From: a virus
Virus record (IMG/VR): IMGVR_UViG_3300031088_000759
Reading direction: 5' to 3' (one strand)
DNA: 64,000 bases
Each line of letters opens with the position of its first letter. Within the stretch, counting starts at the first letter, position 1. The notes below the pieces were generated by a model. That model was not told the DNA's origin. It saw only the letters and a program-made list of their open reading frames with translations, and ran no database searches. The translations under genes were made by a program, and so were the position numbers. This document shows positions 1 through 64,000 of this stretch, piece after piece.

Positions 1-987
1 ATGTCAAAAATTACTAAAAACGGAAAAAACGTTATAGTGGAAATGGCTGTATCGTATGATCATAAGAATGATAGCATTATTATTACACCTCACGATGAAG
101 ATATGATTGGAAAACCATTTGCTATAACATTGAATTATGCAACTGATGCTGAAAAATCATTACGAGAGTTATTGACAGAAAATGGTGTCATCAAAGAAGA
201 AAAACTTGGAGTGTATCTTCCGGTAGAAATGAAACATCCTAATACTTTTGATGAAAATCCATATGTATTTAATATAGGTGATGCAGGTGGAGAATTAGCA
301 CAATGTAATTCTTTCCGTGATAGCAATGTTCTTGTGTCTGGAGATTCAAGATCAGGAAAAACCAATCTATTAAAAAGTTTCCTAAAACACGCAGAATATT
401 ATGATGATAGTTGGGAATACACTATCGTTTCACCATACTTAACAAAAGAATTCGGGGATTTTACTAATAGCCAAATTACTGAATCAACAAGCAACGTAGA
501 ACAATTAGATCAGTCATTAGATCTTATCTTAAAGGATTTGACAAATAGGCTTGAGAAAATAAACACAATACAAAACAAACAACTAAAATTTGATATATAT
601 GCTGATGATGACAATAGTAGTGTAGTTAAAAAGAAACTCATTCTTCTTGATTCAATGGAATCAGTACTACCATCTATGTATTTGAGCAATATTTCAGACA
701 ACACGGAAAAAGAGCAAATCGCAAAAGTTGCAAAAAAATTAATGTTTATCTATCAAAATGCTCAAAGAGTTGGATACTATATTGTTCTATCCACGCAAAA
801 ACCTACAAGTATTTCAGGCGAAATAAAAGCACTTATGGGAACAAGAATCGCTATGGGAAGAATGAACTCTGAAAAATCCTATATGGCATTAGGAACAAGT
901 GATGGCAGAAGAATTCCAAAAGGAATCGGTAAAGGTTATCTGAGAATTTATGGGCATGGCAAATTCTTTCAAGCATATGAAAATTGA
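1..987 (+). CDS. FtsK/SpoIIIE-like P-loop ATPase
   Basis: Walker A GDSRSGKT, Walker B-like LILLDS, LSTQKP and RIAMGR...GKG motifs typical of FtsK-family ATPase domains. Confidence 0.65.
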   Translation: MSKITKNGKNVIVEMAVSYDHKNDSIIITPHDEDMIGKPFAITLNYATDAEKSLRELLTENGVIKEEKLGVYLPVEMKHPNTFDENPYVFNIGDAGGELAQCNSFRDSNVLVSGDSRSGKTNLLKSFLKHAEYYDDSWEYTIVSPYLTKEFGDFTNSQITESTSNVEQLDQSLDLILKDLTNRLEKINTIQNKQLKFDIYADDDNSSVVKKKLILLDSMESVLPSMYLSNISDNTEKEQIAKVAKKLMFIYQNAQRVGYYIVLSTQKPTSISGEIKALMGTRIAMGRMNSEKSYMALGTSDGRRIPKGIGKGYLRIYGHGKFFQAYEN

Positions 988-1239
988 TGCATGGAAAGTA
1001 CTGAAACAATTCTCCTGCTACTGAATATTTAAGATCCGCTTTTACGCCTTTGAAAAGTTCAGTTAGACTTTCACAACGAGTTATGAAAACTGACAAAATT
1101 TGTTGTTCTATAAAACTTTTTGTTTCTACTCCATAGAATAATTGAAAATGCTATAAACTGTTCTGGCAGTAATTTTCGATTGAAACAGAATAGGGAACCG
1201 AAAACAGGGTTTTGAGAAAAACTTTAATAAAAACAACGA

Positions 1240-1290
1240 AATACCCCTTAAATAATTACGATTTTATCAGCGTTATTTAAGGGGTATTTT
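1240..1290. terminator. inverted repeat, probable bidirectional terminator
   Basis: aaatacccctta...taaggggtattt hairpin between convergent genes. Confidence 0.55.
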
Positions 1291-1383
1291 CTAAGCCGTT
1301 TTAAAGACTGTGTAATTGTTGTTTTTAGCTATGTATTTTATAGTTATCGTTCTACTATAGAGTCATTTAAGTTTAAACATGAG

Positions 1384-2328
1384 TTAGTCCGCTATATTGT
1401 ACCTTTCTTTCAAAAACTTAGAAAATGGAACAAAGTGCTTTTCAATGAATTCTTTTTGTGAAGGTTTTGAAGCGTCATAGCCAAAATCATCTTCTTCAAG
1501 CCAATCATCATTATACTTATTCTTACATGATTCACTAACATTTCCTAACAAACGATCTGGCTCAAATTCATTCGTAATAGGTTTAAACCCATCTTCATCA
1601 GACATTCCGTAATCTTTTTTAATCAAGAATTGACCATTCTTCTCGTATATAACATAAGATAAATCACTTTCATCATTAAAAGACAACTGATCATGTAATG
1701 GAATTTTTTTGTCCTGAATTGTCCAATCATTTTGTGTAAAAAGGTACGAACCAGCACTTAAATTATTTACTTTATCTTGTATTTCAATTATTTCATTTTG
1801 GGATAGGTTTTTCAATGAATTTCTGTTTTTTATCTTGCTATTATCAAATTCTTTTTTAAGAGCATCTTCTTTATCTGCCAAATCCGTTAAAATCTTTCCT
1901 TTTTCTTTCGGTGTTTTTTCGGCATACGAAGGATCATTATGCTTAAATACAAAATCTTTCTTACGGTTAGAGTTGTTGTAATCAATCAATTCCTCAATTT
2001 GTTGAGATGTTTTAAGATGGTCATCTGCAATGTCCAAAGAAGTTCTTTTAGGGGATTCTTCCTCTTGTTTAAGCCCGTCTTCTTCTTGTGAGTTTGCATA
2101 AGCATTCAAACCAGTCTTCTTCAATCCATTGTCACTTAACAAAATATTTCTTTCTACTGAATTTTTAAGAGGTTTGAAAGTGTTCTTCATTTTCTCTTCA
2201 TATGCTCTTTGTGCGTCTTCTTTAGTGTCATAATGCTCTTTCTGATCAGAAGGTGTAGCAGTACAAGATTCTGGTGATTTTGCTCTACACTGACGGGATA
2301 CACCGTCTTTTGAAATATGATAAGCCAT
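1384..2328 (-). CDS. YH-C-C-H leader family protein, unknown C-terminal domain
   Basis: N-terminus MAYHISKDGVSRQCRAKSPESC...EHYDTKEDAQRAYE shared with 8 paralogs; AGGAG RBS. Confidence 0.8.
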   Translation of the reverse strand: MAYHISKDGVSRQCRAKSPESCTATPSDQKEHYDTKEDAQRAYEEKMKNTFKPLKNSVERNILLSDNGLKKTGLNAYANSQEEDGLKQEEESPKRTSLDIADDHLKTSQQIEELIDYNNSNRKKDFVFKHNDPSYAEKTPKEKGKILTDLADKEDALKKEFDNSKIKNRNSLKNLSQNEIIEIQDKVNNLSAGSYLFTQNDWTIQDKKIPLHDQLSFNDESDLSYVIYEKNGQFLIKKDYGMSDEDGFKPITNEFEPDRLLGNVSESCKNKYNDDWLEEDDFGYDASKPSQKEFIEKHFVPFSKFLKERYNIAD

Positions 2329-2467
2329 TGTTAAACTCCTTAGATTTTATTCTTATACTCTTATCTAAAAGAAAGATCAGTTCTTCACTCGTTCTATCCC
2401 ATATTTCTTGCACCAGCGTCTTATTGTTGTTGTTGTGGTTTTATAATGTTTCGCCACTCTTGTATAA

Positions 2468-3367
2468 TTATGGTTGAATTGATTTTATAGTATCTTTTTT
2501 GTTCTTATAGCGATTAGTTCTGCCATTCCCAGCATTTCTATTTCTATATGTGGGGGTCATAGCATGGCAAGTAGGACACAAAACTTTTAAATTTTCTCTA
2601 CGGTTATCTTCAGAATTTCCATTAATATGATCAACTTCTAAAATACTTTTACCATCAACAGGATGAGGTTTATTAAACCCGCATTCTTCGCAAGCATACT
2701 TAGCCTGTTCTAAAAGATATGTGCGGATGCTTCCTGTAATTGAACCATTAGTATTTTTTATCACACCTGTTTGGAGCCAATCGTTAAGGTGCTTTTCAGC
2801 GCGATTTTCATTAGCGCATTTTACACAGAAACCAGTCTTGCTGTTGATAGATATTGATTTTTCGCATTTTTTACATTTTCTATCACTGTAATTTGTTTTC
2901 TTGTATAAACATTTTTTTGAGCAGTATTTAGCATTCCACGCTTTTGATTCAAATATTTTTAAGCATATTTTACATTCTCTTTTTAAACTTCTATGAAAGA
3001 GAGTTTTCTGCGAATTTTTTCCATTTTCAATATAAAATTCTTCGCGGCATTCTACGCAGTATTTATGGATAGTCTTAACGGGCTTTTGACAGGTGAAGCA
3101 ATTGTTTTCTAAATGTCTTTTAGGGCTTAAGGTGTTATTGACACTATTAGCACAACTACGAGAACAGTATTTCTTTTTATCTGATCCTCTCTGAACAGAA
3201 AATCCTTGCTGGCAGTCTTTATTTAAACATATTCTGTCTAATAGATTTTTGCTGTTTCTGACACTTTTAACACACTCAACAGAACAATATTTTGATGTAG
3301 GTTTTCTTGGTTTAAATTCTTGACCACATTCTTCATTGGAGCAGTTTATTACATTTAATTTAGTCAT
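2468..3367 (-). CDS. HNH endonuclease with multiple Cys-rich zinc-finger repeats
   Basis: CEECG...LEVDHINGNSEDNRRENLKVLCPTCH HNH motif; repeated KYCSxxC; start taken at MTKLN with RBS. Confidence 0.85.
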   Translation of the reverse strand: MTKLNVINCSNEECGQEFKPRKPTSKYCSVECVKSVRNSKNLLDRICLNKDCQQGFSVQRGSDKKKYCSRSCANSVNNTLSPKRHLENNCFTCQKPVKTIHKYCVECREEFYIENGKNSQKTLFHRSLKRECKICLKIFESKAWNAKYCSKKCLYKKTNYSDRKCKKCEKSISINSKTGFCVKCANENRAEKHLNDWLQTGVIKNTNGSITGSIRTYLLEQAKYACEECGFNKPHPVDGKSILEVDHINGNSEDNRRENLKVLCPTCHAMTPTYRNRNAGNGRTNRYKNKKDTIKSIQP

Positions 3368-3539
3368 ATTATTTTCCTTTGTTATAATCATAGTTTTTAT
3401 TTAGCGATACTATAATTATAACAATAAATATTTGAAAACGACCGTTTTGAGCAAATGTTTTTAAATAAAAAAGAACCACAGTAAAAGGAAAGATAATTAT
3501 CGCTAAATAAATTACTATAACCTTACTGTGGTTCTTACG

Positions 3540-3628
3540 TAGTCCTTGGAAGAATCGAACTCCATACCCCTCCTTCTGCCTTTTTATAACGAGGAACGGC
3601 TTAGAAGACCGCTGGCAGGGCAAAGACC
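3540..3628 (-). tRNA. atypical D-armless tRNA-Arg(UCU), 8/4 fold
   Basis: acceptor GGTCTTTG/CAAGGACT, loop CT-TCT-AA, TTCGATT T-loop, no D arm, long extra region. Confidence 0.65.
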
Positions 3629-3777
3629 ATATCATTTATTAAATTTTTGAAAGCAGTTTTAGCCGGTCTTTCGATACAACTAAAACCTTATCCAAGCCTT
3701 AAAGAACTTTCATGAAGCGGTCCATTTAAGGTCTCAAACGCTTAGCAACTTTCAAGAAGCGGTTAGGCTAAGCAAAG

Positions 3778-3864
3778 CACCAGATGAGGGAATCGAACCC
3801 CGAACTCTCCACACCCATTTTTTTCTGAGAAGGCGTTAGAAGCACCCTTGGATGTCCACCTGGC
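3778..3864 (-). tRNA. atypical D-armless tRNA-Arg(UCU), 8/4 fold
   Basis: acceptor GCCAGGTG/CATCTGGT, loop CT-TCT-AA, T-loop, no D arm. Confidence 0.65.
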
Positions 3865-3943
3865 ATACATATCAAATTATATCAATCTTTTTCTATCATT
3901 CAACAATCATATTCTAACATGTAGAAATACTTTTGTCAAATCG

Positions 3944-4023
3944 TAGCTCCCACGGGACTCGAACCCGCACGCCTAAGCACTGGTACCTAAAACCAGCGTG
4001 TCTACCAATTCCACCAAGGAGCC
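3944..4023 (-). tRNA. tRNA-Leu(UAG)
   Basis: cloverleaf, long variable arm. Confidence 0.9.
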
Positions 4024-4198
4024 ATATTTTATTTTTATTAATCTGTTCTTACTCTAATAATTATATCAATTTTTCTAAACATTGTCAAATTGTGTTTAAA
4101 AAATAATTATTGTAAAAGAAGGTGATGATAATCCTGCAAAAAACTGAACGAATATTTACTACATATTTTTCAATATTTTGCACAACCATCATTACTCG

Positions 4199-4278
4199 TA
4201 GCTCCACCGGGACTTGAACCCGGACTCCGAAGAACTTGATTTTAAGTCAAGCGTGTCTGCCAATTCCACCATAGAGCC
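4199..4278 (-). tRNA. tRNA-Leu(UAA)
   Basis: cloverleaf. Confidence 0.9.
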
Positions 4279-4493
4279 ATATATTAAAGTTCGCAAGGTT
4301 CCTATATTCGAAGGCATCGAAACTCCTGCGCATTACCGCCCGCCCGACTTTAATAAGTACACTATAACAAATTTTAAAAAACTTGTCAAATCAGCATTTT
4401 AAAAAACTTTAACAAGTAAAATGCTGCTCAATTTTGCTTGTTGTAGATTTATCTTAACATGAATACAAAACGAAGTCAAGTTAAAAAATAACT

Positions 4494-5510
4494 TCATATT
4501 TTTCTATTATTTCTATTTTTATTGCGTCTTGGTATCTCAAACTTTTTCAATAAATAATAAACATTAGGTTGAGTACAATTCAATTTTTCCGCAATTTGTG
4601 TCGTTGAAAAACCTTCATCAATATAAAGCTTCTCTAATAATTTTTTAGTGGGTTTTTCAACATAATCTTTTTTTTGGTGGTATGCTTCCTTTCGACATTT
4701 TTTTGAACAGTATTCAGCTGTACTTTTATTTATTATCTTAAAACTCTCTTTGCAAAATACACAGGTTCTGAATTTATCTTTACAGGAAACTTTTCGTGTT
4801 CTCTTTTTCTTTTTGAAAAATTTTCTTTCAAATTCTATAATTGACAAAATACCGTATTTTTCAACAATGAAGAATTTTATATCTGTTTCTTTCATTCCAA
4901 AAATTTTAGATAGCGCTTTCAAATCCTTTGTTTTGATCATTTCTTTTTTGATTTTTTCAAACGTAGGATACTCTGAAAAAACCATAGGTAGACTACCAGT
5001 TTTTGTAAAATGAGATCTACATCTTTCAGAACAATATTTTACTGAGCGATTTTTAACAAAGATTTCTGATAAGCAATAAATACAGTGTTTTTTTATTACT
5101 TTTTGAACTAAATTTTTTGTATTTATTGTTTCCCTAATTTTGGCTCGCGTTTCTTTTGTATGATAAACGCTTCCAGTGCCTGTAGGGCGTCCATTATAGA
5201 GTTTTATGCCTTCGTTTTTGAAATCATCCCAAAACCGAATTTCTTCAGCTTGAATCAATTTTGTTAAATCAGATTTTTGTTCACAAGGTTTGTCAAATGA
5301 ACTAACAATTTCAAATTCTAAATTATCAAAACCATATTTATTAAAAGCATTTTGCAAACCATGACAAGGATGACGATTACCTTTTAGTAGTTTACGGTGT
5401 TGCGCCCATCTTGCTTTAAAAGACTGAGCTGCTGTCATACCAATATATTTTTTACCAGAAGGTGAAGTAATTGTGTAAATCCCAATTTTTAAAAGATTTT
5501 TATCATTCAT
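4494..5510 (-). CDS. GIY-YIG homing endonuclease with Zn-finger and HTH C-terminus
   Basis: GIYTIT...KYIG...R motif, HTKETRAKI NUMOD3-like motif, C-terminal HTH. Confidence 0.85.
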   Translation of the reverse strand: MNDKNLLKIGIYTITSPSGKKYIGMTAAQSFKARWAQHRKLLKGNRHPCHGLQNAFNKYGFDNLEFEIVSSFDKPCEQKSDLTKLIQAEEIRFWDDFKNEGIKLYNGRPTGTGSVYHTKETRAKIRETINTKNLVQKVIKKHCIYCLSEIFVKNRSVKYCSERCRSHFTKTGSLPMVFSEYPTFEKIKKEMIKTKDLKALSKIFGMKETDIKFFIVEKYGILSIIEFERKFFKKKKRTRKVSCKDKFRTCVFCKESFKIINKSTAEYCSKKCRKEAYHQKKDYVEKPTKKLLEKLYIDEGFSTTQIAEKLNCTQPNVYYLLKKFEIPRRNKNRNNRKI

Positions 5511-5597
5511 CTAAACTCCATTTGTTAAAAATTCTATATGTTATATTTTAACAAATAAAAACAAAAATGCCTCCCATTTCTGAGAGGCATTTACAAG

Positions 5598-5669
5598 TAC
5601 CCACGGAAAGAGTTGAACTTTCTTGAGGATTTTATAAGAATCCCATCCTAACCGGTAGATGACGCGGGC
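5598..5669 (-). tRNA. tRNA-Ile(UAU)
   Basis: cloverleaf, loop CT-TAT-AA. Confidence 0.8.
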
Positions 5670-5742
5670 ATGTTCAATATTTATTTATCAATTTTTATCT
5701 AACAAATTTATTCTAACTTATTAAAATAATTTTGTCAAATCG

Positions 5743-5815
5743 TAGTTCTGATGAGATTCGAACTCATACTGTATTGATTTTAAGTCAACTTCCTCTGCCG
5801 TTGGGATACAGAACC
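5743..5815 (-). tRNA. tRNA-Leu(UAA), short variable loop
   Basis: cloverleaf, loop CT-TAA-AA, 73 nt. Confidence 0.8.
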
Positions 5816-6002
5816 ATATTTATTTATCAACTTCTTATAAAGAAACTATAGCATAAGTTTAAAAACTTGTCAAATTCATTCAATATTATAACTAACAACC
5901 TAAGATTAACACTTCTTTAACAACTATCAATATGTTAAAATTGTTTTGTACCTTCTTTTAGAAACCTAAGAAAGAAAAACATAAAGGTGGGATATAAATC
6001 CA

Positions 6003-7064
6003 ATGGCTAAGTATCATTATAATCCGAAGACAAATAAAATAGGAACTTGTCATGCGATTAAATGCCCTTTAGAGAAGGGTTCTGCTGAACATTTTAATGA
6101 TTACAACGAAGCAGTCAGGTTTTTAGAACAGGTTTTAGAAGGCTCTGAGGGGGCATTTAAAAGCCTTTCTAAGCCGAATGAGATAACTGTTCCCCTGTCT
6201 CAATTCAGTCGTGAAGAACTTGATTCAATTACTTTTTATCATTCTTCTAAACCTTATGTATTTGTGAGTCTTCATGGTCATTATGTTTCTGTTCATAACT
6301 CAAGGGGTGATCTAGCTAAAATAAGTTTACGTGAAATAAAAAACGATGATATACCCGCTTTTGTTAATAAATATGCTGCAAAGTTTTCAACAGAAGACAG
6401 CGCTCGTTTTATAAGGATTCCCGATAGCAATATTTTAGACTTAGATTTATTAGATCAGGTTTACTCTACTGATGTTGATACGAATATTGTTGTTAATGAT
6501 AAAAAGATTTTGTCTCTGGACAAGCGTAAAAGTAGAAAACAGTGGGTTTATGATTTAAAAGAAAAACACCATGGTAGAAAAATTTTTACTTCTGATGGTT
6601 CTTATATTATGAAAGGTAAGAAACCTTGCGGAGTTTATGGTTTTATGGATTTAGACGGAAACTCTCAAGTGTACACTATTTCACATGATAACTTAAAAAC
6701 TATGCATTCTAATGAACTTGAAACTCTATCTTTGTTAAAAATAAGTGAGTTTTCTAATAGCGAAGCAACAGCAATTGTTATTGATAGTGACACTGCTTAT
6801 AATGAGTTATCTGATGATGTTGATGCACCTATAAGAAACCAAAAATTATTAAAATACGAAAGAGAGATACGAGAAGCACGTCAAAAAGTTAAAGATGGCA
6901 CAATTGTTTTAGAACTAGTGAAATCTCATTCTGGAATTTTAGTAAATGATGCTATTGATGGTTTGTTGAAGTATTGTTCAACGTTTTCTAAGAAAATCAA
7001 TGTTGAAGACAGAAATGTTTTAGCAAATGAATGGGCAAAGAAAAAAGCACAGGAATGGTCTTGA
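6003..7064 (+). CDS. YH-C-C-H leader family protein
   Basis: MAKYHYNPKTNKIGTCHAIKCP...EHF leader. Confidence 0.8.
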   Translation: MAKYHYNPKTNKIGTCHAIKCPLEKGSAEHFNDYNEAVRFLEQVLEGSEGAFKSLSKPNEITVPLSQFSREELDSITFYHSSKPYVFVSLHGHYVSVHNSRGDLAKISLREIKNDDIPAFVNKYAAKFSTEDSARFIRIPDSNILDLDLLDQVYSTDVDTNIVVNDKKILSLDKRKSRKQWVYDLKEKHHGRKIFTSDGSYIMKGKKPCGVYGFMDLDGNSQVYTISHDNLKTMHSNELETLSLLKISEFSNSEATAIVIDSDTAYNELSDDVDAPIRNQKLLKYEREIREARQKVKDGTIVLELVKSHSGILVNDAIDGLLKYCSTFSKKINVEDRNVLANEWAKKKAQEWS

Positions 7065-7461
7065 TTATGCTTTTCTCTTTAAGTGCTTTTTATGCTTAAA
7101 GCAGAAGCCTTCTTCTATGGAGACTGAGAATATCATAATGTTAGAACCATAAACAGCTTTAACATTCTCTTGCTATTATCAATCGTCAAATCTTGTTCTA
7201 ATGTTGTTTTTTGTTAAATATTTATCAAAAACAGGATCTTTCATCCTGCGCTTATCGTTGATAATATTCATTAAAAGATTTGTTGAGAACATGATTAGTA
7301 TTATTGCTATAAAGAATATAATTAAAATGATCATTTTTGTCCTTTAAATTTTAAACACAATTCGAGCCAGTTTCGACCTAGCAACTGAAACTTATGAGAT
7401 TTCTATTTTTCTTTAAAATATCGAAGTGTGTTAAAGCTAAGAGCGATAACATCATGCTCAG

Positions 7462-7532
7462 AGCGAATAGGGAGAATCGAACTCCCATTATCTGCTTGGA
7501 AGGCAGAAGTTTTACCACTAAACTATATTCGC
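7462..7532 (-). tRNA. tRNA-Gly(UCC)
   Basis: cloverleaf. Confidence 0.9.
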
Positions 7533-7719
7533 ATGTCCCGAAGACTCATATTTTTCAATACTACTCTCCGGGCGCAGATTTTAACTACAATGTTCTTATC
7601 ATATAAGCTGAGCAGGCTGAATCAAAGAGCTAACTAATCCAGACATGGGACTCTTTATCCATTTTGGCTTGTTCAGCCTTACCTTTTTCAATGTTTTCAG
7701 CAAAGGCTTAACTCAGCAG

Positions 7720-7793
7720 TGGACCGGATGGGACTCGAACCCACAACATTCTGCGTGCAAAGCAGACGCTCTACCAATTGGAGCTACCAGCCC
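7720..7793 (-). tRNA. tRNA-Ala(UGC)
   Basis: cloverleaf, G3-U70. Confidence 0.9.
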
Positions 7794-7921
7794 TTATATT
7801 AAGTTGTCATCTTTATATATCAACAAAACATATTCTAACATAGTTTTATTAAAATTGTCAAATTTTTGTGTTTTTTTATAGATAATTAGATAAGAGTATT
7901 TACTTTAAAAAAGAGGTTGTT

Positions 7922-8968
7922 ATGAGTTCTGTTCGATATCACGTTAATCCTGAGTCTTTTAAACTTTCAATATGTTCAGCAAAAGTGAAATGTCAGTTTG
8001 CTGGAAATCCTGATGCTAGGCATTTTGAGGCTGACGAAAAAGAAGAAGCCCAAAAACATATTGAAAACCTTCTTGAAAAGAAATATACAACAAACTCTTC
8101 AATATCTAAACCAGAACAAGATTTGAATATTGAAGAAGGCATAGATAGTGCTTATCGTTATGGTTTTACTGATGAAACAGTTTCTTCTGAAGAATTTGAG
8201 ATACAAAAGAGAAAATATTTTCAGAATTTTCAAAATTTGAATAAGGAAGAAAAAGATACGTTTCAGCGAAAAGAACTAGCAGTTATGCTGAATAGACTTA
8301 AATCAAGAGTTATGCTTGAAAAAGGTGACCTTCAAAAAGTTGATATCATTCTTGCTTCAAATAGGGGCAATAACTCCACATCAGAGCTAACTGTAGCTCT
8401 TCGAACTCTCAATAAGAATGTTTTAGACAATATTTATAAGTATAATCTTACTGATGATGAAGTTGTGAACATAGTAAGAGATTATGATGTCCTTACAAAC
8501 TATACTTTTTTTGCGAAAGATAGTTCAATGGATAGTTATGAAAGAAGATTACTAGAAAACAATGAACCTGAAATGTTGTATAGCAGTAAATTAGATTTTG
8601 ATACTTTTTCAGAAGAAGATGAGGAAAAGTTACGATTAGCCTCAAATAATGCTATTAATCGTGATGACATCTTAAGAAAAGTAGACAATGCTTTTTACAA
8701 TCCGATTAATATTGTGAAAATGTCGGTTCAAAAAGCAGAATTGAAAAGAGCATTAAGAACAAACGATAATACAAAAATTGCGAAAAACTTAGGTGCTTTA
8801 AGAGATCTTCAATATAATGTACTTGATAAATATTCAAAAACCGGGCGAGTATGGAGCGATTTTTCTAGACCAATGAACAGTATTTTAGAAAAATTTAGCT
8901 CTGTACAGATAAGAAAAGCTTTACAAAGAAATGAAGAGAAATTGAATGATATTTCAAGACAACAGTAA
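7922..8968 (+). CDS. YH-C-C-H leader family protein
   Basis: MSSVRYHVNPESFKLSICSAKVKC...RHF leader; GAGGT RBS. Confidence 0.8.
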   Translation: MSSVRYHVNPESFKLSICSAKVKCQFAGNPDARHFEADEKEEAQKHIENLLEKKYTTNSSISKPEQDLNIEEGIDSAYRYGFTDETVSSEEFEIQKRKYFQNFQNLNKEEKDTFQRKELAVMLNRLKSRVMLEKGDLQKVDIILASNRGNNSTSELTVALRTLNKNVLDNIYKYNLTDDEVVNIVRDYDVLTNYTFFAKDSSMDSYERRLLENNEPEMLYSSKLDFDTFSEEDEEKLRLASNNAINRDDILRKVDNAFYNPINIVKMSVQKAELKRALRTNDNTKIAKNLGALRDLQYNVLDKYSKTGRVWSDFSRPMNSILEKFSSVQIRKALQRNEEKLNDISRQQ

Positions 8969-8995
8969 TTCTTCAATTATCAGAAATGAGTATAT

Positions 8996-9559
8996 ATGAT
9001 TTATGGTTATGAGACTAAAGATTTAGCAAATTATCCAGGTGATTTAGTTCTTCGAACAAGTAGCACAAAAGTTGCTCAATATTTTGAAAAAGAGCTAGCG
9101 CAAAAAAATAATGACATTAATGATGATGAGCTACAGCAAATGAAAAAATTCTATAAAGTTGGTTCTAATCCAGAGAAGAATGGTTTTCAAAATATTGTCA
9201 CAATGACTATAATAGCAGATAGTTTAGAAGAGTCTGTTATTATAGCGGAAAAAGTCAACAAGAAGACAACGTACATAGTAGATAATATTATTGAAAAAGT
9301 ACTTGATCTTTTTTTAAAAGAAAACGAACTTGAAGATCTAGAAGGAAATACAGAAGAATTTGAGCATTATGTAATGAATTTAGAAGGAAATGTTTCTTTG
9401 AAGCTTAGCATAAGCGGAAAAGATCATAGAAACAAAAAGTTTACCTCAGACGTAATTTTAAGAAGCAATGGTGGTTATGATGAAATCATTAAAGCATTAC
9501 CATATATTTCCAGTGAATCATATATGAAAAAGAAAATTGCTAATGCTATTAATCAATAA
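8996..9559 (+). CDS. hypothetical protein
   Basis: 187-aa ORF directly after 7922-8968. Confidence 0.65.
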   Translation: MIYGYETKDLANYPGDLVLRTSSTKVAQYFEKELAQKNNDINDDELQQMKKFYKVGSNPEKNGFQNIVTMTIIADSLEESVIIAEKVNKKTTYIVDNIIEKVLDLFLKENELEDLEGNTEEFEHYVMNLEGNVSLKLSISGKDHRNKKFTSDVILRSNGGYDEIIKALPYISSESYMKKKIANAINQ

Positions 9560-9578
9560 TTAACGATTAATTCATAAA

Positions 9579-9613
9579 ATATGGCAGAACATTCGCTTAT
9601 GTTCTGCCATATT
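9579..9613. terminator. bidirectional intrinsic terminator
   Basis: atatggcagaacat...atgttctgccatat hairpin with A/T tracts between convergent genes. Confidence 0.7.
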
Positions 9614-9629
9614 TTTATCAGTTTATTAA

Positions 9630-10547
9630 TTACATTGAGTTATCGGTAAGTTTCACAACTTGAAAAGTTTTTGCTGGTATTGGTGCAGCTTCTTTTTTGC
9701 CATTCCATCCATTAGGATAATGTAATCCATTGAATTCTTCTAATAATTTCTGTCGTGATTCGTCAATTTTTATAGATTTTGCTGAAATTCCATTTACTGT
9801 AAATTTCATATCACGGGGCAATAAACGTTCTTTCTCAAAAGTCAGAAGATCACCTACCCTCTCTTCATTTTGTTGTAGACTTATTCCTTTGTTGGTTTCT
9901 ATTTCCAATACGATAAAGTTTCTGCTGCGGGAATGTTTTTTCGCATATGCTGCTATGAAAGATAAATCTTCGGTAGTACTCATAAAACCAGTATCAGTGT
10001 ATTCATTTCCTTCTTTGAAAGTTTTGTTCAATAATTCTTCAACATTAACTTTTTTATCAAAGTTTAGATAACGATAGAGAGTTTTTGTTTCGCCATTACT
10101 ACCAAATCTTTGAATAATGCTGTCTAATGTTTGTATGTCTTTCCAATTTCTCTCTATTTTTTCTGGAGTGATTTCATAATCTCTTGGTTCATTATGCAGT
10201 AGTCTATTCATTGAAGATGAACCCGCAAAAGTGTAATGCGATAGTGTGTTCTGTTCAGAAAGATTAAGTTGAGCTTCCATGCTTTTAAATTCTTCAATCA
10301 TTCTTTTTATTAATACCTTGTTCTCTTCTTCTGTAATACCTTTTATTCGCTCTTTGCGGGGTTTCGAGAGAGATTTGAAGGGTTTGTGCGCTTTGTTCAA
10401 TTTCTGTTCATTAAAAGCCAACGCTGCTTCTTTATTGTCAAAATGTTCAGTAATTTCTCCATTATTATCTTTTAGAGGGCAATTACCTTCTTTAGCGCGG
10501 CAGATATTGACTCTTCCGGTTTCATTGTTTATGTGGTACTTTGTCAT
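9630..10547 (-). CDS. YH-C-C-H leader + ADP-ribosyltransferase (VIP2/Alt-like, R-S-E clade)
   Basis: TLYR, GFMSTT, FEKERLLPR motifs; conserved leader. Confidence 0.8.
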   Translation of the reverse strand: MTKYHINNETGRVNICRAKEGNCPLKDNNGEITEHFDNKEAALAFNEQKLNKAHKPFKSLSKPRKERIKGITEEENKVLIKRMIEEFKSMEAQLNLSEQNTLSHYTFAGSSSMNRLLHNEPRDYEITPEKIERNWKDIQTLDSIIQRFGSNGETKTLYRYLNFDKKVNVEELLNKTFKEGNEYTDTGFMSTTEDLSFIAAYAKKHSRSRNFIVLEIETNKGISLQQNEERVGDLLTFEKERLLPRDMKFTVNGISAKSIKIDESRQKLLEEFNGLHYPNGWNGKKEAAPIPAKTFQVVKLTDNSM

Positions 10548-11391
10548 CTTCTAATATTACCCCCTCATTATCAACTGCTATTAATTGAACTTTATCAAAA
10601 CTTCCAAAAACATCCGAGTACATTCTTTCTTGTTTTCCGACCACAATATATCGAGAATTACGAGGCAATAGAACTTCTGATTCATGTGATACACTACTGA
10701 TAGAAGTAATGTTTAAACCTTGTGGAGTGATTATCTCAAAAAGAATTCCGTGTTTGTCCATATTTGTGAAATTTCCAGCGATTATGGGGTTTGTGGAAGT
10801 GCTCTGATAGCCTTTAAAGCTTACTGTTTCGCCTAATTGAAGATTGTTTATCGAATATGTTTCAGCATTATCTATGGAAACACCTCTGTAGAGAATTCTT
10901 TGCTCAGTTTTTCTATTAAGAGCTTCATCTATTAGATTAACTTGTTTTAATGTTTTTTCATCATTTTTATACTCTTGTGAATAAACTTTTTCGTTGAACC
11001 ATTCTGTGTATCTATCACTGTACCCTTTAATTGCTTCTATTGTTTCTTCATCAAGGTTTTCGCATTCTTTTTTAGATTGTTTCCATTCTTCATCAGTAGA
11101 TAAACCATCAGGGTATTCATCATTTGACCATTCAGTGAAACCGAATTTTTTATAGGATTCATTGTCAAGTTTGTCTGTTTCAATCTTTCCTTGTATGTTA
11201 ATTACTTTGTTATCACTTTTTTCTTTTCGAAGCATTGGGAAAGTTTCTAAATGTGCTGTACTAGCTTCAATAGCTTCTTTTTTGGTTGTGTAATGGGTGA
11301 TTTCTTCCCCATTTTCAGAAAATTTACATTTCTTCCTTGCAAAACAGCGTCCAATTTTTCCGGTTTCAAGATTGATATGGTATTTTGACAT
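10522..11391 (-). CDS. YH-C-C-H leader + ADP-ribosyltransferase (R-S-E clade)
   Basis: LYRGV, GYQSTS, HESEVLLPR motifs; conserved leader. Confidence 0.85.
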   Translation of the reverse strand: MSKYHINLETGKIGRCFARKKCKFSENGEEITHYTTKKEAIEASTAHLETFPMLRKEKSDNKVINIQGKIETDKLDNESYKKFGFTEWSNDEYPDGLSTDEEWKQSKKECENLDEETIEAIKGYSDRYTEWFNEKVYSQEYKNDEKTLKQVNLIDEALNRKTEQRILYRGVSIDNAETYSINNLQLGETVSFKGYQSTSTNPIIAGNFTNMDKHGILFEIITPQGLNITSISSVSHESEVLLPRNSRYIVVGKQERMYSDVFGSFDKVQLIAVDNEGVILEDDKVPHKQ

Positions 11392-11520
11392 TTTTGTATC
11401 CTCATAGTCTTGATGTCATATGTTTTTCTAATCGAAAGAGCCTTGTTTAAAAACGCATATAAAGAAGTGCTTGAACAAAGATATCAGAAAGTTTGTTCAA
11501 GCACTTCAGGATTGTTTTTA

Positions 11521-12009
11521 TTAGATTTTTTCGTATTCAAAGAACTGGTATGTCAATCCTTTTGCTGACTTTTGTTCATACGATTTATATTTAATTTTGA
11601 ATGAGTTTTCATCTATTTTTGGCGCTTTGACCGAATGTGGATCGGTGTTTTCGTAGCCGATTTTAGTGATTCTAATTCTATCAGCGTATGGCATGAAATA
11701 TTCGTAAACTTTTCCTCCACCAATAATCCAAAAAATTTCCCCATCATCTGATCTATTGATGATTTCCTGCCCGTTTAAGAGAGTTTCAGCGCCAGGAGCA
11801 CTATATGTGTCATCAGAGGTTAAAACAATGTTCCTGCGCCCAGGGAGCGGCTTCTGAGGCAATGACTCCCAAGTATTCCTGCCCATAACAACAGTAGAGT
11901 TTAATGTCGTGTTTTTAAAGTATTTGAAATCTTCAGGAACATGCCACGGAATAGTGTTATTAATCCCGATTGTTCCATCTAAAGCTTCGGCCCAGATCAT
12001 TGAAATCAT
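11521..12009 (-). CDS. folA: dihydrofolate reductase
   Basis: IGINNTIPWHVPEDFKYFK, VMGRNTWES, LPGRRNIVL, IIGGGKVY. Confidence 0.95.
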   Translation of the reverse strand: MISMIWAEALDGTIGINNTIPWHVPEDFKYFKNTTLNSTVVMGRNTWESLPQKPLPGRRNIVLTSDDTYSAPGAETLLNGQEIINRSDDGEIFWIIGGGKVYEYFMPYADRIRITKIGYENTDPHSVKAPKIDENSFKIKYKSYEQKSAKGLTYQFFEYEKI

Positions 12010-12082
12010 TTGATATAGTCTCCTTCTTATGTTTTTTAGAATTATCTTAAAATAGTTTGAATTATTTCACAATTGTTTAAAT

Positions 12083-13672
12083 TTAGTTATGAGGAGAACT
12101 CAAAAAGCTATTCTTATGAGTATTGTACAATGAATTAGTAATATCCTTGTCTTTTATAAGGGAATTGTTCAAAGTAATAATTAAATTATCGGGATGTTTA
12201 ATATTTTCATTAATCTTACCTGAATTAACTTTGTTAACCTTGTTCACTAATTCGCTGGCTTCTAAGTCAGATACTAATTTTTTGTAATTTACACTATCTA
12301 TTTTAAAGTCAATCATTGGAACAGAAGTTAAAGTTTCTTTTGAAAGTGTCATTCCGCCATCATTCACTCTCCACCACCAATACATCAGGCTACTATTCAA
12401 TAATAAATAAGCATTATTCATGGCTTCTTCATTTTCAAAAAATATTTTATGAAAAGATGATCTATTAAGAGTTGTTTTACAAGCCGAAATGAAATATCTT
12501 GGTGTGCCTGGAACGATTAAAAAGAAGTCGGTTGCTCTTTGTGAAATAATTGAAGATAATCTCGGCAATTCAATAATAGATTCGTAATAATTTATTAAAT
12601 CTTTGTGAATTTTAGGGATGATACTATCGTGTTTGAATATAGTAGTAGTCAATTGATTGTCAAAATTGGATATGGCTGTTTCGCGGTCTTCTGTTTTCCA
12701 TCGAAGTAAAGGTGTCACTTTATGAACAGTTGATTTAGAAACTCCTCGTTTTTTAGCAATGATAATTGAAGCCCTCACTGAATTAGAAGTATTAGTGTTT
12801 TTACTCCCATATTTGTATCCTTTGAAAATACTATCAGGAATATTGTCAAAAGCATATATTGACAATTCTTCCATATTTTCGATAAGTAAATTACGTAGTT
12901 TGTTAAATTTTCTGCTATTTATGAAAGACTGCGGAGTAATAGATATAAAACCTTCCGCTTCTAGAATTATTTTTTCAAGAAAATAGCCGTATATATCTCT
13001 ACTTTCAGCAGTGATGAATCTGTGATCTTGTTTAGCTGAAATATATGGCGGATTGACAATTACATAATCATACTCAACATGAGAATTTTTTACTGAAATT
13101 TCTTTGTCATATTTTTCTAAAAAGTTCTTATGAACAAAATTTTTGCTAATTCTGCTATAATAATTTTCGGTTGTGTTCTGGAAGTGAAGTGCAAAGATAA
13201 CATGAGCAATTTTTAAGGCTAATTGATCAATGTCTTGAAGAATAAGATTGTTTTCAACAAATGACTCTGGATTTTCTTGAATGCTTGCTAAATGATAAGA
13301 AAGGTTTCCAATTCCGGAGCAAGGATCTAACCAAATTTTATTCTTCTCAAAATTATGCGATTTTTCGGACATGAAAGCAGCAATATCTTGTGGAGTATAA
13401 TACGCACCGGATTGTTTTCTTTTATCACTGTCAGCAGTAGCAAGGCTGTATTCATAAAATAGAGAAATATCAACCAAAGACATGTCTAGCAGGCCACTGG
13501 ACTCATACATATCAAAATTCTTGAAATCATTATGATTACTGAAGTCTTCTTTATTATTCTTTTTAGAATATTCGAAAATATATGTTTTGAGTATCTGCAT
13601 CCATATAGTTTCTATGTCTTTATTTTGAAGTTCTTTCTTTAAAAACTTTAGCATGTATGAGTCCAATGCCAT
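12083..13672 (-). CDS. N6-adenine DNA methyltransferase (Eco57I/TaqI-like)
   Basis: GAYYTP, LDPCSGIG SAM motif, NPPY catalytic motif. Confidence 0.85.
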   Translation of the reverse strand: MALDSYMLKFLKKELQNKDIETIWMQILKTYIFEYSKKNNKEDFSNHNDFKNFDMYESSGLLDMSLVDISLFYEYSLATADSDKRKQSGAYYTPQDIAAFMSEKSHNFEKNKIWLDPCSGIGNLSYHLASIQENPESFVENNLILQDIDQLALKIAHVIFALHFQNTTENYYSRISKNFVHKNFLEKYDKEISVKNSHVEYDYVIVNPPYISAKQDHRFITAESRDIYGYFLEKIILEAEGFISITPQSFINSRKFNKLRNLLIENMEELSIYAFDNIPDSIFKGYKYGSKNTNTSNSVRASIIIAKKRGVSKSTVHKVTPLLRWKTEDRETAISNFDNQLTTTIFKHDSIIPKIHKDLINYYESIIELPRLSSIISQRATDFFLIVPGTPRYFISACKTTLNRSSFHKIFFENEEAMNNAYLLLNSSLMYWWWRVNDGGMTLSKETLTSVPMIDFKIDSVNYKKLVSDLEASELVNKVNKVNSGKINENIKHPDNLIITLNNSLIKDKDITNSLYNTHKNSFLSSPHN

Positions 13673-13736
13673 CCTATATTTCTCCTTGTAGATTACAATA
13701 CCTTAAATAACTTATTAATTTTTTTGACTTATAAAA

Positions 13737-15071
13737 TCACACAGAAACTTGTCCTTTTATTGCAGGGTGATGCTGGTAGTTTTCAAGAACAACGTCATTA
13801 ATGCTGTAGGAAAAAATATCATCTGCTTGACGAAGTTTTAAAGTAGGGAATTCATAAACTTCACGACTAATCTGTTCTTCAACTTGCTCTACAAGGTTAT
13901 TATAAATATGGCAATCTCCACCTGTCCATACAAAATCCCCTACTTCTAGCCCTACTTGTTGAGCTACCATGTGAGTCAAAAGAGCATAGGAAGCAATATT
14001 AAAAGGAACACCTAAGAATAAGTCAGCACTGCGTTGATAAAGTTGACAAGAAAGTTTTCCATCAGCTACATAGAACTGGAAGAAAGCATGACAAGGCATC
14101 AAAGCCATATTGTCAAGCTCAGCAGCATTCCAAGCAGAAACAATCATTCTACGAGAATCCGGATTAGTTTTCAAAGTTTCGATAACTTCAGAAATCTGAT
14201 CAACATAGACTTGCTTTCTCCACACGAAACCTTCTGGAGGTAAAACAAATTTTATATCTTCACGATTAGGAATGTCATTATATTTCTTTTTATAATCAGC
14301 TAATGAAGCAAATTTTTCATCATCTTTTACTATTACATCATCTTCAACAATCGGATTAGAACCGTTTTTCAAGAAAACAGTAGTATGAGGTCCATAGACA
14401 TTTGTATCAAAATATTCAGCGTTTAAGCTATAACCACCGTACATAGACCATTCATGATAGCCAGGAACAGTATTGATAGTCTTAGCAAACATTTCAAAGC
14501 TGTGCCATATAGGAGAAACTACATGTGTATTCTCATAGTAGAATCTTTCATCATTTTTGTTATAAGCATGAGACATTACATCAAGCCATAAATCTTTGAT
14601 ACGTTCAGGTGTGTTTTGAACTTCTTCACCTAAAAACCCAACTCCATAAACATTTCTAGCGTACTTCTCATTGTCTGGATCCTGATCTTCAGGAATTAAG
14701 TATTCAAAATCACGATATTTGTCTTCTCGTTTTGGAACGGGGACAATCTTTTCACTAGGTGAATACCATGCTCTCCATTGAGCGGAATACCCCGGACCAA
14801 TAGTTCCATCAGAATTTTGCCATTCATTCCAAATTCTAATTTTTTGTTCTGAAAGATTGCTATTTTTCGTATCACCATTTAAGAACCAAAGCAGCTCACC
14901 TATTATAGAACGTGTATGCACTTTCTTTGTAGTGATAAGAGGAAAACCTTCTGAAAGGTTAAATTTCATTTGATGTCCAAAAGAACTGATAGTACCTGTT
15001 CCTGTTCTATCTCCCTTTTTTACCCCATTGTCTAACACATGCTTTAAAAGATCTTCATACTCAGTATTCAT
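13737..15071 (-). CDS. thyA: thymidylate synthase with ~180-aa in-frame insertion
   Basis: [43 protein letters not shown]; 444 aa versus ~264 typical. Confidence 0.92.
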
Positions 15072-15166
15072 AAAATTTTACTCCTATAATTTGTTCTCTG
15101 ATAGAACAATTGTTTCCTTTAATTAACGCTAACTATCTTATCAAGAAGAATCTTCAAATGTTGTGT

Positions 15167-15640
15167 TCACCAGTCTTTTCCAAAAGTTATTTCCACTGGA
15201 TACTCATCACCAGGAAATATAGTGCAAAGCATTTCTGTGCTTTTTGGTTGAGGCATATCAGAACTTGTAGAAGGAGTTCGAAGAACAGCGTTCAACTCAT
15301 ATGTTCCAACACGGGTTTCATAAATAAAATCTCCTTCTAGAGGCTGATCAATACTTACATAATCAATGCCAAGAGCGTTTAATTCTAATTCGCACACTTG
15401 TATAACTTCTTCATCCGAACCCGAGAAATCTGACATGATTTCATCAATTGAAGAAACATATGTTTCTTCTTCAAGAGCATTCTCTGTCTGAGTTGCTGAA
15501 GTTGAATCAGTTGGGTTTGCTTGTTCTTCTCTGTTCATTCCAAAAATGATAAAAACCACTAATAATAAAGCTAGAGCAATTGCTGAAATGGCTACAATTT
15601 TCCAAGTATTTTTCGAGGTGCCTTGTTCATTCTTCGTCAT
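15167..15640 (-). CDS. membrane-anchored hypothetical protein
   Basis: N-terminal hydrophobic helix then acidic domain. Confidence 0.65.
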   Translation of the reverse strand: MTKNEQGTSKNTWKIVAISAIALALLLVVFIIFGMNREEQANPTDSTSATQTENALEEETYVSSIDEIMSDFSGSDEEVIQVCELELNALGIDYVSIDQPLEGDFIYETRVGTYELNAVLRTPSTSSDMPQPKSTEMLCTIFPGDEYPVEITFGKDW

Positions 15641-16214
15641 ATTCTACTTCTTCTCTGTTAAAGCTAATTATGCTTCCTTCAGGGGATTTTTCATTGTCAA
15701 GTACCAGCCATTGAACTATATATTTATCACCATTCTTAGTGATGAAGTAATCTTTTTCTTTTGTGAAAATTTTTTCTTGTTCATCAATTTTTATATGTAT
15801 ACCTTCTGATGAATGTTTAATGTATTCGAGGGTTGTTCCGTCTACCATCGTTCTTATAGGTAAACTCTTGCTAAGCATTATAGAGTATGAAGCTTTATCT
15901 ACCCAATCAGATGCTCTTTTGCTTATTTCAAAAGGTTCATAAGTATGTGTTTTAAATTGTTCATTGTCTTTGTATGTGTTTTTCCCTTTTGACAATAAAA
16001 TAAGTTTTGACTTCTCTACAATGCATGGATCACATATTGTCAAACAAAGACGGCTTTCGCCCATTTCGTCAAATATTGTGGAACCATAATGCCCATAAGT
16101 AGTGAATATAGTTCCATTGTAAGGAGTGTGACCTTCGTCAAATTCAGAAGGCCCCATAATACTATCAAGTTCTCTGTTGCATATAATACAGGTTAATTCG
16201 CAAGGATAAGTCAT
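15627..16214 (-). CDS. hypothetical Cys-containing phage protein
   Basis: CIIC...GHYGST..FD...ICDPC; overlaps downstream gene. Confidence 0.65.
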   Translation of the reverse strand: MTYPCELTCIICNRELDSIMGPSEFDEGHTPYNGTIFTTYGHYGSTIFDEMGESRLCLTICDPCIVEKSKLILLSKGKNTYKDNEQFKTHTYEPFEISKRASDWVDKASYSIMLSKSLPIRTMVDGTTLEYIKHSSEGIHIKIDEQEKIFTKEKDYFITKNGDKYIVQWLVLDNEKSPEGSIISFNREEVEYDEE

Positions 16215-16287
16215 AGAGGCTCCTGAAATTTAAATTTTGTACAAGATTACATCAAATTTTAACATATAAAAAACTAAAAAACCATAA

Positions 16288-16334
16288 AAGCTGTAGAAGC
16301 CACTATTGAAAGTTTTAGTGGCTTCTACAGCTTT
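16288..16334 (-). terminator. hairpin after guaC
   Basis: aagctgtagaagccact...agtggcttctacagctt inverted repeat. Confidence 0.6.
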
Positions 16335-16338
16335 CGAA

Positions 16339-17316
16339 TCATTGATTATCAAGTAGTACGTATTCTACATTACGCAAATCTAATAGTTCTTTACCACCAG
16401 CATAAGATATAGAAGATTGAAGATTTTCACGAATAGTTCTCAAAGTTTCAGAAATAGCACCCTTGTAAGGAACGAACGCTTTTCTTCCTTCAACATACTT
16501 CTTTTCACCTTTTTGAAACTCACTGGCTGAACCAAAATATGCTTTTACTTTCTCACCGTTTTCTTCTTCAATAATTTCTCCAGGACTTTCGTCATGTCCA
16601 GCAAACATACTACCTACCATAACCATGTCAGCACCTAATGCTATGGCTTTAGCAATATCTCCATAATGACGAATTCCTCCATCAGCAATAACGTCAGCGG
16701 ATTGTAATGCTTCTGAAATCTTTTCAACTGCTGATAACTGATAGCCTCTTGTTCCAAAGCCAGTGTTTGGACCTGTGGTACACACAAAGCCGGGTGCAAC
16801 TCCTACTTTTATACAATGAGCACCTGCTTCTTCCAAATCAAGCGCACCTTCAACACTTCCAACATTACCAGCAATTATATATGAATCAGGAAGATGCTTT
16901 GAAATATACTTAATAACATCAATCACAGTGTCACTATGCCCATGGGCTACATCCACAGTAATATAATCAGGCGCTAGATTTAACTTCGAAAGATTATCCA
17001 CATGTTTATAATCATCTTCCTTGATACCAAGAGAAATCGACGTAAAAAGACCTTTCTCATTAAAATCTTTAACAAACTCAACAGGATCAACATCAAATCT
17101 GTGCATTACATAAAAATAATTATTAGAAGCCAAATACTCAGCTAATCCTTTATCAATAATAGTTGACATATTCGCTGGAACAACAGGTATCTCAAAAGAA
17201 ATTTTGCCTAATGTTATTTTTGTATCCGCTTCAGAACGTGATGTTATGAAGCTCTTACGAGGAACTAACATAACATCTTTGAAGTCAAATGTTTTCATGT
17301 CTAATCTTTTTGCCAT
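16339..17316 (-). CDS. guaC: GMP reductase
   Basis: PVVPANM, VMHRF, VDVAHGHS, IAGNV, KVGVAPGFVCTT, IADGGIR, YFGSAS, LQSSISYAGG. Confidence 0.9.
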   Translation of the reverse strand: MAKRLDMKTFDFKDVMLVPRKSFITSRSEADTKITLGKISFEIPVVPANMSTIIDKGLAEYLASNNYFYVMHRFDVDPVEFVKDFNEKGLFTSISLGIKEDDYKHVDNLSKLNLAPDYITVDVAHGHSDTVIDVIKYISKHLPDSYIIAGNVGSVEGALDLEEAGAHCIKVGVAPGFVCTTGPNTGFGTRGYQLSAVEKISEALQSADVIADGGIRHYGDIAKAIALGADMVMVGSMFAGHDESPGEIIEEENGEKVKAYFGSASEFQKGEKKYVEGRKAFVPYKGAISETLRTIRENLQSSISYAGGKELLDLRNVEYVLLDNQ

Positions 17317-17714
17317 ATGACGCAGCCACCTTTTGTGTTTTTGATCAAATATTACGGTTTATCAACCATTCCATTATATCAATTTGTGGAAGTTAAATGC
17401 TTAACATAAAGGATAATTTTACTTATTATCTCAGGGAATGCCACTAGCACCAAGCTTTATTAAGTACTAATAAATGCTGAGGGTCGATTTGGAAGGCTTT
17501 TAACGTGGTTTTTCGGGGTAGCCTGAAAATGTAAAACGCTAAAGCGACAAGCTTATTTACATACCATGTAAGATTCAAAACCGAGCCCTACTGAAAGCTT
17601 GTCCCATACATAGAATGTTCCTCATTTATAATTCATCTTTGCCTGCTGTTTTTCTGATTTTATGTGTTAAAATGTTTTTGTAAGATATTTAATACGTCCT
17701 GAACGTATTAAAAA

Positions 17715-20411
17715 ATGTGCTATATGAATGATGAGAGGTTTATTTTGAAAGTTTTAGAAACATTCTTGCGAGCTGGTGAAGGTGACGAGCGTAGAAAGTT
17801 AGAAAAAGTAGCTGATAGAATCATTGCGCTTGAAAAAAAGATAGAACAGTTATCCGATGATGAGCTAAAGAGCAAAACAGAAGAATTCAAGAACAGATTG
17901 ATTAGTGGTGAAAAACTGGATAATCTTACGGTAGAAGCCTTTGCTGTTGTTCGTGAAGCTGCATATAGAGTACTTGGATTAAAAGCTTATAAAGTTCAGC
18001 TTATGGCTGGATTGACTCTTCACGCTGGAAAGATAGCAGAACAAAAAACAGGTGAAGGAAAGTCTTTAACAGCTGTGTTTCCTTCTTATCTTAATGCTTT
18101 GACTGAAGAAGGTGTTCATGTAGTTACTGTTAATGATTATTTGGCACAATATCAAGGTCAACAAATGGGGCGTGTTTTTTCAGCTTTAGGAATGTCAACA
18201 GGTATTATGCAAAATGGTCAATCTATTTCTGATAGGCGTTCTCAATATGAAGCTGATGTTACTTATGGAACAAATAATGAATTTGGTTTTGACTATTTGA
18301 AAGATAACATGGTACAAAACTTAAATGAAAAAGTTCAAAGAGGACATACTTTTGCTATTGTTGACGAAGTTGACTCAATTCTTATTGACGAAGCAAGAAC
18401 ACCTTTGATTATATCCGGTCCTGCTGAAAGGCAAGTTGATAAATGGTTTAACATATTCGCAAAAATAGCAAAAACTCTTGTGATTGATGAACATTATGAA
18501 GTAGATTTAAAGAAAAGATCTGTTTCAGTTCTTCCCGAAGGGATTTCTAAAGTTGAAGATGCTTTGGGTATTAATAATCTTTATATTAAAGAGAACACTC
18601 CTCTTATTGGTTATTTGAACAATGCTGTAAGAGCAAAAGAGTTGTTTAAACTTGATAAGGATTATGTTGTCAGGGATGGACAAATTCAAATTGTTGACGA
18701 ACATACAGGTAGAATACTTTCTGGAAGAAGATACAACGATGGAATTCATCAGGCAATTGAGGCTAAAGAACGTGTTGAAGTTATGCCTGAGAACCAGACT
18801 TATGCTACGATTACTGTACAAAATTATTTCAAGCAGTATAAAAAGCTTTCTGGAATGACAGGTACAGCAGAAACAGAAGCAGCTGAATTTTCTGGGACTT
18901 ATAAACTAGGGGTAGTTCCGATTGCTACGAATAAAGCAGTAAAAAGAATAGATCAGCCTGATAAGATTTATAGAACAGAAGAGGCTAAGTTCAACGCGGT
19001 TGTTGAAGAAATTGCTAAAAGACACAGTACTGGACAGCCTATTCTTATAGGAACCGCTAGTGTTTCTCGTTCAGAATATCTTTCAAAAAAGCTACATGAA
19101 GCTGGTGTTGAGCATAATGTATTAAACGCTAAACAACACGCTAAAGAAGCAAGTGTAGTAGCATTAGCGGGGACTAAAAACGCTGTAACAGTTGCTACTA
19201 ACATGGCCGGACGTGGAACAGACATTATTCTAGGCGGAAACGTAGACTTTATCACTACACAAATCCTTAACGATAAAGGTCTTACTCCCGAAGGCACTCC
19301 TGAACAATACGAAGAAGAGTGGGACAAAGTATTTAAAGAAGTTTCCGAAAGAGTAGAAAAAGAAGCAAGTGAAGTAAGAGAGCTTGGTGGCCTTTATGTG
19401 ATTGGAACAGAAAGGCATGAATCTAGAAGAATTGATAATCAGCTAAGAGGAAGATCAGGTCGTCAGGGAGATCCTGGAGAGTCAATTTTTTACTTATCAT
19501 TACAAGATGAGTTAGTAAGAAGATTTAATTCAGGAAATGCGTTGGATAGCATTATTTCTCGTGTAGTAGATGATAGTGTTCCTATTAGCGGAAAATTTGT
19601 TTCAGGTTCTATACAAACCGCTCAAAAGCAAATTGAAGCACTCAATTATGAAACTAGAAAAAACATTCTTAAATATGATGAAGTTTTGACGAAACAGCGC
19701 GAAATTCTTTATTCTGATAGAGACAACATCTTAAGTGGTTATGATCTTATGAAAACAGTCATTGTTTACATGAAAGACGTTACTGCTTCTATTGTTGACA
19801 AAACTGTATCTAAGAAAAAGGTCTCAGAAGAAGAGCTTGATAAAATAATCAAGTTAATGTCAAAAATCTATCCTATTTCAATAACAAAAGATTCACTAAC
19901 CGAAAAATACGGTGATGTTGAAAATATATCTCCTGAAACTTTAAAGACTGAGCTGATGGAAGATATGGATAAAGCCTATGACCGTCGTGAAAAAGAAATT
20001 GGATCTGAACGCATGAACGAATTAATTTCTAAAGTCATGATTGATGTTATGGATAAAAGATGGAGAGAACATCTTTATGAAATGGATTATTTGAAAGAAG
20101 GTATTGGTCTTCGTGCTATGGCTCAAAAGGATCCATTAGTAGAATACAATGAAGAAGGCTATCGTATGTTCAAAAATCTTCGTGAAATAGTTAAAGAAGA
20201 TGTTGTAATGTATATGTTCAATGCTGAAGTCTCTATTAAAAATGTTGAAAAAATGGCTAAAGAAGTCCCAGAAGAGGTACAAAAATTACTTTCTAGTGCT
20301 TCAAAAAATGAAAAAATTGTAAAAATTCTGGAACAAGAAAAACAAAATCAACAGAATACTAATCGAGCTGAACGTAGAAACAATAGAAAAGTTAAAAAAG
20401 CAACTAACTGA
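17715..20411 (+). CDS. secA: preprotein translocase ATPase SecA (actinobacterial type)
   Basis: LRAGEG, KTGEGKS, VDEVDSILIDEARTPLIISG, TNMAGRGTDI, RRIDNQLRGRSGRQGDPG; start may be a few codons downstream. Confidence 0.95.
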   Translation: MCYMNDERFILKVLETFLRAGEGDERRKLEKVADRIIALEKKIEQLSDDELKSKTEEFKNRLISGEKLDNLTVEAFAVVREAAYRVLGLKAYKVQLMAGLTLHAGKIAEQKTGEGKSLTAVFPSYLNALTEEGVHVVTVNDYLAQYQGQQMGRVFSALGMSTGIMQNGQSISDRRSQYEADVTYGTNNEFGFDYLKDNMVQNLNEKVQRGHTFAIVDEVDSILIDEARTPLIISGPAERQVDKWFNIFAKIAKTLVIDEHYEVDLKKRSVSVLPEGISKVEDALGINNLYIKENTPLIGYLNNAVRAKELFKLDKDYVVRDGQIQIVDEHTGRILSGRRYNDGIHQAIEAKERVEVMPENQTYATITVQNYFKQYKKLSGMTGTAETEAAEFSGTYKLGVVPIATNKAVKRIDQPDKIYRTEEAKFNAVVEEIAKRHSTGQPILIGTASVSRSEYLSKKLHEAGVEHNVLNAKQHAKEASVVALAGTKNAVTVATNMAGRGTDIILGGNVDFITTQILNDKGLTPEGTPEQYEEEWDKVFKEVSERVEKEASEVRELGGLYVIGTERHESRRIDNQLRGRSGRQGDPGESIFYLSLQDELVRRFNSGNALDSIISRVVDDSVPISGKFVSGSIQTAQKQIEALNYETRKNILKYDEVLTKQREILYSDRDNILSGYDLMKTVIVYMKDVTASIVDKTVSKKKVSEEELDKIIKLMSKIYPISITKDSLTEKYGDVENISPETLKTELMEDMDKAYDRREKEIGSERMNELISKVMIDVMDKRWREHLYEMDYLKEGIGLRAMAQKDPLVEYNEEGYRMFKNLREIVKEDVVMYMFNAEVSIKNVEKMAKEVPEEVQKLLSSASKNEKIVKILEQEKQNQQNTNRAERRNNRKVKKATN

Positions 20412-20588
20412 CAACTAACTGGAATTAGTACATTAGAAGTAATGTGTTTGATTAACAACAATTATTTTTCACAGAAGTAGCATAGCAGGTGATGGTAAGC
20501 GTCAAGTTTTTATTCATGTTGACGTAAGTGCCATCACCTGCTATACTGTATTAACAACATTACAGAATAGTTTAAGGAAAAATTATTT

Positions 20589-21185
20589 ATGGATACAGTA
20601 AACAATCTACTTTCAACAACATATCAAAATTCAATTACGCTTACTTTGCTTAAAAACGGTGGTGTAGATGACTGGGAATGGTATGACACATCTCTGGAAA
20701 ATCTTACCGAAGAAGAACTTAATGATTCTAATGCTTTTCTTAATGCTCTTGAGAACGGTGGTGTAGATAACTGGGAGTGGTATGATGAATCACTGACTGA
20801 TCTTTTTGATTATAATAGTTATCTTGATTCTTTTGAAAATGAGAACGATGAAGCATATGATTTTTATGAATGGCAAAATCATAAAGATGAGATTATTCAG
20901 AAGCCTATTGTTGAAAATCCGGCTGAGACTGAACCTACAGTGGAGAAGAGTCGTATTCAATCCTTGATTAGTGCTATTTCTGAAATTGTTGGTGAGGATA
21001 GAGCTATTGAAGTGTACGATAGTTGCGAACAGGCTGGAATTCTTAAGCGGAATGTGTTTCCAAAAGAATTTGGTAAAGCAATCAAAAACCCCACAGGAGG
21101 AAAGTTCAGTATGTCAGCTGTTCAAGAAACCTACGTTAATTTGATTCGTGGTAAGAAGTTGAAAGGCTTCATTGATTCGCTTTGA
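20589..21185 (+). CDS. hypothetical phage protein with duplicated GGVD(D/N)WEWYD motif
   Basis: two copies of motif; promoter TTGACG...TATACT upstream; AAGGA RBS. Confidence 0.75.
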   Translation: MDTVNNLLSTTYQNSITLTLLKNGGVDDWEWYDTSLENLTEEELNDSNAFLNALENGGVDNWEWYDESLTDLFDYNSYLDSFENENDEAYDFYEWQNHKDEIIQKPIVENPAETEPTVEKSRIQSLISAISEIVGEDRAIEVYDSCEQAGILKRNVFPKEFGKAIKNPTGGKFSMSAVQETYVNLIRGKKLKGFIDSL

Positions 21186-21377
21186 TACAAAACCATTGTA
21201 AGCGTTTCTAAAAGCGGGTATTTTCTTTATCAGTATCCCCGGCCAAATATACTGTTTTTAGAAAAACTTCTTTAAAAACGAAAAATAACCCCCAAATACT
21301 TTGGATTTTACCGTTAGTATTTGGGGGTTATTTTGTAATCCTTTTTCACGAAAGATTGATACTGGTATTTTTATCTT

Positions 21378-22008
21378 TTATTTCATAAGATTATCAAGCT
21401 TTCCGTTTAAAGCTTTTTTCATTGTTGTTTTCTTGTTCTGTGGACCTTTTACTTGATCTCGCCATTCAGTCCATACAAACGAAACTTGGGAATCATCAAT
21501 TTGACGTTGATTGTTCATTTTTTTGTGTTCTTGAACCATACTATGATTTTGTAGTTTGTCTTCTAACCTTTGACGAGCTACACTGCGATTCTTGTGTTGA
21601 GAACGGTCTTCTGTGGCTGTAACAACTGTTCCAGAAGGTATATGTGTCATTCTTACACCGCTATCAGTTTTGTTCCTATGCTGTCCACCAGGGCCGCTAG
21701 CTCTGAACGTGTCAATCCGAATATCCTTGTCAAATAAAACATAAGAAGCATTGGATTTTTTATCATCCATTACTGAAACCATTATCGTTGAACTATGTCT
21801 ACGATTAGATTTTTCCGTAGCTGAAACTCTTTGAACACGATGAATACCAGAGAAAATTGCGTAAGCGTTGTCAAAGACGCTCCAAAACCTTTGTTGTTCC
21901 TTCGTTTACAACATCTTTCCCACTGTGCTTTGACACAGAAGCAGCAAACTCTGATGCAAACAATTCAGCATCAGCACCACCTTCAGCAGGTCTAATTTCC
22001 ATACGCAT
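21378..22008 (-). CDS. short class-I peptide chain release factor homolog, +1 programmed frameshift at 21876-21870
   Basis: ATG 22008 with AGGAG; [16 protein letters not shown]; GGAG-CGT-CTT-TGA-C; +1 frame gives [20 protein letters not shown] and [14 protein letters not shown]; ~209 aa. Confidence 0.85.
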
Positions 22009-22063
22009 AATTTTTCTCCTTCGTTTTGTTTTAATAATTATAAATTTTATAGAACAAGTAAGA

Positions 22064-22864
22064 CTATAATAATATCTTCTTATCACTTATTTGAAATTTT
22101 TCCCAGTAGTTCAAAGGTGGCCTTGCTACTAAAAAATAGTTCTCTATTATCCATTGAGGAAACCAACCTTTAGAATACTGAGTTATTAATAATCGTAACT
22201 GCTTCAAATACGATGAAAATAAAACAGTAGTATTTATGTCTTTACTAGATGGAATTAAATCTCTTTCAAGAGACAACACCATAACTTCTTCTTGAACAAG
22301 TTGTTTTTTGTCATTATCAGACAATTTTTCGAACTTTTTTCGAGAAGTTTTCACACTTTCATTATCAGCTAGTATTTTCATATACATAGGTTCGTTTTCA
22401 AACGCTATTGAACTATGTATTGAATCATGATCATATGTTCTACGAATATTGTTTGTGAAGAATTCTTCTTTGTCTTGGTTTAAATTAACGTTCTTCGCAC
22501 CTTTTCGTTTTTCCCATTCAGCATATGCAAGATTGTGTAATTCTGGGATAAGTATAGCTCCGTGATTTTTTAACTTTTTTATGTCAGAGATATGCTTCAT
22601 CCAAGACTTATCGCTAATCACCCATGGAGAATGACTAACTTTTAAAGTATATACTTCGTCAAGAGAGGCAATTTCAGATGTGAATTCATACTTCTCGGGA
22701 ACATTGATAATACCTTCCCCATTAATGAAATCGTTAAAATCTTGGTTCTCTTCTGATAACGATTTTGACAAGCTTAAATAATCTTGATCCTTAGACTTTC
22801 TATTAAGTATCGAAGAATCAAAAAAGTTCACAGCAGATGAACCAATGAGTATTCTTTCATGCAT
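22064..22864 (-). CDS. conserved phage protein, possible nucleotidyltransferase fold
   Basis: LIGSSA...DQD N-terminal motif; YDHDSIH. Confidence 0.55.
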   Translation of the reverse strand: MHERILIGSSAVNFFDSSILNRKSKDQDYLSLSKSLSEENQDFNDFINGEGIINVPEKYEFTSEIASLDEVYTLKVSHSPWVISDKSWMKHISDIKKLKNHGAILIPELHNLAYAEWEKRKGAKNVNLNQDKEEFFTNNIRRTYDHDSIHSSIAFENEPMYMKILADNESVKTSRKKFEKLSDNDKKQLVQEEVMVLSLERDLIPSSKDINTTVLFSSYLKQLRLLITQYSKGWFPQWIIENYFLVARPPLNYWEKFQISDKKILL

Positions 22865-22921
22865 GTAGAACTACCTACCTCTCTTATCAAAAGACATTTT
22901 ATAGTATTATATGTCTTGTCT

Positions 22922-23956
22922 TTACGTTGTGTAATCAACGTTCATTGTGAAATATTCACTATTACTGAACTCCCCAGTACCATGTATAGCATAAATTGAT
23001 TGGTAACCAGGGTCTTTTTTAGATTTCTTAATGCTTCCATTGTGGATTTCAAAGCGATAATCTCCTCCTCCACTTTCTGATGAGTCTCTATATGTAGCAA
23101 CAAAGCCTCTCTGAAGTCTTGTATCGTACAAAGCATAACCTTTGTCCATCATTCTGCCATTTTGGCGCTCATCATTTTCATACAGCTCTATGTCGATTTT
23201 AACAGGACTGGGAACATCTACTAAACTAGAATCTCCCTCGGATACAATATTAAATCCATACAGTTTAGTTCCATCTTCTCTTTCCAAAACAACATCAGAT
23301 TGAGACTCACTAAAAGACATGCTTTCACTTCCGTCAGTTTGTTGAGCAAAATCTATAACATCATATTCTTGTGATAGTTCTTTTACACTACTGAAAAGTT
23401 CTTCATCTTCTATCTTGTCAACATTAACAGCATTAGTTAATAACTGAGGTTTAGTCTTTTTCAATAAACTTTCATAACTCAATATAGTGTAAGATGAATA
23501 TTCACCACCATGTGAAACGATCTGATAATATTGGTTATCTTTTTCGCATAAGTGTTCATTAATATAGTCAATTTTTTCAATAGTCCTTACCTTTTTAAAA
23601 TCAGGTAATTCCTCGGATAAAAAAGTATCCATATCTTCAATTGGCCCATCAAATACATATGATTCTGTTGTATGATTATTTTGAGCTTTTTGCCACGCTT
23701 CAGCTATTTCTTTTAATCCTTTTTGGATAACTTCTTTTTGATTGTGTTTAGTTTCATTGTTCTTTTTATTGGATACAAGAACAGAATTATTTTCTTGAAG
23801 CTTTTCTTCTATATATTGTTGGGCAATTGTTTTATTTTCAAAATGAGGGGGTTGCTGCTCATGAAAAGCTGGTTCTGCTGTACAAGTTTGAGGGGTTTTT
23901 GCGCGACAAATATTGGGACGCCCAGTTTCTTTGCTAATATGATACTTTTTTGTCAT
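22922..23956 (-). CDS. YH-C-C-H leader family protein
   Basis: MTKKYHISKETGRPNICRAKTPQTC...PHFENK leader. Confidence 0.8.
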   Translation of the reverse strand: MTKKYHISKETGRPNICRAKTPQTCTAEPAFHEQQPPHFENKTIAQQYIEEKLQENNSVLVSNKKNNETKHNQKEVIQKGLKEIAEAWQKAQNNHTTESYVFDGPIEDMDTFLSEELPDFKKVRTIEKIDYINEHLCEKDNQYYQIVSHGGEYSSYTILSYESLLKKTKPQLLTNAVNVDKIEDEELFSSVKELSQEYDVIDFAQQTDGSESMSFSESQSDVVLEREDGTKLYGFNIVSEGDSSLVDVPSPVKIDIELYENDERQNGRMMDKGYALYDTRLQRGFVATYRDSSESGGGDYRFEIHNGSIKKSKKDPGYQSIYAIHGTGEFSNSEYFTMNVDYTT

Positions 23957-24056
23957 GGTTTACCTTCTGTTCAATATTTGATTATTTATTGTATGGTTTA
24001 CTTGTACAATAAAATGGCGAGAAATTTATTAGTTTCTCGCCATTTTATTATTGATT

Positions 24057-24305
24057 TCAAACTTCGTCAACTGTTGTAGTTGTCCTTTTCTCAGCAACCA
24101 CAGGTCTTTCCACAACTTCTTTATTTTTAGATGATACAGAAGCTGCTATAACAATTCCTGCTATAAACCATATAGCTGCTGCTACCATCAATATAACTCC
24201 GATGGTAGAGATTTCAATTCCCGAAAACTGGAAATTTACGGCAAAGTAAAGAACCGCACCCAAAACTGCTAATGCTACTGGTCCACCAATGTTCAAAAAT
24301 CTCAT
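24057..24305 (-). CDS. small two-helix membrane protein (DUF6458-like, actinobacterial)
   Basis: LGAVLYFAV...IGVILMVAA pattern; GAGGT RBS. Confidence 0.65.
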   Translation of the reverse strand: MRFLNIGGPVALAVLGAVLYFAVNFQFSGIEISTIGVILMVAAAIWFIAGIVIAASVSSKNKEVVERPVVAEKRTTTTVDEV

Positions 24306-24572
24306 AATGACACCTCTTTCTTGAGTGGTTTAAAAATCATTTACTTCACATATTTATCAATGCATATTGATATACATTAACTAAAATATCGTTTAAAACT
24401 TTTTTACTTTAAACTCTTTGTTTATCTTATCAAGAAATTAGTTTGAAAACACCTAAATATTAAAAAATCCCAAACTAATATTAGTTTGGAATTTTATTGA
24501 ATTCATACGATTAAATTAAAAACTTAATATCTTTCACTGCACAATTCTGGCAAAGATAACAATCATTGTTGA

Positions 24573-24646
24573 TGGAGCGGATAACGAGAATCGAACTCGT
24601 GTCAACTGCATGGCAAGCAGTTATAATACCATTATACCATATCCGC
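24573..24646 (-). tRNA. tRNA-Gly(GCC)
   Basis: cloverleaf, encoded CCA. Confidence 0.9.
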
Positions 24647-24902
24647 AAACGTAGAAAATTATTTTATAATGCATCCTACAAAACATTACTGTCCTGTCAC
24701 AGTCGGTGATGACTACAGATTGACAGATACGGTATCACCCCGCTATCGCAATGATATGTTCAGTATCATTACTATAAGATAAATCATTTAAAAATCTCTT
24801 ACAAATTATTGCCTTTATGACGGACAATTCGCTAACCTTCCCGTGGGCTAGTCTCTTTAAATGTTGAACCAATTTTGAACAACAGCTTGGTTCTGCTGTT
24901 AG

Positions 24903-24973
24903 AGCAGGAGGTAGGATTTGAACCTACAAATCTATTCAGGTAGAATAACGTATTACTTTTATACTACTCCTGC
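24903..24973 (-). tRNA. tRNA-Gly(ACC), rare anticodon
   Basis: GCAGGAG/CTCCTGC acceptor, U73, loop CT-ACC-TG; weak D arm. Confidence 0.55.
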
Positions 24974-25092
24974 AGATATGTTGCCACATTCACCAACTTA
25001 GAATTGACAACTTTCAACATATTAATACGCTGTGGTAGCATATTAAACCACTAAAAGGCAGTTGAACAATAAATGTTGATCAAACATTTAAG

Positions 25093-25165
25093 AGCCCCCT
25101 ATCAGGTTCGAACTGATGACATCCACTTTACAAGAGTGGTGCTCTACCAACTGAGCTAAGGGGGC
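25093..25165 (-). tRNA. tRNA-Thr(UGU)
   Basis: cloverleaf. Confidence 0.9.
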
Positions 25166-25301
25166 AAAGAAAACACGAGAACTCTTCCGGCATGTTTTCA
25201 TATACTGCATCGTTTTTGCTGAACGATAAAGAGTGCAGTCATAGGACTTATATCAGGGATTTACCTATGCGTCAACTGAGGTCAGCAAACCTCCCCTGAC
25301 G

Positions 25302-25375
25302 TGGACAAGATGGGACTCGAACCCACAACATTCTGCGTGCAAAGCAGACGCTCTACCAATTGGAGCTACTCGCCC
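25302..25375 (-). tRNA. tRNA-Ala(UGC)
   Basis: cloverleaf. Confidence 0.9.
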
Positions 25376-25526
25376 TTACAAAAATATTCATCTACATAGC
25401 ATAATTTAAAAAATTATGGCAGACCTTACGGAATGAATATCAGATCCCGTTATTACCATATTCACTTAATGTGTCCCTATTATTTCGGAGTCTCACCGAA
25501 TAGGCAGAACATTGGGTAAATAACAC

Positions 25527-25602
25527 TGGTGCCCACCCTCGGGGTCGAACCGAGAACCTTCCGGGCTTCGACCGGACGCTCTTCCAACTGAGCTTGGAGG
25601 GC
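25527..25602 (-). tRNA. tRNA-Phe(GAA)
   Basis: cloverleaf, encoded CCA, C at position 33. Confidence 0.8.
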
Positions 25603-25755
25603 AAATGAACGCGGACTTTCAACACGATTAAACTGATAAAATCCATATTAAAACAATCGTGTCATTCAGTGCCTAAACTGTCGACCTTGCGCGTTCCTTC
25701 AAGGGTGATGGTCTTTTGTACATGCCTTCCGCCAGGCTATCCATCACAGCTGGAG

Positions 25756-25829
25756 TGCTTGTTGAGGGACTCGAACCCCCGACCGCCTCGGTGTAAACGA
25801 GGAACTCTAGCCAACTGAGTTAAACAAGC
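25756..25829 (-). tRNA. tRNA-Val(UAC)
   Basis: cloverleaf. Confidence 0.9.
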
Positions 25830-25865
25830 AAAACATTGATTAATAGTATTAATATCAATCAAGAG

Positions 25866-25939
25866 TACCCCGTACCGGATTCGAACCGGTGTTCTTCTGC
25901 GTGAGAGGCAGACGAGATAAACCGCTACTCCAACGGGGC
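25866..25939 (-). tRNA. tRNA-Glu(CUC)
   Basis: cloverleaf; identical to 33719-33792. Confidence 0.9.
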
Positions 25940-26058
25940 AAGAAGATAGTTTTAGAACATTTTCGGTTCAATTGGCATTACACGGGCTACCGCAACCAAT
26001 TCTTTTTGCTAAAACCTTATAAAATTATCAAACATCTTTTTTAACTTCTTATATTCAT

Positions 26059-26087
26059 ATCTTAACACAAAAAATATTTAATGTCAA
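26059..26087 (-). promoter_or_regulatory. sigma70/SigA-type promoter (representative of many in the array)
   Basis: TTGACA-N17-TAAGAT; followed by boxA-like TGTTTGATAAT. Confidence 0.75.
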
Positions 26088-26120
26088 GTTATTTCAAAAA
26101 ATTTATTTATTTTTGAAAAG

Positions 26121-26195
26121 TACCTGTGGTTGGATTTGAACCAACGATCTCCTCCGTATGAAAGAGGCGCATTAGGCCAGCTATGCTACACAGGC
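26121..26195 (-). tRNA. tRNA-Met/Ile2(CAU)
   Basis: cloverleaf. Confidence 0.85.
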
Positions 26196-26414
26196 AAAAT
26201 TAACAAAATATTATCTTCGAAATAGCACCAGCCCCATCGTTGGTTAAACATTGAGAAAGGGAATCGAACCCTTTTATTTCTATCCTATAAGGAACCTAAA
26301 CTAAAGAACCACTTTATCAAGGTCTCAAATATTCCATTAATTCGTGAATATTTTATTGTACCGGACAGGCTATCACCAGAATAGGTGGACCTTATCTTTC
26401 CTCAAATATTCTCG

Positions 26415-26487
26415 CTCCTCCACTTGGACTCGAACCAAGAACCCTCCGGTTAACAGCCGAATGCTCTGCCAATTGAGCTATAGAGGA
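26415..26487 (-). tRNA. tRNA-Asn(GUU)
   Basis: cloverleaf. Confidence 0.9.
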
Positions 26488-26896
26488 ATGCGGTAAAGAC
26501 TGCGCAATCTTTACCAAGAGCCTTTGTTCAGGAGCTACCTGTTTTTGAAGCCCTATAAAACCACGACCAGTTTCGGAAAACGACCGTGAACTATAAAATA
26601 AAAATGAAAACTTTTCAACTAGTATAATATAAACTTCAAAAATTTAAACGTTTTCACATCTTAACTAAACTAGGTTAGTCGCACTATTTTGCCATTCGTT
26701 CCGTTCTAAACGGACTCTCAGCCACGAACTCATTATCAAAAGGCAATTTGACCTATTTTAGTTAAACACTATTTAATTGTTATTCAATTATTAGAATATT
26801 TATGGGACTCGCACCTGCTAACACAAGTTATCAATAATTTACACTCGTGCGCACTTTTGCTAAAAGCATATCACAGAAACTAACAATATTCTAGCG

Positions 26897-26979
26897 TAGC
26901 TCAGGTGGGACTCGAACCCACACGCCCTTTCGGACACTTGATTTTGAGTCAAGCGCGTCTACCATTCCGCCACTAAGCC
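26897..26979 (-). tRNA. tRNA-Leu(CAA)
   Basis: cloverleaf, long arm. Confidence 0.9.
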
Positions 26980-27170
26980 ATGTGAACATTAATTACCGAT
27001 AAAAACCCGAATAGTAGGGTAATGTTCATATCTATTTAATTTTAAAGGTTTCTCGGATGCGTTTTCCACATTTATTCCAAGAATTTTCGTCAACTCTATT
27101 CTTGTTCCTTGCTCATCAAGCATACATTTGATGAACCATCCCATACTTCAATGTTTTATTGTTGTATGCG

Positions 27171-27252
27171 TGCCGGATGAGAGATTCGAACTCCCGAAGC
27201 ATTACGCAACTGATTTACAGTCAGCTCCCTTTGGCCGCTCAGGAAATCCGGC
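27171..27252 (-). tRNA. tRNA-Tyr(GUA)
   Basis: cloverleaf, long arm. Confidence 0.9.
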
Positions 27253-27305
27253 ATATAATATACTCTATCAAATTATCAAACATAGTGAAGTTAATAACCT
27301 CACAG

Positions 27306-27388
27306 TAGCTCAGGTGGGACTCGAACCCACAATCCCTCACGGGCGCTTGATTTTAAGTCAAGTGCGTATACCATTCCGCCACTAAGCC
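27306..27388 (-). tRNA. tRNA-Leu(UAA)
   Basis: cloverleaf. Confidence 0.9.
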
Positions 27389-27459
27389 ATATAATCTCAA
27401 TCTATTTTAGCATATTTAACAACGATAGTCAAAAATCCACAATCGTATGTCAAATATAG

Positions 27460-27533
27460 TAGGAGTGGAGGGACTTGAACCCACGATCTTCGTGTTATGA
27501 GCACGACGCCTTGACCAACTTGGCTACACTCCC
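27460..27533 (-). tRNA. tRNA-Ile2/Met(CAU)
   Basis: cloverleaf. Confidence 0.85.
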
Positions 27534-27755
27534 AAGGCTAATTATTTCTTACTTAACATAATAATCTTATCAAAGACAATTAATTTTGTCAAATTGAACA
27601 AATAATTATTTTTTGTTTACTCTATTTATTTATCAAATATCTTATCTTGCTTTATACTACATATTCTATCAAACTTTTTTCACTATGTCAAATCCGTTTA
27701 ATTTTTGTTTTTTAAACTTTATCAACAATCTTTCTAACCACTATATCAATCATAG

Positions 27756-27786
27756 TCTCGTTATCACTCTGAATAAGTCCTCAACT
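27756..27786 (-). repeat. 31-nt leader motif copy 1 of 6
   Basis: AGTTGAGGACTTATTCAGAGTGATAACGAGA just downstream of a promoter. Confidence 0.85.
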
Positions 27787-27882
27787 CTTCTTGATACTCA
27801 TATCTTAACACAGTTGATATCAGAATGTCAAATCAGAGTAATTAATTCAATAAACCTTTTTGACATAACTCACAAGTTTCAC

Positions 27883-29128
27883 CAGTTTTGTTGTTGGATG
27901 CCCCTTGCTTCAGCTATGGGGAGGAAAACAGCACAAGTTTTAAAATAATCTTGATAAAATAGATAGTATGACAAGCAAACTGCGTTATACTTATCGAATA
28001 CGACCTGGAAAACAAGCCAAAAAGAGACTCCTCCAGGAAAACGATAACGCCCGATACATCTACAACCAAGCAGTAGCAGAACTAAAAACCAATCAAACAT
28101 GGATGAATGATAAAACCATCACAAAACTCCGACAAAAACACGATTGGTTAAAACAAGGAAGTGTAGTCAGTCAACAACAATCGTTAAGAGACTTCAAACA
28201 ATCCAAAGGTAAGAAAAAGTTTAAGTCTCGCCATAAATCCTTGCCAAGTGTGAATTACACCCAACGGGGTTTTAGCATAATTGACGAGATTAATACAATA
28301 ACTGGTGAGGTAAGAACTCGATTAAAAATCGCTGGTGGGCATATTATTCCTGTTGTCTGGTCTCGTGATTTACCCTCAAAACCAACCAGCGTTCGAGTGT
28401 ATCAAGATTCAATTGGTCACTGGTATGCTTCATTTGTTGTGGAGGTTAATAAAGAAACCTTACCGAAAACAAATAAGAGTATTGGTGTTGATTGGGGAGT
28501 TAAGACTATCGCTACCACGACAAATAGTAGGTTTGATCTTGAACAACCAAAGTTTTCGAGAAAAGCGCAAGCTCAGTTAGCAAGAGCGCAGAGAGAATTA
28601 GCGCGTCGTAAAAAAGGTAGTAATCATCGTGCTCAGTCGAAGAAGCGTGTTGCGAGATTACATAAGAAAGTAGCTAACCAGAGGAAGGATTTTGCGCATA
28701 AGTGGGCTTTTAAAATAGTGAATGAGTTTGATCAAATTGCTGTGGAAGATTTCAAGTCTAAGTTTTTGTTTCAATCAAAGATGGCAAGATCAGCTGGTGA
28801 TAATGCTGTTGGTTTGATGAAGAGAATTTTGTGTGAGAAGGGTGTATTGTTGGGACGTAATGTAGTTTTAGTGTCTCCAAGATACACTACTATGGATTGT
28901 TCTGAGTGTGGTTCGAGAGCCAAGAACCGTATTGAACTATCTGTTCGAGTGTTTGAGTGTGTTTCGTGCGGTGTGAGTGTTGATCGTGATTATAATGCTG
29001 CGTGTAATGTTTTATATAGGGCTGGTTTTAACCCTTTGATTGTTGAGAATGTAAGACCTGTTGCTGGTTCGCTGGCGCAGGCTGTTTGAGATCAGAATCC
29101 CCTTGCTTTAGCTATGGGGAGAATTCAA
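27883..29128 (+). mobile_element. IS200/IS605 family (IS1341-like, tnpB only) element
   Basis: subterminal hairpins CCCCTTGCTT(C/T)AGCTATGGGGA at both ends, follows TCAC, ends TTCAA. Confidence 0.85.
27968..29089 (+). CDS. tnpB: RNA-guided endonuclease TnpB
   Basis: YRIRP N-term, RuvC IGVDWG / IAVEDF / DRDYNAA, CSEC...CVSC zinc ribbon. Confidence 0.93.
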   Translation: MTSKLRYTYRIRPGKQAKKRLLQENDNARYIYNQAVAELKTNQTWMNDKTITKLRQKHDWLKQGSVVSQQQSLRDFKQSKGKKKFKSRHKSLPSVNYTQRGFSIIDEINTITGEVRTRLKIAGGHIIPVVWSRDLPSKPTSVRVYQDSIGHWYASFVVEVNKETLPKTNKSIGVDWGVKTIATTTNSRFDLEQPKFSRKAQAQLARAQRELARRKKGSNHRAQSKKRVARLHKKVANQRKDFAHKWAFKIVNEFDQIAVEDFKSKFLFQSKMARSAGDNAVGLMKRILCEKGVLLGRNVVLVSPRYTTMDCSECGSRAKNRIELSVRVFECVSCGVSVDRDYNAACNVLYRAGFNPLIVENVRPVAGSLAQAV

Positions 29129-29169
29129 ATAATGCGAAGGATAAAACCTAACAGAATATAAAGCTTTAA

Positions 29170-29243
29170 TGGTACCCCTGACAGGACTCGAACCTGTGCA
29201 TCTTCTTTAGGAGAGAAGTGTTCTTCCTCTGAACTACAAGGGC
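29170..29243 (-). tRNA. tRNA-Arg(CCU)
   Basis: cloverleaf, encoded CCA. Confidence 0.88.
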
Positions 29244-29296
29244 ATATTATATGTTGTGTATATACATATATCTATATATTATATTTTTATCTAAAT

Positions 29297-29450
29297 TGGT
29301 GGAGCGCTTAGAGGATCGAATTCTAAGTACCAGTGAACTGTTAAACTCCCGGATTTCGGTCTCAACTTTATCAAGGTTAAGAAACAGGTGTACCAAGTTA
29401 TGCCAGTTCGTTGCGATAAATAACGCTTAACATAAAATACCACTCGCCCC
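29297..29450 (-). ncRNA. short tmRNA-like alanine-acceptor RNA
   Basis: 5' GGGGCG, 3' T-arm + CGCTCCACCA, G3-U70; 154 nt. Confidence 0.55.
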
Positions 29451-29454
29451 TAAG

Positions 29455-29529
29455 TTGTCCCGGATGGATTCGAACCATCGCATGACACGGTTTTCAAACC
29501 GCCGCTCTACCAGGCTGAGCTACAAGACG
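29455..29529 (-). tRNA. atypical tRNA (Phe GAA-like, irregular anticodon loop, C1:A72)
   Basis: good D and T arms; anticodon hairpin GCGGT-TTGAAA-ACCGT. Confidence 0.55.
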
Positions 29530-29684
29530 ATTTTCTTCACAAAACTTTAGAAATTTTCTAGAATATTCAAGGTGTTTCGTGTTGCCACCAACCTAATAGC
29601 AGTTTTCATCTTAAACGTTGTCGAATTCAACTGTTTACTATCATAGCATCATCTTCAAGAATTAATCACTTTCTTGAATCAGCG

Positions 29685-29757
<73 letters not shown>

Positions 29758-30109
29758 ATGCAGGAACAAGATTCATCAAGAGGTGTTAGCCAACAATTGA
29801 AGAACTATTGACATAGACACTTTGACTTGTTCCCTACTGTTCGTGGAGCTTTGGCTCTCCCAACAGCACTCCACCTTGTATCCAAACTCAGATGAAGAAA
29901 TAATTTATTCACTATATTGTTGTTATTAAATTATTGTGCCCGTTTTCTTACGAGGATGGGCTTCCTCCCCAACACCTACTGATAATGCGTCCATTATTTT
30001 CAAATGGTGATAAGTTTTTAGCAAAGCCCTTAAGATCTACAAGGAACTTCCGAATTGACGAAATCCAGGTAAGTTGTCATCTTACAAAAATTCCCGGACT
30101 TTGCTTTAG

Positions 30110-30181
30110 TACCCCCGGAGAATTACGATATCTCGACCCTTCGCTTAAGAGGCGAATGCTCTTCCTCTGAGCTACGGAGGC
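30110..30181 (-). tRNA. tRNA-Lys(CUU)
   Basis: cloverleaf, variant T-loop. Confidence 0.8.
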
Positions 30182-30270
30182 ATAAGGTACTAATTGTCTA
30201 TATTCTTTTATCAAACATTTTTAACTTATACACATATAATAACATACTTTTAAAACTTTGTCAAATCATG

Positions 30271-30301
30271 TCTCGTTATCACTCTGAATAAGTCCTCAAC
30301 T
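30271..30301 (-). repeat. 31-nt leader motif copy 2
   Basis: identical to copy 1. Confidence 0.85.
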
Positions 30302-30540
30302 GCTCTAACAATATCAATTATAGACTATTAAAAAATTTTTGTCAAGTCAATTATTATTAGCAATATGGTTCATTAGTACACGATTTCCATTAGCATTATT
30401 CGCTACTCGCATGCCACAATTACATTCGCGCAACCAAGAAGCTAAAGGTTCTGTTTCGGCATGGTGGGTATTTTCCACTGACATAATTATCTCCTTATAT
30501 TAGCCAACAACTAATCTTAACATAATGAGAAAACTCTTTG

Positions 30541-31362
30541 TCAATTATTTAAAATTATTAATTTTTCTTCAACAACTTTAATTAATTCACCTTTAGGCAA
30601 AGATTTTGGACCAGTCGTATGATCAATACTGGGGAAAGAAAGACTGTTGATTTCTTCAATTAATCTATCATTTGAATAATTGCTTGTATTCTTTACAAAA
30701 TAATTACTGTTTTTACTAACATTCAAATCTAACGATGCTTTACCTGCGTTTCCGCCAACTCTTTGAATCCTAAAATCCGCTTCTTCTTTTTTAACAAACT
30801 TAAACAATTCAGTAGTGTTCTTATAAACAACTTTACTTCTTAAAGTTTCTGCTTTCTGCCATATTTGGAAAACACATGGCACAGAATAATCATTTCCTTC
30901 CAGAGTGAAACTATCTTTTTGTAAATCAATTTCTTCTGTTAAAGAAAAATTCAAAGGAATACGGTTTTTCATAGATTCCTTTTTAAACCCTTTAGGAAGA
31001 ATAAAAGCAATCGTGTCAGCAAATTTCATACTCTCAACAATAAACTTATATGCTAAATTACCACTTATTCCAAAAGGTGGATTTCCAATTACTAAAATAT
31101 TATTAAAATTATTAAACTGAGATTTATCAAGTTTTAACCAATCAGCTTGAATAATGTTTTCGTTTTCAGGTAATAGATCAAAGGCTTTCACGTTGCTGAT
31201 CTCATTGCTAAAAGCACCACTACCTGCACTTGGTTCAATAATACAATCATATTCATTAAGTTTTAAATAAGACAAACATTCATCAACAATAGTCTTTTTC
31301 GTGTAGAACTTGTCTAATTCATGTTTATTACCTAAGCTTTTGCTGGTTCCTTTAGTTTTCAC
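30541..31362 (-). CDS. SAM-dependent N6-adenine DNA methyltransferase
   Basis: DKFYT, IEPSAGSGAF, GNPPFG. Confidence 0.85.
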   Translation of the reverse strand: MKTKGTSKSLGNKHELDKFYTKKTIVDECLSYLKLNEYDCIIEPSAGSGAFSNEISNVKAFDLLPENENIIQADWLKLDKSQFNNFNNILVIGNPPFGISGNLAYKFIVESMKFADTIAFILPKGFKKESMKNRIPLNFSLTEEIDLQKDSFTLEGNDYSVPCVFQIWQKAETLRSKVVYKNTTELFKFVKKEEADFRIQRVGGNAGKASLDLNVSKNSNYFVKNTSNYSNDRLIEEINSLSFPSIDHTTGPKSLPKGELIKVVEEKLIILNN

Positions 31363-31411
31363 TCAACAGTCCTTCTTCATTAAAAATTCCACTTAGAATA
31401 TCTTAACAAAA

Positions 31412-32263
31412 TTACTGAATAAGATTTTCCTGACATAATTCGCAAATTTCACTAACTTTATTACGCTTAACATGCCAACGATTATGAGCCGCTATTTTGC
31501 CGCCTTTTATAACGCTGTCGGGAGTGGAAATACCAGGAAACCCATTAATAGAAAAGTGCCTTTGACAATGAACATTTTTAACATAAATCAAAGTATCGCA
31601 CTCATTATTGGCACACTTATGTTTTCTAAAACCATTGAAATAATCTTCTGACACACAAGCTTTTAAATGCGCACTATAATTCGAATAACTAATTTTTTTA
31701 GAGCAATTCTCACACTCAATTTTTTCTTGTGTTTTAAGTAATCTATTTTTGAGTTCTTCTACGTCATAGTTATAGCGGTTAATATTGTTGCTTTGACTAA
31801 TGTTTTCAAATCTTGAATCAATTTCTTTAAGTTTTTTCATATAGCTATGGATAACAGAAATCGAACAATTTAATTTATAGCTGATATTTTCGTAGCTCAT
31901 ACAATCATCAAAATACCAAGATAATAATTGTTCGTCCGTAAAATTCAAGTCTTCTAACTTTGTTAAAAGAGCTTTTTCACTGCCATAAATGTTGTATTCA
32001 GATTTACCTTTTAACAATTCCTCTTGAATAAATTTGTTTTCACTTTTATCTAAGTCTTTTTTAGACTCAGCATAATAAATTAATTGTTTAGCAAAATTAG
32101 ATTTACCATATTTCTTTAATGATAAACGAATCAAACGTCCTGAACCCATATAAGACAACCATTTTTCACCTTTAACAATCTTATGCTGACCAATATAAGT
32201 TTTACCATTAACTAAGTTAGTAATACGATAAACATAACCATATTTTGTTTCATCTATTTCCAT
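31412..32263 (-). CDS. GIY-YIG (Seg-like) homing endonuclease
   Basis: GYVYRITNLVNGKTYIGQH...YMGSG; ATG at 32263 with AGGA RBS. Confidence 0.85.
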   Translation of the reverse strand: MEIDETKYGYVYRITNLVNGKTYIGQHKIVKGEKWLSYMGSGRLIRLSLKKYGKSNFAKQLIYYAESKKDLDKSENKFIQEELLKGKSEYNIYGSEKALLTKLEDLNFTDEQLLSWYFDDCMSYENISYKLNCSISVIHSYMKKLKEIDSRFENISQSNNINRYNYDVEELKNRLLKTQEKIECENCSKKISYSNYSAHLKACVSEDYFNGFRKHKCANNECDTLIYVKNVHCQRHFSINGFPGISTPDSVIKGGKIAAHNRWHVKRNKVSEICELCQENLIQ

Positions 32264-32549
32264 AAAAATCCTGTTCAATAATGATTTTCTCTTACTTATA
32301 ATTATAACAAATTATTTCGGAAAAAATCATTATTGAACAGGATAAATAATTAAAAACAATAGCAGGATTGAAAAGGGGAAGCATTCGAAGGCTTCTATCA
32401 CATTGCGGTGTGGGGGATTCCTGTTTCCCAACTACCTTTTCATTTTAACTTATTCAAGTTTGGAGTCGAACCATCTACTCGCGATTAAACGCTGGAGAAC
32501 CAGTTCCAATTGGCTATGTGTTCTCTCAAAATGAGATCCTGCTATAAAG

Positions 32550-32622
32550 TGCCTCCCCAGGGAATCGAACCCCGATTTTATGATTAAAAGTCACAAGTCC
32601 TAACCAATTGAGCTAGAGAGAC
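32550..32622 (-). tRNA. tRNA-Lys(UUU)
   Basis: cloverleaf. Confidence 0.82.
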
Positions 32623-32784
32623 AAAGATTGATAAATGATCTTCGCAAAAACAGCACCAGCCTGGTTGTTGGTTAAACGTTCAGCAAGGGAATCGAACCCT
32701 TGTATTTCTGTCTGCCACATTTTAGAATTGCTTATAGGTAACCAGCCTATTGCAACCTCAGATCGGGTATTTTTATCAATCAAA

Positions 32785-32907
32785 CGCAGGTGTGTTGCTA
32801 CACCAAAAGGGACGGCACTATTGTTCTCCGTATCGGTGGCAAACCCGACTTCTGCCGAAAATTGCCCTACTCATTAAAGATGGCTACCTCTAAGCCAACT
32901 ACCTGTG
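32785..32907 (-). ncRNA. 23S rRNA L11-binding/GTPase-centre-like RNA
   Basis: CAGGTAGTTGGCTTAGAGGTAGCCATCTTTAATGA...GTGTAGCAACACACCTG resembles 23S H42-H44. Confidence 0.55.
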
Positions 32908-33111
32908 TTTCGCTTCCCCGATAAGATTCGAACTTACTCTTCGTAATGCCTATAGAACATCAGAAGTTTCCATACTGACTAAGGAAATAATTTCCAGTAC
33001 ATACTTTCACGGCGTTCCTTCCGCTATCCTTTGCTGAGAGATCCTGCTAATAACTGGAAACCCTTATTAGCATTTTATAATGCCTCCTCTTATCGAGAAT
33101 GACATCAGGTG

Positions 33112-33184
33112 CTCCCCCACTTGGACTCGAACCAAGAACCCTCCGGTTAACAGCCGAATGCTCTGCCAATTGAGCTACAGGGGA
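33112..33184 (-). tRNA. tRNA-Asn(GUU)
   Basis: cloverleaf. Confidence 0.9.
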
Positions 33185-33231
33185 ATAACTAAGTTTTGTT
33201 ACCGCGTACAAAACCTACAAAAAACGCTCCG

Positions 33232-33305
33232 AGCGGATAACGGGATTCGAACCCGTACTCTCAGTTTGGAAGACTGATATGCTAACCGTTAAACATCATA
33301 TCCGC
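33232..33305 (-). tRNA. tRNA-Gly(UCC)
   Basis: cloverleaf. Confidence 0.88.
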
Positions 33306-33357
33306 ATATAATATATTCTATCAAATTATCAAACATTCTTCAACTTGTTAAACCTAA

Positions 33358-33388
33358 TCTCGTCATTACTCTCAATAAGTCCTCAATT
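33358..33388 (-). repeat. 31-nt leader motif copy 3
   Basis: variant with consistent stem changes. Confidence 0.8.
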
Positions 33389-33467
33389 GGTTTAACAAAA
33401 TTAATTATAACATATTGTTAAAGTTTTGTCAAATTTAATAAACTGAATTTTAAACTTCTGAATTCAG

Positions 33468-33540
33468 AGCCACCTATCGGGATCGAACCGATGACCTCTT
33501 TTTTACGAAAAAAGTGCTCTACCAACTGAGCTAAGGAGGC
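33468..33540 (-). tRNA. tRNA-Thr(CGU)
   Basis: cloverleaf. Confidence 0.85.
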
Positions 33541-33547
33541 AAGGTTT

Positions 33548-33715
33548 AAGTTATGACAGGATTCCAACCTGCATGACCCTCTCCACAAGGGCAGCTTTAC
33601 CATTAAACTACATAACAGGAATTACTTATGTAAACCCTTTTTTCATGATGCCGCAGATTCAAACTGCAGTTTCCCGCTCCACAGCGGCGCATTACCTTTA
33701 CTATGCTACAATCAA
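33548..33715 (-). pseudogene. pair of degenerate His-like tRNA-like sequences
   Basis: two tRNA-like folds with GUG-like loops; paralogous to 52274-52440 and 52636-52804. Confidence 0.5.
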
Positions 33716-33718
33716 AAG

Positions 33719-33792
33719 TACCCCGTACCGGATTCGAACCGGTGTTCTTCTGCGTGAGAGGCAGACGAGATAAACCGCTACTCCAACGGGGC
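33719..33792 (-). tRNA. tRNA-Glu(CUC)
   Basis: cloverleaf. Confidence 0.9.
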
Positions 33793-33893
33793 AAGAACTA
33801 AACTCTATACAATTATCAAATACTGTAAAACTTATATCAGTATAATACCATAGTTAAAATACTTTGTCAAGTTTTTGATTATTAAAACCAAAG

Positions 33894-33965
33894 CTGGGAT
33901 ACCAGGACTCGAACCTAGAATAACGGTACCAGAAACCGTTGTGTTGCCGATTACACCATATCCCA
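33894..33965 (-). tRNA. tRNA-Gln(CUG)
   Basis: cloverleaf. Confidence 0.9.
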
Positions 33966-34179
33966 ATGTAGAAGCAAATTAATACTATAAAATAAAGCAA
34001 TTATTAAAACTTTAAAACGCCTTACAAAACCACTTCCTAATACTCCCACAATAGCGGTCTTTTTCAGGGTATAAAAATGTTGTTTTTGAAGGTTTTTCTA
34101 AGAAACGCTATTTTAATGTCCCTTGCTTGAACAGAATAAAATTTTTATCAAAATCGCTTATAGAATTTTAACTATTCAG

Positions 34180-34261
34180 CGGAAGACACGGGATTCGAAC
34201 CCGCAACCCCTTTCGGAGCGACGCATTTCTAGTGCGCTTGCTGACCACTCGCCTATCTTCC
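34180..34261 (-). tRNA. tRNA-Ser(AGA), A34
   Basis: long arm, G73, loop CT-AGA-AA. Confidence 0.82.
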
Positions 34262-34458
34262 AAAGCTTCACGAATCATTGACTAAATGATTTGAAGCGAT
34301 AACATTCAACGCTGCTATACACGCCCATGATTACGGTATGGTGTCCTGATGTTCTCACATGGTTTGAGTAAAGGTTCTGCGTACTTTACCGAATATCACT
34401 ACGCTCAACTGTTTCATTCTGCGTTGACCATCCATATCAGTAGTCACTCTGATATCAG

Positions 34459-34579
34459 CACCCGTTATAGGGATTGAACCTATATCTATCATGCGCAGGT
34501 TAATTACGCCTGCGATTCCCCTCAACGTAGTACTCCGCGTCAGGGACAAGATTGTGTTTCCCAATTACACTAAACGGCT
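34459..34579 (-). ncRNA. tRNA-like RNA with multi-hairpin insert replacing anticodon arm
   Basis: D arm GTGTAATTGGGAAACAC, T arm, acceptor pairing; ~120 nt. Confidence 0.5.
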
Positions 34580-34723
34580 AAAGCCTATTTACAGCACTTC
34601 GGCATAGGCTAACCAAATAACGAATTGAATGATAAAATTCCTGATTGAATATAATATTACCATTCTCCTTGTGCTTATTCACTACTGAAACCATATTCCC
34701 ATCAGACCTAATTGGTTTCGTCG

Positions 34724-34800
34724 TAGCGGAGGCCGGATTCGAACCGACGAAATACAGGATTATGAGACCTGCGTGTTAGACCTAACTTCACCACTCCGCA
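34724..34800 (-). tRNA. tRNA-Met(CAU), initiator-like 1:72 mismatch
   Basis: cloverleaf. Confidence 0.85.
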
Positions 34801-35266
34801 ATGATTTATTCTCCAAAACTATATCAGAAAACAAATATTTATTTAATTATTCAAAATTTTGAACAATATAAAAACTTACAAAAACCTTTTCGGCTCCTAA
34901 AAGATTAGTGCTTTCTTCTAGAGTACTTCAAATTCTCATCTTAGTACTCTAGAAGAAAGCACCATATGCCTTATTTTTGTCCTGGTTAGGCTTCCAGTTT
35001 GGATGACCCTTAGTACACATTGAACTTATAAAAATAAATTTAACTATTCATACAGTATTCAACTTCCCGCGAAACCCTCTGAGATTCCATCCTCAAAGGC
35101 ATCCACCAGGTTTATTCAACCAGTCCGTGCGTTGGGGTTGTGAACTACACGACAAAGGAACTAAAAATATATAAAATTATCAAACAACTATCAATCATCT
35201 TGCTTTACTTGAATATCTTAACACATTAAAAAAATTTTGTCAACTATTGAAATCAATAAACCTTTA

Positions 35267-36289
35267 TCAAGAATTATCCACACGGCGCAATTTAATAATC
35301 AAGTCAGCAGTTACCCCACCTTTATCTTCGCCCCACTTGAATTCTTTGCCTTCTTCAAGACCTATAACTTCATAAGATGATTCAGGCAACAAAACTTCAA
35401 ACTCATGTTGATGTCTGCTCACACTACTCATAACACCACCTTTATCAGTTACAATCTCTAAAGCTACATTTTTTCCTTCAACAATTTTTCCATCTACAAA
35501 ATTATTCCCTCTCATGAAACCATTTGACTGAGCAGGATTAACAGAAGTTGATAAAGCTCTATCCAACTTAATTGTAGAGCCAATTTTTGGATTCTGCGCT
35601 AAGACAAGATCTCTCGTTTCGTAAGACAACCCTGAGAACACAGTCAAAGGCTCCTCAAACTTTGGAGACTTGTGTAACGCATTATTTAAATTCTTCACAA
35701 AAACTTCGTCTTTTTCAGAAAAACTTTTTGCATATTCGTCAGAACTACAAGAATATTTGAAGACAGACCAGGCTTCATCAGAAGAGCAATTACTAATCCA
35801 TTGTTCAGCAGCTTTATCCATATCATCCCACAAATCAGGCTGATCTTTCATCATTTCTTCAACATCATTGCCAAAACCAATTATACTATCACTGGTATGT
35901 ACAACTTTAGGTGCTCTGATTTTTACAGGCTTATTATTCAATTTTCCAGAATCATTAACATTATTAGGGATATAATCATTAAGAGTATTCTCTACTTTAT
36001 TCCTTAAATCAATCAATGATGATTGTTTAGGATCACTAAAAGGGGAAGTTCTGTTTTCAACAAACTCTTTCATAATTGCTTGATGTGTTCTGCCTCTAAC
36101 ACCTATTAAACGGCTAACTTCACTAATAGGATTTTCCATTTGTTTTTCATAGGCTTTTTGTGCCTCTTCTTTCGTGTCATAATGCTCAGCGAAATCATTC
36201 TTTTCGTAAGGACAATTGCCAAAATTAGCACGACAAATATTAGCATTACCAGTCTTAGGGTTGATGTGATAACGTTTAACAGATGACAT
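35267..36289 (-). CDS. YH-C-C-H leader + ADP-ribosyltransferase-like domain
   Basis: start MSSVKRYH with GGAG RBS; LSTS and HEFEVLLP motifs; first-strand Arg replaced (TVFSG). Confidence 0.78.
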   Translation of the reverse strand: MSSVKRYHINPKTGNANICRANFGNCPYEKNDFAEHYDTKEEAQKAYEKQMENPISEVSRLIGVRGRTHQAIMKEFVENRTSPFSDPKQSSLIDLRNKVENTLNDYIPNNVNDSGKLNNKPVKIRAPKVVHTSDSIIGFGNDVEEMMKDQPDLWDDMDKAAEQWISNCSSDEAWSVFKYSCSSDEYAKSFSEKDEVFVKNLNNALHKSPKFEEPLTVFSGLSYETRDLVLAQNPKIGSTIKLDRALSTSVNPAQSNGFMRGNNFVDGKIVEGKNVALEIVTDKGGVMSSVSRHQHEFEVLLPESSYEVIGLEEGKEFKWGEDKGGVTADLIIKLRRVDNS

Positions 36290-36426
36290 AAAAGCTCCAT
36301 GAATAATTAAATAATATGTAAAACTATTTTCTAAACTATACAAGAGAAACAACAACTTGAGCACTATTTCGTCAAGTTGTTGTTTCTCTTTGAATGTATT
36401 TATGCTTCTAACTTCTTTTTAAAAGG

Positions 36427-36984
36427 TCAAGAATTATTAAGCTCTTCTAATTCTTGTTGTAGCTGTTTAATTTTTTCTTCACGGGCTTTTTTCTTATCAT
36501 CTTTAGACAAAGGACGAATCGCTGTGAAAATTGCATGATTGTATTTATCCCAATCAGCAAAACCTGCACCTTCAGTTTGAATATAATGATACTTCAACTT
36601 GTTATCCTTGGCAAACTTTTCAGCTTCTTTTCTTGAAAAAACTTCTTTACGTGTGTTAGCTTTAGTCTTAAATACAACCTCTTCACCTTTTCTGAAAGAA
36701 ACATAAGAACTGTATTTTTGCTTTATTTTATCAGCTGTGGTGTTCTTGATAATTCCAACATTCGGATATTTTTTAGCAAACGATTCTTGAACATTCGCTT
36801 TTCGTTCATCAAAAGAAATTGTTGAATAGTTGGCAAAAGTATTCTTATCGTTTTCTGCTTCATAAGCCGCACGTGCTTCTTCTTTGGAATAAAAATGTCG
36901 ATCATCACCACCACGAGGACATGCTTTGACTTCGGCTTTACATAATGCTGTATTGCCCGCTTCAGTAATATGGTATTTAGACAT
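36427..36984 (-). CDS. YH-C-C-H leader family protein
   Basis: MSKYHITEAGNTALCKAEVKACP...RHFYSKEEARAAYE. Confidence 0.8.
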   Translation of the reverse strand: MSKYHITEAGNTALCKAEVKACPRGGDDRHFYSKEEARAAYEAENDKNTFANYSTISFDERKANVQESFAKKYPNVGIIKNTTADKIKQKYSSYVSFRKGEEVVFKTKANTRKEVFSRKEAEKFAKDNKLKYHYIQTEGAGFADWDKYNHAIFTAIRPLSKDDKKKAREEKIKQLQQELEELNNS

Positions 36985-37103
36985 AGAATACTCTCCTTAA
37001 AATTAGCTTATTAATTGATTTTCTAATCAATTAGTCAATATACTCTCGAATTACTGAGACACCAGGTTCATCAGATTCTTCTTCCCAAATCTTAAAATCT
37101 TCT

Positions 37104-37385
37104 TCAAAAGTAAGATCCTCTTCTTGAAGATATTCGTTCATTTTTTTCAAGAGCTTCAGAAACTTGATTTTTAACAAATTCAATATAAGACTCCCAATCG
37201 TATTGTTTAAATTGATCAGTTTCCAATTCAAGGAAATCACTATCCTCACCTTCACCACCAATACCATAAGGAAGCACATCAACTACCTCGGCATTTTGAC
37301 CATTAGTTTCAACAATTACATGGTAAATAAAAGTTTCCATACTATCATCCACACGTCCACCATCAAGCTTAAGTTTATGAATCAT
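37104..37385 (-). CDS. hypothetical protein
   Basis: acidic 93-aa ORF in minus-strand gene run. Confidence 0.55.
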   Translation of the reverse strand: MIHKLKLDGGRVDDSMETFIYHVIVETNGQNAEVVDVLPYGIGGEGEDSDFLELETDQFKQYDWESYIEFVKNQVSEALEKNERISSRRGSYF

Positions 37386-37430
37386 TTTTGATCAGCTTTC
37401 TTATAGAATTTGAACATTAATTAATAATAA

Positions 37431-37814
37431 TCACAAATAACTTTTCAACATTTCTACAAAAGCAAAGGGTAAACTGTCAAGACGTTTCTCTTCTCTACCA
37501 GTATGCGAAGAAAAAGCAGAAACATAAACAGCGGTGGAATACAGAACATCACAATTAAAAGTATATGCGCCATTAAAGATTTCGTACGTCAATATAACAG
37601 AAACAGACGTATTCTCTTGTCCATTTTTTACATAAACATTTTCTTCTATAACAGCTCGTGAAACATTAGACAAGTCAAAAGATTCACCATCTTGAACGAA
37701 AGCATTCATCAAAGAAAGATCCAAGATAGCCCGCCGCTCGTGTGAAGAACTGTTGCTGATTAAAGAAATAGTGCTATTGCGCTCATCTCTACATTTTCTA
37801 TCAATATTATTCAT
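37431..37814 (-). CDS. hypothetical protein
   Basis: 127-aa ORF. Confidence 0.6.
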   Translation of the reverse strand: MNNIDRKCRDERNSTISLISNSSSHERRAILDLSLMNAFVQDGESFDLSNVSRAVIEENVYVKNGQENTSVSVILTYEIFNGAYTFNCDVLYSTAVYVSAFSSHTGREEKRLDSLPFAFVEMLKSYL

Positions 37815-37997
37815 GATTTACTCTTTTCCGAAATATATATTACGATAATTCAATCATAGCATATACAGCAAAGAACAGCAATGATGAGATTCTAATGTTG
37901 TCGATTTTATCGTTGATATGGGATATATTGTTCCTGGAACTATTCATGAACCTCAAAGAACAGTTGAAGAACACTTGAAGAAGTGGAAGAAATAATT

Positions 37998-39023
37998 TTA
38001 GGAGTTTCTTTTACGTCTTTTATGTTCAGGACACTTTTTTGAAATCCCATACCTTAATCTAATTCCACAATCAGAACAAACAGGATATGTCAAACAGACT
38101 TTTTCATGTCGTTTAATATTCATAGCTCCCATTAATTCATCGCAATGCTGACATTTTAGTTTTGTATTTATCATTGAATGTTCTTTACAAAATTTAACAC
38201 CTTTACGAGACAGTCTAACATTGCAAGTTTGACATTTAGGAAAACTTTCACAAGCTTTCTCATGTTGGTCTATAACAGAACTTTTAAACTCAACTTCACA
38301 AAAAGAACATTTTTTATACGAAGAAATTTTTGGAATTCTTTCTTTTTTAGCAACCGGAGTTCTTTTGCTATTTGCTAATTTTTGCGACTCTTTGACAGTG
38401 CGACGTGGAATCCCTAATCTTTTCATAATATTTAAAGCCTTAGTTCTACCAACACCTAATTTTTCAGCTAATTCTGGACGAGATAAACCCTGATTCCAAT
38501 AAAGATCGTAAATATAATCGTAGTTATATTCATTAGCAGATTTTTCTTTAACATACTCGGCTTGGCATTTACGTGAACAAAAAACTCTATTTTTAATTCT
38601 ATTATGAAAAACTTCATGACAGCCAGGGCAAATCAATTTTCTAAGCATATAGTTATTCTCAGAGGAAAGTTTTTGAAGATGAGTGTTTCTAATGTTATTA
38701 CGGGTTTCTTCTGAATGTTCCCACTTTTCGTTTAAAGACGGAATTTTCCCAAAATATTTAGGACTCATATTATTAAACCATTTGATTTCAAGAGTATTTA
38801 AAGTTTTATTATCATATTTACATTCTTCTAAAATACGAAATACAAGTAATTCAGGAATAGCACCATTAGCATGATACCACTCCACAAAATCTTTTCTTTT
38901 ATGTTTTTTACTTTTTAAGTCTTTCAAATGGTATTTCCAGCGCTGTTCAATGTTCTTTGACATACCAATATACAAGCACTCATCCGTCTTACTATCAAAA
39001 ATACCATAAATGCCAACAGTCAT
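37998..39023 (-). CDS. GIY-YIG homing endonuclease with HTH and Zn fingers
   Basis: MTVGIYGIF...LYIGMSKNIEQRW, HSEETR; paralog of 58615-59397. Confidence 0.85.
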   Translation of the reverse strand: MTVGIYGIFDSKTDECLYIGMSKNIEQRWKYHLKDLKSKKHKRKDFVEWYHANGAIPELLVFRILEECKYDNKTLNTLEIKWFNNMSPKYFGKIPSLNEKWEHSEETRNNIRNTHLQKLSSENNYMLRKLICPGCHEVFHNRIKNRVFCSRKCQAEYVKEKSANEYNYDYIYDLYWNQGLSRPELAEKLGVGRTKALNIMKRLGIPRRTVKESQKLANSKRTPVAKKERIPKISSYKKCSFCEVEFKSSVIDQHEKACESFPKCQTCNVRLSRKGVKFCKEHSMINTKLKCQHCDELMGAMNIKRHEKVCLTYPVCSDCGIRLRYGISKKCPEHKRRKRNS

Positions 39024-39126
39024 AAAAATAGCCCCTAACTTGAAATACTCATATTAAGTATTATACCAAGTCAAAGGCTATTTTTATCATTTTTTATAAA
39101 ATTATTTTATTAAAATTTTAATACTA

Positions 39127-39205
39127 TGGCGACCACGACGGGACTCGAACCCGCAACCCTCGGAGAGACAATCCGATACTCTAACCAAAATTGAGCTACG
39201 CGGCC
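39127..39205 (-). tRNA. tRNA-Asp(GUC)
   Basis: cloverleaf, encoded CCA. Confidence 0.88.
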
Positions 39206-39372
39206 ATAATGAACAAATCCTTTTCCCTAAGATTCATTCTAAAATCCGATATCTTTTACCAATATCAGAACTGTAACTATTTTGCAGAACAGTTAGGAAA
39301 AACAGCGGAAACAGTTAGTAGGGCAAACTTTTACGTTTCCTATGTAATTCGGGCTGCAACCCGTCCCTACCG

Positions 39373-39448
39373 CGATCACGATGGGATTTGAACCCACGAT
39401 CCCCAGCTTGACGAGCTGGTGCTTTAAGCCATGCTAAGCTACGCGACC
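39373..39448 (-). tRNA. tRNA-Asp(GUC)
   Basis: cloverleaf, C33. Confidence 0.8.
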
Positions 39449-39812
39449 ATTTTTATATAAAATTATCAAAACTTCTAACAACCTTACATAAATTATTATA
39501 TCAAACTTTTTCAAACTTGTCAAGTAAATGAAAACTAACTATCAAAGTTCTTCTAATTCTTGAATATCATCATCAGTTAGTTCAATCTTCTTGTCAAAAA
39601 GACGAACATCAGACTTCAAAGCATTGTCTAAAATTTCTTTACCTAAAACTTTATCAATATTCATATATTATCCTTTTCAATAAATATTAAAAAATGCTTT
39701 CCCTCGCTTGTTTTCTCTTAGGAAAATTCACCTGCTAAGGCTTTTTTGCTAAACCTTTCGCTGATTCTAAAAACAAGAAAACCAGTTTCATCTATTTAAC
39801 AAACATTTTTCG

Positions 39813-39892
39813 TAGTTTTCCCAAGATTCGAACTTGGATCTCCTGACGCCCTAATAGGTTAGTCAGTTGCTCTTGCCTCAAGCTAGAAAACT
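39813..39892 (-). ncRNA. tRNA-like RNA with expanded anticodon loop
   Basis: acceptor, D and T arms intact; 14-nt loop containing CCTATTAGG. Confidence 0.5.
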
Positions 39893-40069
39893 ATGGGCTA
39901 GAGACTTCATGGTAGCGACCCACGAAGGATTAACATTTAAAGACCATGCTCCAGCCGTTCACGCTCTACCTTTTTCAAGGCTATTAACTCGTTCTTCACC
40001 TAATCTTAATGGTGCCTAATGACTATCACGTCAACAGAGGGCTGAGACCACAAGAATCAAAGAACAAAG

Positions 40070-40151
40070 TAGCTCCGGAGGGACTCGAACCCTCACACCT
40101 CTCGATACTTGATTTTGAGTCAAGCGCGTCTACCAATTCCGCCACAGAGCC
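40070..40151 (-). tRNA. tRNA-Leu(CAA)
   Basis: cloverleaf. Confidence 0.9.
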
Positions 40152-40354
40152 ATATGTGGGATAATTTGTGTGAAGCGTAAAATACCGCAACTTTTGTTTC
40201 TCCCGTATCCGGCAAGTACAGTGCTCAACTGTTGAAACTATACCGAAAAACTATAAGAATTTTTTGTTCTTAACCGTTTCGCTAAGTTTTGTAATTCTTG
40301 TTAAATCCGACTACTTAACCATTCGTTAAGCTTGCCGAAAACTTAAAACATTTA

Positions 40355-40546
40355 TCAAATCTCCATTGCAAAAGCATTATGGCAAGAAACACACAACCAA
40401 TGGTTGCTATCATCGTGATTCTTTTCTTCTTCCCAAGGGTTAGGTTCATAACTCACGGTATTTCTTGATGAACCCATACCTTCAATCCATACCGGCAAAA
40501 GTTTCTTACAATACTCGCAATGTCTATAAATATATGTTTCAACCAT
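40355..40546 (-). CDS. small Cys4 zinc-binding protein
   Basis: CEYC...HWLCVSC; AAGGAG RBS; paralog of 41692-41898. Confidence 0.7.
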   Translation of the reverse strand: MVETYIYRHCEYCKKLLPVWIEGMGSSRNTVSYEPNPWEEEKNHDDSNHWLCVSCHNAFAMEI

Positions 40547-40694
40547 TATAATCTCCTTAAAATAAATAACATTACTAACATTCTTTTGTTATTCATCATA
40601 TTTATTTCAAAGAATTCATGAATCATAAAACTATTGTTTTTTATTCACTTATCAAATATCTTTAACTTACAAGAACAACTATAACACTATATAA

Positions 40695-41429
40695 TTATTT
40701 TGTCAAGTCTTGTGCCATCACATGCGGACAACCATTCGCAAAAGTAGATTTATAAACAATTCTACCACAACTACAATAACCATTCTTCGTGCTATCACTA
40801 TTTTTAGTATTACCATACGTTTCTGTTTGTGTATGACAATTAGCACATAAAAACCTTAAATTTTCAAATCTATTGTCAGTGCTCTCACCATTAATATGAT
40901 CAACCTGCAGAGTTATACGTTTACCACGCCACTCAGCTTTTTCATGTAGAATACAATCAACCATTGAACAAACGTATTTTACACCTTTATCCAGCATACG
41001 GTTTCTTAAAGAAACGCCACTGTGTGAAGTATCAATAGCAAAAAATTCTTCATCAGACAATCTACGTATTTTTCCAATTCTTCTGTTTGAACTAACCGCA
41101 TCATATTTTGGTAATTCAATTTTATAAAGTTTAGACAAATAACGTATTTGTTTATATCTATAGTTTTGAATTTCTGAATAGCCCAGATTTCGAATTACTT
41201 CAACAATGCTATTCGAATTACTAACAGCTTCTTGAAATTCTTCTTTTGAAATCGAATTCTTAGGTTTTTCAAAAGAAATATTTAACTCTGATATATATTT
41301 AGCAAATGATAAAGTTGATCGTGACAAACCAAAACTCCTAGCAAAAGACTGCATGGAACTATATTGTTTACTCAACTCAATAAAATCATCTTTTGGTATC
41401 TGTTTCCAATCAGGATTTTTACTTGCCAT
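40695..41429 (-). CDS. HNH homing endonuclease
   Basis: LQVDHINGESTDNRFENLRFLCANCHTQT. Confidence 0.88.
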   Translation of the reverse strand: MASKNPDWKQIPKDDFIELSKQYSSMQSFARSFGLSRSTLSFAKYISELNISFEKPKNSISKEEFQEAVSNSNSIVEVIRNLGYSEIQNYRYKQIRYLSKLYKIELPKYDAVSSNRRIGKIRRLSDEEFFAIDTSHSGVSLRNRMLDKGVKYVCSMVDCILHEKAEWRGKRITLQVDHINGESTDNRFENLRFLCANCHTQTETYGNTKNSDSTKNGYCSCGRIVYKSTFANGCPHVMAQDLTK

Positions 41430-41567
41430 TTTCTCTCCATTCAATAATTTACTATTAAAAGTATTTTATCAAATAAAATTATGAAATGACTATTTTTAAC
41501 GACTATATTATACAATAAATTAAAATATTTATTAATTTCAAAAACCAGCGCTGAACTGGTCTTATCG

Positions 41568-41642
41568 TCGGGATACTCGGATTTGAACCGAGAGTCTCCG
41601 CATCCCAAATGCGGCGGATTAACCAAATTTTCCTATATCCCG
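41568..41642 (-). tRNA. tRNA-Pro(UGG)
   Basis: cloverleaf. Confidence 0.88.
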
Positions 41643-41691
41643 AAATTGAGCACATTTTTTAACGTGGTTAAAACTCATTCCACAATAATTA

Positions 41692-41898
41692 TCAAATCTC
41701 CATCCGCGAATTATAGTAGCAATCATCACACAACCAATGGTCAGTGAAATCACCACGAATTTCTTCATTAAATGGATCAGGACGATAAGAAATCGTATTT
41801 TGAACAGTGCCATTATACGAACGCTTTATACCTGAGCCGTTATTTGGAGCAATCGGATAAACATTCTCACAATATTCACAAACATGTGTTTTAATCAT
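41692..41898 (-). CDS. small Cys4 zinc-binding protein
   Basis: CEYC...DPFNEE...HWLCDDC; AAGGAG RBS. Confidence 0.7.
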   Translation of the reverse strand: MIKTHVCEYCENVYPIAPNNGSGIKRSYNGTVQNTISYRPDPFNEEIRGDFTDHWLCDDCYYNSRMEI

Positions 41899-41985
41899 TA
41901 TAATCTCCTTAAAAATAAACAAAATGTTTTTTAACATTCTTTTGTCATATTCAATAATGCTTATTTTTGAAAGATTTTATAATCG

Positions 41986-42059
41986 TAGTCCTGGAGGGAT
42001 TCGAACCCACAACACACTGATTCTTAGTCAGCGTCCTCTACCAGTTGGGATACAGAACC
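41986..42059 (-). tRNA. tRNA-Leu(AAG), A34, short variable loop
   Basis: loop CT-AAG-AA; body similar to 5743-5815. Confidence 0.78.
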
Positions 42060-42331
42060 AAAAGGCCCTGAGACTTCACGGTTGCGACCCGTAAAGGATT
42101 TAACATTTAAAACACACGCTCAGTCCTAATCGTGTATTACCTTTTTCAAGGCTGTTTAACAAAAAATGGAAAAGATAAAAATGCTTGGACAAACCCGAAA
42201 GTTCATGCCCCAAAACATTCTACTGAAAATGTTCCGCGATACACCACAAGCCCATTTGGACCCCGCCAGCCGCGACACTGGCACCTTTATCTCATCCCTT
42301 GCTAAACCGTTCAGTAATTGATTTAACAAGT

Positions 42332-42416
42332 TGGTAGGCACGGTGAGATTCGAACTCACGAAGACTTAACACTACTTTATCAGAGTAGCCCCTTTGAACC
42401 GCTTGGATACGTGCCT
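42332..42416 (-). tRNA. tRNA-Ile(GAU), enlarged variable region
   Basis: cloverleaf, encoded CCA. Confidence 0.8.
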
Positions 42417-42579
42417 ATAATTTTTCATTCACTATTATATTATCAAAAAAACTTTATCTTACATTTAGATTATATCAAACTTTTTCTTTCTTGTCAAGTC
42501 AGCGGATAAATTATTTACTATCAATTTCCTTCTTGACACTCACTACTATACTACACTTAATATCTTTTGTCAAATCCAA

Positions 42580-42610
42580 TCTCGTTATCGCTCTGGATAA
42601 TTCCTCAACT
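42580..42610 (-). repeat. 31-nt leader motif copy 4
   Basis: variant TTATC-CAGAGC-GATAA. Confidence 0.8.
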
Positions 42611-42739
42611 TCGTTCAACAATGTATACTGTATCAAACTTTTTTCTGCATGTCAAGTTTTCTTGTTAGATAGTTTTCATTAACAAAGAGAGCATAGCAAG
42701 AATTTTATCCCACTATGCTCCCGAATGTTAAAAAGAATT

Positions 42740-43318
42740 TCAACGAGGTTCTTTGTCGAAAAGTTCATACATCTCCTGAGCCTTATCATACGCATTATTA
42801 GCGCTAACTTTATGCGAAGCTTGAACAAAGAGTCCATCTTCATCTTCCAAATAAACAGAATATGATTTATCTTTGTCTTCCACAACTCTTACAGAATATT
42901 CTACTGGAATGTGCCCTGATTCATCCATATGTTCTGAAATTTTATTTCTTATATCTTCGTTAATTTTCGATGATTGCTTACCTAAAATCAAATCTTTTCC
43001 AACATCACCATAATCAAAATGTTTAATATGTTTTAATTGTTCAGCATCATCTTTGCTGTTATTCATCAACTGTTCGAACTCATACCCTTTTGGATGTTCA
43101 TAGATTGAAGAAGATAATTCCAGTGATTGTTTTGCTTTTTTGAAAGAAGCTATTTTGTCATACTTTTCAGAGAGAATTTTTTCATTTGCAGAATTTGCAT
43201 CATTAATATTGTCAAAATGGTTTTCTGATTTGCTGACAGGACATTTTTCAGAAGTTGTGGTACATCTTCCCACTTTATTTGAAAAATTGATGTGATAACT
43301 GCTTTTTTGCTTTGCCAT
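42740..43318 (-). CDS. YH-C-C-H leader family protein
   Basis: SYHINFSNKVGRCTTTSEKCP...NHFDN leader. Confidence 0.78.
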   Translation of the reverse strand: MAKQKSSYHINFSNKVGRCTTTSEKCPVSKSENHFDNINDANSANEKILSEKYDKIASFKKAKQSLELSSSIYEHPKGYEFEQLMNNSKDDAEQLKHIKHFDYGDVGKDLILGKQSSKINEDIRNKISEHMDESGHIPVEYSVRVVEDKDKSYSVYLEDEDGLFVQASHKVSANNAYDKAQEMYELFDKEPR

Positions 43319-43506
43319 TGCTTGCCCCTCTGGATTTGTATTGTTGTACTAATTATCCAAATAGATTCTATAACGCAAAACGAAGAGAGCACAACAAGAA
43401 TATTATCTCGCTGTGCTCCCGAATGTTAAAACATAATATCAAACTTCAACAATTTTGTCAAGATATCCAAAATATTGTCCGCTGTTTATAGAATGTATAA
43501 TTTTTA

Positions 43507-44325
43507 TTACTTTTGCGTGTGTTTATAATCTGTAAAATATGCTTTTATTATATTGGTATGAGCACCGTTTTTAACAAAAGCGACACCTGTTTTATCATTA
43601 ATATGTTCAATATTATGTTGAGTAAAAAACTTATTAATATTAGGACTATTGTAAAAAGCTACTTCACGCGATGATGGAAAAAGTTCAACATAATCAAAAG
43701 TTTGCGAGGACAATATAATTGTTTTATTAAAAGATTTTAAAATTCTGTAATCCATCGTTAATAATTCTCGAAATTCTTCCGAAAGATGACTATAATGTGG
43801 TAAACTATCTAGGATAAGAAACTTTGTTTTGTCATGCTGACCGACTACGTTTGATCGCACAAAATTAAATAGTGCTTCAGTTATGTAGTCGATATCATCT
43901 TTGTGAAAGTCAAAGTATTTGTATTGATTTTTGTTATTTTTTAAATTCTCGATAAATGTATTGATAAATATGCTTTTTCCTATTCCTGTCATTCCTGTGA
44001 CATGAACGAAGGGAGATGTGTTTTCATTATCTATTTTCCAATAATAATTTTTATTATCAATTCCTAAGCCTAAATTGATTTGACCCTTTGTTTTATTTTT
44101 CTCTAGTCTATGAAATTTCATTAATCGTGAAATTTCATAGTTCGAGTATTTGCCAATATTCATTGCATTTCGTATGCTAGTGTCTTCTATACTTCCAGGT
44201 TTAATGTTAATTTTAAATCCTTCTTTGCGAAAAATAGGATCTTTGGAAATGATTCTTATCGTATTTGTCTTATTGTCTAAAACTGCTTTCACATTGTGTA
44301 AATCAATAATCTTGTTTTTTGACAT
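43507..44325 (-). CDS. divergent P-loop ATPase, paralog of 1-987
   Basis: similar N-terminal domain; Walker A GMTGIGKS, LILDS, LSSQ. Confidence 0.6.
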   Translation of the reverse strand: MSKNKIIDLHNVKAVLDNKTNTIRIISKDPIFRKEGFKINIKPGSIEDTSIRNAMNIGKYSNYEISRLMKFHRLEKNKTKGQINLGLGIDNKNYYWKIDNENTSPFVHVTGMTGIGKSIFINTFIENLKNNKNQYKYFDFHKDDIDYITEALFNFVRSNVVGQHDKTKFLILDSLPHYSHLSEEFRELLTMDYRILKSFNKTIILSSQTFDYVELFPSSREVAFYNSPNINKFFTQHNIEHINDKTGVAFVKNGAHTNIIKAYFTDYKHTQK

Positions 44326-44581
44326 ATTATTTTTCCTTTTCTATTATTTTTTATGTAGATGGGCTGGAGAATGCCAGTTCATAATAAAATCTTTTCTATG
44401 TTACTTAAATGATGTTAAAGAATTGAAGAAATCTATCGAAGTTTAGAACCTTTTTCTAATCGTTCTCTCTCACGCTTAGCACGCCTTTGCTTCTTAGCTT
44501 GCTGAATTTTTCGTTCTTCAGGATCATTTCGTAAAAATTCAGCATATTCAACATACATCTCATCAAGCGATTTTTCGTTAT

Positions 44582-44947
44582 TCATTCAAATACTCCATCA
44601 ACCCAATCGTATTTTTTCACACGATTTTTTTCAACTCTTTCTTCTTCCATATTCAGCAAATCTTCAGCAAGATTTTTTAAACAGTTTTCTACAGAACCAT
44701 AGGTTTTAAGATTATCCATTGATACGCTGTATGAAACAGTACGTTGCCAAAAACCTAAAATATTCTTTTGTAATTCAAGCTCAAAAACAAGTGTTTCTTC
44801 TCTGCTCACTTTAAGTTTCCAGCGGTAATCTTTACGAAGCTCGGGAAGTAAAGACATAATATCTTCTTCCATCACTCGTTTGTAAAGCGTTTCTTTCTGT
44901 TCTTTATTGTATGATGGAACTAAAATCTTTTCAGCCATGTTCATCAA
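44582..44947 (-). CDS. hypothetical protein
   Basis: 121-aa ORF coupled to upstream gene. Confidence 0.6.
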   Translation of the reverse strand: MMNMAEKILVPSYNKEQKETLYKRVMEEDIMSLLPELRKDYRWKLKVSREETLVFELELQKNILGFWQRTVSYSVSMDNLKTYGSVENCLKNLAEDLLNMEEERVEKNRVKKYDWVDGVFE

Positions 44948-45339
44948 CTTTCATTAGTAGTATCTTTGTGCGATTCTTTTCCTACACTTTTCATAGCTTT
45001 AAGAATCAAGTCTACATCATCTCCATCAAACTCCCAGCTTAAAGCGATTCCGTAATCTTCGCCTAATTGAGAAATTTTGTTTTTCAATTCTTGTCTTTCA
45101 GGGTCTTCTTCAAATCCCGACAATATTACCTTACTATGATACCATTTTCCAGTGTAATTCTCAGCTTTTTCAATAATTTCTTTCATTTCTTGAATATTTG
45201 GCAAATCATAATGAATAATTTCAGAATCTTCATCAATGGTGCGTAGTTCATTGAGCAATTCGTCAATTTCTTCTTCACTACATTCATGATTTGGGGCACA
45301 AGTAGAGACTCTTCGTACTTTTTCAGTCATATATATCAA
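44944..45339 (-). CDS. hypothetical protein
   Basis: acidic ORF, GAGGT RBS. Confidence 0.6.
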   Translation of the reverse strand: MIYMTEKVRRVSTCAPNHECSEEEIDELLNELRTIDEDSEIIHYDLPNIQEMKEIIEKAENYTGKWYHSKVILSGFEEDPERQELKNKISQLGEDYGIALSWEFDGDDVDLILKAMKSVGKESHKDTTNES

Positions 45340-45444
45340 CCTCTTTTAAATAGGTGCTTAAAAATTTAATAAGCATTTATTTACTATGAATTTGTTGATC
45401 TATTTATCAATCTCATTTGACCTCATGCCAAAAGTTCTGTGAAT

Positions 45445-46125
45445 TCACCAACCGAAATCTACTGGAACATAGACTTGTGATTGTGGTCTAATAAATTCTT
45501 TTGTTCGTGGTTTAAGAACATCTGATTCTGTTACACGAATAAGTAATCTCCAACCTGTTTTATCAGCCGGAATAGCACGGTGAACATTCCACCAGTCCCA
45601 TGAAACCCAAGCATCACTCAAAGAAACAACATCAAGTTTACTTTCTTCTACTAGAGGATTGACTTTTTGGGTCAACTCTTTGTACAAGTCAGGATTGTCA
45701 AAGTTTTCAATGTCTAATTCAAAAGGTTGGTTAACAAATTCAGTAGGTGAATCTAAACCTACAGAAATAACGTGATAATGTGGCGCAATTTCTGGCAATT
45801 CTGCTTGTTTGTCTAAGCGAGGTTTTCCCTTAGCATCAGGAAGCAGCTCTTCGCCACGCGGAACACCATCTGTGTGCCAACCAGGGATGGCAGGATACCA
45901 ACCAGGCATAAGTAATGTAACCTTTGTGTCAACTGTTATGTAGTTTTTATCCCCGACTAATGGAACAGTTTCTAAAAGTTCACGCATCAAAGGTCCACCA
46001 TACATGACAGCATTTTCTAAAGATGGACGGCGTAATACAGGAGTTGACTCCACCGCTTCCCCCGAAATATTTTCAACAACTTTTTCGTGAATAGTAATAG
46101 GGTTTTGGCTGAATACGAATTTCAT
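45445..46125 (-). CDS. 2OG-Fe(II) dioxygenase-like protein
   Basis: WHTDG (HxD), distal HRA, R in WRLLIR. Confidence 0.6.
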   Translation of the reverse strand: MKFVFSQNPITIHEKVVENISGEAVESTPVLRRPSLENAVMYGGPLMRELLETVPLVGDKNYITVDTKVTLLMPGWYPAIPGWHTDGVPRGEELLPDAKGKPRLDKQAELPEIAPHYHVISVGLDSPTEFVNQPFELDIENFDNPDLYKELTQKVNPLVEESKLDVVSLSDAWVSWDWWNVHRAIPADKTGWRLLIRVTESDVLKPRTKEFIRPQSQVYVPVDFGW

Positions 46126-46212
46126 AAATAATCACCTTTTCGTAGAATTGATAGTTGATAGTGAATTTTAAGAATCACATTGATTATTATATCAACTCAT
46201 CAGAAATATTGT

Positions 46213-46473
46213 TTAAATGTCCCTGTTATTGTTCTTGTTATATTTATGAACAAGATTATATCCTTCTTGAACATTGCTGAAATCTATTCCATATCCAAAT
46301 CCGTCATAGCGCTCATCAAATCTTCTATCAGTAGGACCATTGTCACCTGTCTCGGTGGTATATATAAAGTTTTCTTCATATTTGGGGCATTTTTCGTCAT
46401 CATCGTATAAAGCTACGTCAAGATCATTAGCATTACAAAAAATACACCTTCCGCCTTGATAAACATGGTTCAT
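46213..46473 (-). CDS. hypothetical protein
   Basis: short ORF with CIFC. Confidence 0.45.
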   Translation of the reverse strand: MNHVYQGGRCIFCNANDLDVALYDDDEKCPKYEENFIYTTETGDNGPTDRRFDERYDGFGYGIDFSNVQEGYNLVHKYNKNNNRDI

Positions 46474-46710
46474 AATATAGTTATCTTTCTTAAACGTATA
46501 AATGTAATTCAAAAGTAAAAAGGAAACAGTAATAGAGTTAATTAAGTTCTATGTATTTTTACAACACTCCTGTTTCACAAGTGTCAAGATGGATCTCCCA
46601 GCTCTATCCATCTGATCACATGATTGGCTTCTCCTCGCAAGACAATAACGTTTGTTGCTAAGTATCTTAAGTTTTTAGAACAAATATTATCGAATTACTA
46701 TGTGATTCCG

Positions 46711-46780
46711 AGCGGGCGAGAAGAATCGAACTTCTACTTTCAGCTGGTCTGCTGATGTTCTACCATTAAACTACTGCCGC
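46711..46780 (-). tRNA. Gly-type tRNA with 6-nt anticodon loop (ACC-like)
   Basis: GCGG acceptor start, U73; loop AGACCA. Confidence 0.5.
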
Positions 46781-47283
46781 ATAACGCCCGTGGGGATACA
46801 CAGGCGGGCTTTTTAACAAGTTTAGCAATAATCCCTTATCTAACTCATTCTACGCCACCACAGCGCGTTCTATCAAGTTCTATCGCGTCCTCTGACTTGG
46901 TAAGAACTAAGATGCTGGTTATGAGTCATACATCTATTGTCATAGAAACATAAATTATCTTATCACAAAAACAAGATAATGGTGAATATAGTTTTTCATC
47001 TAATCCAATAGCCAGCAGGAATCGAACCTACTTACACCACCACTATTAAATCCATATAGTTAGCCTATTCCAAGATTATCCGTGATTAAATCAGAACTGT
47101 GTACCAGTGTTGAGCTTAATCGGACTCGAACCGCGTTCAAAGTGTTCCACTAAGAACTCACCATTCCGCTCATGCCAATAGTCATCAACTATCTGCATCA
47201 AAATCAACAAAGATTAGCTATTTCTTTGTCAATCAAGCTTTATATTGTAGAAACTAAACCCTTATTCAAAGTTTAACATCCAT

Positions 47284-47631
47284 TCAGTTTTTGAGAAATA
47301 CACCAGGTTCGGGTAATTCATCAGGCATCAATTCGGCAAAATCGCATTCTTCTGTAATGATTGTTCCATCAGCCAACTCGATATCTCTGTAAAGAATAGC
47401 TGAATTATCCGAATAAGCGGATAGAACCTCTCTCTTGCCATCACGAACATCATTTAATACGTTTTCATCAACTTGTGAGAAGAGGAACAATGGACCACCA
47501 AGAGAACAGTCAGCATAAGAGCTAAAATAATATTGCTTTTTATTCTCATCCTCTAAAACACCTACTTGAGGTCCATCATAATAAAACCATGTTTCAAGAA
47601 GTTTCATATCATCTTTATTAAACATAAACAC
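47284..47631 (-). CDS. hypothetical protein (YYDGP motif)
   Basis: 115-aa ORF. Confidence 0.6.
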   Translation of the reverse strand: MFMFNKDDMKLLETWFYYDGPQVGVLEDENKKQYYFSSYADCSLGGPLFLFSQVDENVLNDVRDGKREVLSAYSDNSAILYRDIELADGTIITEECDFAELMPDELPEPGVFLKN

Positions 47632-47861
47632 CTGATTCTTTTAGTCAGTTATAAAAACTAGAAACACACCGGGGATTCGAACCCCGCTCAGATTCATTAG
47701 ACCAGTTACCACAGCCGGATTTATCCCACTGCAAGGGACTCAAACCCTATTCTTTCACTTTCGCCAATTTCGTGCATTTCGTCCAAAGGATTTCTTGAAC
47801 AACCATGAATGATCAGTTCATGTCATTTCACAAAGTTTTGAACCTTCATGAAATACCTACG

Positions 47862-47933
47862 CGATTCTATGGAGACTCGAACTCCAATGACCGGATCGAC
47901 AATCCAGCATAATAACCTTTATATGATAGAACC
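47862..47933 (-). tRNA. tRNA-Asp(GUC)
   Basis: cloverleaf. Confidence 0.8.
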
Positions 47934-48009
47934 ATGTTTGACAAAATCAATTATTACATAAAATATAAATTTTGTCAAACTTTATACAACTTCTAGAATA
48001 CGAAACTCA

Positions 48010-48357
48010 TCACTTCATGATGTCTGACATCTTCACACGGTGCTCAACAATAAGCTCATCAGCCCTATGCTTAGTTCCAAAATCTCCCCAACCAGAATGA
48101 TTGAACATAACACGAACAGTAAGAGCACCATTAGCCTTCAGCTTAAAATTAGGAAAGACAAAGAAATACCCACCGAAATCCTGGTAATCCTTATCGTCAA
48201 TCAGACGAACATGATTCTCGAGATTCTTCTTTACCTTATTGATAAGAACATTCTTCTTTACCTTAATCTTCTTTGCCTCCGCAACAGTCATGTCATCCGA
48301 CACAACCAGTTTAGCAAGATTCTTCTCAAAGACTGCCTTGTTCATCATTCTAACCAT
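48010..48357 (-). CDS. hypothetical protein
   Basis: AAGGAG RBS, upstream promoter. Confidence 0.7.
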   Translation of the reverse strand: MVRMMNKAVFEKNLAKLVVSDDMTVAEAKKIKVKKNVLINKVKKNLENHVRLIDDKDYQDFGGYFFVFPNFKLKANGALTVRVMFNHSGWGDFGTKHRADELIVEHRVKMSDIMK

Positions 48358-48484
48358 TCTCCTTGTTTTTTCTCCGGCGTAGGAATAACCCGGACTTTTT
48401 ATCTTTCTTGTTATGTTTTAATAATACCATAAAACATAAATTTTGTCAAACTTTTCAAAACTGTTCATTATAAACTTTTAAATC

Positions 48485-48877
48485 TTAAACAGTAGTGTAA
48501 ACTGTTGTAGTAGTCTTCTTCTCCAAAAGTTCAACAATCTTCTCATCAGGGATATAGAAATTCCTATATTCCCAATCAATAATTTCCATACCGAAACCAA
48601 AAACCTGAACATCCTCATCATTCTCACGAAGACAAATCAAAGCAATATTCTTGTCATATCCAAAAATACTCTCTTCATCTTCAACAACCCACACCTGATA
48701 ATGACGACCACTCTCAGTGTAAACATCCATAAAATCTTCAAAAAGAAAAACCTTAGAAAGCTCACTGAACGTTTCAACAGACTTTGAAGGCTGATAATCA
48801 TCAACAACCACAGTTACAGAACTATTGATCAAATCATTATAGACATCATCCGCTGAAATTTTTGTGAACTCTGGCAT
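48485..48877 (-). CDS. hypothetical protein
   Basis: AAGGAG RBS, upstream promoter. Confidence 0.7.
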   Translation of the reverse strand: MPEFTKISADDVYNDLINSSVTVVVDDYQPSKSVETFSELSKVFLFEDFMDVYTESGRHYQVWVVEDEESIFGYDKNIALICLRENDEDVQVFGFGMEIIDWEYRNFYIPDEKIVELLEKKTTTTVYTTV

Positions 48878-48973
48878 TGCCTTCTCCTTGAGATGATTTT
48901 ACTTTTCAAAAGAAGCATACCACATTTAACAAATAGTGTCAAATAGTTTTCACGGATTTAACAAATTATTACC

Positions 48974-49456
48974 TTAAAGTGGTAAAGAAACTTGCTCTTG
49001 TTCAGTCTCAGAAAAAATTATAATTTCCAAACTATCTTCTGTAAAATAGAACTTTCCTTCAATGTACTTATCCTCTGAAGAAATTCCATGAAAATCAACC
49101 GCACTCCCGTTAAACATAGCATCAGTTGTTTCGTCATTCTCTAGATAATCAATATTGTCAAGTTCTGTTTCTTCTTTAAGAAGTCCTAAAATCTTGTCCC
49201 TGTCAATATGAATTTCTTTAAAAGTTTTGGGTTCTGCATAATAGTTTTGAATTGTAACGGGCGTATCAGAAGCTATCTTTACAGGACTATTGAAAGCAAC
49301 TGCTGTAATTATAATTACAGCTACAATACTTGCTCCTCCTACCAAAAGCCCGCTAAGCTCATCTAAATCATGAAAAACAAAAATAAGTATAATGACAATA
49401 GGGATAATAATAACAACAGGTAGAAGCCATTCAGGTAACCATTCAATACTAAACAT
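48974..49456 (-). CDS. two-TM membrane protein
   Basis: start at MFSIEW; two hydrophobic helices. Confidence 0.65.
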   Translation of the reverse strand: MFSIEWLPEWLLPVVIIIPIVIILIFVFHDLDELSGLLVGGASIVAVIIITAVAFNSPVKIASDTPVTIQNYYAEPKTFKEIHIDRDKILGLLKEETELDNIDYLENDETTDAMFNGSAVDFHGISSEDKYIEGKFYFTEDSLEIIIFSETEQEQVSLPL

Positions 49457-49535
49457 TTTACAATCCAACTTTCGCTTTGACAGATAAAAAGAAAAGTGAA
49501 AAATACGATATAAACAAATGGTGTTTTTCACTTCG

Positions 49536-49722
49536 TGGCAGGTAATGGATTCGAACCACTCCAGCATTTCAAAGAGATCAACCTCTGAAACAATCAAACT
49601 AAACACATTTCATTACTGAACATCAGGTACCTTAATGTTCTTTAACTACTTTTGTATTCCCGCTTGATTTAGTGCAACTATCTGACCGATAGCCTCTGCT
49701 TCACCACGCAAAGCAACCTACC
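49536..49722 (-). ncRNA. ~190-nt tRNA-like RNA with long insert in place of anticodon arm
   Basis: GGTAGGT/ACCTGCC acceptor, D-like arm, GGTTCGAATCC T arm. Confidence 0.5.
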
Positions 49723-49779
49723 ATATTAAACATTTCCATCAATTGCTCAATAATCAGATCAACTATTATTCAACAATCG

Positions 49780-49863
49780 TGCGGATGAGAGGACTCGAAC
49801 CTCCACGCTTTTACCAAGCACCAGGGCCTAAACCTGACGTGTCTACCATTTCACCACATCCGC
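49780..49863 (-). tRNA. tRNA-Leu(UAG)
   Basis: cloverleaf. Confidence 0.9.
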
Positions 49864-50280
49864 AAAACAATGGAATAAGGATAGTTAATCCCGCACCATC
49901 ACATACCATCAATTGTCAGCGTTCAAGGATTACAAGTGCTCTACAATTGTTTTACAGCAGGTATTTACCGAGTCTCAGAAACTACCTATATGGATCTTCA
50001 CAGTGCCATATTACTGACCAAGGAACAACCTTGATAAAACTATACTAACATAGATAAGAATATTTGTCAACTCATGTTGAGAGAATCTACGAGAGGTTAT
50101 AGCAATCCACACAATGCTTTGTTAAGGGATGAGAAATCGTTTTTGAACAATCTACACTTATTATTGTTTCGTGCTTTCTGGGACCGCTGTGAGGCTTTTA
50201 AAAACAAAAAAGTGCCGATTATGATGGAGAAAAGATTTGAGAATAAATTTAAACCATTAACCATAATCGGCACTTTTACG

Positions 50281-50361
50281 CGGAAGGCACGAGGCTCGAA
50301 CTCGCAACCCTATCGGGCATCTCCGTAGCAAGGAGACTGCTTTCCAATTCGCTTACCTTCC
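50281..50361 (-). tRNA. tRNA-Ser(GCU)
   Basis: cloverleaf, long arm. Confidence 0.87.
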
Positions 50362-50517
50362 ATAATTCGTAAAGCGCGTATTCTTTAACAAGGGCGCTAC
50401 CCCCGGAACCTGGCTTTACTTTTTCAGGTTTTGTGTGCTCAAAGCCTTTGCTCTGAGCCTCAAAGATTAGAGAAGCCCGCTTTTATCCAAAACTTAATTT
50501 GGAAGCCAGCCTCTCAG

Positions 50518-50591
50518 TACCCCGTACCAGATTCGAACTGGTGTCAATTTGAGTGAAAATCAAATATCCTAGGCCGCTAGATCAACGGGGC
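50518..50591 (-). tRNA. tRNA-Glu(UUC)
   Basis: cloverleaf. Confidence 0.88.
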
Positions 50592-50961
50592 GTACATTAT
50601 TCACGTTAACTAACTTTTAACTAATAATTCTTAAATATCCACCGTCCCAAACCTGAGACACGCACCGTAGTGATACGACAATTTCAATTTAAGCAAATCT
50701 CTATTTTATTTTTTCAACAAGTTTATTCTAACATATTAAAATAATTTTGTCAAATTATACTAACTTTTGAAAACCTATCCATGAACATTATTTACACAGA
50801 GGGAATAGGTGTCTAACAAAAAATCCTATTTTTAGCACACTGGCATAGGCAACCAGTTAACTAATTGATTATTAAAATTCCTGCTTGAATGTATTTTTAA
50901 TAATCTTCTCGTGCTATTAACAACTGAAACTAACTTCCCAGCAGACCTATTAGTTTCTTCG

Positions 50962-51035
50962 TAGCGGGAGCAGGATTCGAACCTGCGACCTCTTGGTTAT
51001 GAGCCAAGCGAGCTACCGAACTGCTCCACCCCGCG
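50962..51035 (-). tRNA. tRNA-Met(CAU), initiator-like
   Basis: CGCGGGG start, 1:72 mismatch. Confidence 0.9.
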
Positions 51036-51106
51036 ATGTTTTACATACTTATCTTATCAAAGAAATATTGTTTTGTCAAATGTTTTAAAACTTTTCTTCA
51101 ATATCG

Positions 51107-51177
51107 AGCGGATAACGAGAATCGAACTCGTGTCAACTGCATGGCAAGCAGTTATAATACCATTATACCATATCCGC
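51107..51177 (-). tRNA. tRNA-Gly(GCC)
   Basis: identical to 24576-24646. Confidence 0.9.
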
Positions 51178-51217
51178 GTATTCATTATTAAATATCAAAA
51201 CAATTTTTTAATACACG

Positions 51218-51290
51218 CTCCCCCACCTGGACTCGAACCAGGAACCCTCCGGTTAACAGCCGAATGCTCTGCCAATTGAGCTATAGAGGA
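51218..51290 (-). tRNA. tRNA-Asn(GUU)
   Basis: cloverleaf. Confidence 0.9.
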
Positions 51291-51431
51291 ATGTGGTAAG
51301 CCCTGCAGAACTTACCAAGAGTCTTTGTTGAGATTGTTAAACCTCTTTTTGAAACCCTGAAAAAATACGACCAGTTTCGGAAAACGACCGTAAGCAATGT
51401 AGTTGAAAACATTTTATGAATGATTCAACCG

Positions 51432-51503
51432 AGCGGGTAGCGAGAATCGAACTCGCGTCGTCTGCTTGGAAGGCAGAAGTAATAGCCGTTATACCATACC
51501 CGC
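51432..51503 (-). tRNA. tRNA-Gly(UCC)
   Basis: cloverleaf. Confidence 0.9.
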
Positions 51504-51601
51504 ATGATTGGCTGTTCCTGACATTTACCCGCATGTCCAAAATACGGGCACCAATTCTAAACTATTTAATTATATTGATTAACCTTTTATCAAGGCTTAG
51601 T

Positions 51602-51672
51602 ATACTAAATGGGACTCGAACCCATGCTGACACTCCTTCTCGGAGCCGCTCTAGCCAACTGAGCTATTAGTA
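51602..51672 (-). ncRNA. tRNA-like RNA with non-canonical anticodon loop
   Basis: canonical D and T arms; hairpin CTCC-GAGAA-GGAG. Confidence 0.5.
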
Positions 51673-51868
51673 CAATTTTTTTGACAATGAACACCATACT
51701 TGAAGAAACCCTAATCTCTTCTCCGATTTGAAACATTGCTTTATTCAAAAAAGTTAGGGCAATTTTGAACAAAGAAAATAAATAACGTTTTCTGGAATCG
51801 AACCAGGTCGCCATCTTCCCGGATGGTTATTAACGAGCATTGCCATTATGCTAAAAACATTATTTAAG

Positions 51869-51942
51869 TACCCCCCCTGGGACTCGAACCCAGACTCTGC
51901 GGATTAAAAGTCCGAAGCTTTAACCAATTAAGCTAGAGAGGC
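51869..51942 (-). tRNA. tRNA-Lys(UUU)
   Basis: cloverleaf. Confidence 0.88.
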
Positions 51943-52059
51943 ATACATTATAAAACACTATTAAATTATCAATCAACTTCTTATGAAACTATTCTATCAA
52001 ACTTTTTCCTGCTTGTCAAACTGTTTTAAAACTTTTTTGTCAAACTGTATCTTCAAAAA

Positions 52060-52090
52060 TCTCGTTATTACTCTGAATAAGTCCTCAACT
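52060..52090 (-). repeat. 31-nt leader motif copy 5
   Basis: TTATT-CAGAGT-AATAA variant. Confidence 0.85.
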
Positions 52091-52192
52091 TTTGTTGATA
52101 CACATATCTTAACATACTGCATAGTAATTTGTCAATTTACAAAATATATTTCTTGAATTTATCAGCCTATCATTTAGCAATGATGAATTCAG

Positions 52193-52265
52193 AGCCAATG
52201 GTGGGAATTGAACCCGACGACTTCCATCGTACCAAGATGGCGATCTACCACTGATCTACATTGGC
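52193..52265 (-). tRNA. tRNA-Thr(GGU)
   Basis: cloverleaf. Confidence 0.85.
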
Positions 52266-52273
52266 AAGGTTTA

Positions 52274-52342
52274 AACTATGGCAGGATTCGAACCCGCATG
52301 AACCGCTTCACAAGCGGCAGTTTTGCCGTTAAACTACATAGT
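52274..52342 (-). tRNA. tRNA-His(GUG)-like, atypical acceptor
   Basis: loop TT-GTG-AA, D and T arms. Confidence 0.6.
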
Positions 52343-52555
52343 AGGAAATGCTTTCACACACCCTTTTCACATCCGCACTGAAATATCGACTTTCAGATAC
52401 CTCTCTCGAGCGCATTAATCCAGTTTATGCTATACGGAACACCATATGACTACTTATTCACAATCACTATACACTATGATCACTTGTGTACAACTTTTGT
52501 AAATTTTCTTCACTTAGAGGAAAATTAATGAATTGTATACTATCATTAATTTTCG

Positions 52556-52627
52556 TAGTCATGGAGAATTTCGAAATCCCAACATCTTACATGTAAAGCA
52601 AGCGCTCTTCCTTTGAGCTACATGACT
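52556..52627 (-). tRNA. tRNA-Val(UAC)
   Basis: cloverleaf, variant T arm. Confidence 0.78.
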
Positions 52628-52924
52628 GTGTTTTAAGTTATGGTAGGAATCGAACCTACTTAAAGTGCTCCCACGCACCCTGTTTTTACCATTAAACTAC
52701 ATAACAGGAGAAACTTTCATCAACCCTTTTTTCATCGTTATCAGGTGCTCGATAGCCTGAATACCTGTTCCCAGTGCATTATCCCGATTTTATGCTATAA
52801 CGAAAACCATATGATTACTTGTTAAAACTTCCATAACATTATGTACACTTGTGAAACTTCTTTTTTAACTTTTGTCACTTAGGTAAAGTTCAACAAGAAT
52901 GTTAACACTGCTTATTAAACTTCG

Positions 52925-52996
52925 TAGTCATGGAGAATTTCGAAATCTCAACCCCTTGCGTGTAAAGCAAGTGCTCTTCCTTTGAGCTACACGACT
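52925..52996 (-). tRNA. tRNA-Val(UAC)
   Basis: tandem paralog of 52556-52627. Confidence 0.8.
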
Positions 52997-53342
52997 AAAA
53001 TTCTATTGTTTACCCGCGTGCAACCTCTAACACCGGCCCTCTCAACTTTTATTGAGTGTGCTTCCTTTATTTCAGCTTCTTAGATGAAGCCTTCCTTGCT
53101 TTACACCACACAATAGAATAAGTTTTTATAAAATTATCAAACATCTTTTCTTACATTAGAAGTATAACATATTAAAAAATAATTGTCAAGTTTTAAAAAA
53201 TAGTAAGGAAATCATAGTCTGCACTCTCAGAAGCAACTCATCAAACAATCGCACTAACGACAACAATTTACTCACCGGTTTTCAACTGTATCGCACTACC
53301 TGTTGAGGCTATTCTTGAGCAAGGTAGTTTTCTTTCCATACG

Positions 53343-53415
53343 TGCCATTCCTCGGGGTCGAACCGAGAACCTTCCGGGCTTCAACCGGACGCTCTTCCAA
53401 CTGAGCTTGAAAGGC
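53343..53415 (-). tRNA. tRNA-Phe(GAA)
   Basis: cloverleaf. Confidence 0.87.
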
Positions 53416-53530
53416 AAACCCTCGTAAACGTCTCATCTAGAGAAGTCTACAAGGAATAAACTTGTATAAAGCACTCAGAACTGCTCTATATGCCTTTTTA
53501 AGCGACTTATAGGTTCTTCTTCACACTTCG

Positions 53531-53839
53531 TGGCGCAGACCGGATTTGAACCAATGATATGACATTATGAGCGTCATTTGAATTCTCCCCGTAGCTAAAG
53601 CCAGGGGATTCTTACCTCAAACAGCCTGCGCCAGCGAACCAGCAACAGGTCTTACATTCTCAACAGTAAAAGGGTTAAAACCAGCCCTATATAAAACATT
53701 ATATCAAATAATCTTGATATAATGCTGTTTGTATGAAAATTGTTTTTATTTTTGTTTAATTGTTTTCCTCCCCCATAGCTAAAAGCAAGGGGCATCCAAC
53801 AACAAAACGATTGGTGATACCGAACTTCACTACCGCGCA
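53531..53839 (-). pseudogene. tRNA-Met(CAU) interrupted by mini IS element
   Basis: removing 53578-53813 restores D arm GTGA-AGTTCGGTA-TCAC then anticodon arm TGACG-CTCATAA-TGTCA. Confidence 0.85.
53578..53813 (-). mobile_element. non-autonomous IS605 derivative carrying left end + omegaRNA + right end
   Basis: near-identical to 27883-27930 and ~29005-29128; follows TCAC, ends TTCAA; no ORF. Confidence 0.88.
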
Positions 53840-53933
53840 TCAACTTAGGTAACGGTAACCCGCTGAGAGAACAATTAATCCCTAAGTAAATTAATCGCTA
53901 ATATTTTTCAATATTCTGTTATTTCACAGCCCG

Positions 53934-54006
53934 TGGACACTATGAGAATTGAACTCACCACACCGATCTTGCAAGGATCAGTCGCCCCCTTGGTACATGA
54001 GCGCCC
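53934..54006 (-). tRNA. tRNA-Ala(UGC)
   Basis: cloverleaf, G3-U70. Confidence 0.8.
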
Positions 54007-54504
54007 AAATGTTCAACAATCAAAAATTATTCAACAAATTTTCCAACACTGACTTCAGTATAACATATTTCATAACATTCTGAAGTTTTTACAGCGATTT
54101 TATCAACTCTTTGGCAAACTACTGCGAGAAAACTTAGCTTTAGACTTCGAAGCTTCTGCTGCTTTTTTCCACAATTCCTCATCATTAAGAACAGCCAATT
54201 CATCATCAGTCAAATCTTTATTTTCTTCAAACTTTTCTACATTATTATTCATACTTCGCTCCTAAGTTTTAAAAAATCCAATATCATTTGCTTAGACATA
54301 GAAAAATGTGAACACCCAAATGATCAGGTGTAATGTAAGTCAATTTCTTTAAATCTAAATGTAATGATACGTGATCATTAAAAAATTATAAAAACTTGTT
54401 AAATAACCTTACCTTTGTATTGTTGTTCTTTTTGAACCAATATTTCAAGCAACTGATACAAGCAACTGATAATAGCCAAAGGTATTTATTGTTATTGTTT
54501 AGCG

Positions 54505-54591
54505 CGGAGAGCAAGGGAATTGAACCCTCACCGCTGTTACACGGACATGTTTTCGAGACAAGCACGACAAACCAATATTCGACTACTCTCC
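54505..54591 (-). tRNA. tRNA-Ser(CGA)
   Basis: long arm. Confidence 0.85.
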
Positions 54592-54627
54592 AAAGCAACA
54601 ATTGCTAATACAACATATATTGTATCG

Positions 54628-54700
54628 CTCCCAGGGTAGGAATCGAACCTACGATGGCTCTGATTCAAAGTCAGAGTTGCGTGCCAGCACACACCGGGGA
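54628..54700 (-). tRNA. tRNA-Gln(UUG)
   Basis: cloverleaf. Confidence 0.85.
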
Positions 54701-54730
54701 ATAAATATTTTGAACAATTTTTATTCAAAG

Positions 54731-54810
54731 CGGAAGGCACGGGATTCGAACCCGCAACCCTATCGGGCGACCGATTTCAAGTCGGTGTGCTAACCATTCG
54801 CCTACCTTCC
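54731..54810 (-). tRNA. tRNA-Ser(UGA)
   Basis: long arm. Confidence 0.88.
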
Positions 54811-55053
54811 AAAATTCTTGAAGACTGTTGTTTTTCTCAGCTCTTTCACAAGGTTGCCACAAAAATTAAGACCATAGTTTAGAGGGCTTGTGATCCCACT
54901 TCCACTAATTCTCATCAATGGTATCAGATCTTCAAGAACAAGATTATTGAAAATACACTATTAAAATTATCAAATATTTTTAAACTTATTATGAATAAGT
55001 ATAACACAATATTTTTCTTTTGTCAAATTTATTGTTTAAATATTTGATAAATG

Positions 55054-55125
55054 AGCCTATGGTGCGAATTGAACGCACGACTTCCATCGTACCAAGATGG
55101 TGATCTACCACTGATCTACACAGGC
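55054..55125 (-). tRNA. tRNA-Thr(GGU)
   Basis: cloverleaf. Confidence 0.85.
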
Positions 55126-55148
55126 AAAATATGTTTGAAAATTTTAAG

Positions 55149-55224
55149 CACGCCTGACAGGATTTGAACCTGCATGTATCCGTTAACCTTTCAGCTGGTT
55201 CGAAGCCAGAGGGTTTACAAGCGC
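55149..55224 (-). tRNA. atypical re-wired tRNA-Arg(UCG)
   Basis: acceptor GCGCTTG/CAGGCGT, loop CT-TCG-AA, no D arm; AACGGATA placed 3' of anticodon arm. Confidence 0.7.
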
Positions 55225-55547
55225 ATATCTTACACTCCGCTAAAAGTATAAGAAAGGTAATCAGACTGAGAATACATCTTCTTATCAGCAAACTTTTGTC
55301 AGATTATGGATTCCTGACGTTTCCACGATATCCCTACCGTATTTGCCATGCCTGGTAAGTTAAGCTCACCAATCTTTATGTTATACGCTACTCCACAGAT
55401 TTCAATTCGACAAACAGTTGCAAGCCATTCATCTGCATTACTTTCTTATGAACTTTACAAAACCTTGCGAGCTTCATAAAGACTTGATTCTCAAAGAGTC
55501 AAGCATTAAGGCACTTTCGCACATAACAGGAAAAGTCTTTCGCTTTT

Positions 55548-55618
55548 TACAATATACAGGAGTCGAACCTGTAACGCATCGTTTTGAGACGATTGTTCTG
55601 CCATTGAACTAATATTGG
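55548..55618 (-). tRNA. Trp-like tRNA with 6-nt anticodon loop (CTCAAA)
   Basis: D arm AGTTCAATGGCAGAAC; stem ATCGT/ACGAT. Confidence 0.5.
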
Positions 55619-56028
55619 GAATAATGACTGGAGATGTGCTTTTCCATGAAGCTTCGCAACCTTTGGGATTACAAAATACTTCACACCTCTCCCGCTTTCA
55701 TTGTCACACTACTCACAGTCAAAGCTTTATAATGAATTCGCCAATCCATTAATAAACTTTATAGTATCCGCCTTTGATTGACAGTCTCAGACTAAAATAC
55801 CTTCCTACAAGAAGTTTCTGTTTATTGTAACCCACTCATCTACCCTGCGTGGATAGCTTTCTTTACACCGATTGGCTCTGAGAAAGATGTGGCAACTCAC
55901 AAAAACCGTATCCAGTTCCACCTGAATACTTAACTCATAGAAATTGTATGATTTACCTTTTATCAAGGCGATAGATTGTCACACTACCTTTCACTAACTT
56001 ACGCTAGCTTATGCGTCATACCGCTTTG

Positions 56029-56108
56029 CGGAAGGCACGAGACTCGAACTCGCAACCCTATCGGGCATCATCGTTCCAGGATGACTGCTTTCCATTCGCT
56101 TACCTTCC
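56029..56108 (-). tRNA. tRNA-Ser(GGA)
   Basis: long arm. Confidence 0.87.
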
Positions 56109-56274
56109 AGGAGATCCACCAAGGTTTTCAGCCAAGATCTTTTTAAACCGTTTTGAAAAGTTTAAAATGTGTTATGAATATTTTACACCAGTGGATAATG
56201 AAAGATTGTCATAAATTTAATTAAACAATTCTTTAAAAATTCAGGTATAAATCACGAAAGATTCACTCCGAAAG

Positions 56275-56346
56275 TGCCTCCACAAGGATTCGAACCTTGG
56301 ACCTGTCGCTTAAAAGGCGAAAGCTCTACCGCTGAGCTATAGAGGC
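56275..56346 (-). tRNA. tRNA-Lys(UUU)
   Basis: cloverleaf. Confidence 0.9.
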
Positions 56347-56449
56347 ATAAACAATATTCTGCTAAGAAGGAATTGTTAAACCTTGAATAATTGCTTTATT
56401 TAATTCGTCTTTATCAATCATATTTTTACCTTACTTTTACCCCGCTAAG

Positions 56450-56525
56450 CGCGCCCAAAGGGACTCGAACCCCCATGTATCCATTAGCCTTTCTACTCGT
56501 CCGTAGCGAGAGGGCATATAGGCGC
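56450..56525 (-). tRNA. atypical re-wired tRNA-Arg(ACG)
   Basis: acceptor GCGCCTA/TGGGCGC, loop CT-ACG-GA, no D arm; AATGGATA placed 3' of anticodon arm. Confidence 0.7.
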
Positions 56526-56579
56526 ATTATTTAACTATTCTACCTCACTCTTTCTTCAAAGTTTTTGGTAAAATAAAAG

Positions 56580-56654
56580 GGTGCCATACGAGATTCGAAC
56601 TCGCACTCTCCCGAGTCACAGTCGGGGGCTTTAACCAGTTAAGCTAATGGCACC
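56580..56654 (-). tRNA. tRNA-His(GUG)
   Basis: cloverleaf with G-1. Confidence 0.88.
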
Positions 56655-56791
56655 ATGATAATAAAATTCGCTAACATTCAACAAACTTATTATTATATTT
56701 TTCATACTATTTTTAAATCCTCTATGAAAAGGATTATACAACACCCTATTTGCTCTTAGTGATTTTCCTGAAGGAAGAAACAAGGGTTAAG

Positions 56792-56862
56792 CGGGAACAC
56801 GAAGAATCAAACTCCGGCCAAGAGGTTTGGAAGCTCTTGTGCTATCACTACACCATATTCCC
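56792..56862 (-). tRNA. tRNA-Trp(CCA)
   Basis: loop TT-CCA-AA. Confidence 0.78.
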
Positions 56863-56983
56863 ATACAACAACATGTTCATAAAACATATTGAAGAATAAT
56901 TATCCAAGACAGGATTCGAACCTGCAAGTTATTGTCAATCCTTTTTCAAGGCAAGTGTTTACCATTCCACCACTCGGATAAAG

Positions 56984-57056
56984 TGCCTTCCCTCGGGGTC
57001 GAACCGAGAACCTTCCGGGCTTCAACCGGACGCTCTCCCATCTGAGCTTGAAAGGC
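56984..57056 (-). tRNA. tRNA-Phe(GAA)
   Basis: cloverleaf. Confidence 0.87.
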
Positions 57057-57181
57057 AAGATCCCATAAACGTTTCATCACGAAAAATTTATGGAACATAT
57101 TAAAATCAACTGGTTTAAATAATTCCCTAAGATTGATGAAGTCTTAGTTAGGTTATCATCCTAAAATTATTCAGACCTTCG

Positions 57182-57252
57182 AGGCGCGTAGGAGAGTTGA
57201 ACTCCTCTAGGCTGTTTTGCAGACAGCTACCTGGCCGCTCGGTCAACGCGCC
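57182..57252 (-). tRNA. tRNA-Cys(GCA)
   Basis: cloverleaf, U73. Confidence 0.9.
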
Positions 57253-57737
57253 ATATGTTTTACTTAACCCGCAGGTCAAGTAAATTTTTTTAAATATATT
57301 CATAAAAATATTATACCAAGAAAAAGAGTATTTTGTTAATATTTTTTCAAATATTAGTCCATAACCGAAGAATCGAACTTCGCAAAAATAATAAATATTC
57401 ACCATATTATCAGTATGGCAGCTCCAACCAGTTGCGTTTGTTATGGAAAGCTGAATAGATTGCCCCGTCCACGCCTCTATTCTGTTATGCCTGCCATTCC
57501 ATACATAACACCCATTTATTCATTCACCATTATGTTTGTCAGCCCCTTTAAAAGTAAAGTAGATTACCTTTACTCCCACGCTCAAACATTACCACCCCTT
57601 GATTTAATAATATGGATAGCCCCAATTCTAAAAAGTTAATAACCATTTTAGAAACTGTTTGCTTATACAGCTTTCACTGGTATCTGTTTCAGAACGGCTA
57701 TTAACCGTAAGGGAATCCCACCCTTTTATAAGCAAAG

Positions 57738-57818
57738 TGCCCTCAGAGAGATTCGAACTCTCACTCCTTGCGGAACTTGTGTTTGAAACAAGCGTGTCTA
57801 CCATTCCACCACAAGGGC
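57738..57818 (-). tRNA. tRNA-Leu(CAA)
   Basis: cloverleaf. Confidence 0.87.
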
Positions 57819-57960
57819 ATAATTTAAAGAATATGGCGAATAGGAATCGAACCTATTTCAGCCTGCGCGCAAGTGCTGGTCTCCATGACTCTTTGGGATT
57901 CGAACCCACCCTGCCCGGGACCATATTCTTCAAAATTTTTCAACTTTTTTCAAAGTTAAG

Positions 57961-58044
57961 TGCGTATGAGAGGATTCGAACCTCCAAGCCCTATACGGGC
58001 AACGGCTTCTTAGACCGTCGTGTATACCGTTCCACCACATACGC
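57961..58044 (-). tRNA. tRNA-Leu(AAG), A34
   Basis: long arm, loop CT-AAG-AA. Confidence 0.85.
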
Positions 58045-58218
58045 ATATTGAACGAAGAAAAGAAAGCCTCTTACTTTCTACTGCCGGGAGTTTTTCGCAT
58101 AATCCGCCGACTATGCTACTCGCCCCCAGAGTGCCACCTGGTTAATTCCAGCTTACACCATTTCTTCTTCTATTTATTCAACAACAAGTGCGACCAAGTT
58201 GTCAAACAAATATTTCAG

Positions 58219-58299
58219 TGGTAGTGACAGGATTTGAACCTGCAAGTCCGAAGAGCCTGATTTACAGTCAGGTGAGCCAGCCAATTGCTCAACACTACC
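58219..58299 (-). tRNA. tRNA-Tyr(GUA)
   Basis: cloverleaf. Confidence 0.87.
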
Positions 58300-58497
58300 A
58301 TGCTTTTTACTCTATTTATTTTTCAAACATTTTCTTCAACTTCTTATACAACTATCCTAACATGTTGAAAATATTTTGTCAAGTATCTTCAACAATTAGT
58401 TCAACAATCTTTAACAAGCGTTTTAACGAACTTTCTACAATGTTTTGATGAACTATTCGTTAAGCCTTTAAAAACCTGTGAGAAGGTTTTTAAAGCG

Positions 58498-58568
58498 TGC
58501 CCCCGGTAGGAATCGAACCTACGTCCATGGATTAAAAGTCCAGTGCTAATCCCCTCAGCTACAAAGGC
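58498..58568 (-). tRNA. tRNA-Lys(UUU)
   Basis: cloverleaf. Confidence 0.8.
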
Positions 58569-58614
58569 ATATATAATAAAATATACAAGTTATTCATTTT
58601 TGTTTAAAAACGTT

Positions 58615-59397
58615 CTAAACAAAGCTCCCCGAATAACACTCTCTGGAACAATATTTTCTTTTTTGTGCTGGGACACTGTTAAAGGTTCTTTTACACTTTA
58701 AACATACTGTGTAATTTTTAATACTGGAAAATCTGTCAATAGAAGATTCTTGTATCTTTTTCAAACTTTCCTTATTGTGCTTTTTCCCTTTGAAACCTGT
58801 ATTAGTCAAAGCAAAGCCTTCATGTTTTAAAAATGCTGTTACTTTACGTTTACTCAATCCCAGTTCTTTCGATATTGTTCTTGCAGATTTATTTTCATTA
58901 ATAAACTTTTTAATAATTATTTTTTTATATTTCTTCTCAAACTCTTTCTTTTGTGATTCTAAACTACATTCTAAACACATAGAAGAATCTATTTTTGTGG
59001 TAAATTGAGATCCACAGACACAACTCTTTGTGATTCTCTTTCCACCTTTATATAAAGAATTTGCAATTTTAATTTTAGTTTCTTCTGAATGCTTCCATTT
59101 TTCATTTAAAGAAGGCTTCTTACCATAGTATTTAGGACTCATCTTATTAAACCATTTGATTTCTAAAACATTCAAAATACCATTATCGTATTCGCATTCT
59201 TCCAATACACGAAGAACAATCAAATCAGGAACAGCACCATTAGAATGATACCACTCAACAAAATCTTTGCGCTTATGACTCTTAGATTTTAATTCTTTTA
59301 AATGTGATTTCCAGCGCTGTTCAATATTCTTTGACAAGCCAACATATAAACACTCATTATTATGAGCATCAAAAATACCATATATTCCTACTGTCAT
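58615..59397 (-). CDS. GIY-YIG homing endonuclease
   Basis: MTVGIYGIF...LYVGLSKNIEQRW; HSEETKIKI and GKKHNKES NUMOD3-like motifs. Confidence 0.85.
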   Translation of the reverse strand: MTVGIYGIFDAHNNECLYVGLSKNIEQRWKSHLKELKSKSHKRKDFVEWYHSNGAVPDLIVLRVLEECEYDNGILNVLEIKWFNKMSPKYYGKKPSLNEKWKHSEETKIKIANSLYKGGKRITKSCVCGSQFTTKIDSSMCLECSLESQKKEFEKKYKKIIIKKFINENKSARTISKELGLSKRKVTAFLKHEGFALTNTGFKGKKHNKESLKKIQESSIDRFSSIKNYTVCLKCKRTFNSVPAQKRKYCSRECYSGSFV

Positions 59398-59504
59398 ATT
59401 TTGCTCTTTTCGCTGGTTAAATACTTGTTTCTTACTATGTATCTTACCAATAAAAAAATATTTTTGACAGTTTTTACTAAGAATTTTCAATCATTCTTAG
59501 CAAG

Positions 59505-59589
59505 CTCCCCGACCTGGATTCGAACCAGGACAAGCATTTTCTGTTTACTGAGTCAGAGTCAGTCGTGTTGCCAATTACACTATCGGGGA
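59505..59589 (-). tRNA. tRNA-Gln(CUG), long variable region
   Basis: loop CT-CTG-AC, ~17-nt extra region. Confidence 0.78.
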
Positions 59590-59762
59590 ATAAAAGTAAA
59601 TGTAAAAAGTATAGGACTTATGAAACAATGTTTTCACTGAGCCATTCACCTAATTTTGTTTTCTTCTTTTTACATCCAGATCCTAATTTTTCATAAACCT
59701 TTAAAGAACTTATTGTTCAATTGCAGATTCGAACTGCTTTACGAAAAATTATTCACCTTTCG

Positions 59763-59836
59763 TCTGAGCAGGTGGATTTGAACCACCGATCTCTCCTGTC
59801 CAAGAGGAGTGACTTACCTGACTAGCCTACACCCAG
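59763..59836 (-). tRNA. tRNA-Pro(UGG)
   Basis: cloverleaf. Confidence 0.82.
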
Positions 59837-59984
59837 AAATTGCGACTATGAACAAGCATTCATAGAGGCTTTACGATCATTTTTTTAGAGACATGCCGAA
59901 GTCTCGTTCTTACCGTCCATCCCACGTCAGGGCGACTTCTGTCTAGGTGATACAACCTGTTAAGAATTTGCTTGAATTCTTACG

Positions 59985-60059
59985 TCGGGATAGCAGGATT
60001 TGAACCTGCAGTCTCTTAGCCCCTAACTAAGCGGATTAACCAAATTTTCCTATATCCCG
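59985..60059 (-). tRNA. tRNA-Pro(AGG), A34
   Basis: body like 41568-41642; loop TT-AGG-GG. Confidence 0.82.
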
Positions 60060-60292
60060 TTATTAAAACAAACCATTATCACTCTGCCGCAGATACTATA
60101 GGAGAGCTCAGGAGTCGAACCGTAATGCCTATTCCCTATAGGATAATGATTTGCTAAAAGTGTGTGAAAGAAACCCGGCGTTCAGCCCAACATAAACTAG
60201 CCTAGTATATGTCCGCAACGGGTTTTACAAGGGTGCTCAACTTCCACAATATTGTATTTTCACATGGCTTGTGCTAATTCTACAATATTTCG

Positions 60293-60365
60293 TCGGAAAG
60301 AAAGGAATCGAACCTTTCCTAAAGCGCCCCAAACGCCTCGTGCTCAGCCAATACACCACATTCCG
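60293..60365 (-). tRNA. tRNA-Pro(UGG)
   Basis: cloverleaf. Confidence 0.8.
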
Positions 60366-60467
60366 ATACATAGAACCTGCGTCTATTTTCTTAGCCTTTC
60401 ACTAAGTTTGCCGAGTTTCACGGTCCTGTCCAGAAGTAATTCCATTATACTATTAGCCCATGAAAAG

Positions 60468-60629
60468 TGGACTAAACGGGAATCGAACCCGTTTTTTCTA
60501 GATCCTCGCAGAAGAGGTGGCTTCGATACCACTATTCATCAATAACTTTTTAAAAATTATCGCTCTTCCATGCATGTTCATAGCCCCCGTTCCATCGCTT
60601 GAACATTGCCACACCTTTTCGTATAGCCC
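60468..60629 (-). ncRNA. second tmRNA-like alanine-acceptor RNA
   Basis: 5' GGGCTA (60629 or 60586) pairs with TAGTCC-A, G3-U70, T arm ACGGGTTCGATTCCCGT. Confidence 0.5.
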
Positions 60630-60679
60630 CGTTTTTGTAATATATTGAAAAATTAAGTATTTTGTTCATATTACAAAAG

Positions 60680-60760
60680 TAGCTCAGGTGGGATTCGAAC
60701 CCACAATCCATAAGGCGGCTGATTTTAAGTCAACTGTGTATACCATTCCACCACTGAGCC
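60680..60760 (-). tRNA. tRNA-Leu(UAA)
   Basis: cloverleaf. Confidence 0.88.
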
Positions 60761-60845
60761 ATGTATAGGAGGTCTCGACTCTCCGAAGCAAGACTTAAAG
60801 CGCCTTGCCCGCACCACAATAGGGAGTTGAACCCCAGCTTTACCG

Positions 60846-60918
60846 TGCCCCATCAGGGATTCGAACCCCGGACCTGCTCCTTAAGAGGGAGAAGCTCTAA
60901 CCGCTGAGCTAATGAGGC
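60846..60918 (-). tRNA. tRNA-Lys(CUU)
   Basis: cloverleaf. Confidence 0.9.
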
Positions 60919-61105
60919 AAATAATAGGTAGCTGAGGGCGTTGTTAACGCTTCTATTACCAGTCAGCTTTCAATATATCTATCCCACTCTGGAACAGTCA
61001 CGAACTGTTGGTGGATTCGACCTATTAAAAATCTTTCGCTATTTGTTTATCAATAACTTAACTATAACATGTTGTTAAAATATTGTCAAGTTTTTTGAAG
61101 AAACG

Positions 61106-61190
61106 CTCCCCAACCTGGGTTCGAACCAGGACAAGCAGTTTATGTCTCCTGATCCAAAGTCAGGCGTGTTGCCAATTACACCATTGGGGA
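61106..61190 (-). tRNA. tRNA-Gln(UUG), long variable region
   Basis: paralog of 59505-59589. Confidence 0.78.
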
Positions 61191-61272
61191 ATAAACTCAT
61201 TTGTAAAAACGAGTTAAGTAAACCTTAGTCAATCATTTATATTAGTTTAAATTACAGAATATTGCTCCTGCG

Positions 61273-61343
61273 CTCTTCCACTTGGATTCGAACCAAGAGT
61301 CACTCCTTAACAGGGAGTTGGTTTGCCCTTAACCGATAGAAGA
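61273..61343 (-). tRNA. tRNA-Asn(GUU)
   Basis: cloverleaf. Confidence 0.82.
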
Positions 61344-61376
61344 ATATTTTGTATAAAATTCTATAAGAATAATACG

Positions 61377-61458
61377 CTCTCGCACCTGGACTCGAACCAG
61401 GAGGTATAAATACACAGGTTAACAGCCTGCCCCGCTGCCAGTTACGGTTTATACGAGA
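61377..61458 (-). tRNA. tRNA-Asn(GUU), long variable region
   Basis: loop CT-GTT-AA, extra hairpin GTATTTATAC. Confidence 0.75.
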
Positions 61459-61813
61459 ATGATGTTCAAAAGAAATAACCTTTTGAACAGTTGCTATATG
61501 TATATTGTTCAACATGTCGTTATTTGACAATAATGTTGTATAAATATAACAGAAGTTTTATTTATATTCCGCATAAGCGGCGCTCCACCTCCAGAATCAG
61601 GTTATGTCTCACGACAATACCTTCAACCTTAAATTGAGGTCAAACACATATTTCCCTATCGACGGTAACGTATGATTGCGTCATCACTATCTTCCACCAG
61701 CTCGTGCGCCTGGTCCTATATTAAATTAAAGTCTATGTCCACAGTTTAACATAATTTAATTTTTTGTCAAATTTTGTAAAACTTGTGTATATTCATATTA
61801 TATCATCAATAAA

Positions 61814-61845
61814 TCTCGTTGTCAACTCTGGACAAGTCCTCAACC
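61814..61845 (-). repeat. 31-nt leader motif copy 6
   Basis: TTGTC-CAGAGTT-GACAA compensatory variant. Confidence 0.8.
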
Positions 61846-62333
61846 ATTGATTATGTTTATATGAACAGCCTACACTGCTTTAAAAACTTTGTCAAATGTA
61901 TTCAATTATGTTTTCTTTGTGGGATTTTCACGATGCTCTTCGGCTTCTTTTATCAAGGCTTTCGTGGGAAACCTTTGAGATTCATTTAATCAGATTATTT
62001 AAATTATAATTATGTTGTTGAATCTCGGATTGCCATGTATTATGCTTCAACCCTGAGGGGAGCTGACACAAGGAGGCACCCGTAAATCGCTGTGAGCGAC
62101 TATTGGCTTGTTTGGTAATTGTATACTCAGCCATTTCGGAACCTCCTAATCTTTTGTGTCTTTTAGCAATCGAATTATTTTCTAAACAATATCAGAAAGT
62201 TGTTTTTTCTTTTTCAACTTTCGATAAACATATCTTAACAAATATTTTTCAACTTGTCAAGAAGCAATATCAAAACTTTTTAAAAAACCTTATTTGTGCT
62301 GTTCAAAGCATATAAAAAATTTTTAAACATTTA

Positions 62334-63089
62334 TCAGAACAGTGTTTCTTCCTTGTTGGAGTTTTCTTTAAATTTTATCTCAGAGTTCAGAACGTTGCTC
62401 TCTGGTGAACCTTCTAGAGTAATCAAATCTCCTGAACTAGAATTTCTTAGATCTTTCCAGTTGTCAGGAACAAGTGTGTACGAAACTTTTCTTTTTTCAG
62501 CTTGTTTAATTGTGTTTGGCCTAACATCCAGTGCTGTGAGAATAACTTCTATTTCTGTGTCAGGGTGTTGATCAGTCAAAGCGTTGCGATATCTGACACA
62601 TTGATCAATAGCTCCTAGCATGGCAATTCTTTTGACTTCTACTCCTAATAGTCCTGTTTCTGTTTTGAACATTAGATCAATCGCTCCTGCAGAAGTTTGA
62701 TACTCACGTTCTAATGGTGTTAAACCTTTTCTTATAATGTTAGGGTTGTCAAATAACCAAGCTTGTAAATGTGCTTCTGTTCCATCTCGTACTAACGGAA
62801 CAGAACCATCATCTAATTCTTGATCAAAATCGGCTAAGACTTTGTATATAGATACTTCAATATATTCTTTCCTGCTGTCAAACCGCCACGTCATGATGCC
62901 TGTGTCTTCATCAATTGTTTCAGTGAATGTGTTGTCTTTACCCATATAGTTCAAAGGTTTGTTGCTTATATCATTATGTACACTTACAGCACCATCTTGT
63001 TTGATCATTATAGATCTTATTGCTCTACCTAATGTAGTATCTCCACGCCCTGAGTATAAGACAGAACATTCAGCAATGATGATTCTCAT
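62334..63089 (-). CDS. nucS: mismatch-specific endonuclease NucS/EndoMS
   Basis: MRIIIAECSVLYSGR, KPLNYM, DGTEAHLQ, REYQTSAGAIDL, VEVKR, DQCVRY. Confidence 0.88.
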   Translation of the reverse strand: MRIIIAECSVLYSGRGDTTLGRAIRSIMIKQDGAVSVHNDISNKPLNYMGKDNTFTETIDEDTGIMTWRFDSRKEYIEVSIYKVLADFDQELDDGSVPLVRDGTEAHLQAWLFDNPNIIRKGLTPLEREYQTSAGAIDLMFKTETGLLGVEVKRIAMLGAIDQCVRYRNALTDQHPDTEIEVILTALDVRPNTIKQAEKRKVSYTLVPDNWKDLRNSSSGDLITLEGSPESNVLNSEIKFKENSNKEETLF

Positions 63090-63151
63090 GAATTTTTCAA
63101 CAACTTTCTTTACAGTTTGACAATGTGGTTTATTTGATAATTACAATTTTA

Positions 63152-64000
63152 TCAACTTAACCTGTTAGGTGGTGTTGTTTTAGCAGCTGCTTCACGGAAT
63201 AATTTGTCTAAGAATTCAGCATCATCAATATTAGAGCCAGTCATAGAGCGCATATTTGCTGTCTTATTTGTGTAGCTCTGAACAATCTTTTCATCAACGG
63301 TTTTTTCAAGCATAGGGATATATGCAACGCTGTTTTCACCTGATCTATGACATCTTCCCAGAATTTGTTCATTTCTTAAATTATTCTCTCTGAGATCAGC
63401 AAGAATAGTTACACGAGTTGAATTAGTTGCCTTACTTCCGTCAGGCAATATCTCATTTGCATGAAAGCTGACTCCTTCGCTTACTGTACAAATAACAACA
63501 TCAGCTTGTCCTTTTTGGAATTTTATTCTTTCTCTATCTCTTTCTTCTACATTTCTACCGCTAAATTCAACAACCGTTAGCTTTTTGTTTTCCAGAGCTT
63601 CTTTGTATTTATCAATGGTTTCCATAAATTCTACTGATAAGAAAACTTGGCTCCCTGATTCAACAAAATCAACTATTGCATCTACCATAGCATCAACTTT
63701 TAATAATGAAGATTTTTGACGATATCGTAAGTTTTCTACAAGAGCACCTTTAGGGTCTTTGTTAGCTGGGGTAAGACGTAAGAAGTTTCTAAATCTTGTC
63801 CAAGCTTCTTCATAAACAGGTCTTTGTTTAGCAGTTAATTGGATAGGGAAAGGTATAACTTGTTGTTCCGGCCATCCAGCAACATCTTTTGGTGAGCGCA
63901 TAATAAAAGGAGCATTAGGCTTTAATAATGCTTTGCCTATTCTTTGAGCATCTTTACGCTGAACTTGTTTTATTTTTTTTACTTCAAAATCATATTTACG
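63152..64000 (-). CDS. SF2 (SNF2-like) helicase, C-terminal part; truncated by window edge
   Basis: FQKGQADVVICT..SEGVSFH, EQILGRCHRSG motif VI; frame open to 64000. Confidence 0.75.
   Translation of the reverse strand, partial: RKYDFEVKKIKQVQRKDAQRIGKALLKPNAPFIMRSPKDVAGWPEQQVIPFPIQLTAKQRPVYEEAWTRFRNFLRLTPANKDPKGALVENLRYRQKSSLLKVDAMVDAIVDFVESGSQVFLSVEFMETIDKYKEALENKKLTVVEFSGRNVEERDRERIKFQKGQADVVICTVSEGVSFHANEILPDGSKATNSTRVTILADLRENNLRNEQILGRCHRSGENSVAYIPMLEKTVDEKIVQSYTNKTANMRSMTGSNIDDAEFLDKLFREAAAKTTPPNRLS

Follow-up and report, generated by a model that had tools for sequence, protein, structure and literature searches.

Two widespread tRNA families, called here type I and type II, are predicted from their sequences and covariation to have an altered chain order, in which the D-loop and one strand of the D stem come after the anticodon arm. 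To our knowledge, the order acceptor-D-anticodon-variable-T is regarded as universal for mature tRNAs. Four unannotated members of these families lie in the tRNA array of a phage, within a window of 64,000 nucleotides (the whole stretch of DNA analysed, from IMG/VR record IMGVR_UViG_3300031088_000759) and, with a probability of about 0.8, they would be L-shaped, arginine-charged decoding tRNAs with the D-strand and D-loop placed after the anticodon arm. No description of these re-wired tRNAs was found in a literature search; the Ile members, the type II pseudoknot and a slot swap in crAss-like phages extend the original prediction.

Four re-wired genes in one tRNA array

The original prediction of four unusual tRNA-Arg genes was borne out for every locus, all of them on the minus strand. 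The relevant features are the following:

3540..3628, minus strand: type II re-wired tRNA-Arg(UCU), copy 1; 8/4 branch, 6-bp anticodon stem; D helix, CUGCC (3618-3614) with GGCAG (3580-3576); crossing helix, CCUC (3594-3591) with GGGG (3570-3567); A20 equivalent, 3571
3778..3864, minus strand: type II re-wired tRNA-Arg(UCU), copy 2; 8/4 branch; D helix, CAUCCA (3854-3849) with UGGGUG (3817-3812); crossing helix, CUC (3829-3827) with GAG (3807-3805); A20 equivalent, 3808
3911..3939, minus strand: sigma-70-like promoter match TTGACA-17-TAGAAT (11/12, extended TG; a consensus match only), 47 nt upstream of the UCU pair
29170..29243, minus strand: canonical tRNA-Arg(CCU), the only canonical Arg gene within the window, with which the Arg set is complete
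55149..55224, minus strand: type I re-wired tRNA-Arg(UCG); 7/5 branch; D helix, AACC (55215-55212) with GGUU (55188-55185); UGAAA linker; relocated D-loop, AACGGAUACAU; A20 equivalent, 55179
55263..56017, minus strand: GOLLD RNA, between both type I genes (Rfam match 55263-55691; RNA contigs reach about 55968-56017)
56450..56525, minus strand: type I re-wired tRNA-Arg(ACG); D helix, GCC (56515-56513) with GGC (56489-56487), U-U closing; AGAAA linker; relocated D-loop, AAUGGAUACAU; A20 equivalent, 56480

All four genes have a paired acceptor stem, an anticodon arm with a 7-nt loop, a T arm and a 12-bp acceptor branch. None has the cloverleaf of RF00005: no D stem-loop lies between the acceptor and anticodon stems, which are separated by spacers of 7, 8, 7 and 7 nt, in agreement with the 7-8 nt initially reported. 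The pairings proposed for the short 5' segments (CUGCC/GGCAG, (A)CAUCCA/UGGGUG(U), AACC/GGUU and GCC/GGC) were all found, as were the 8-bp acceptor and 4-bp T stem of the UCU pair and, in the UCG and ACG genes, the sequence AA(C/U)GGAUA ahead of the T arm; the D-loop motif GGA occurs in the UCU pair also. The label "D-armless" is thus misleading, given that both the stem and the loop of the D arm are present, connected another way.

ARAGORN called 81 tRNAs in the window, with the CCU gene as the sole Arg among them, and none at the re-wired loci (0/4); the first outcome had been noted initially and the second expected. Rfam, at its gathering score, also missed the four genes and, below that threshold, the UCG gene could be aligned only via deletion of the D arm (28.2 bits). 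A structural descriptor matched exactly these four genes in the window and nothing in 200 local shuffles (12.8 Mb), while model R1 retrieved no additional type I gene from the window. Single-sequence folding does not favour the re-wired folds, which lie 1.4-5 kcal/mol above the minimum. Several damaged tRNAs are present in the array.

Two families supported by covariation

The re-connection of the D stem and loop is strongly supported by covariation among homologs, and it is common to all four genes; nevertheless, these genes do not form one family, as had been proposed, but two: (i) type I (238 distinct homologs; 7/5 branch), which includes the UCG and ACG genes and in which the D-loop and one D-stem strand are located 3' of the anticodon arm; and (ii) type II (67 distinct homologs; 8/4 branch), which includes both UCU genes and combines a type I-like re-wiring with a second, crossing helix, i.e., a pseudoknot, overlooked in the first reading.

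In type I, where pairing was not a requirement of the descriptor, both central relocated pairs can form in every aligned gene (233/233), show joint changes in 22/22 and 24/26-27 cases on the tree, and score 417 and 329 versus a 95th percentile of 151 in a tree-based null; the third relocated pair (score 160, p 0.05) just attains the null threshold. The relocated pairs covary as strongly as the acceptor pairs, and the acceptor stems vary freely yet remain paired. With 27 representatives in a plain MAFFT alignment, pairing of the relocated helix holds for 81/81 cells (0/500 shuffles), and RNAalifold yields the same fold unprompted. CCA is encoded in 86/125 type I Arg genes. Regarding the searches themselves, the first pattern scan was over-permissive (the fold was confirmed in only 3/120 of its loci), and model R1 had matches in 2/61 genomes around Chryseolinea, with 78 candidates scored per genome.

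As for type II, the D helix has 5/5 pairs in all 57 genes selected without a D-helix criterion (permutation mean 17, maximum 28), and the crossing helix reaches at least 2 bp in 65/67 genes, with a sum of 189 versus 62 +/- 10 by chance and a maximum of 100 in 10,000 permutations. The pair 8:65 is present in 67/67 genes, under a descriptor that demanded 7/8 acceptor pairs, and 58/67 encode CCA. On the unadjusted MAFFT alignment, whose rows are out of register, the pair count is 63.6% (76.4% when slid by one). A blastn search with the UCU pair against cultured phages gave chance matches only, and one with the UCG gene against plasmids gave no matches.

Amino-acid identity

All four window genes are of the Arg type, as stated in the original prediction, and all six Arg-decoding anticodon types are represented among the re-wired genes; the class, however, is not restricted to Arg, since Ile-type anticodons are found in 112/238 type I genes, i.e., about half. 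Position 20, assigned from the motif and not from structure, is A in 124/125 type I Arg genes and 60/61 type II Arg genes, and U in 109/112 Ile-type genes, all 112 of which have A73. In the window, an A directly follows GG in the four genes, and these carry the Arg identity set A20, C35, U/G36 and A/G/U73. The A20/U20/A73 pattern agrees with the table of Arg and Ile determinants for bacteria in PMC9976931. On this sequence evidence, the relocated position 20 appears to track synthetase identity; on the full tree, anticodon and position 20 change jointly once, and on a weak tree built without those columns the link corresponds to 13-15 changes. The idea that the bacterial UAU copies replace TilS was rejected, as tilS is present in 5/5 genomes.

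Probable replacement of canonical genes

Re-wired genes usually lack a canonical gene with the same anticodon nearby, one being found in 5/74 versus 105/310 comparisons (Fisher p 6e-7; counts from 4-30 kb loci, not mutually independent); by single anticodon, the depletion reaches p<0.05 for TCT and TCG only. Re-wired and canonical genes coexist in 5/74 comparisons; A3Wally has both for ACG. In the gene order Trp-[Ile GAU]-Met-His, the bracketed slot is occupied by a canonical gene in crAss001 and, in the crAss-like phage tikkala, by a re-wired one. In the window, the four anticodons would read 404 of the 445 Arg codons counted over 34 ORFs, and the canonical CCU reads 36. The prediction of working Arg tRNAs gains indirect support from A20, the discriminator base, the CCA encoded in homologs and the replacement of canonical genes, and the four genes are likely to be charged, decoding Arg tRNAs that stand in for the normal ones. 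Contigs from four soil metatranscriptome runs (one study) cover GOLLD and neither of the type I genes nor the neighbouring canonical tRNAs, an uninformative absence because short RNAs are usually lost.

Structural model and related tRNAs

As the covariation shows, the short 5' segment occupies the place of strand 22-25 and its partner that of strand 10-13, the two pairing around the anticodon arm, which turns the type I cloverleaf into a three-way junction. Type II has an additional helix, formed between the linker that follows the anticodon stem and the segment directly after GG-A20, and it crosses the D helix. The elbow may be rebuilt by U8-A14, A15-U48 and G18/G19-T-loop contacts; in the type I 5' strand, the path from the D-helix top to the anticodon loop would comprise 10 nt, like 22-31 in a normal tRNA; and the usual L shape is likely adopted. 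Host RNase P, CCA enzyme, ArgRS or IleRS, and EF-Tu would then process and accept the re-wired tRNAs, the host synthetase likely charging arginine for the likely codons AGA, CGA and CGU/CGC. Such genes might descend from a duplication within the tRNA that spanned about positions 10-45, after which complementary parts were lost.

Canonical bacterial and phage tRNA-Arg and tRNA-Ile (RF00005) share with the re-wired genes the acceptor, anticodon and T arms, the 12-bp acceptor branch, the location in tRNA arrays and key bases (U8, A14, G18G19, A20 in Arg, A73 in Ile), but in the latter the D helix closes around the anticodon arm, the D-loop joins the T stem, the 5' D hairpin is absent and scores fall below gathering. 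The group of (8/4) allo-tRNAs, tRNA-Ser/His and tRNA-Sec-like species (Mukai et al., PMC5389517), a comparison already suggested, resembles type II alone in its 8-bp acceptor and 4-bp T stems, and also has a 6-bp anticodon stem, occurs in phage tRNA clusters and is missed by standard tools. Allo-tRNAs, however, retain a Sec-like D stem-loop together with a long V arm that is nested, and have mostly Ser/Ala identity, whereas type II has neither of these elements, its 5' segment pairs around the anticodon arm, its V-like helix crosses the D helix, and its identity is Arg. In the D-armless metazoan mitochondrial tRNA-Ser(AGY) (Krahn et al., PMC7609411), a short connector replaces the D arm, as here; but that tRNA lost the arm, while the re-wired tRNAs keep and move it, so that a conserved D helix and D-loop motif, which still carry synthetase identity, lie 3' of the anticodon arm, and they must work with bacterial machinery.

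Two natural order-changing families would show that the translation machinery reads the shape of a tRNA and not its backbone route, a question testable with genes from cultured phages. Furthermore, they show that tRNA genes of phages are systematically missed or miscalled (left unannotated, or labelled "tRNA-OTHER", Phe or Leu), a source of bias in codon and anti-defence analyses. The re-wired folds would also be new scaffolds for tRNA engineering.

Alternative explanations and possible benefit

Permuted tRNA genes, known from red algae and archaea, also have a gene order unlike the cloverleaf, but they are cyclic permutations processed back to normal tRNA. The re-wired genes instead have a transposed block, while both acceptor ends, 5' and 3', are intact; their segment order is not cyclically equivalent to the cloverleaf and, therefore, by sequence logic, neither intron removal nor circular permutation can restore it. 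It is very improbable that they are precursors spliced or permuted into canonical tRNAs, or degenerate pseudogenes: damaged tRNAs do occur in the array and the four genes lack an encoded CCA, but CCA was parsed in only 5/81 canonical window tRNAs, and hundreds of homologs preserve every stem through compensatory change. An unlikely but less remote reading is that of tRNA mimics, charged or uncharged, acting outside decoding as nuclease decoys, ArgRS/IleRS sponges or Y-RNA-like partners of RNA-repair proteins. A Chryseolinea lacunae cluster has two RNA ligases, WYL, SPFH and RtcB beside re-wired copies, one bacterial copy lies immediately upstream of a TROVE gene, a general decoder would hardly be expected to serve mostly two amino acids, and odd phage and bacterial tRNAs that are chargeable yet unused in translation have been reported (Mukai 2017). 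Against mimicry stand the presence of all six Arg-decoding anticodon types, the depletion of canonical counterparts with the slot-for-slot swap in crAss-like phages, the freely varying but paired acceptor stems, and the lack of a conserved, dedicated partner gene in the scanned part, 49 adjacent upstream ORFs, of a set that also has 32 downstream ORFs.

If the genes are decoding tRNAs, their benefit could be that the changed core sustains phage translation in the face of host nucleases or toxins whose destruction of Arg and Ile tRNAs depends on reading the normal D/variable region, a tentative proposal that we place somewhat short of even odds. Its stricter form, immune escape by a new backbone topology that host synthetases, EF-Tu and ribosomes accept and that shape-reading nucleases or toxins aimed at Arg/Ile cannot cut, is more doubtful; loop-cutting nucleases would probably still cut, since the anticodon and T loops are canonical. 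Nuclease-resistant phage tRNAs that remain cloverleafs, such as T5 tRNA-Tyr against retron-Eco7/Septu (PMC13096335), offer a likeness, as there too a change in the variable region may let a phage tRNA escape; their resistance has been shown, whereas that of the re-wired tRNAs would be a possibility with circumstantial support. T5's annotated tRNA-like RNAs were considered as family members and rejected. Undiscovered defences against Arg and Ile tRNAs are possibly hinted at.

The re-wiring may, on the other hand, be neutral or spread by homing-endonuclease cassettes replacing a cut tRNA gene, with no anti-defence value, a minority view to be taken seriously; it addresses the reason for the spread and is compatible with decoding by re-wired tRNAs. 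The bias towards Arg and Ile is left unexplained by it, and a homing-endonuclease family match in the adjacent upstream ORF was obtained for only 4/168 re-wired IMG/VR-locus genes, a count that covers ORFs beside re-wired genes, 49/168 of which had a scannable upstream ORF. In its favour, HNH or endonuclease VII genes end a few bases from re-wired genes in Mildred21, A3Wally and TunaTartare, and an HNH gene lies 3' of the UCU pair of the window.

Re-wired tRNA genes in the window

The four genes described in the original prediction as D-armless tRNA-Arg genes are all in place at their predicted coordinates, and they represent a real, widespread tRNA architecture with two forms, apparently undescribed so far. 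In re-wired genes, one strand of the D stem and the D-loop are placed 3' of the anticodon arm (GG-N20 denotes the relocated D-loop GG and position 20). The probability that this structure is real is estimated at about 0.95. The four genes are:

3540-3628, minus strand, UCU, type II (8/4 branch, crossing helix)
3778-3864, minus strand, UCU, type II
55149-55224, minus strand, UCG, type I (7/5 branch)
56450-56525, minus strand, ACG, type I

As had been anticipated, standard tools miss them: ARAGORN and Rfam at its gathering score each report 0/4. Below threshold, 55149-55224 matches RF00005 with 28.2 bits and the D arm deleted in the alignment, 56450-56525 matches it with 22.8 bits, and 3540-3629 resembles tRNA-Sec (19.8 bits). 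Structural descriptors find exactly four matches in the window and none in 200 local shuffles. Encoded CCA is absent from all four, as from most canonical tRNAs of the window, where CCU is again the only canonical Arg tRNA. Across the longer loci, ARAGORN calls overlap 7 of 219 re-wired genes.

Type I: architecture and covariation

The 5' half of type I genes consists of a 7-bp acceptor, U8 A9, 5 nt and the anticodon arm; the 3' half, of an NGAAA linker, 3-4 nt with a final U, AA-N(N)-GG-N20...CAU and the T arm. Two scans of IMG/VR, with patterns limited to the 3' part, gave at least 120 stretches (9/64 parts scanned; ~870 estimated) and 116 stretches, respectively. Acceptor, anticodon and T stems were present in 221/249 pattern matches. 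Over all loci fetched, and after a filter had taken out three canonical false positives, the descriptor yielded 238 distinct genes (294 copies) with the following anticodons: UAU 79, UCU 41, UCG 38, ACG 35, GAU 21, CAU 12, CCU 8, GCG 2, CCG 1 and UAC 1. Conservation of GAAA and CAU is partly built in, because both are in the search patterns; variants with other linkers turned up in flanks. Likewise, the descriptor itself demanded U8, A14, A15 and a U preceding the T stem, so their constancy is no independent evidence.

The relocated helix was no requirement of the descriptor. In an alignment of 233 genes, the covariation scores of the two central pairs of this helix are 417 and 329, within the range of acceptor, anticodon and T-stem pairs, while the third pair (160) is borderline against the 95th percentile of 151 in a tree-based null of 60 simulations. 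In a MAFFT alignment of 27 representatives the helix is paired in 81/81 cells, 29 of them with both sides changed; this pairing was reached in 0/500 shuffles and collapses on sliding. RNAalifold returns the same three-way junction. The covarying long-range pairing proposed for the UCG and ACG genes thus holds in their homologs.

One UAU gene (locus L531) has an acceptor, a 7-nt 5' segment, an anticodon arm and only ~6 nt before the T arm, the relocated D-loop being absent; it may be a genuinely D-armless gene or the product of a deletion.

Type II: a pseudoknotted form

From the 118 matches of a scan with a UCU pattern, the test set was made up of 57 distinct genes that combine an 8/8 acceptor and an anticodon stem with a 5' segment of 7-8 nt. 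A 5/5 helix between the 5' segment and the strand before GG occurs in 57/57 (permutation mean 17, maximum 28) or, by distinct 5-mers, in 19/19 (2.8 in permutation), which bears out the pairing predicted for the UCU genes. With an anticodon-free scan and flanks added, the total is 67 distinct genes: UCU 58, CCU 3, GUA 3 (loci L506, L489, L252), CCA 1 (L486), CAU 1 (L514) and UAU 1 (L548). With these rare Tyr, Trp and Ile-type members, the pseudoknotted scaffold extends beyond Arg.

In a second helix, the bases directly after the anticodon stem pair with those directly after GG-N20 (AGC/GCU, GGC/GCC, GAC/GUC, ACG/CGU, AUC/GAU, CC/GG; in the window, CCUC/GGGG and CUC/GAG). With three registers allowed, it is found in 65/67 genes, with a sum of 189 vs 62 +/- 10 permuted, or 44 vs 11.5 with one gene per triplet class. 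Since it crosses the D helix, the core is a pseudoknot. The window genes had been proposed as a single family; the re-wired pairing stands, but the UCU pair belongs to this second form. At loci L123 and L195, two 7/5 genes that combine a long linker with possible CC/GG pairing look intermediate between types I and II.

Distribution

Type I genes occur in the Streptomyces phages Mildred21 (UCU deposited as 'tRNA-OTHER', UCG as Phe, ACG unannotated), TunaTartare and EGole (Ile GAU, deposited as Leu), and in Microbacterium A3Wally, Rhodococcus NiceHouse and crAss-like tikkala. In A3Wally (MZ150783; L122), most tRNA product names in the deposited record conflict with what ARAGORN assigns to those anticodons. 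Type II genes were identified in Aeromonas AhSzw-1, Escherichia Av-05 and Acinetobacter AM101; a blastn search with type II matched 342 phage records, of which 304 belong to Vibrio phages and many are near-identical. No re-wired gene was found in the T5 tRNA region.

A pattern scan of 185,579 prokaryote genomes gave 121 loci, 46 with a type I gene; re-wired tRNAs are absent from almost all prokaryote genomes searched with these patterns. Together with the phage carriers, this indicates a mainly viral element. Metagenome-assembled records hold all of these type I loci apart from two: the one of Pedobacter nyackensis lies in a prophage-like region, and in Chryseolinea lacunae the gene is part of an RNA-repair locus. 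Bacterial type I Ile genes adjoin WYL regulators, RNA ligases, RtcB, SPFH or a TROVE gene (L706:3609-15383; L628, L629, L646, L648; L588), and it is possible that they were adopted into RNA-damage responses in Bacteroidota.

Probable decoding role

On four indirect lines of evidence, re-wired genes likely do the job of a tRNA, and decoding is a role that we regard as quite probable. Counted by gene, with an uncertain number of independent Arg/Ile switches, the nucleotide following the relocated GG is A in 124/125 type I and 60/61 type II Arg genes; in Ile-type type I genes it is U in 109/112, and A73 is present in 112/112. The bacterial determinants listed in PMC9976931 include A20 for Arg and A73 with U20 for Ile. 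CCA is encoded in 86/125 type I Arg genes, 58/67 type II genes and only 11/112 Ile-type type I genes.

Over 64 loci, each with at least 10 canonical tRNAs, a canonical gene of the same anticodon turns up in 5/74 cases where a re-wired gene is present, vs 105/310 where there is none (p 6e-7, the loci not being independent). The slot between tRNA-Trp and a CAU tRNA holds a cloverleaf Ile(GAU) in crAss001 and a re-wired Ile(GAU) in tikkala. In the window, AGA, which the two UCU genes would read, is the commonest Arg codon (217/445). Against working tRNAs, single-sequence folding of the window genes is weak, and canonical and re-wired genes coexist in some cases.

Proposed fold and purpose

What is established is the set of 2-D pairings and conserved motifs. 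In the proposed fold, the new links of the backbone (9 to 22, ~45 to 10, and the D-loop end to 48) would each connect residues that should lie side by side in the canonical L-fold core. Host enzymes would then meet the usual acceptor end and anticodon, together with A20. In full-text searches that took in few subscription papers and little of the earlier work on phage tRNAs, no published description of this topology was found; it appears to lack precedent in the literature searched.

The reason for its existence is the least certain step. According to PMC13096335, the variable region can be recognised by defence nucleases and can also make a phage tRNA resistant. An anti-defence purpose is nevertheless somewhat doubtful, as the anticodon and T loops of re-wired tRNAs are canonical. 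Spread by homing endonucleases, or drift, is a possible reason, but a homing endonuclease is the upstream neighbour of only 4/168 re-wired genes.

The tRNA array

The window (G+C 34.8%) is a phage-like array of 81 tRNAs, all on the minus strand (ARAGORN), with homing endonuclease, thymidylate synthase, DHFR and Alt-like genes as neighbours. Features in or near it are:

9630-11391, minus strand, two Alt-like ADP-ribosyltransferase genes
17715-20411, plus strand, full-length SecA gene
21378-21782, minus strand, peptidyl-tRNA hydrolase gene with RF-1 domain
55263-55691, minus strand, GOLLD RNA (Rfam match)
55548-55618, tRNA-like element embedded in GOLLD RNA, 6-nt anticodon loop
62334-63089, minus strand, full-length NucS gene

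GOLLD RNA extends past the Rfam match, to 55263-56017 (minus strand), and RNA contigs from four soil metatranscriptome runs of one study cover 55324-56017 at ~99% identity. A short way upstream of the UCU pair lies a putative near-consensus promoter (consensus match only).

Five tRNA-like genes have anticodon loops of 6 or >7 nt (29454-29529, 39812-39892, 46710-46780, 52635-52706, 55548-55618), and more degenerate T-arm elements lie at about 26250-26340, 32910-32990, 49540-49620, 51780-51860 and 60470-60560. A34 anticodons, unusual in bacteria (ACC, AGA, AAG twice, AGG), occur in the tRNAs at 24902-24973, 34179-34261, 41985-42059, 57960-58044 and 59984-60059.
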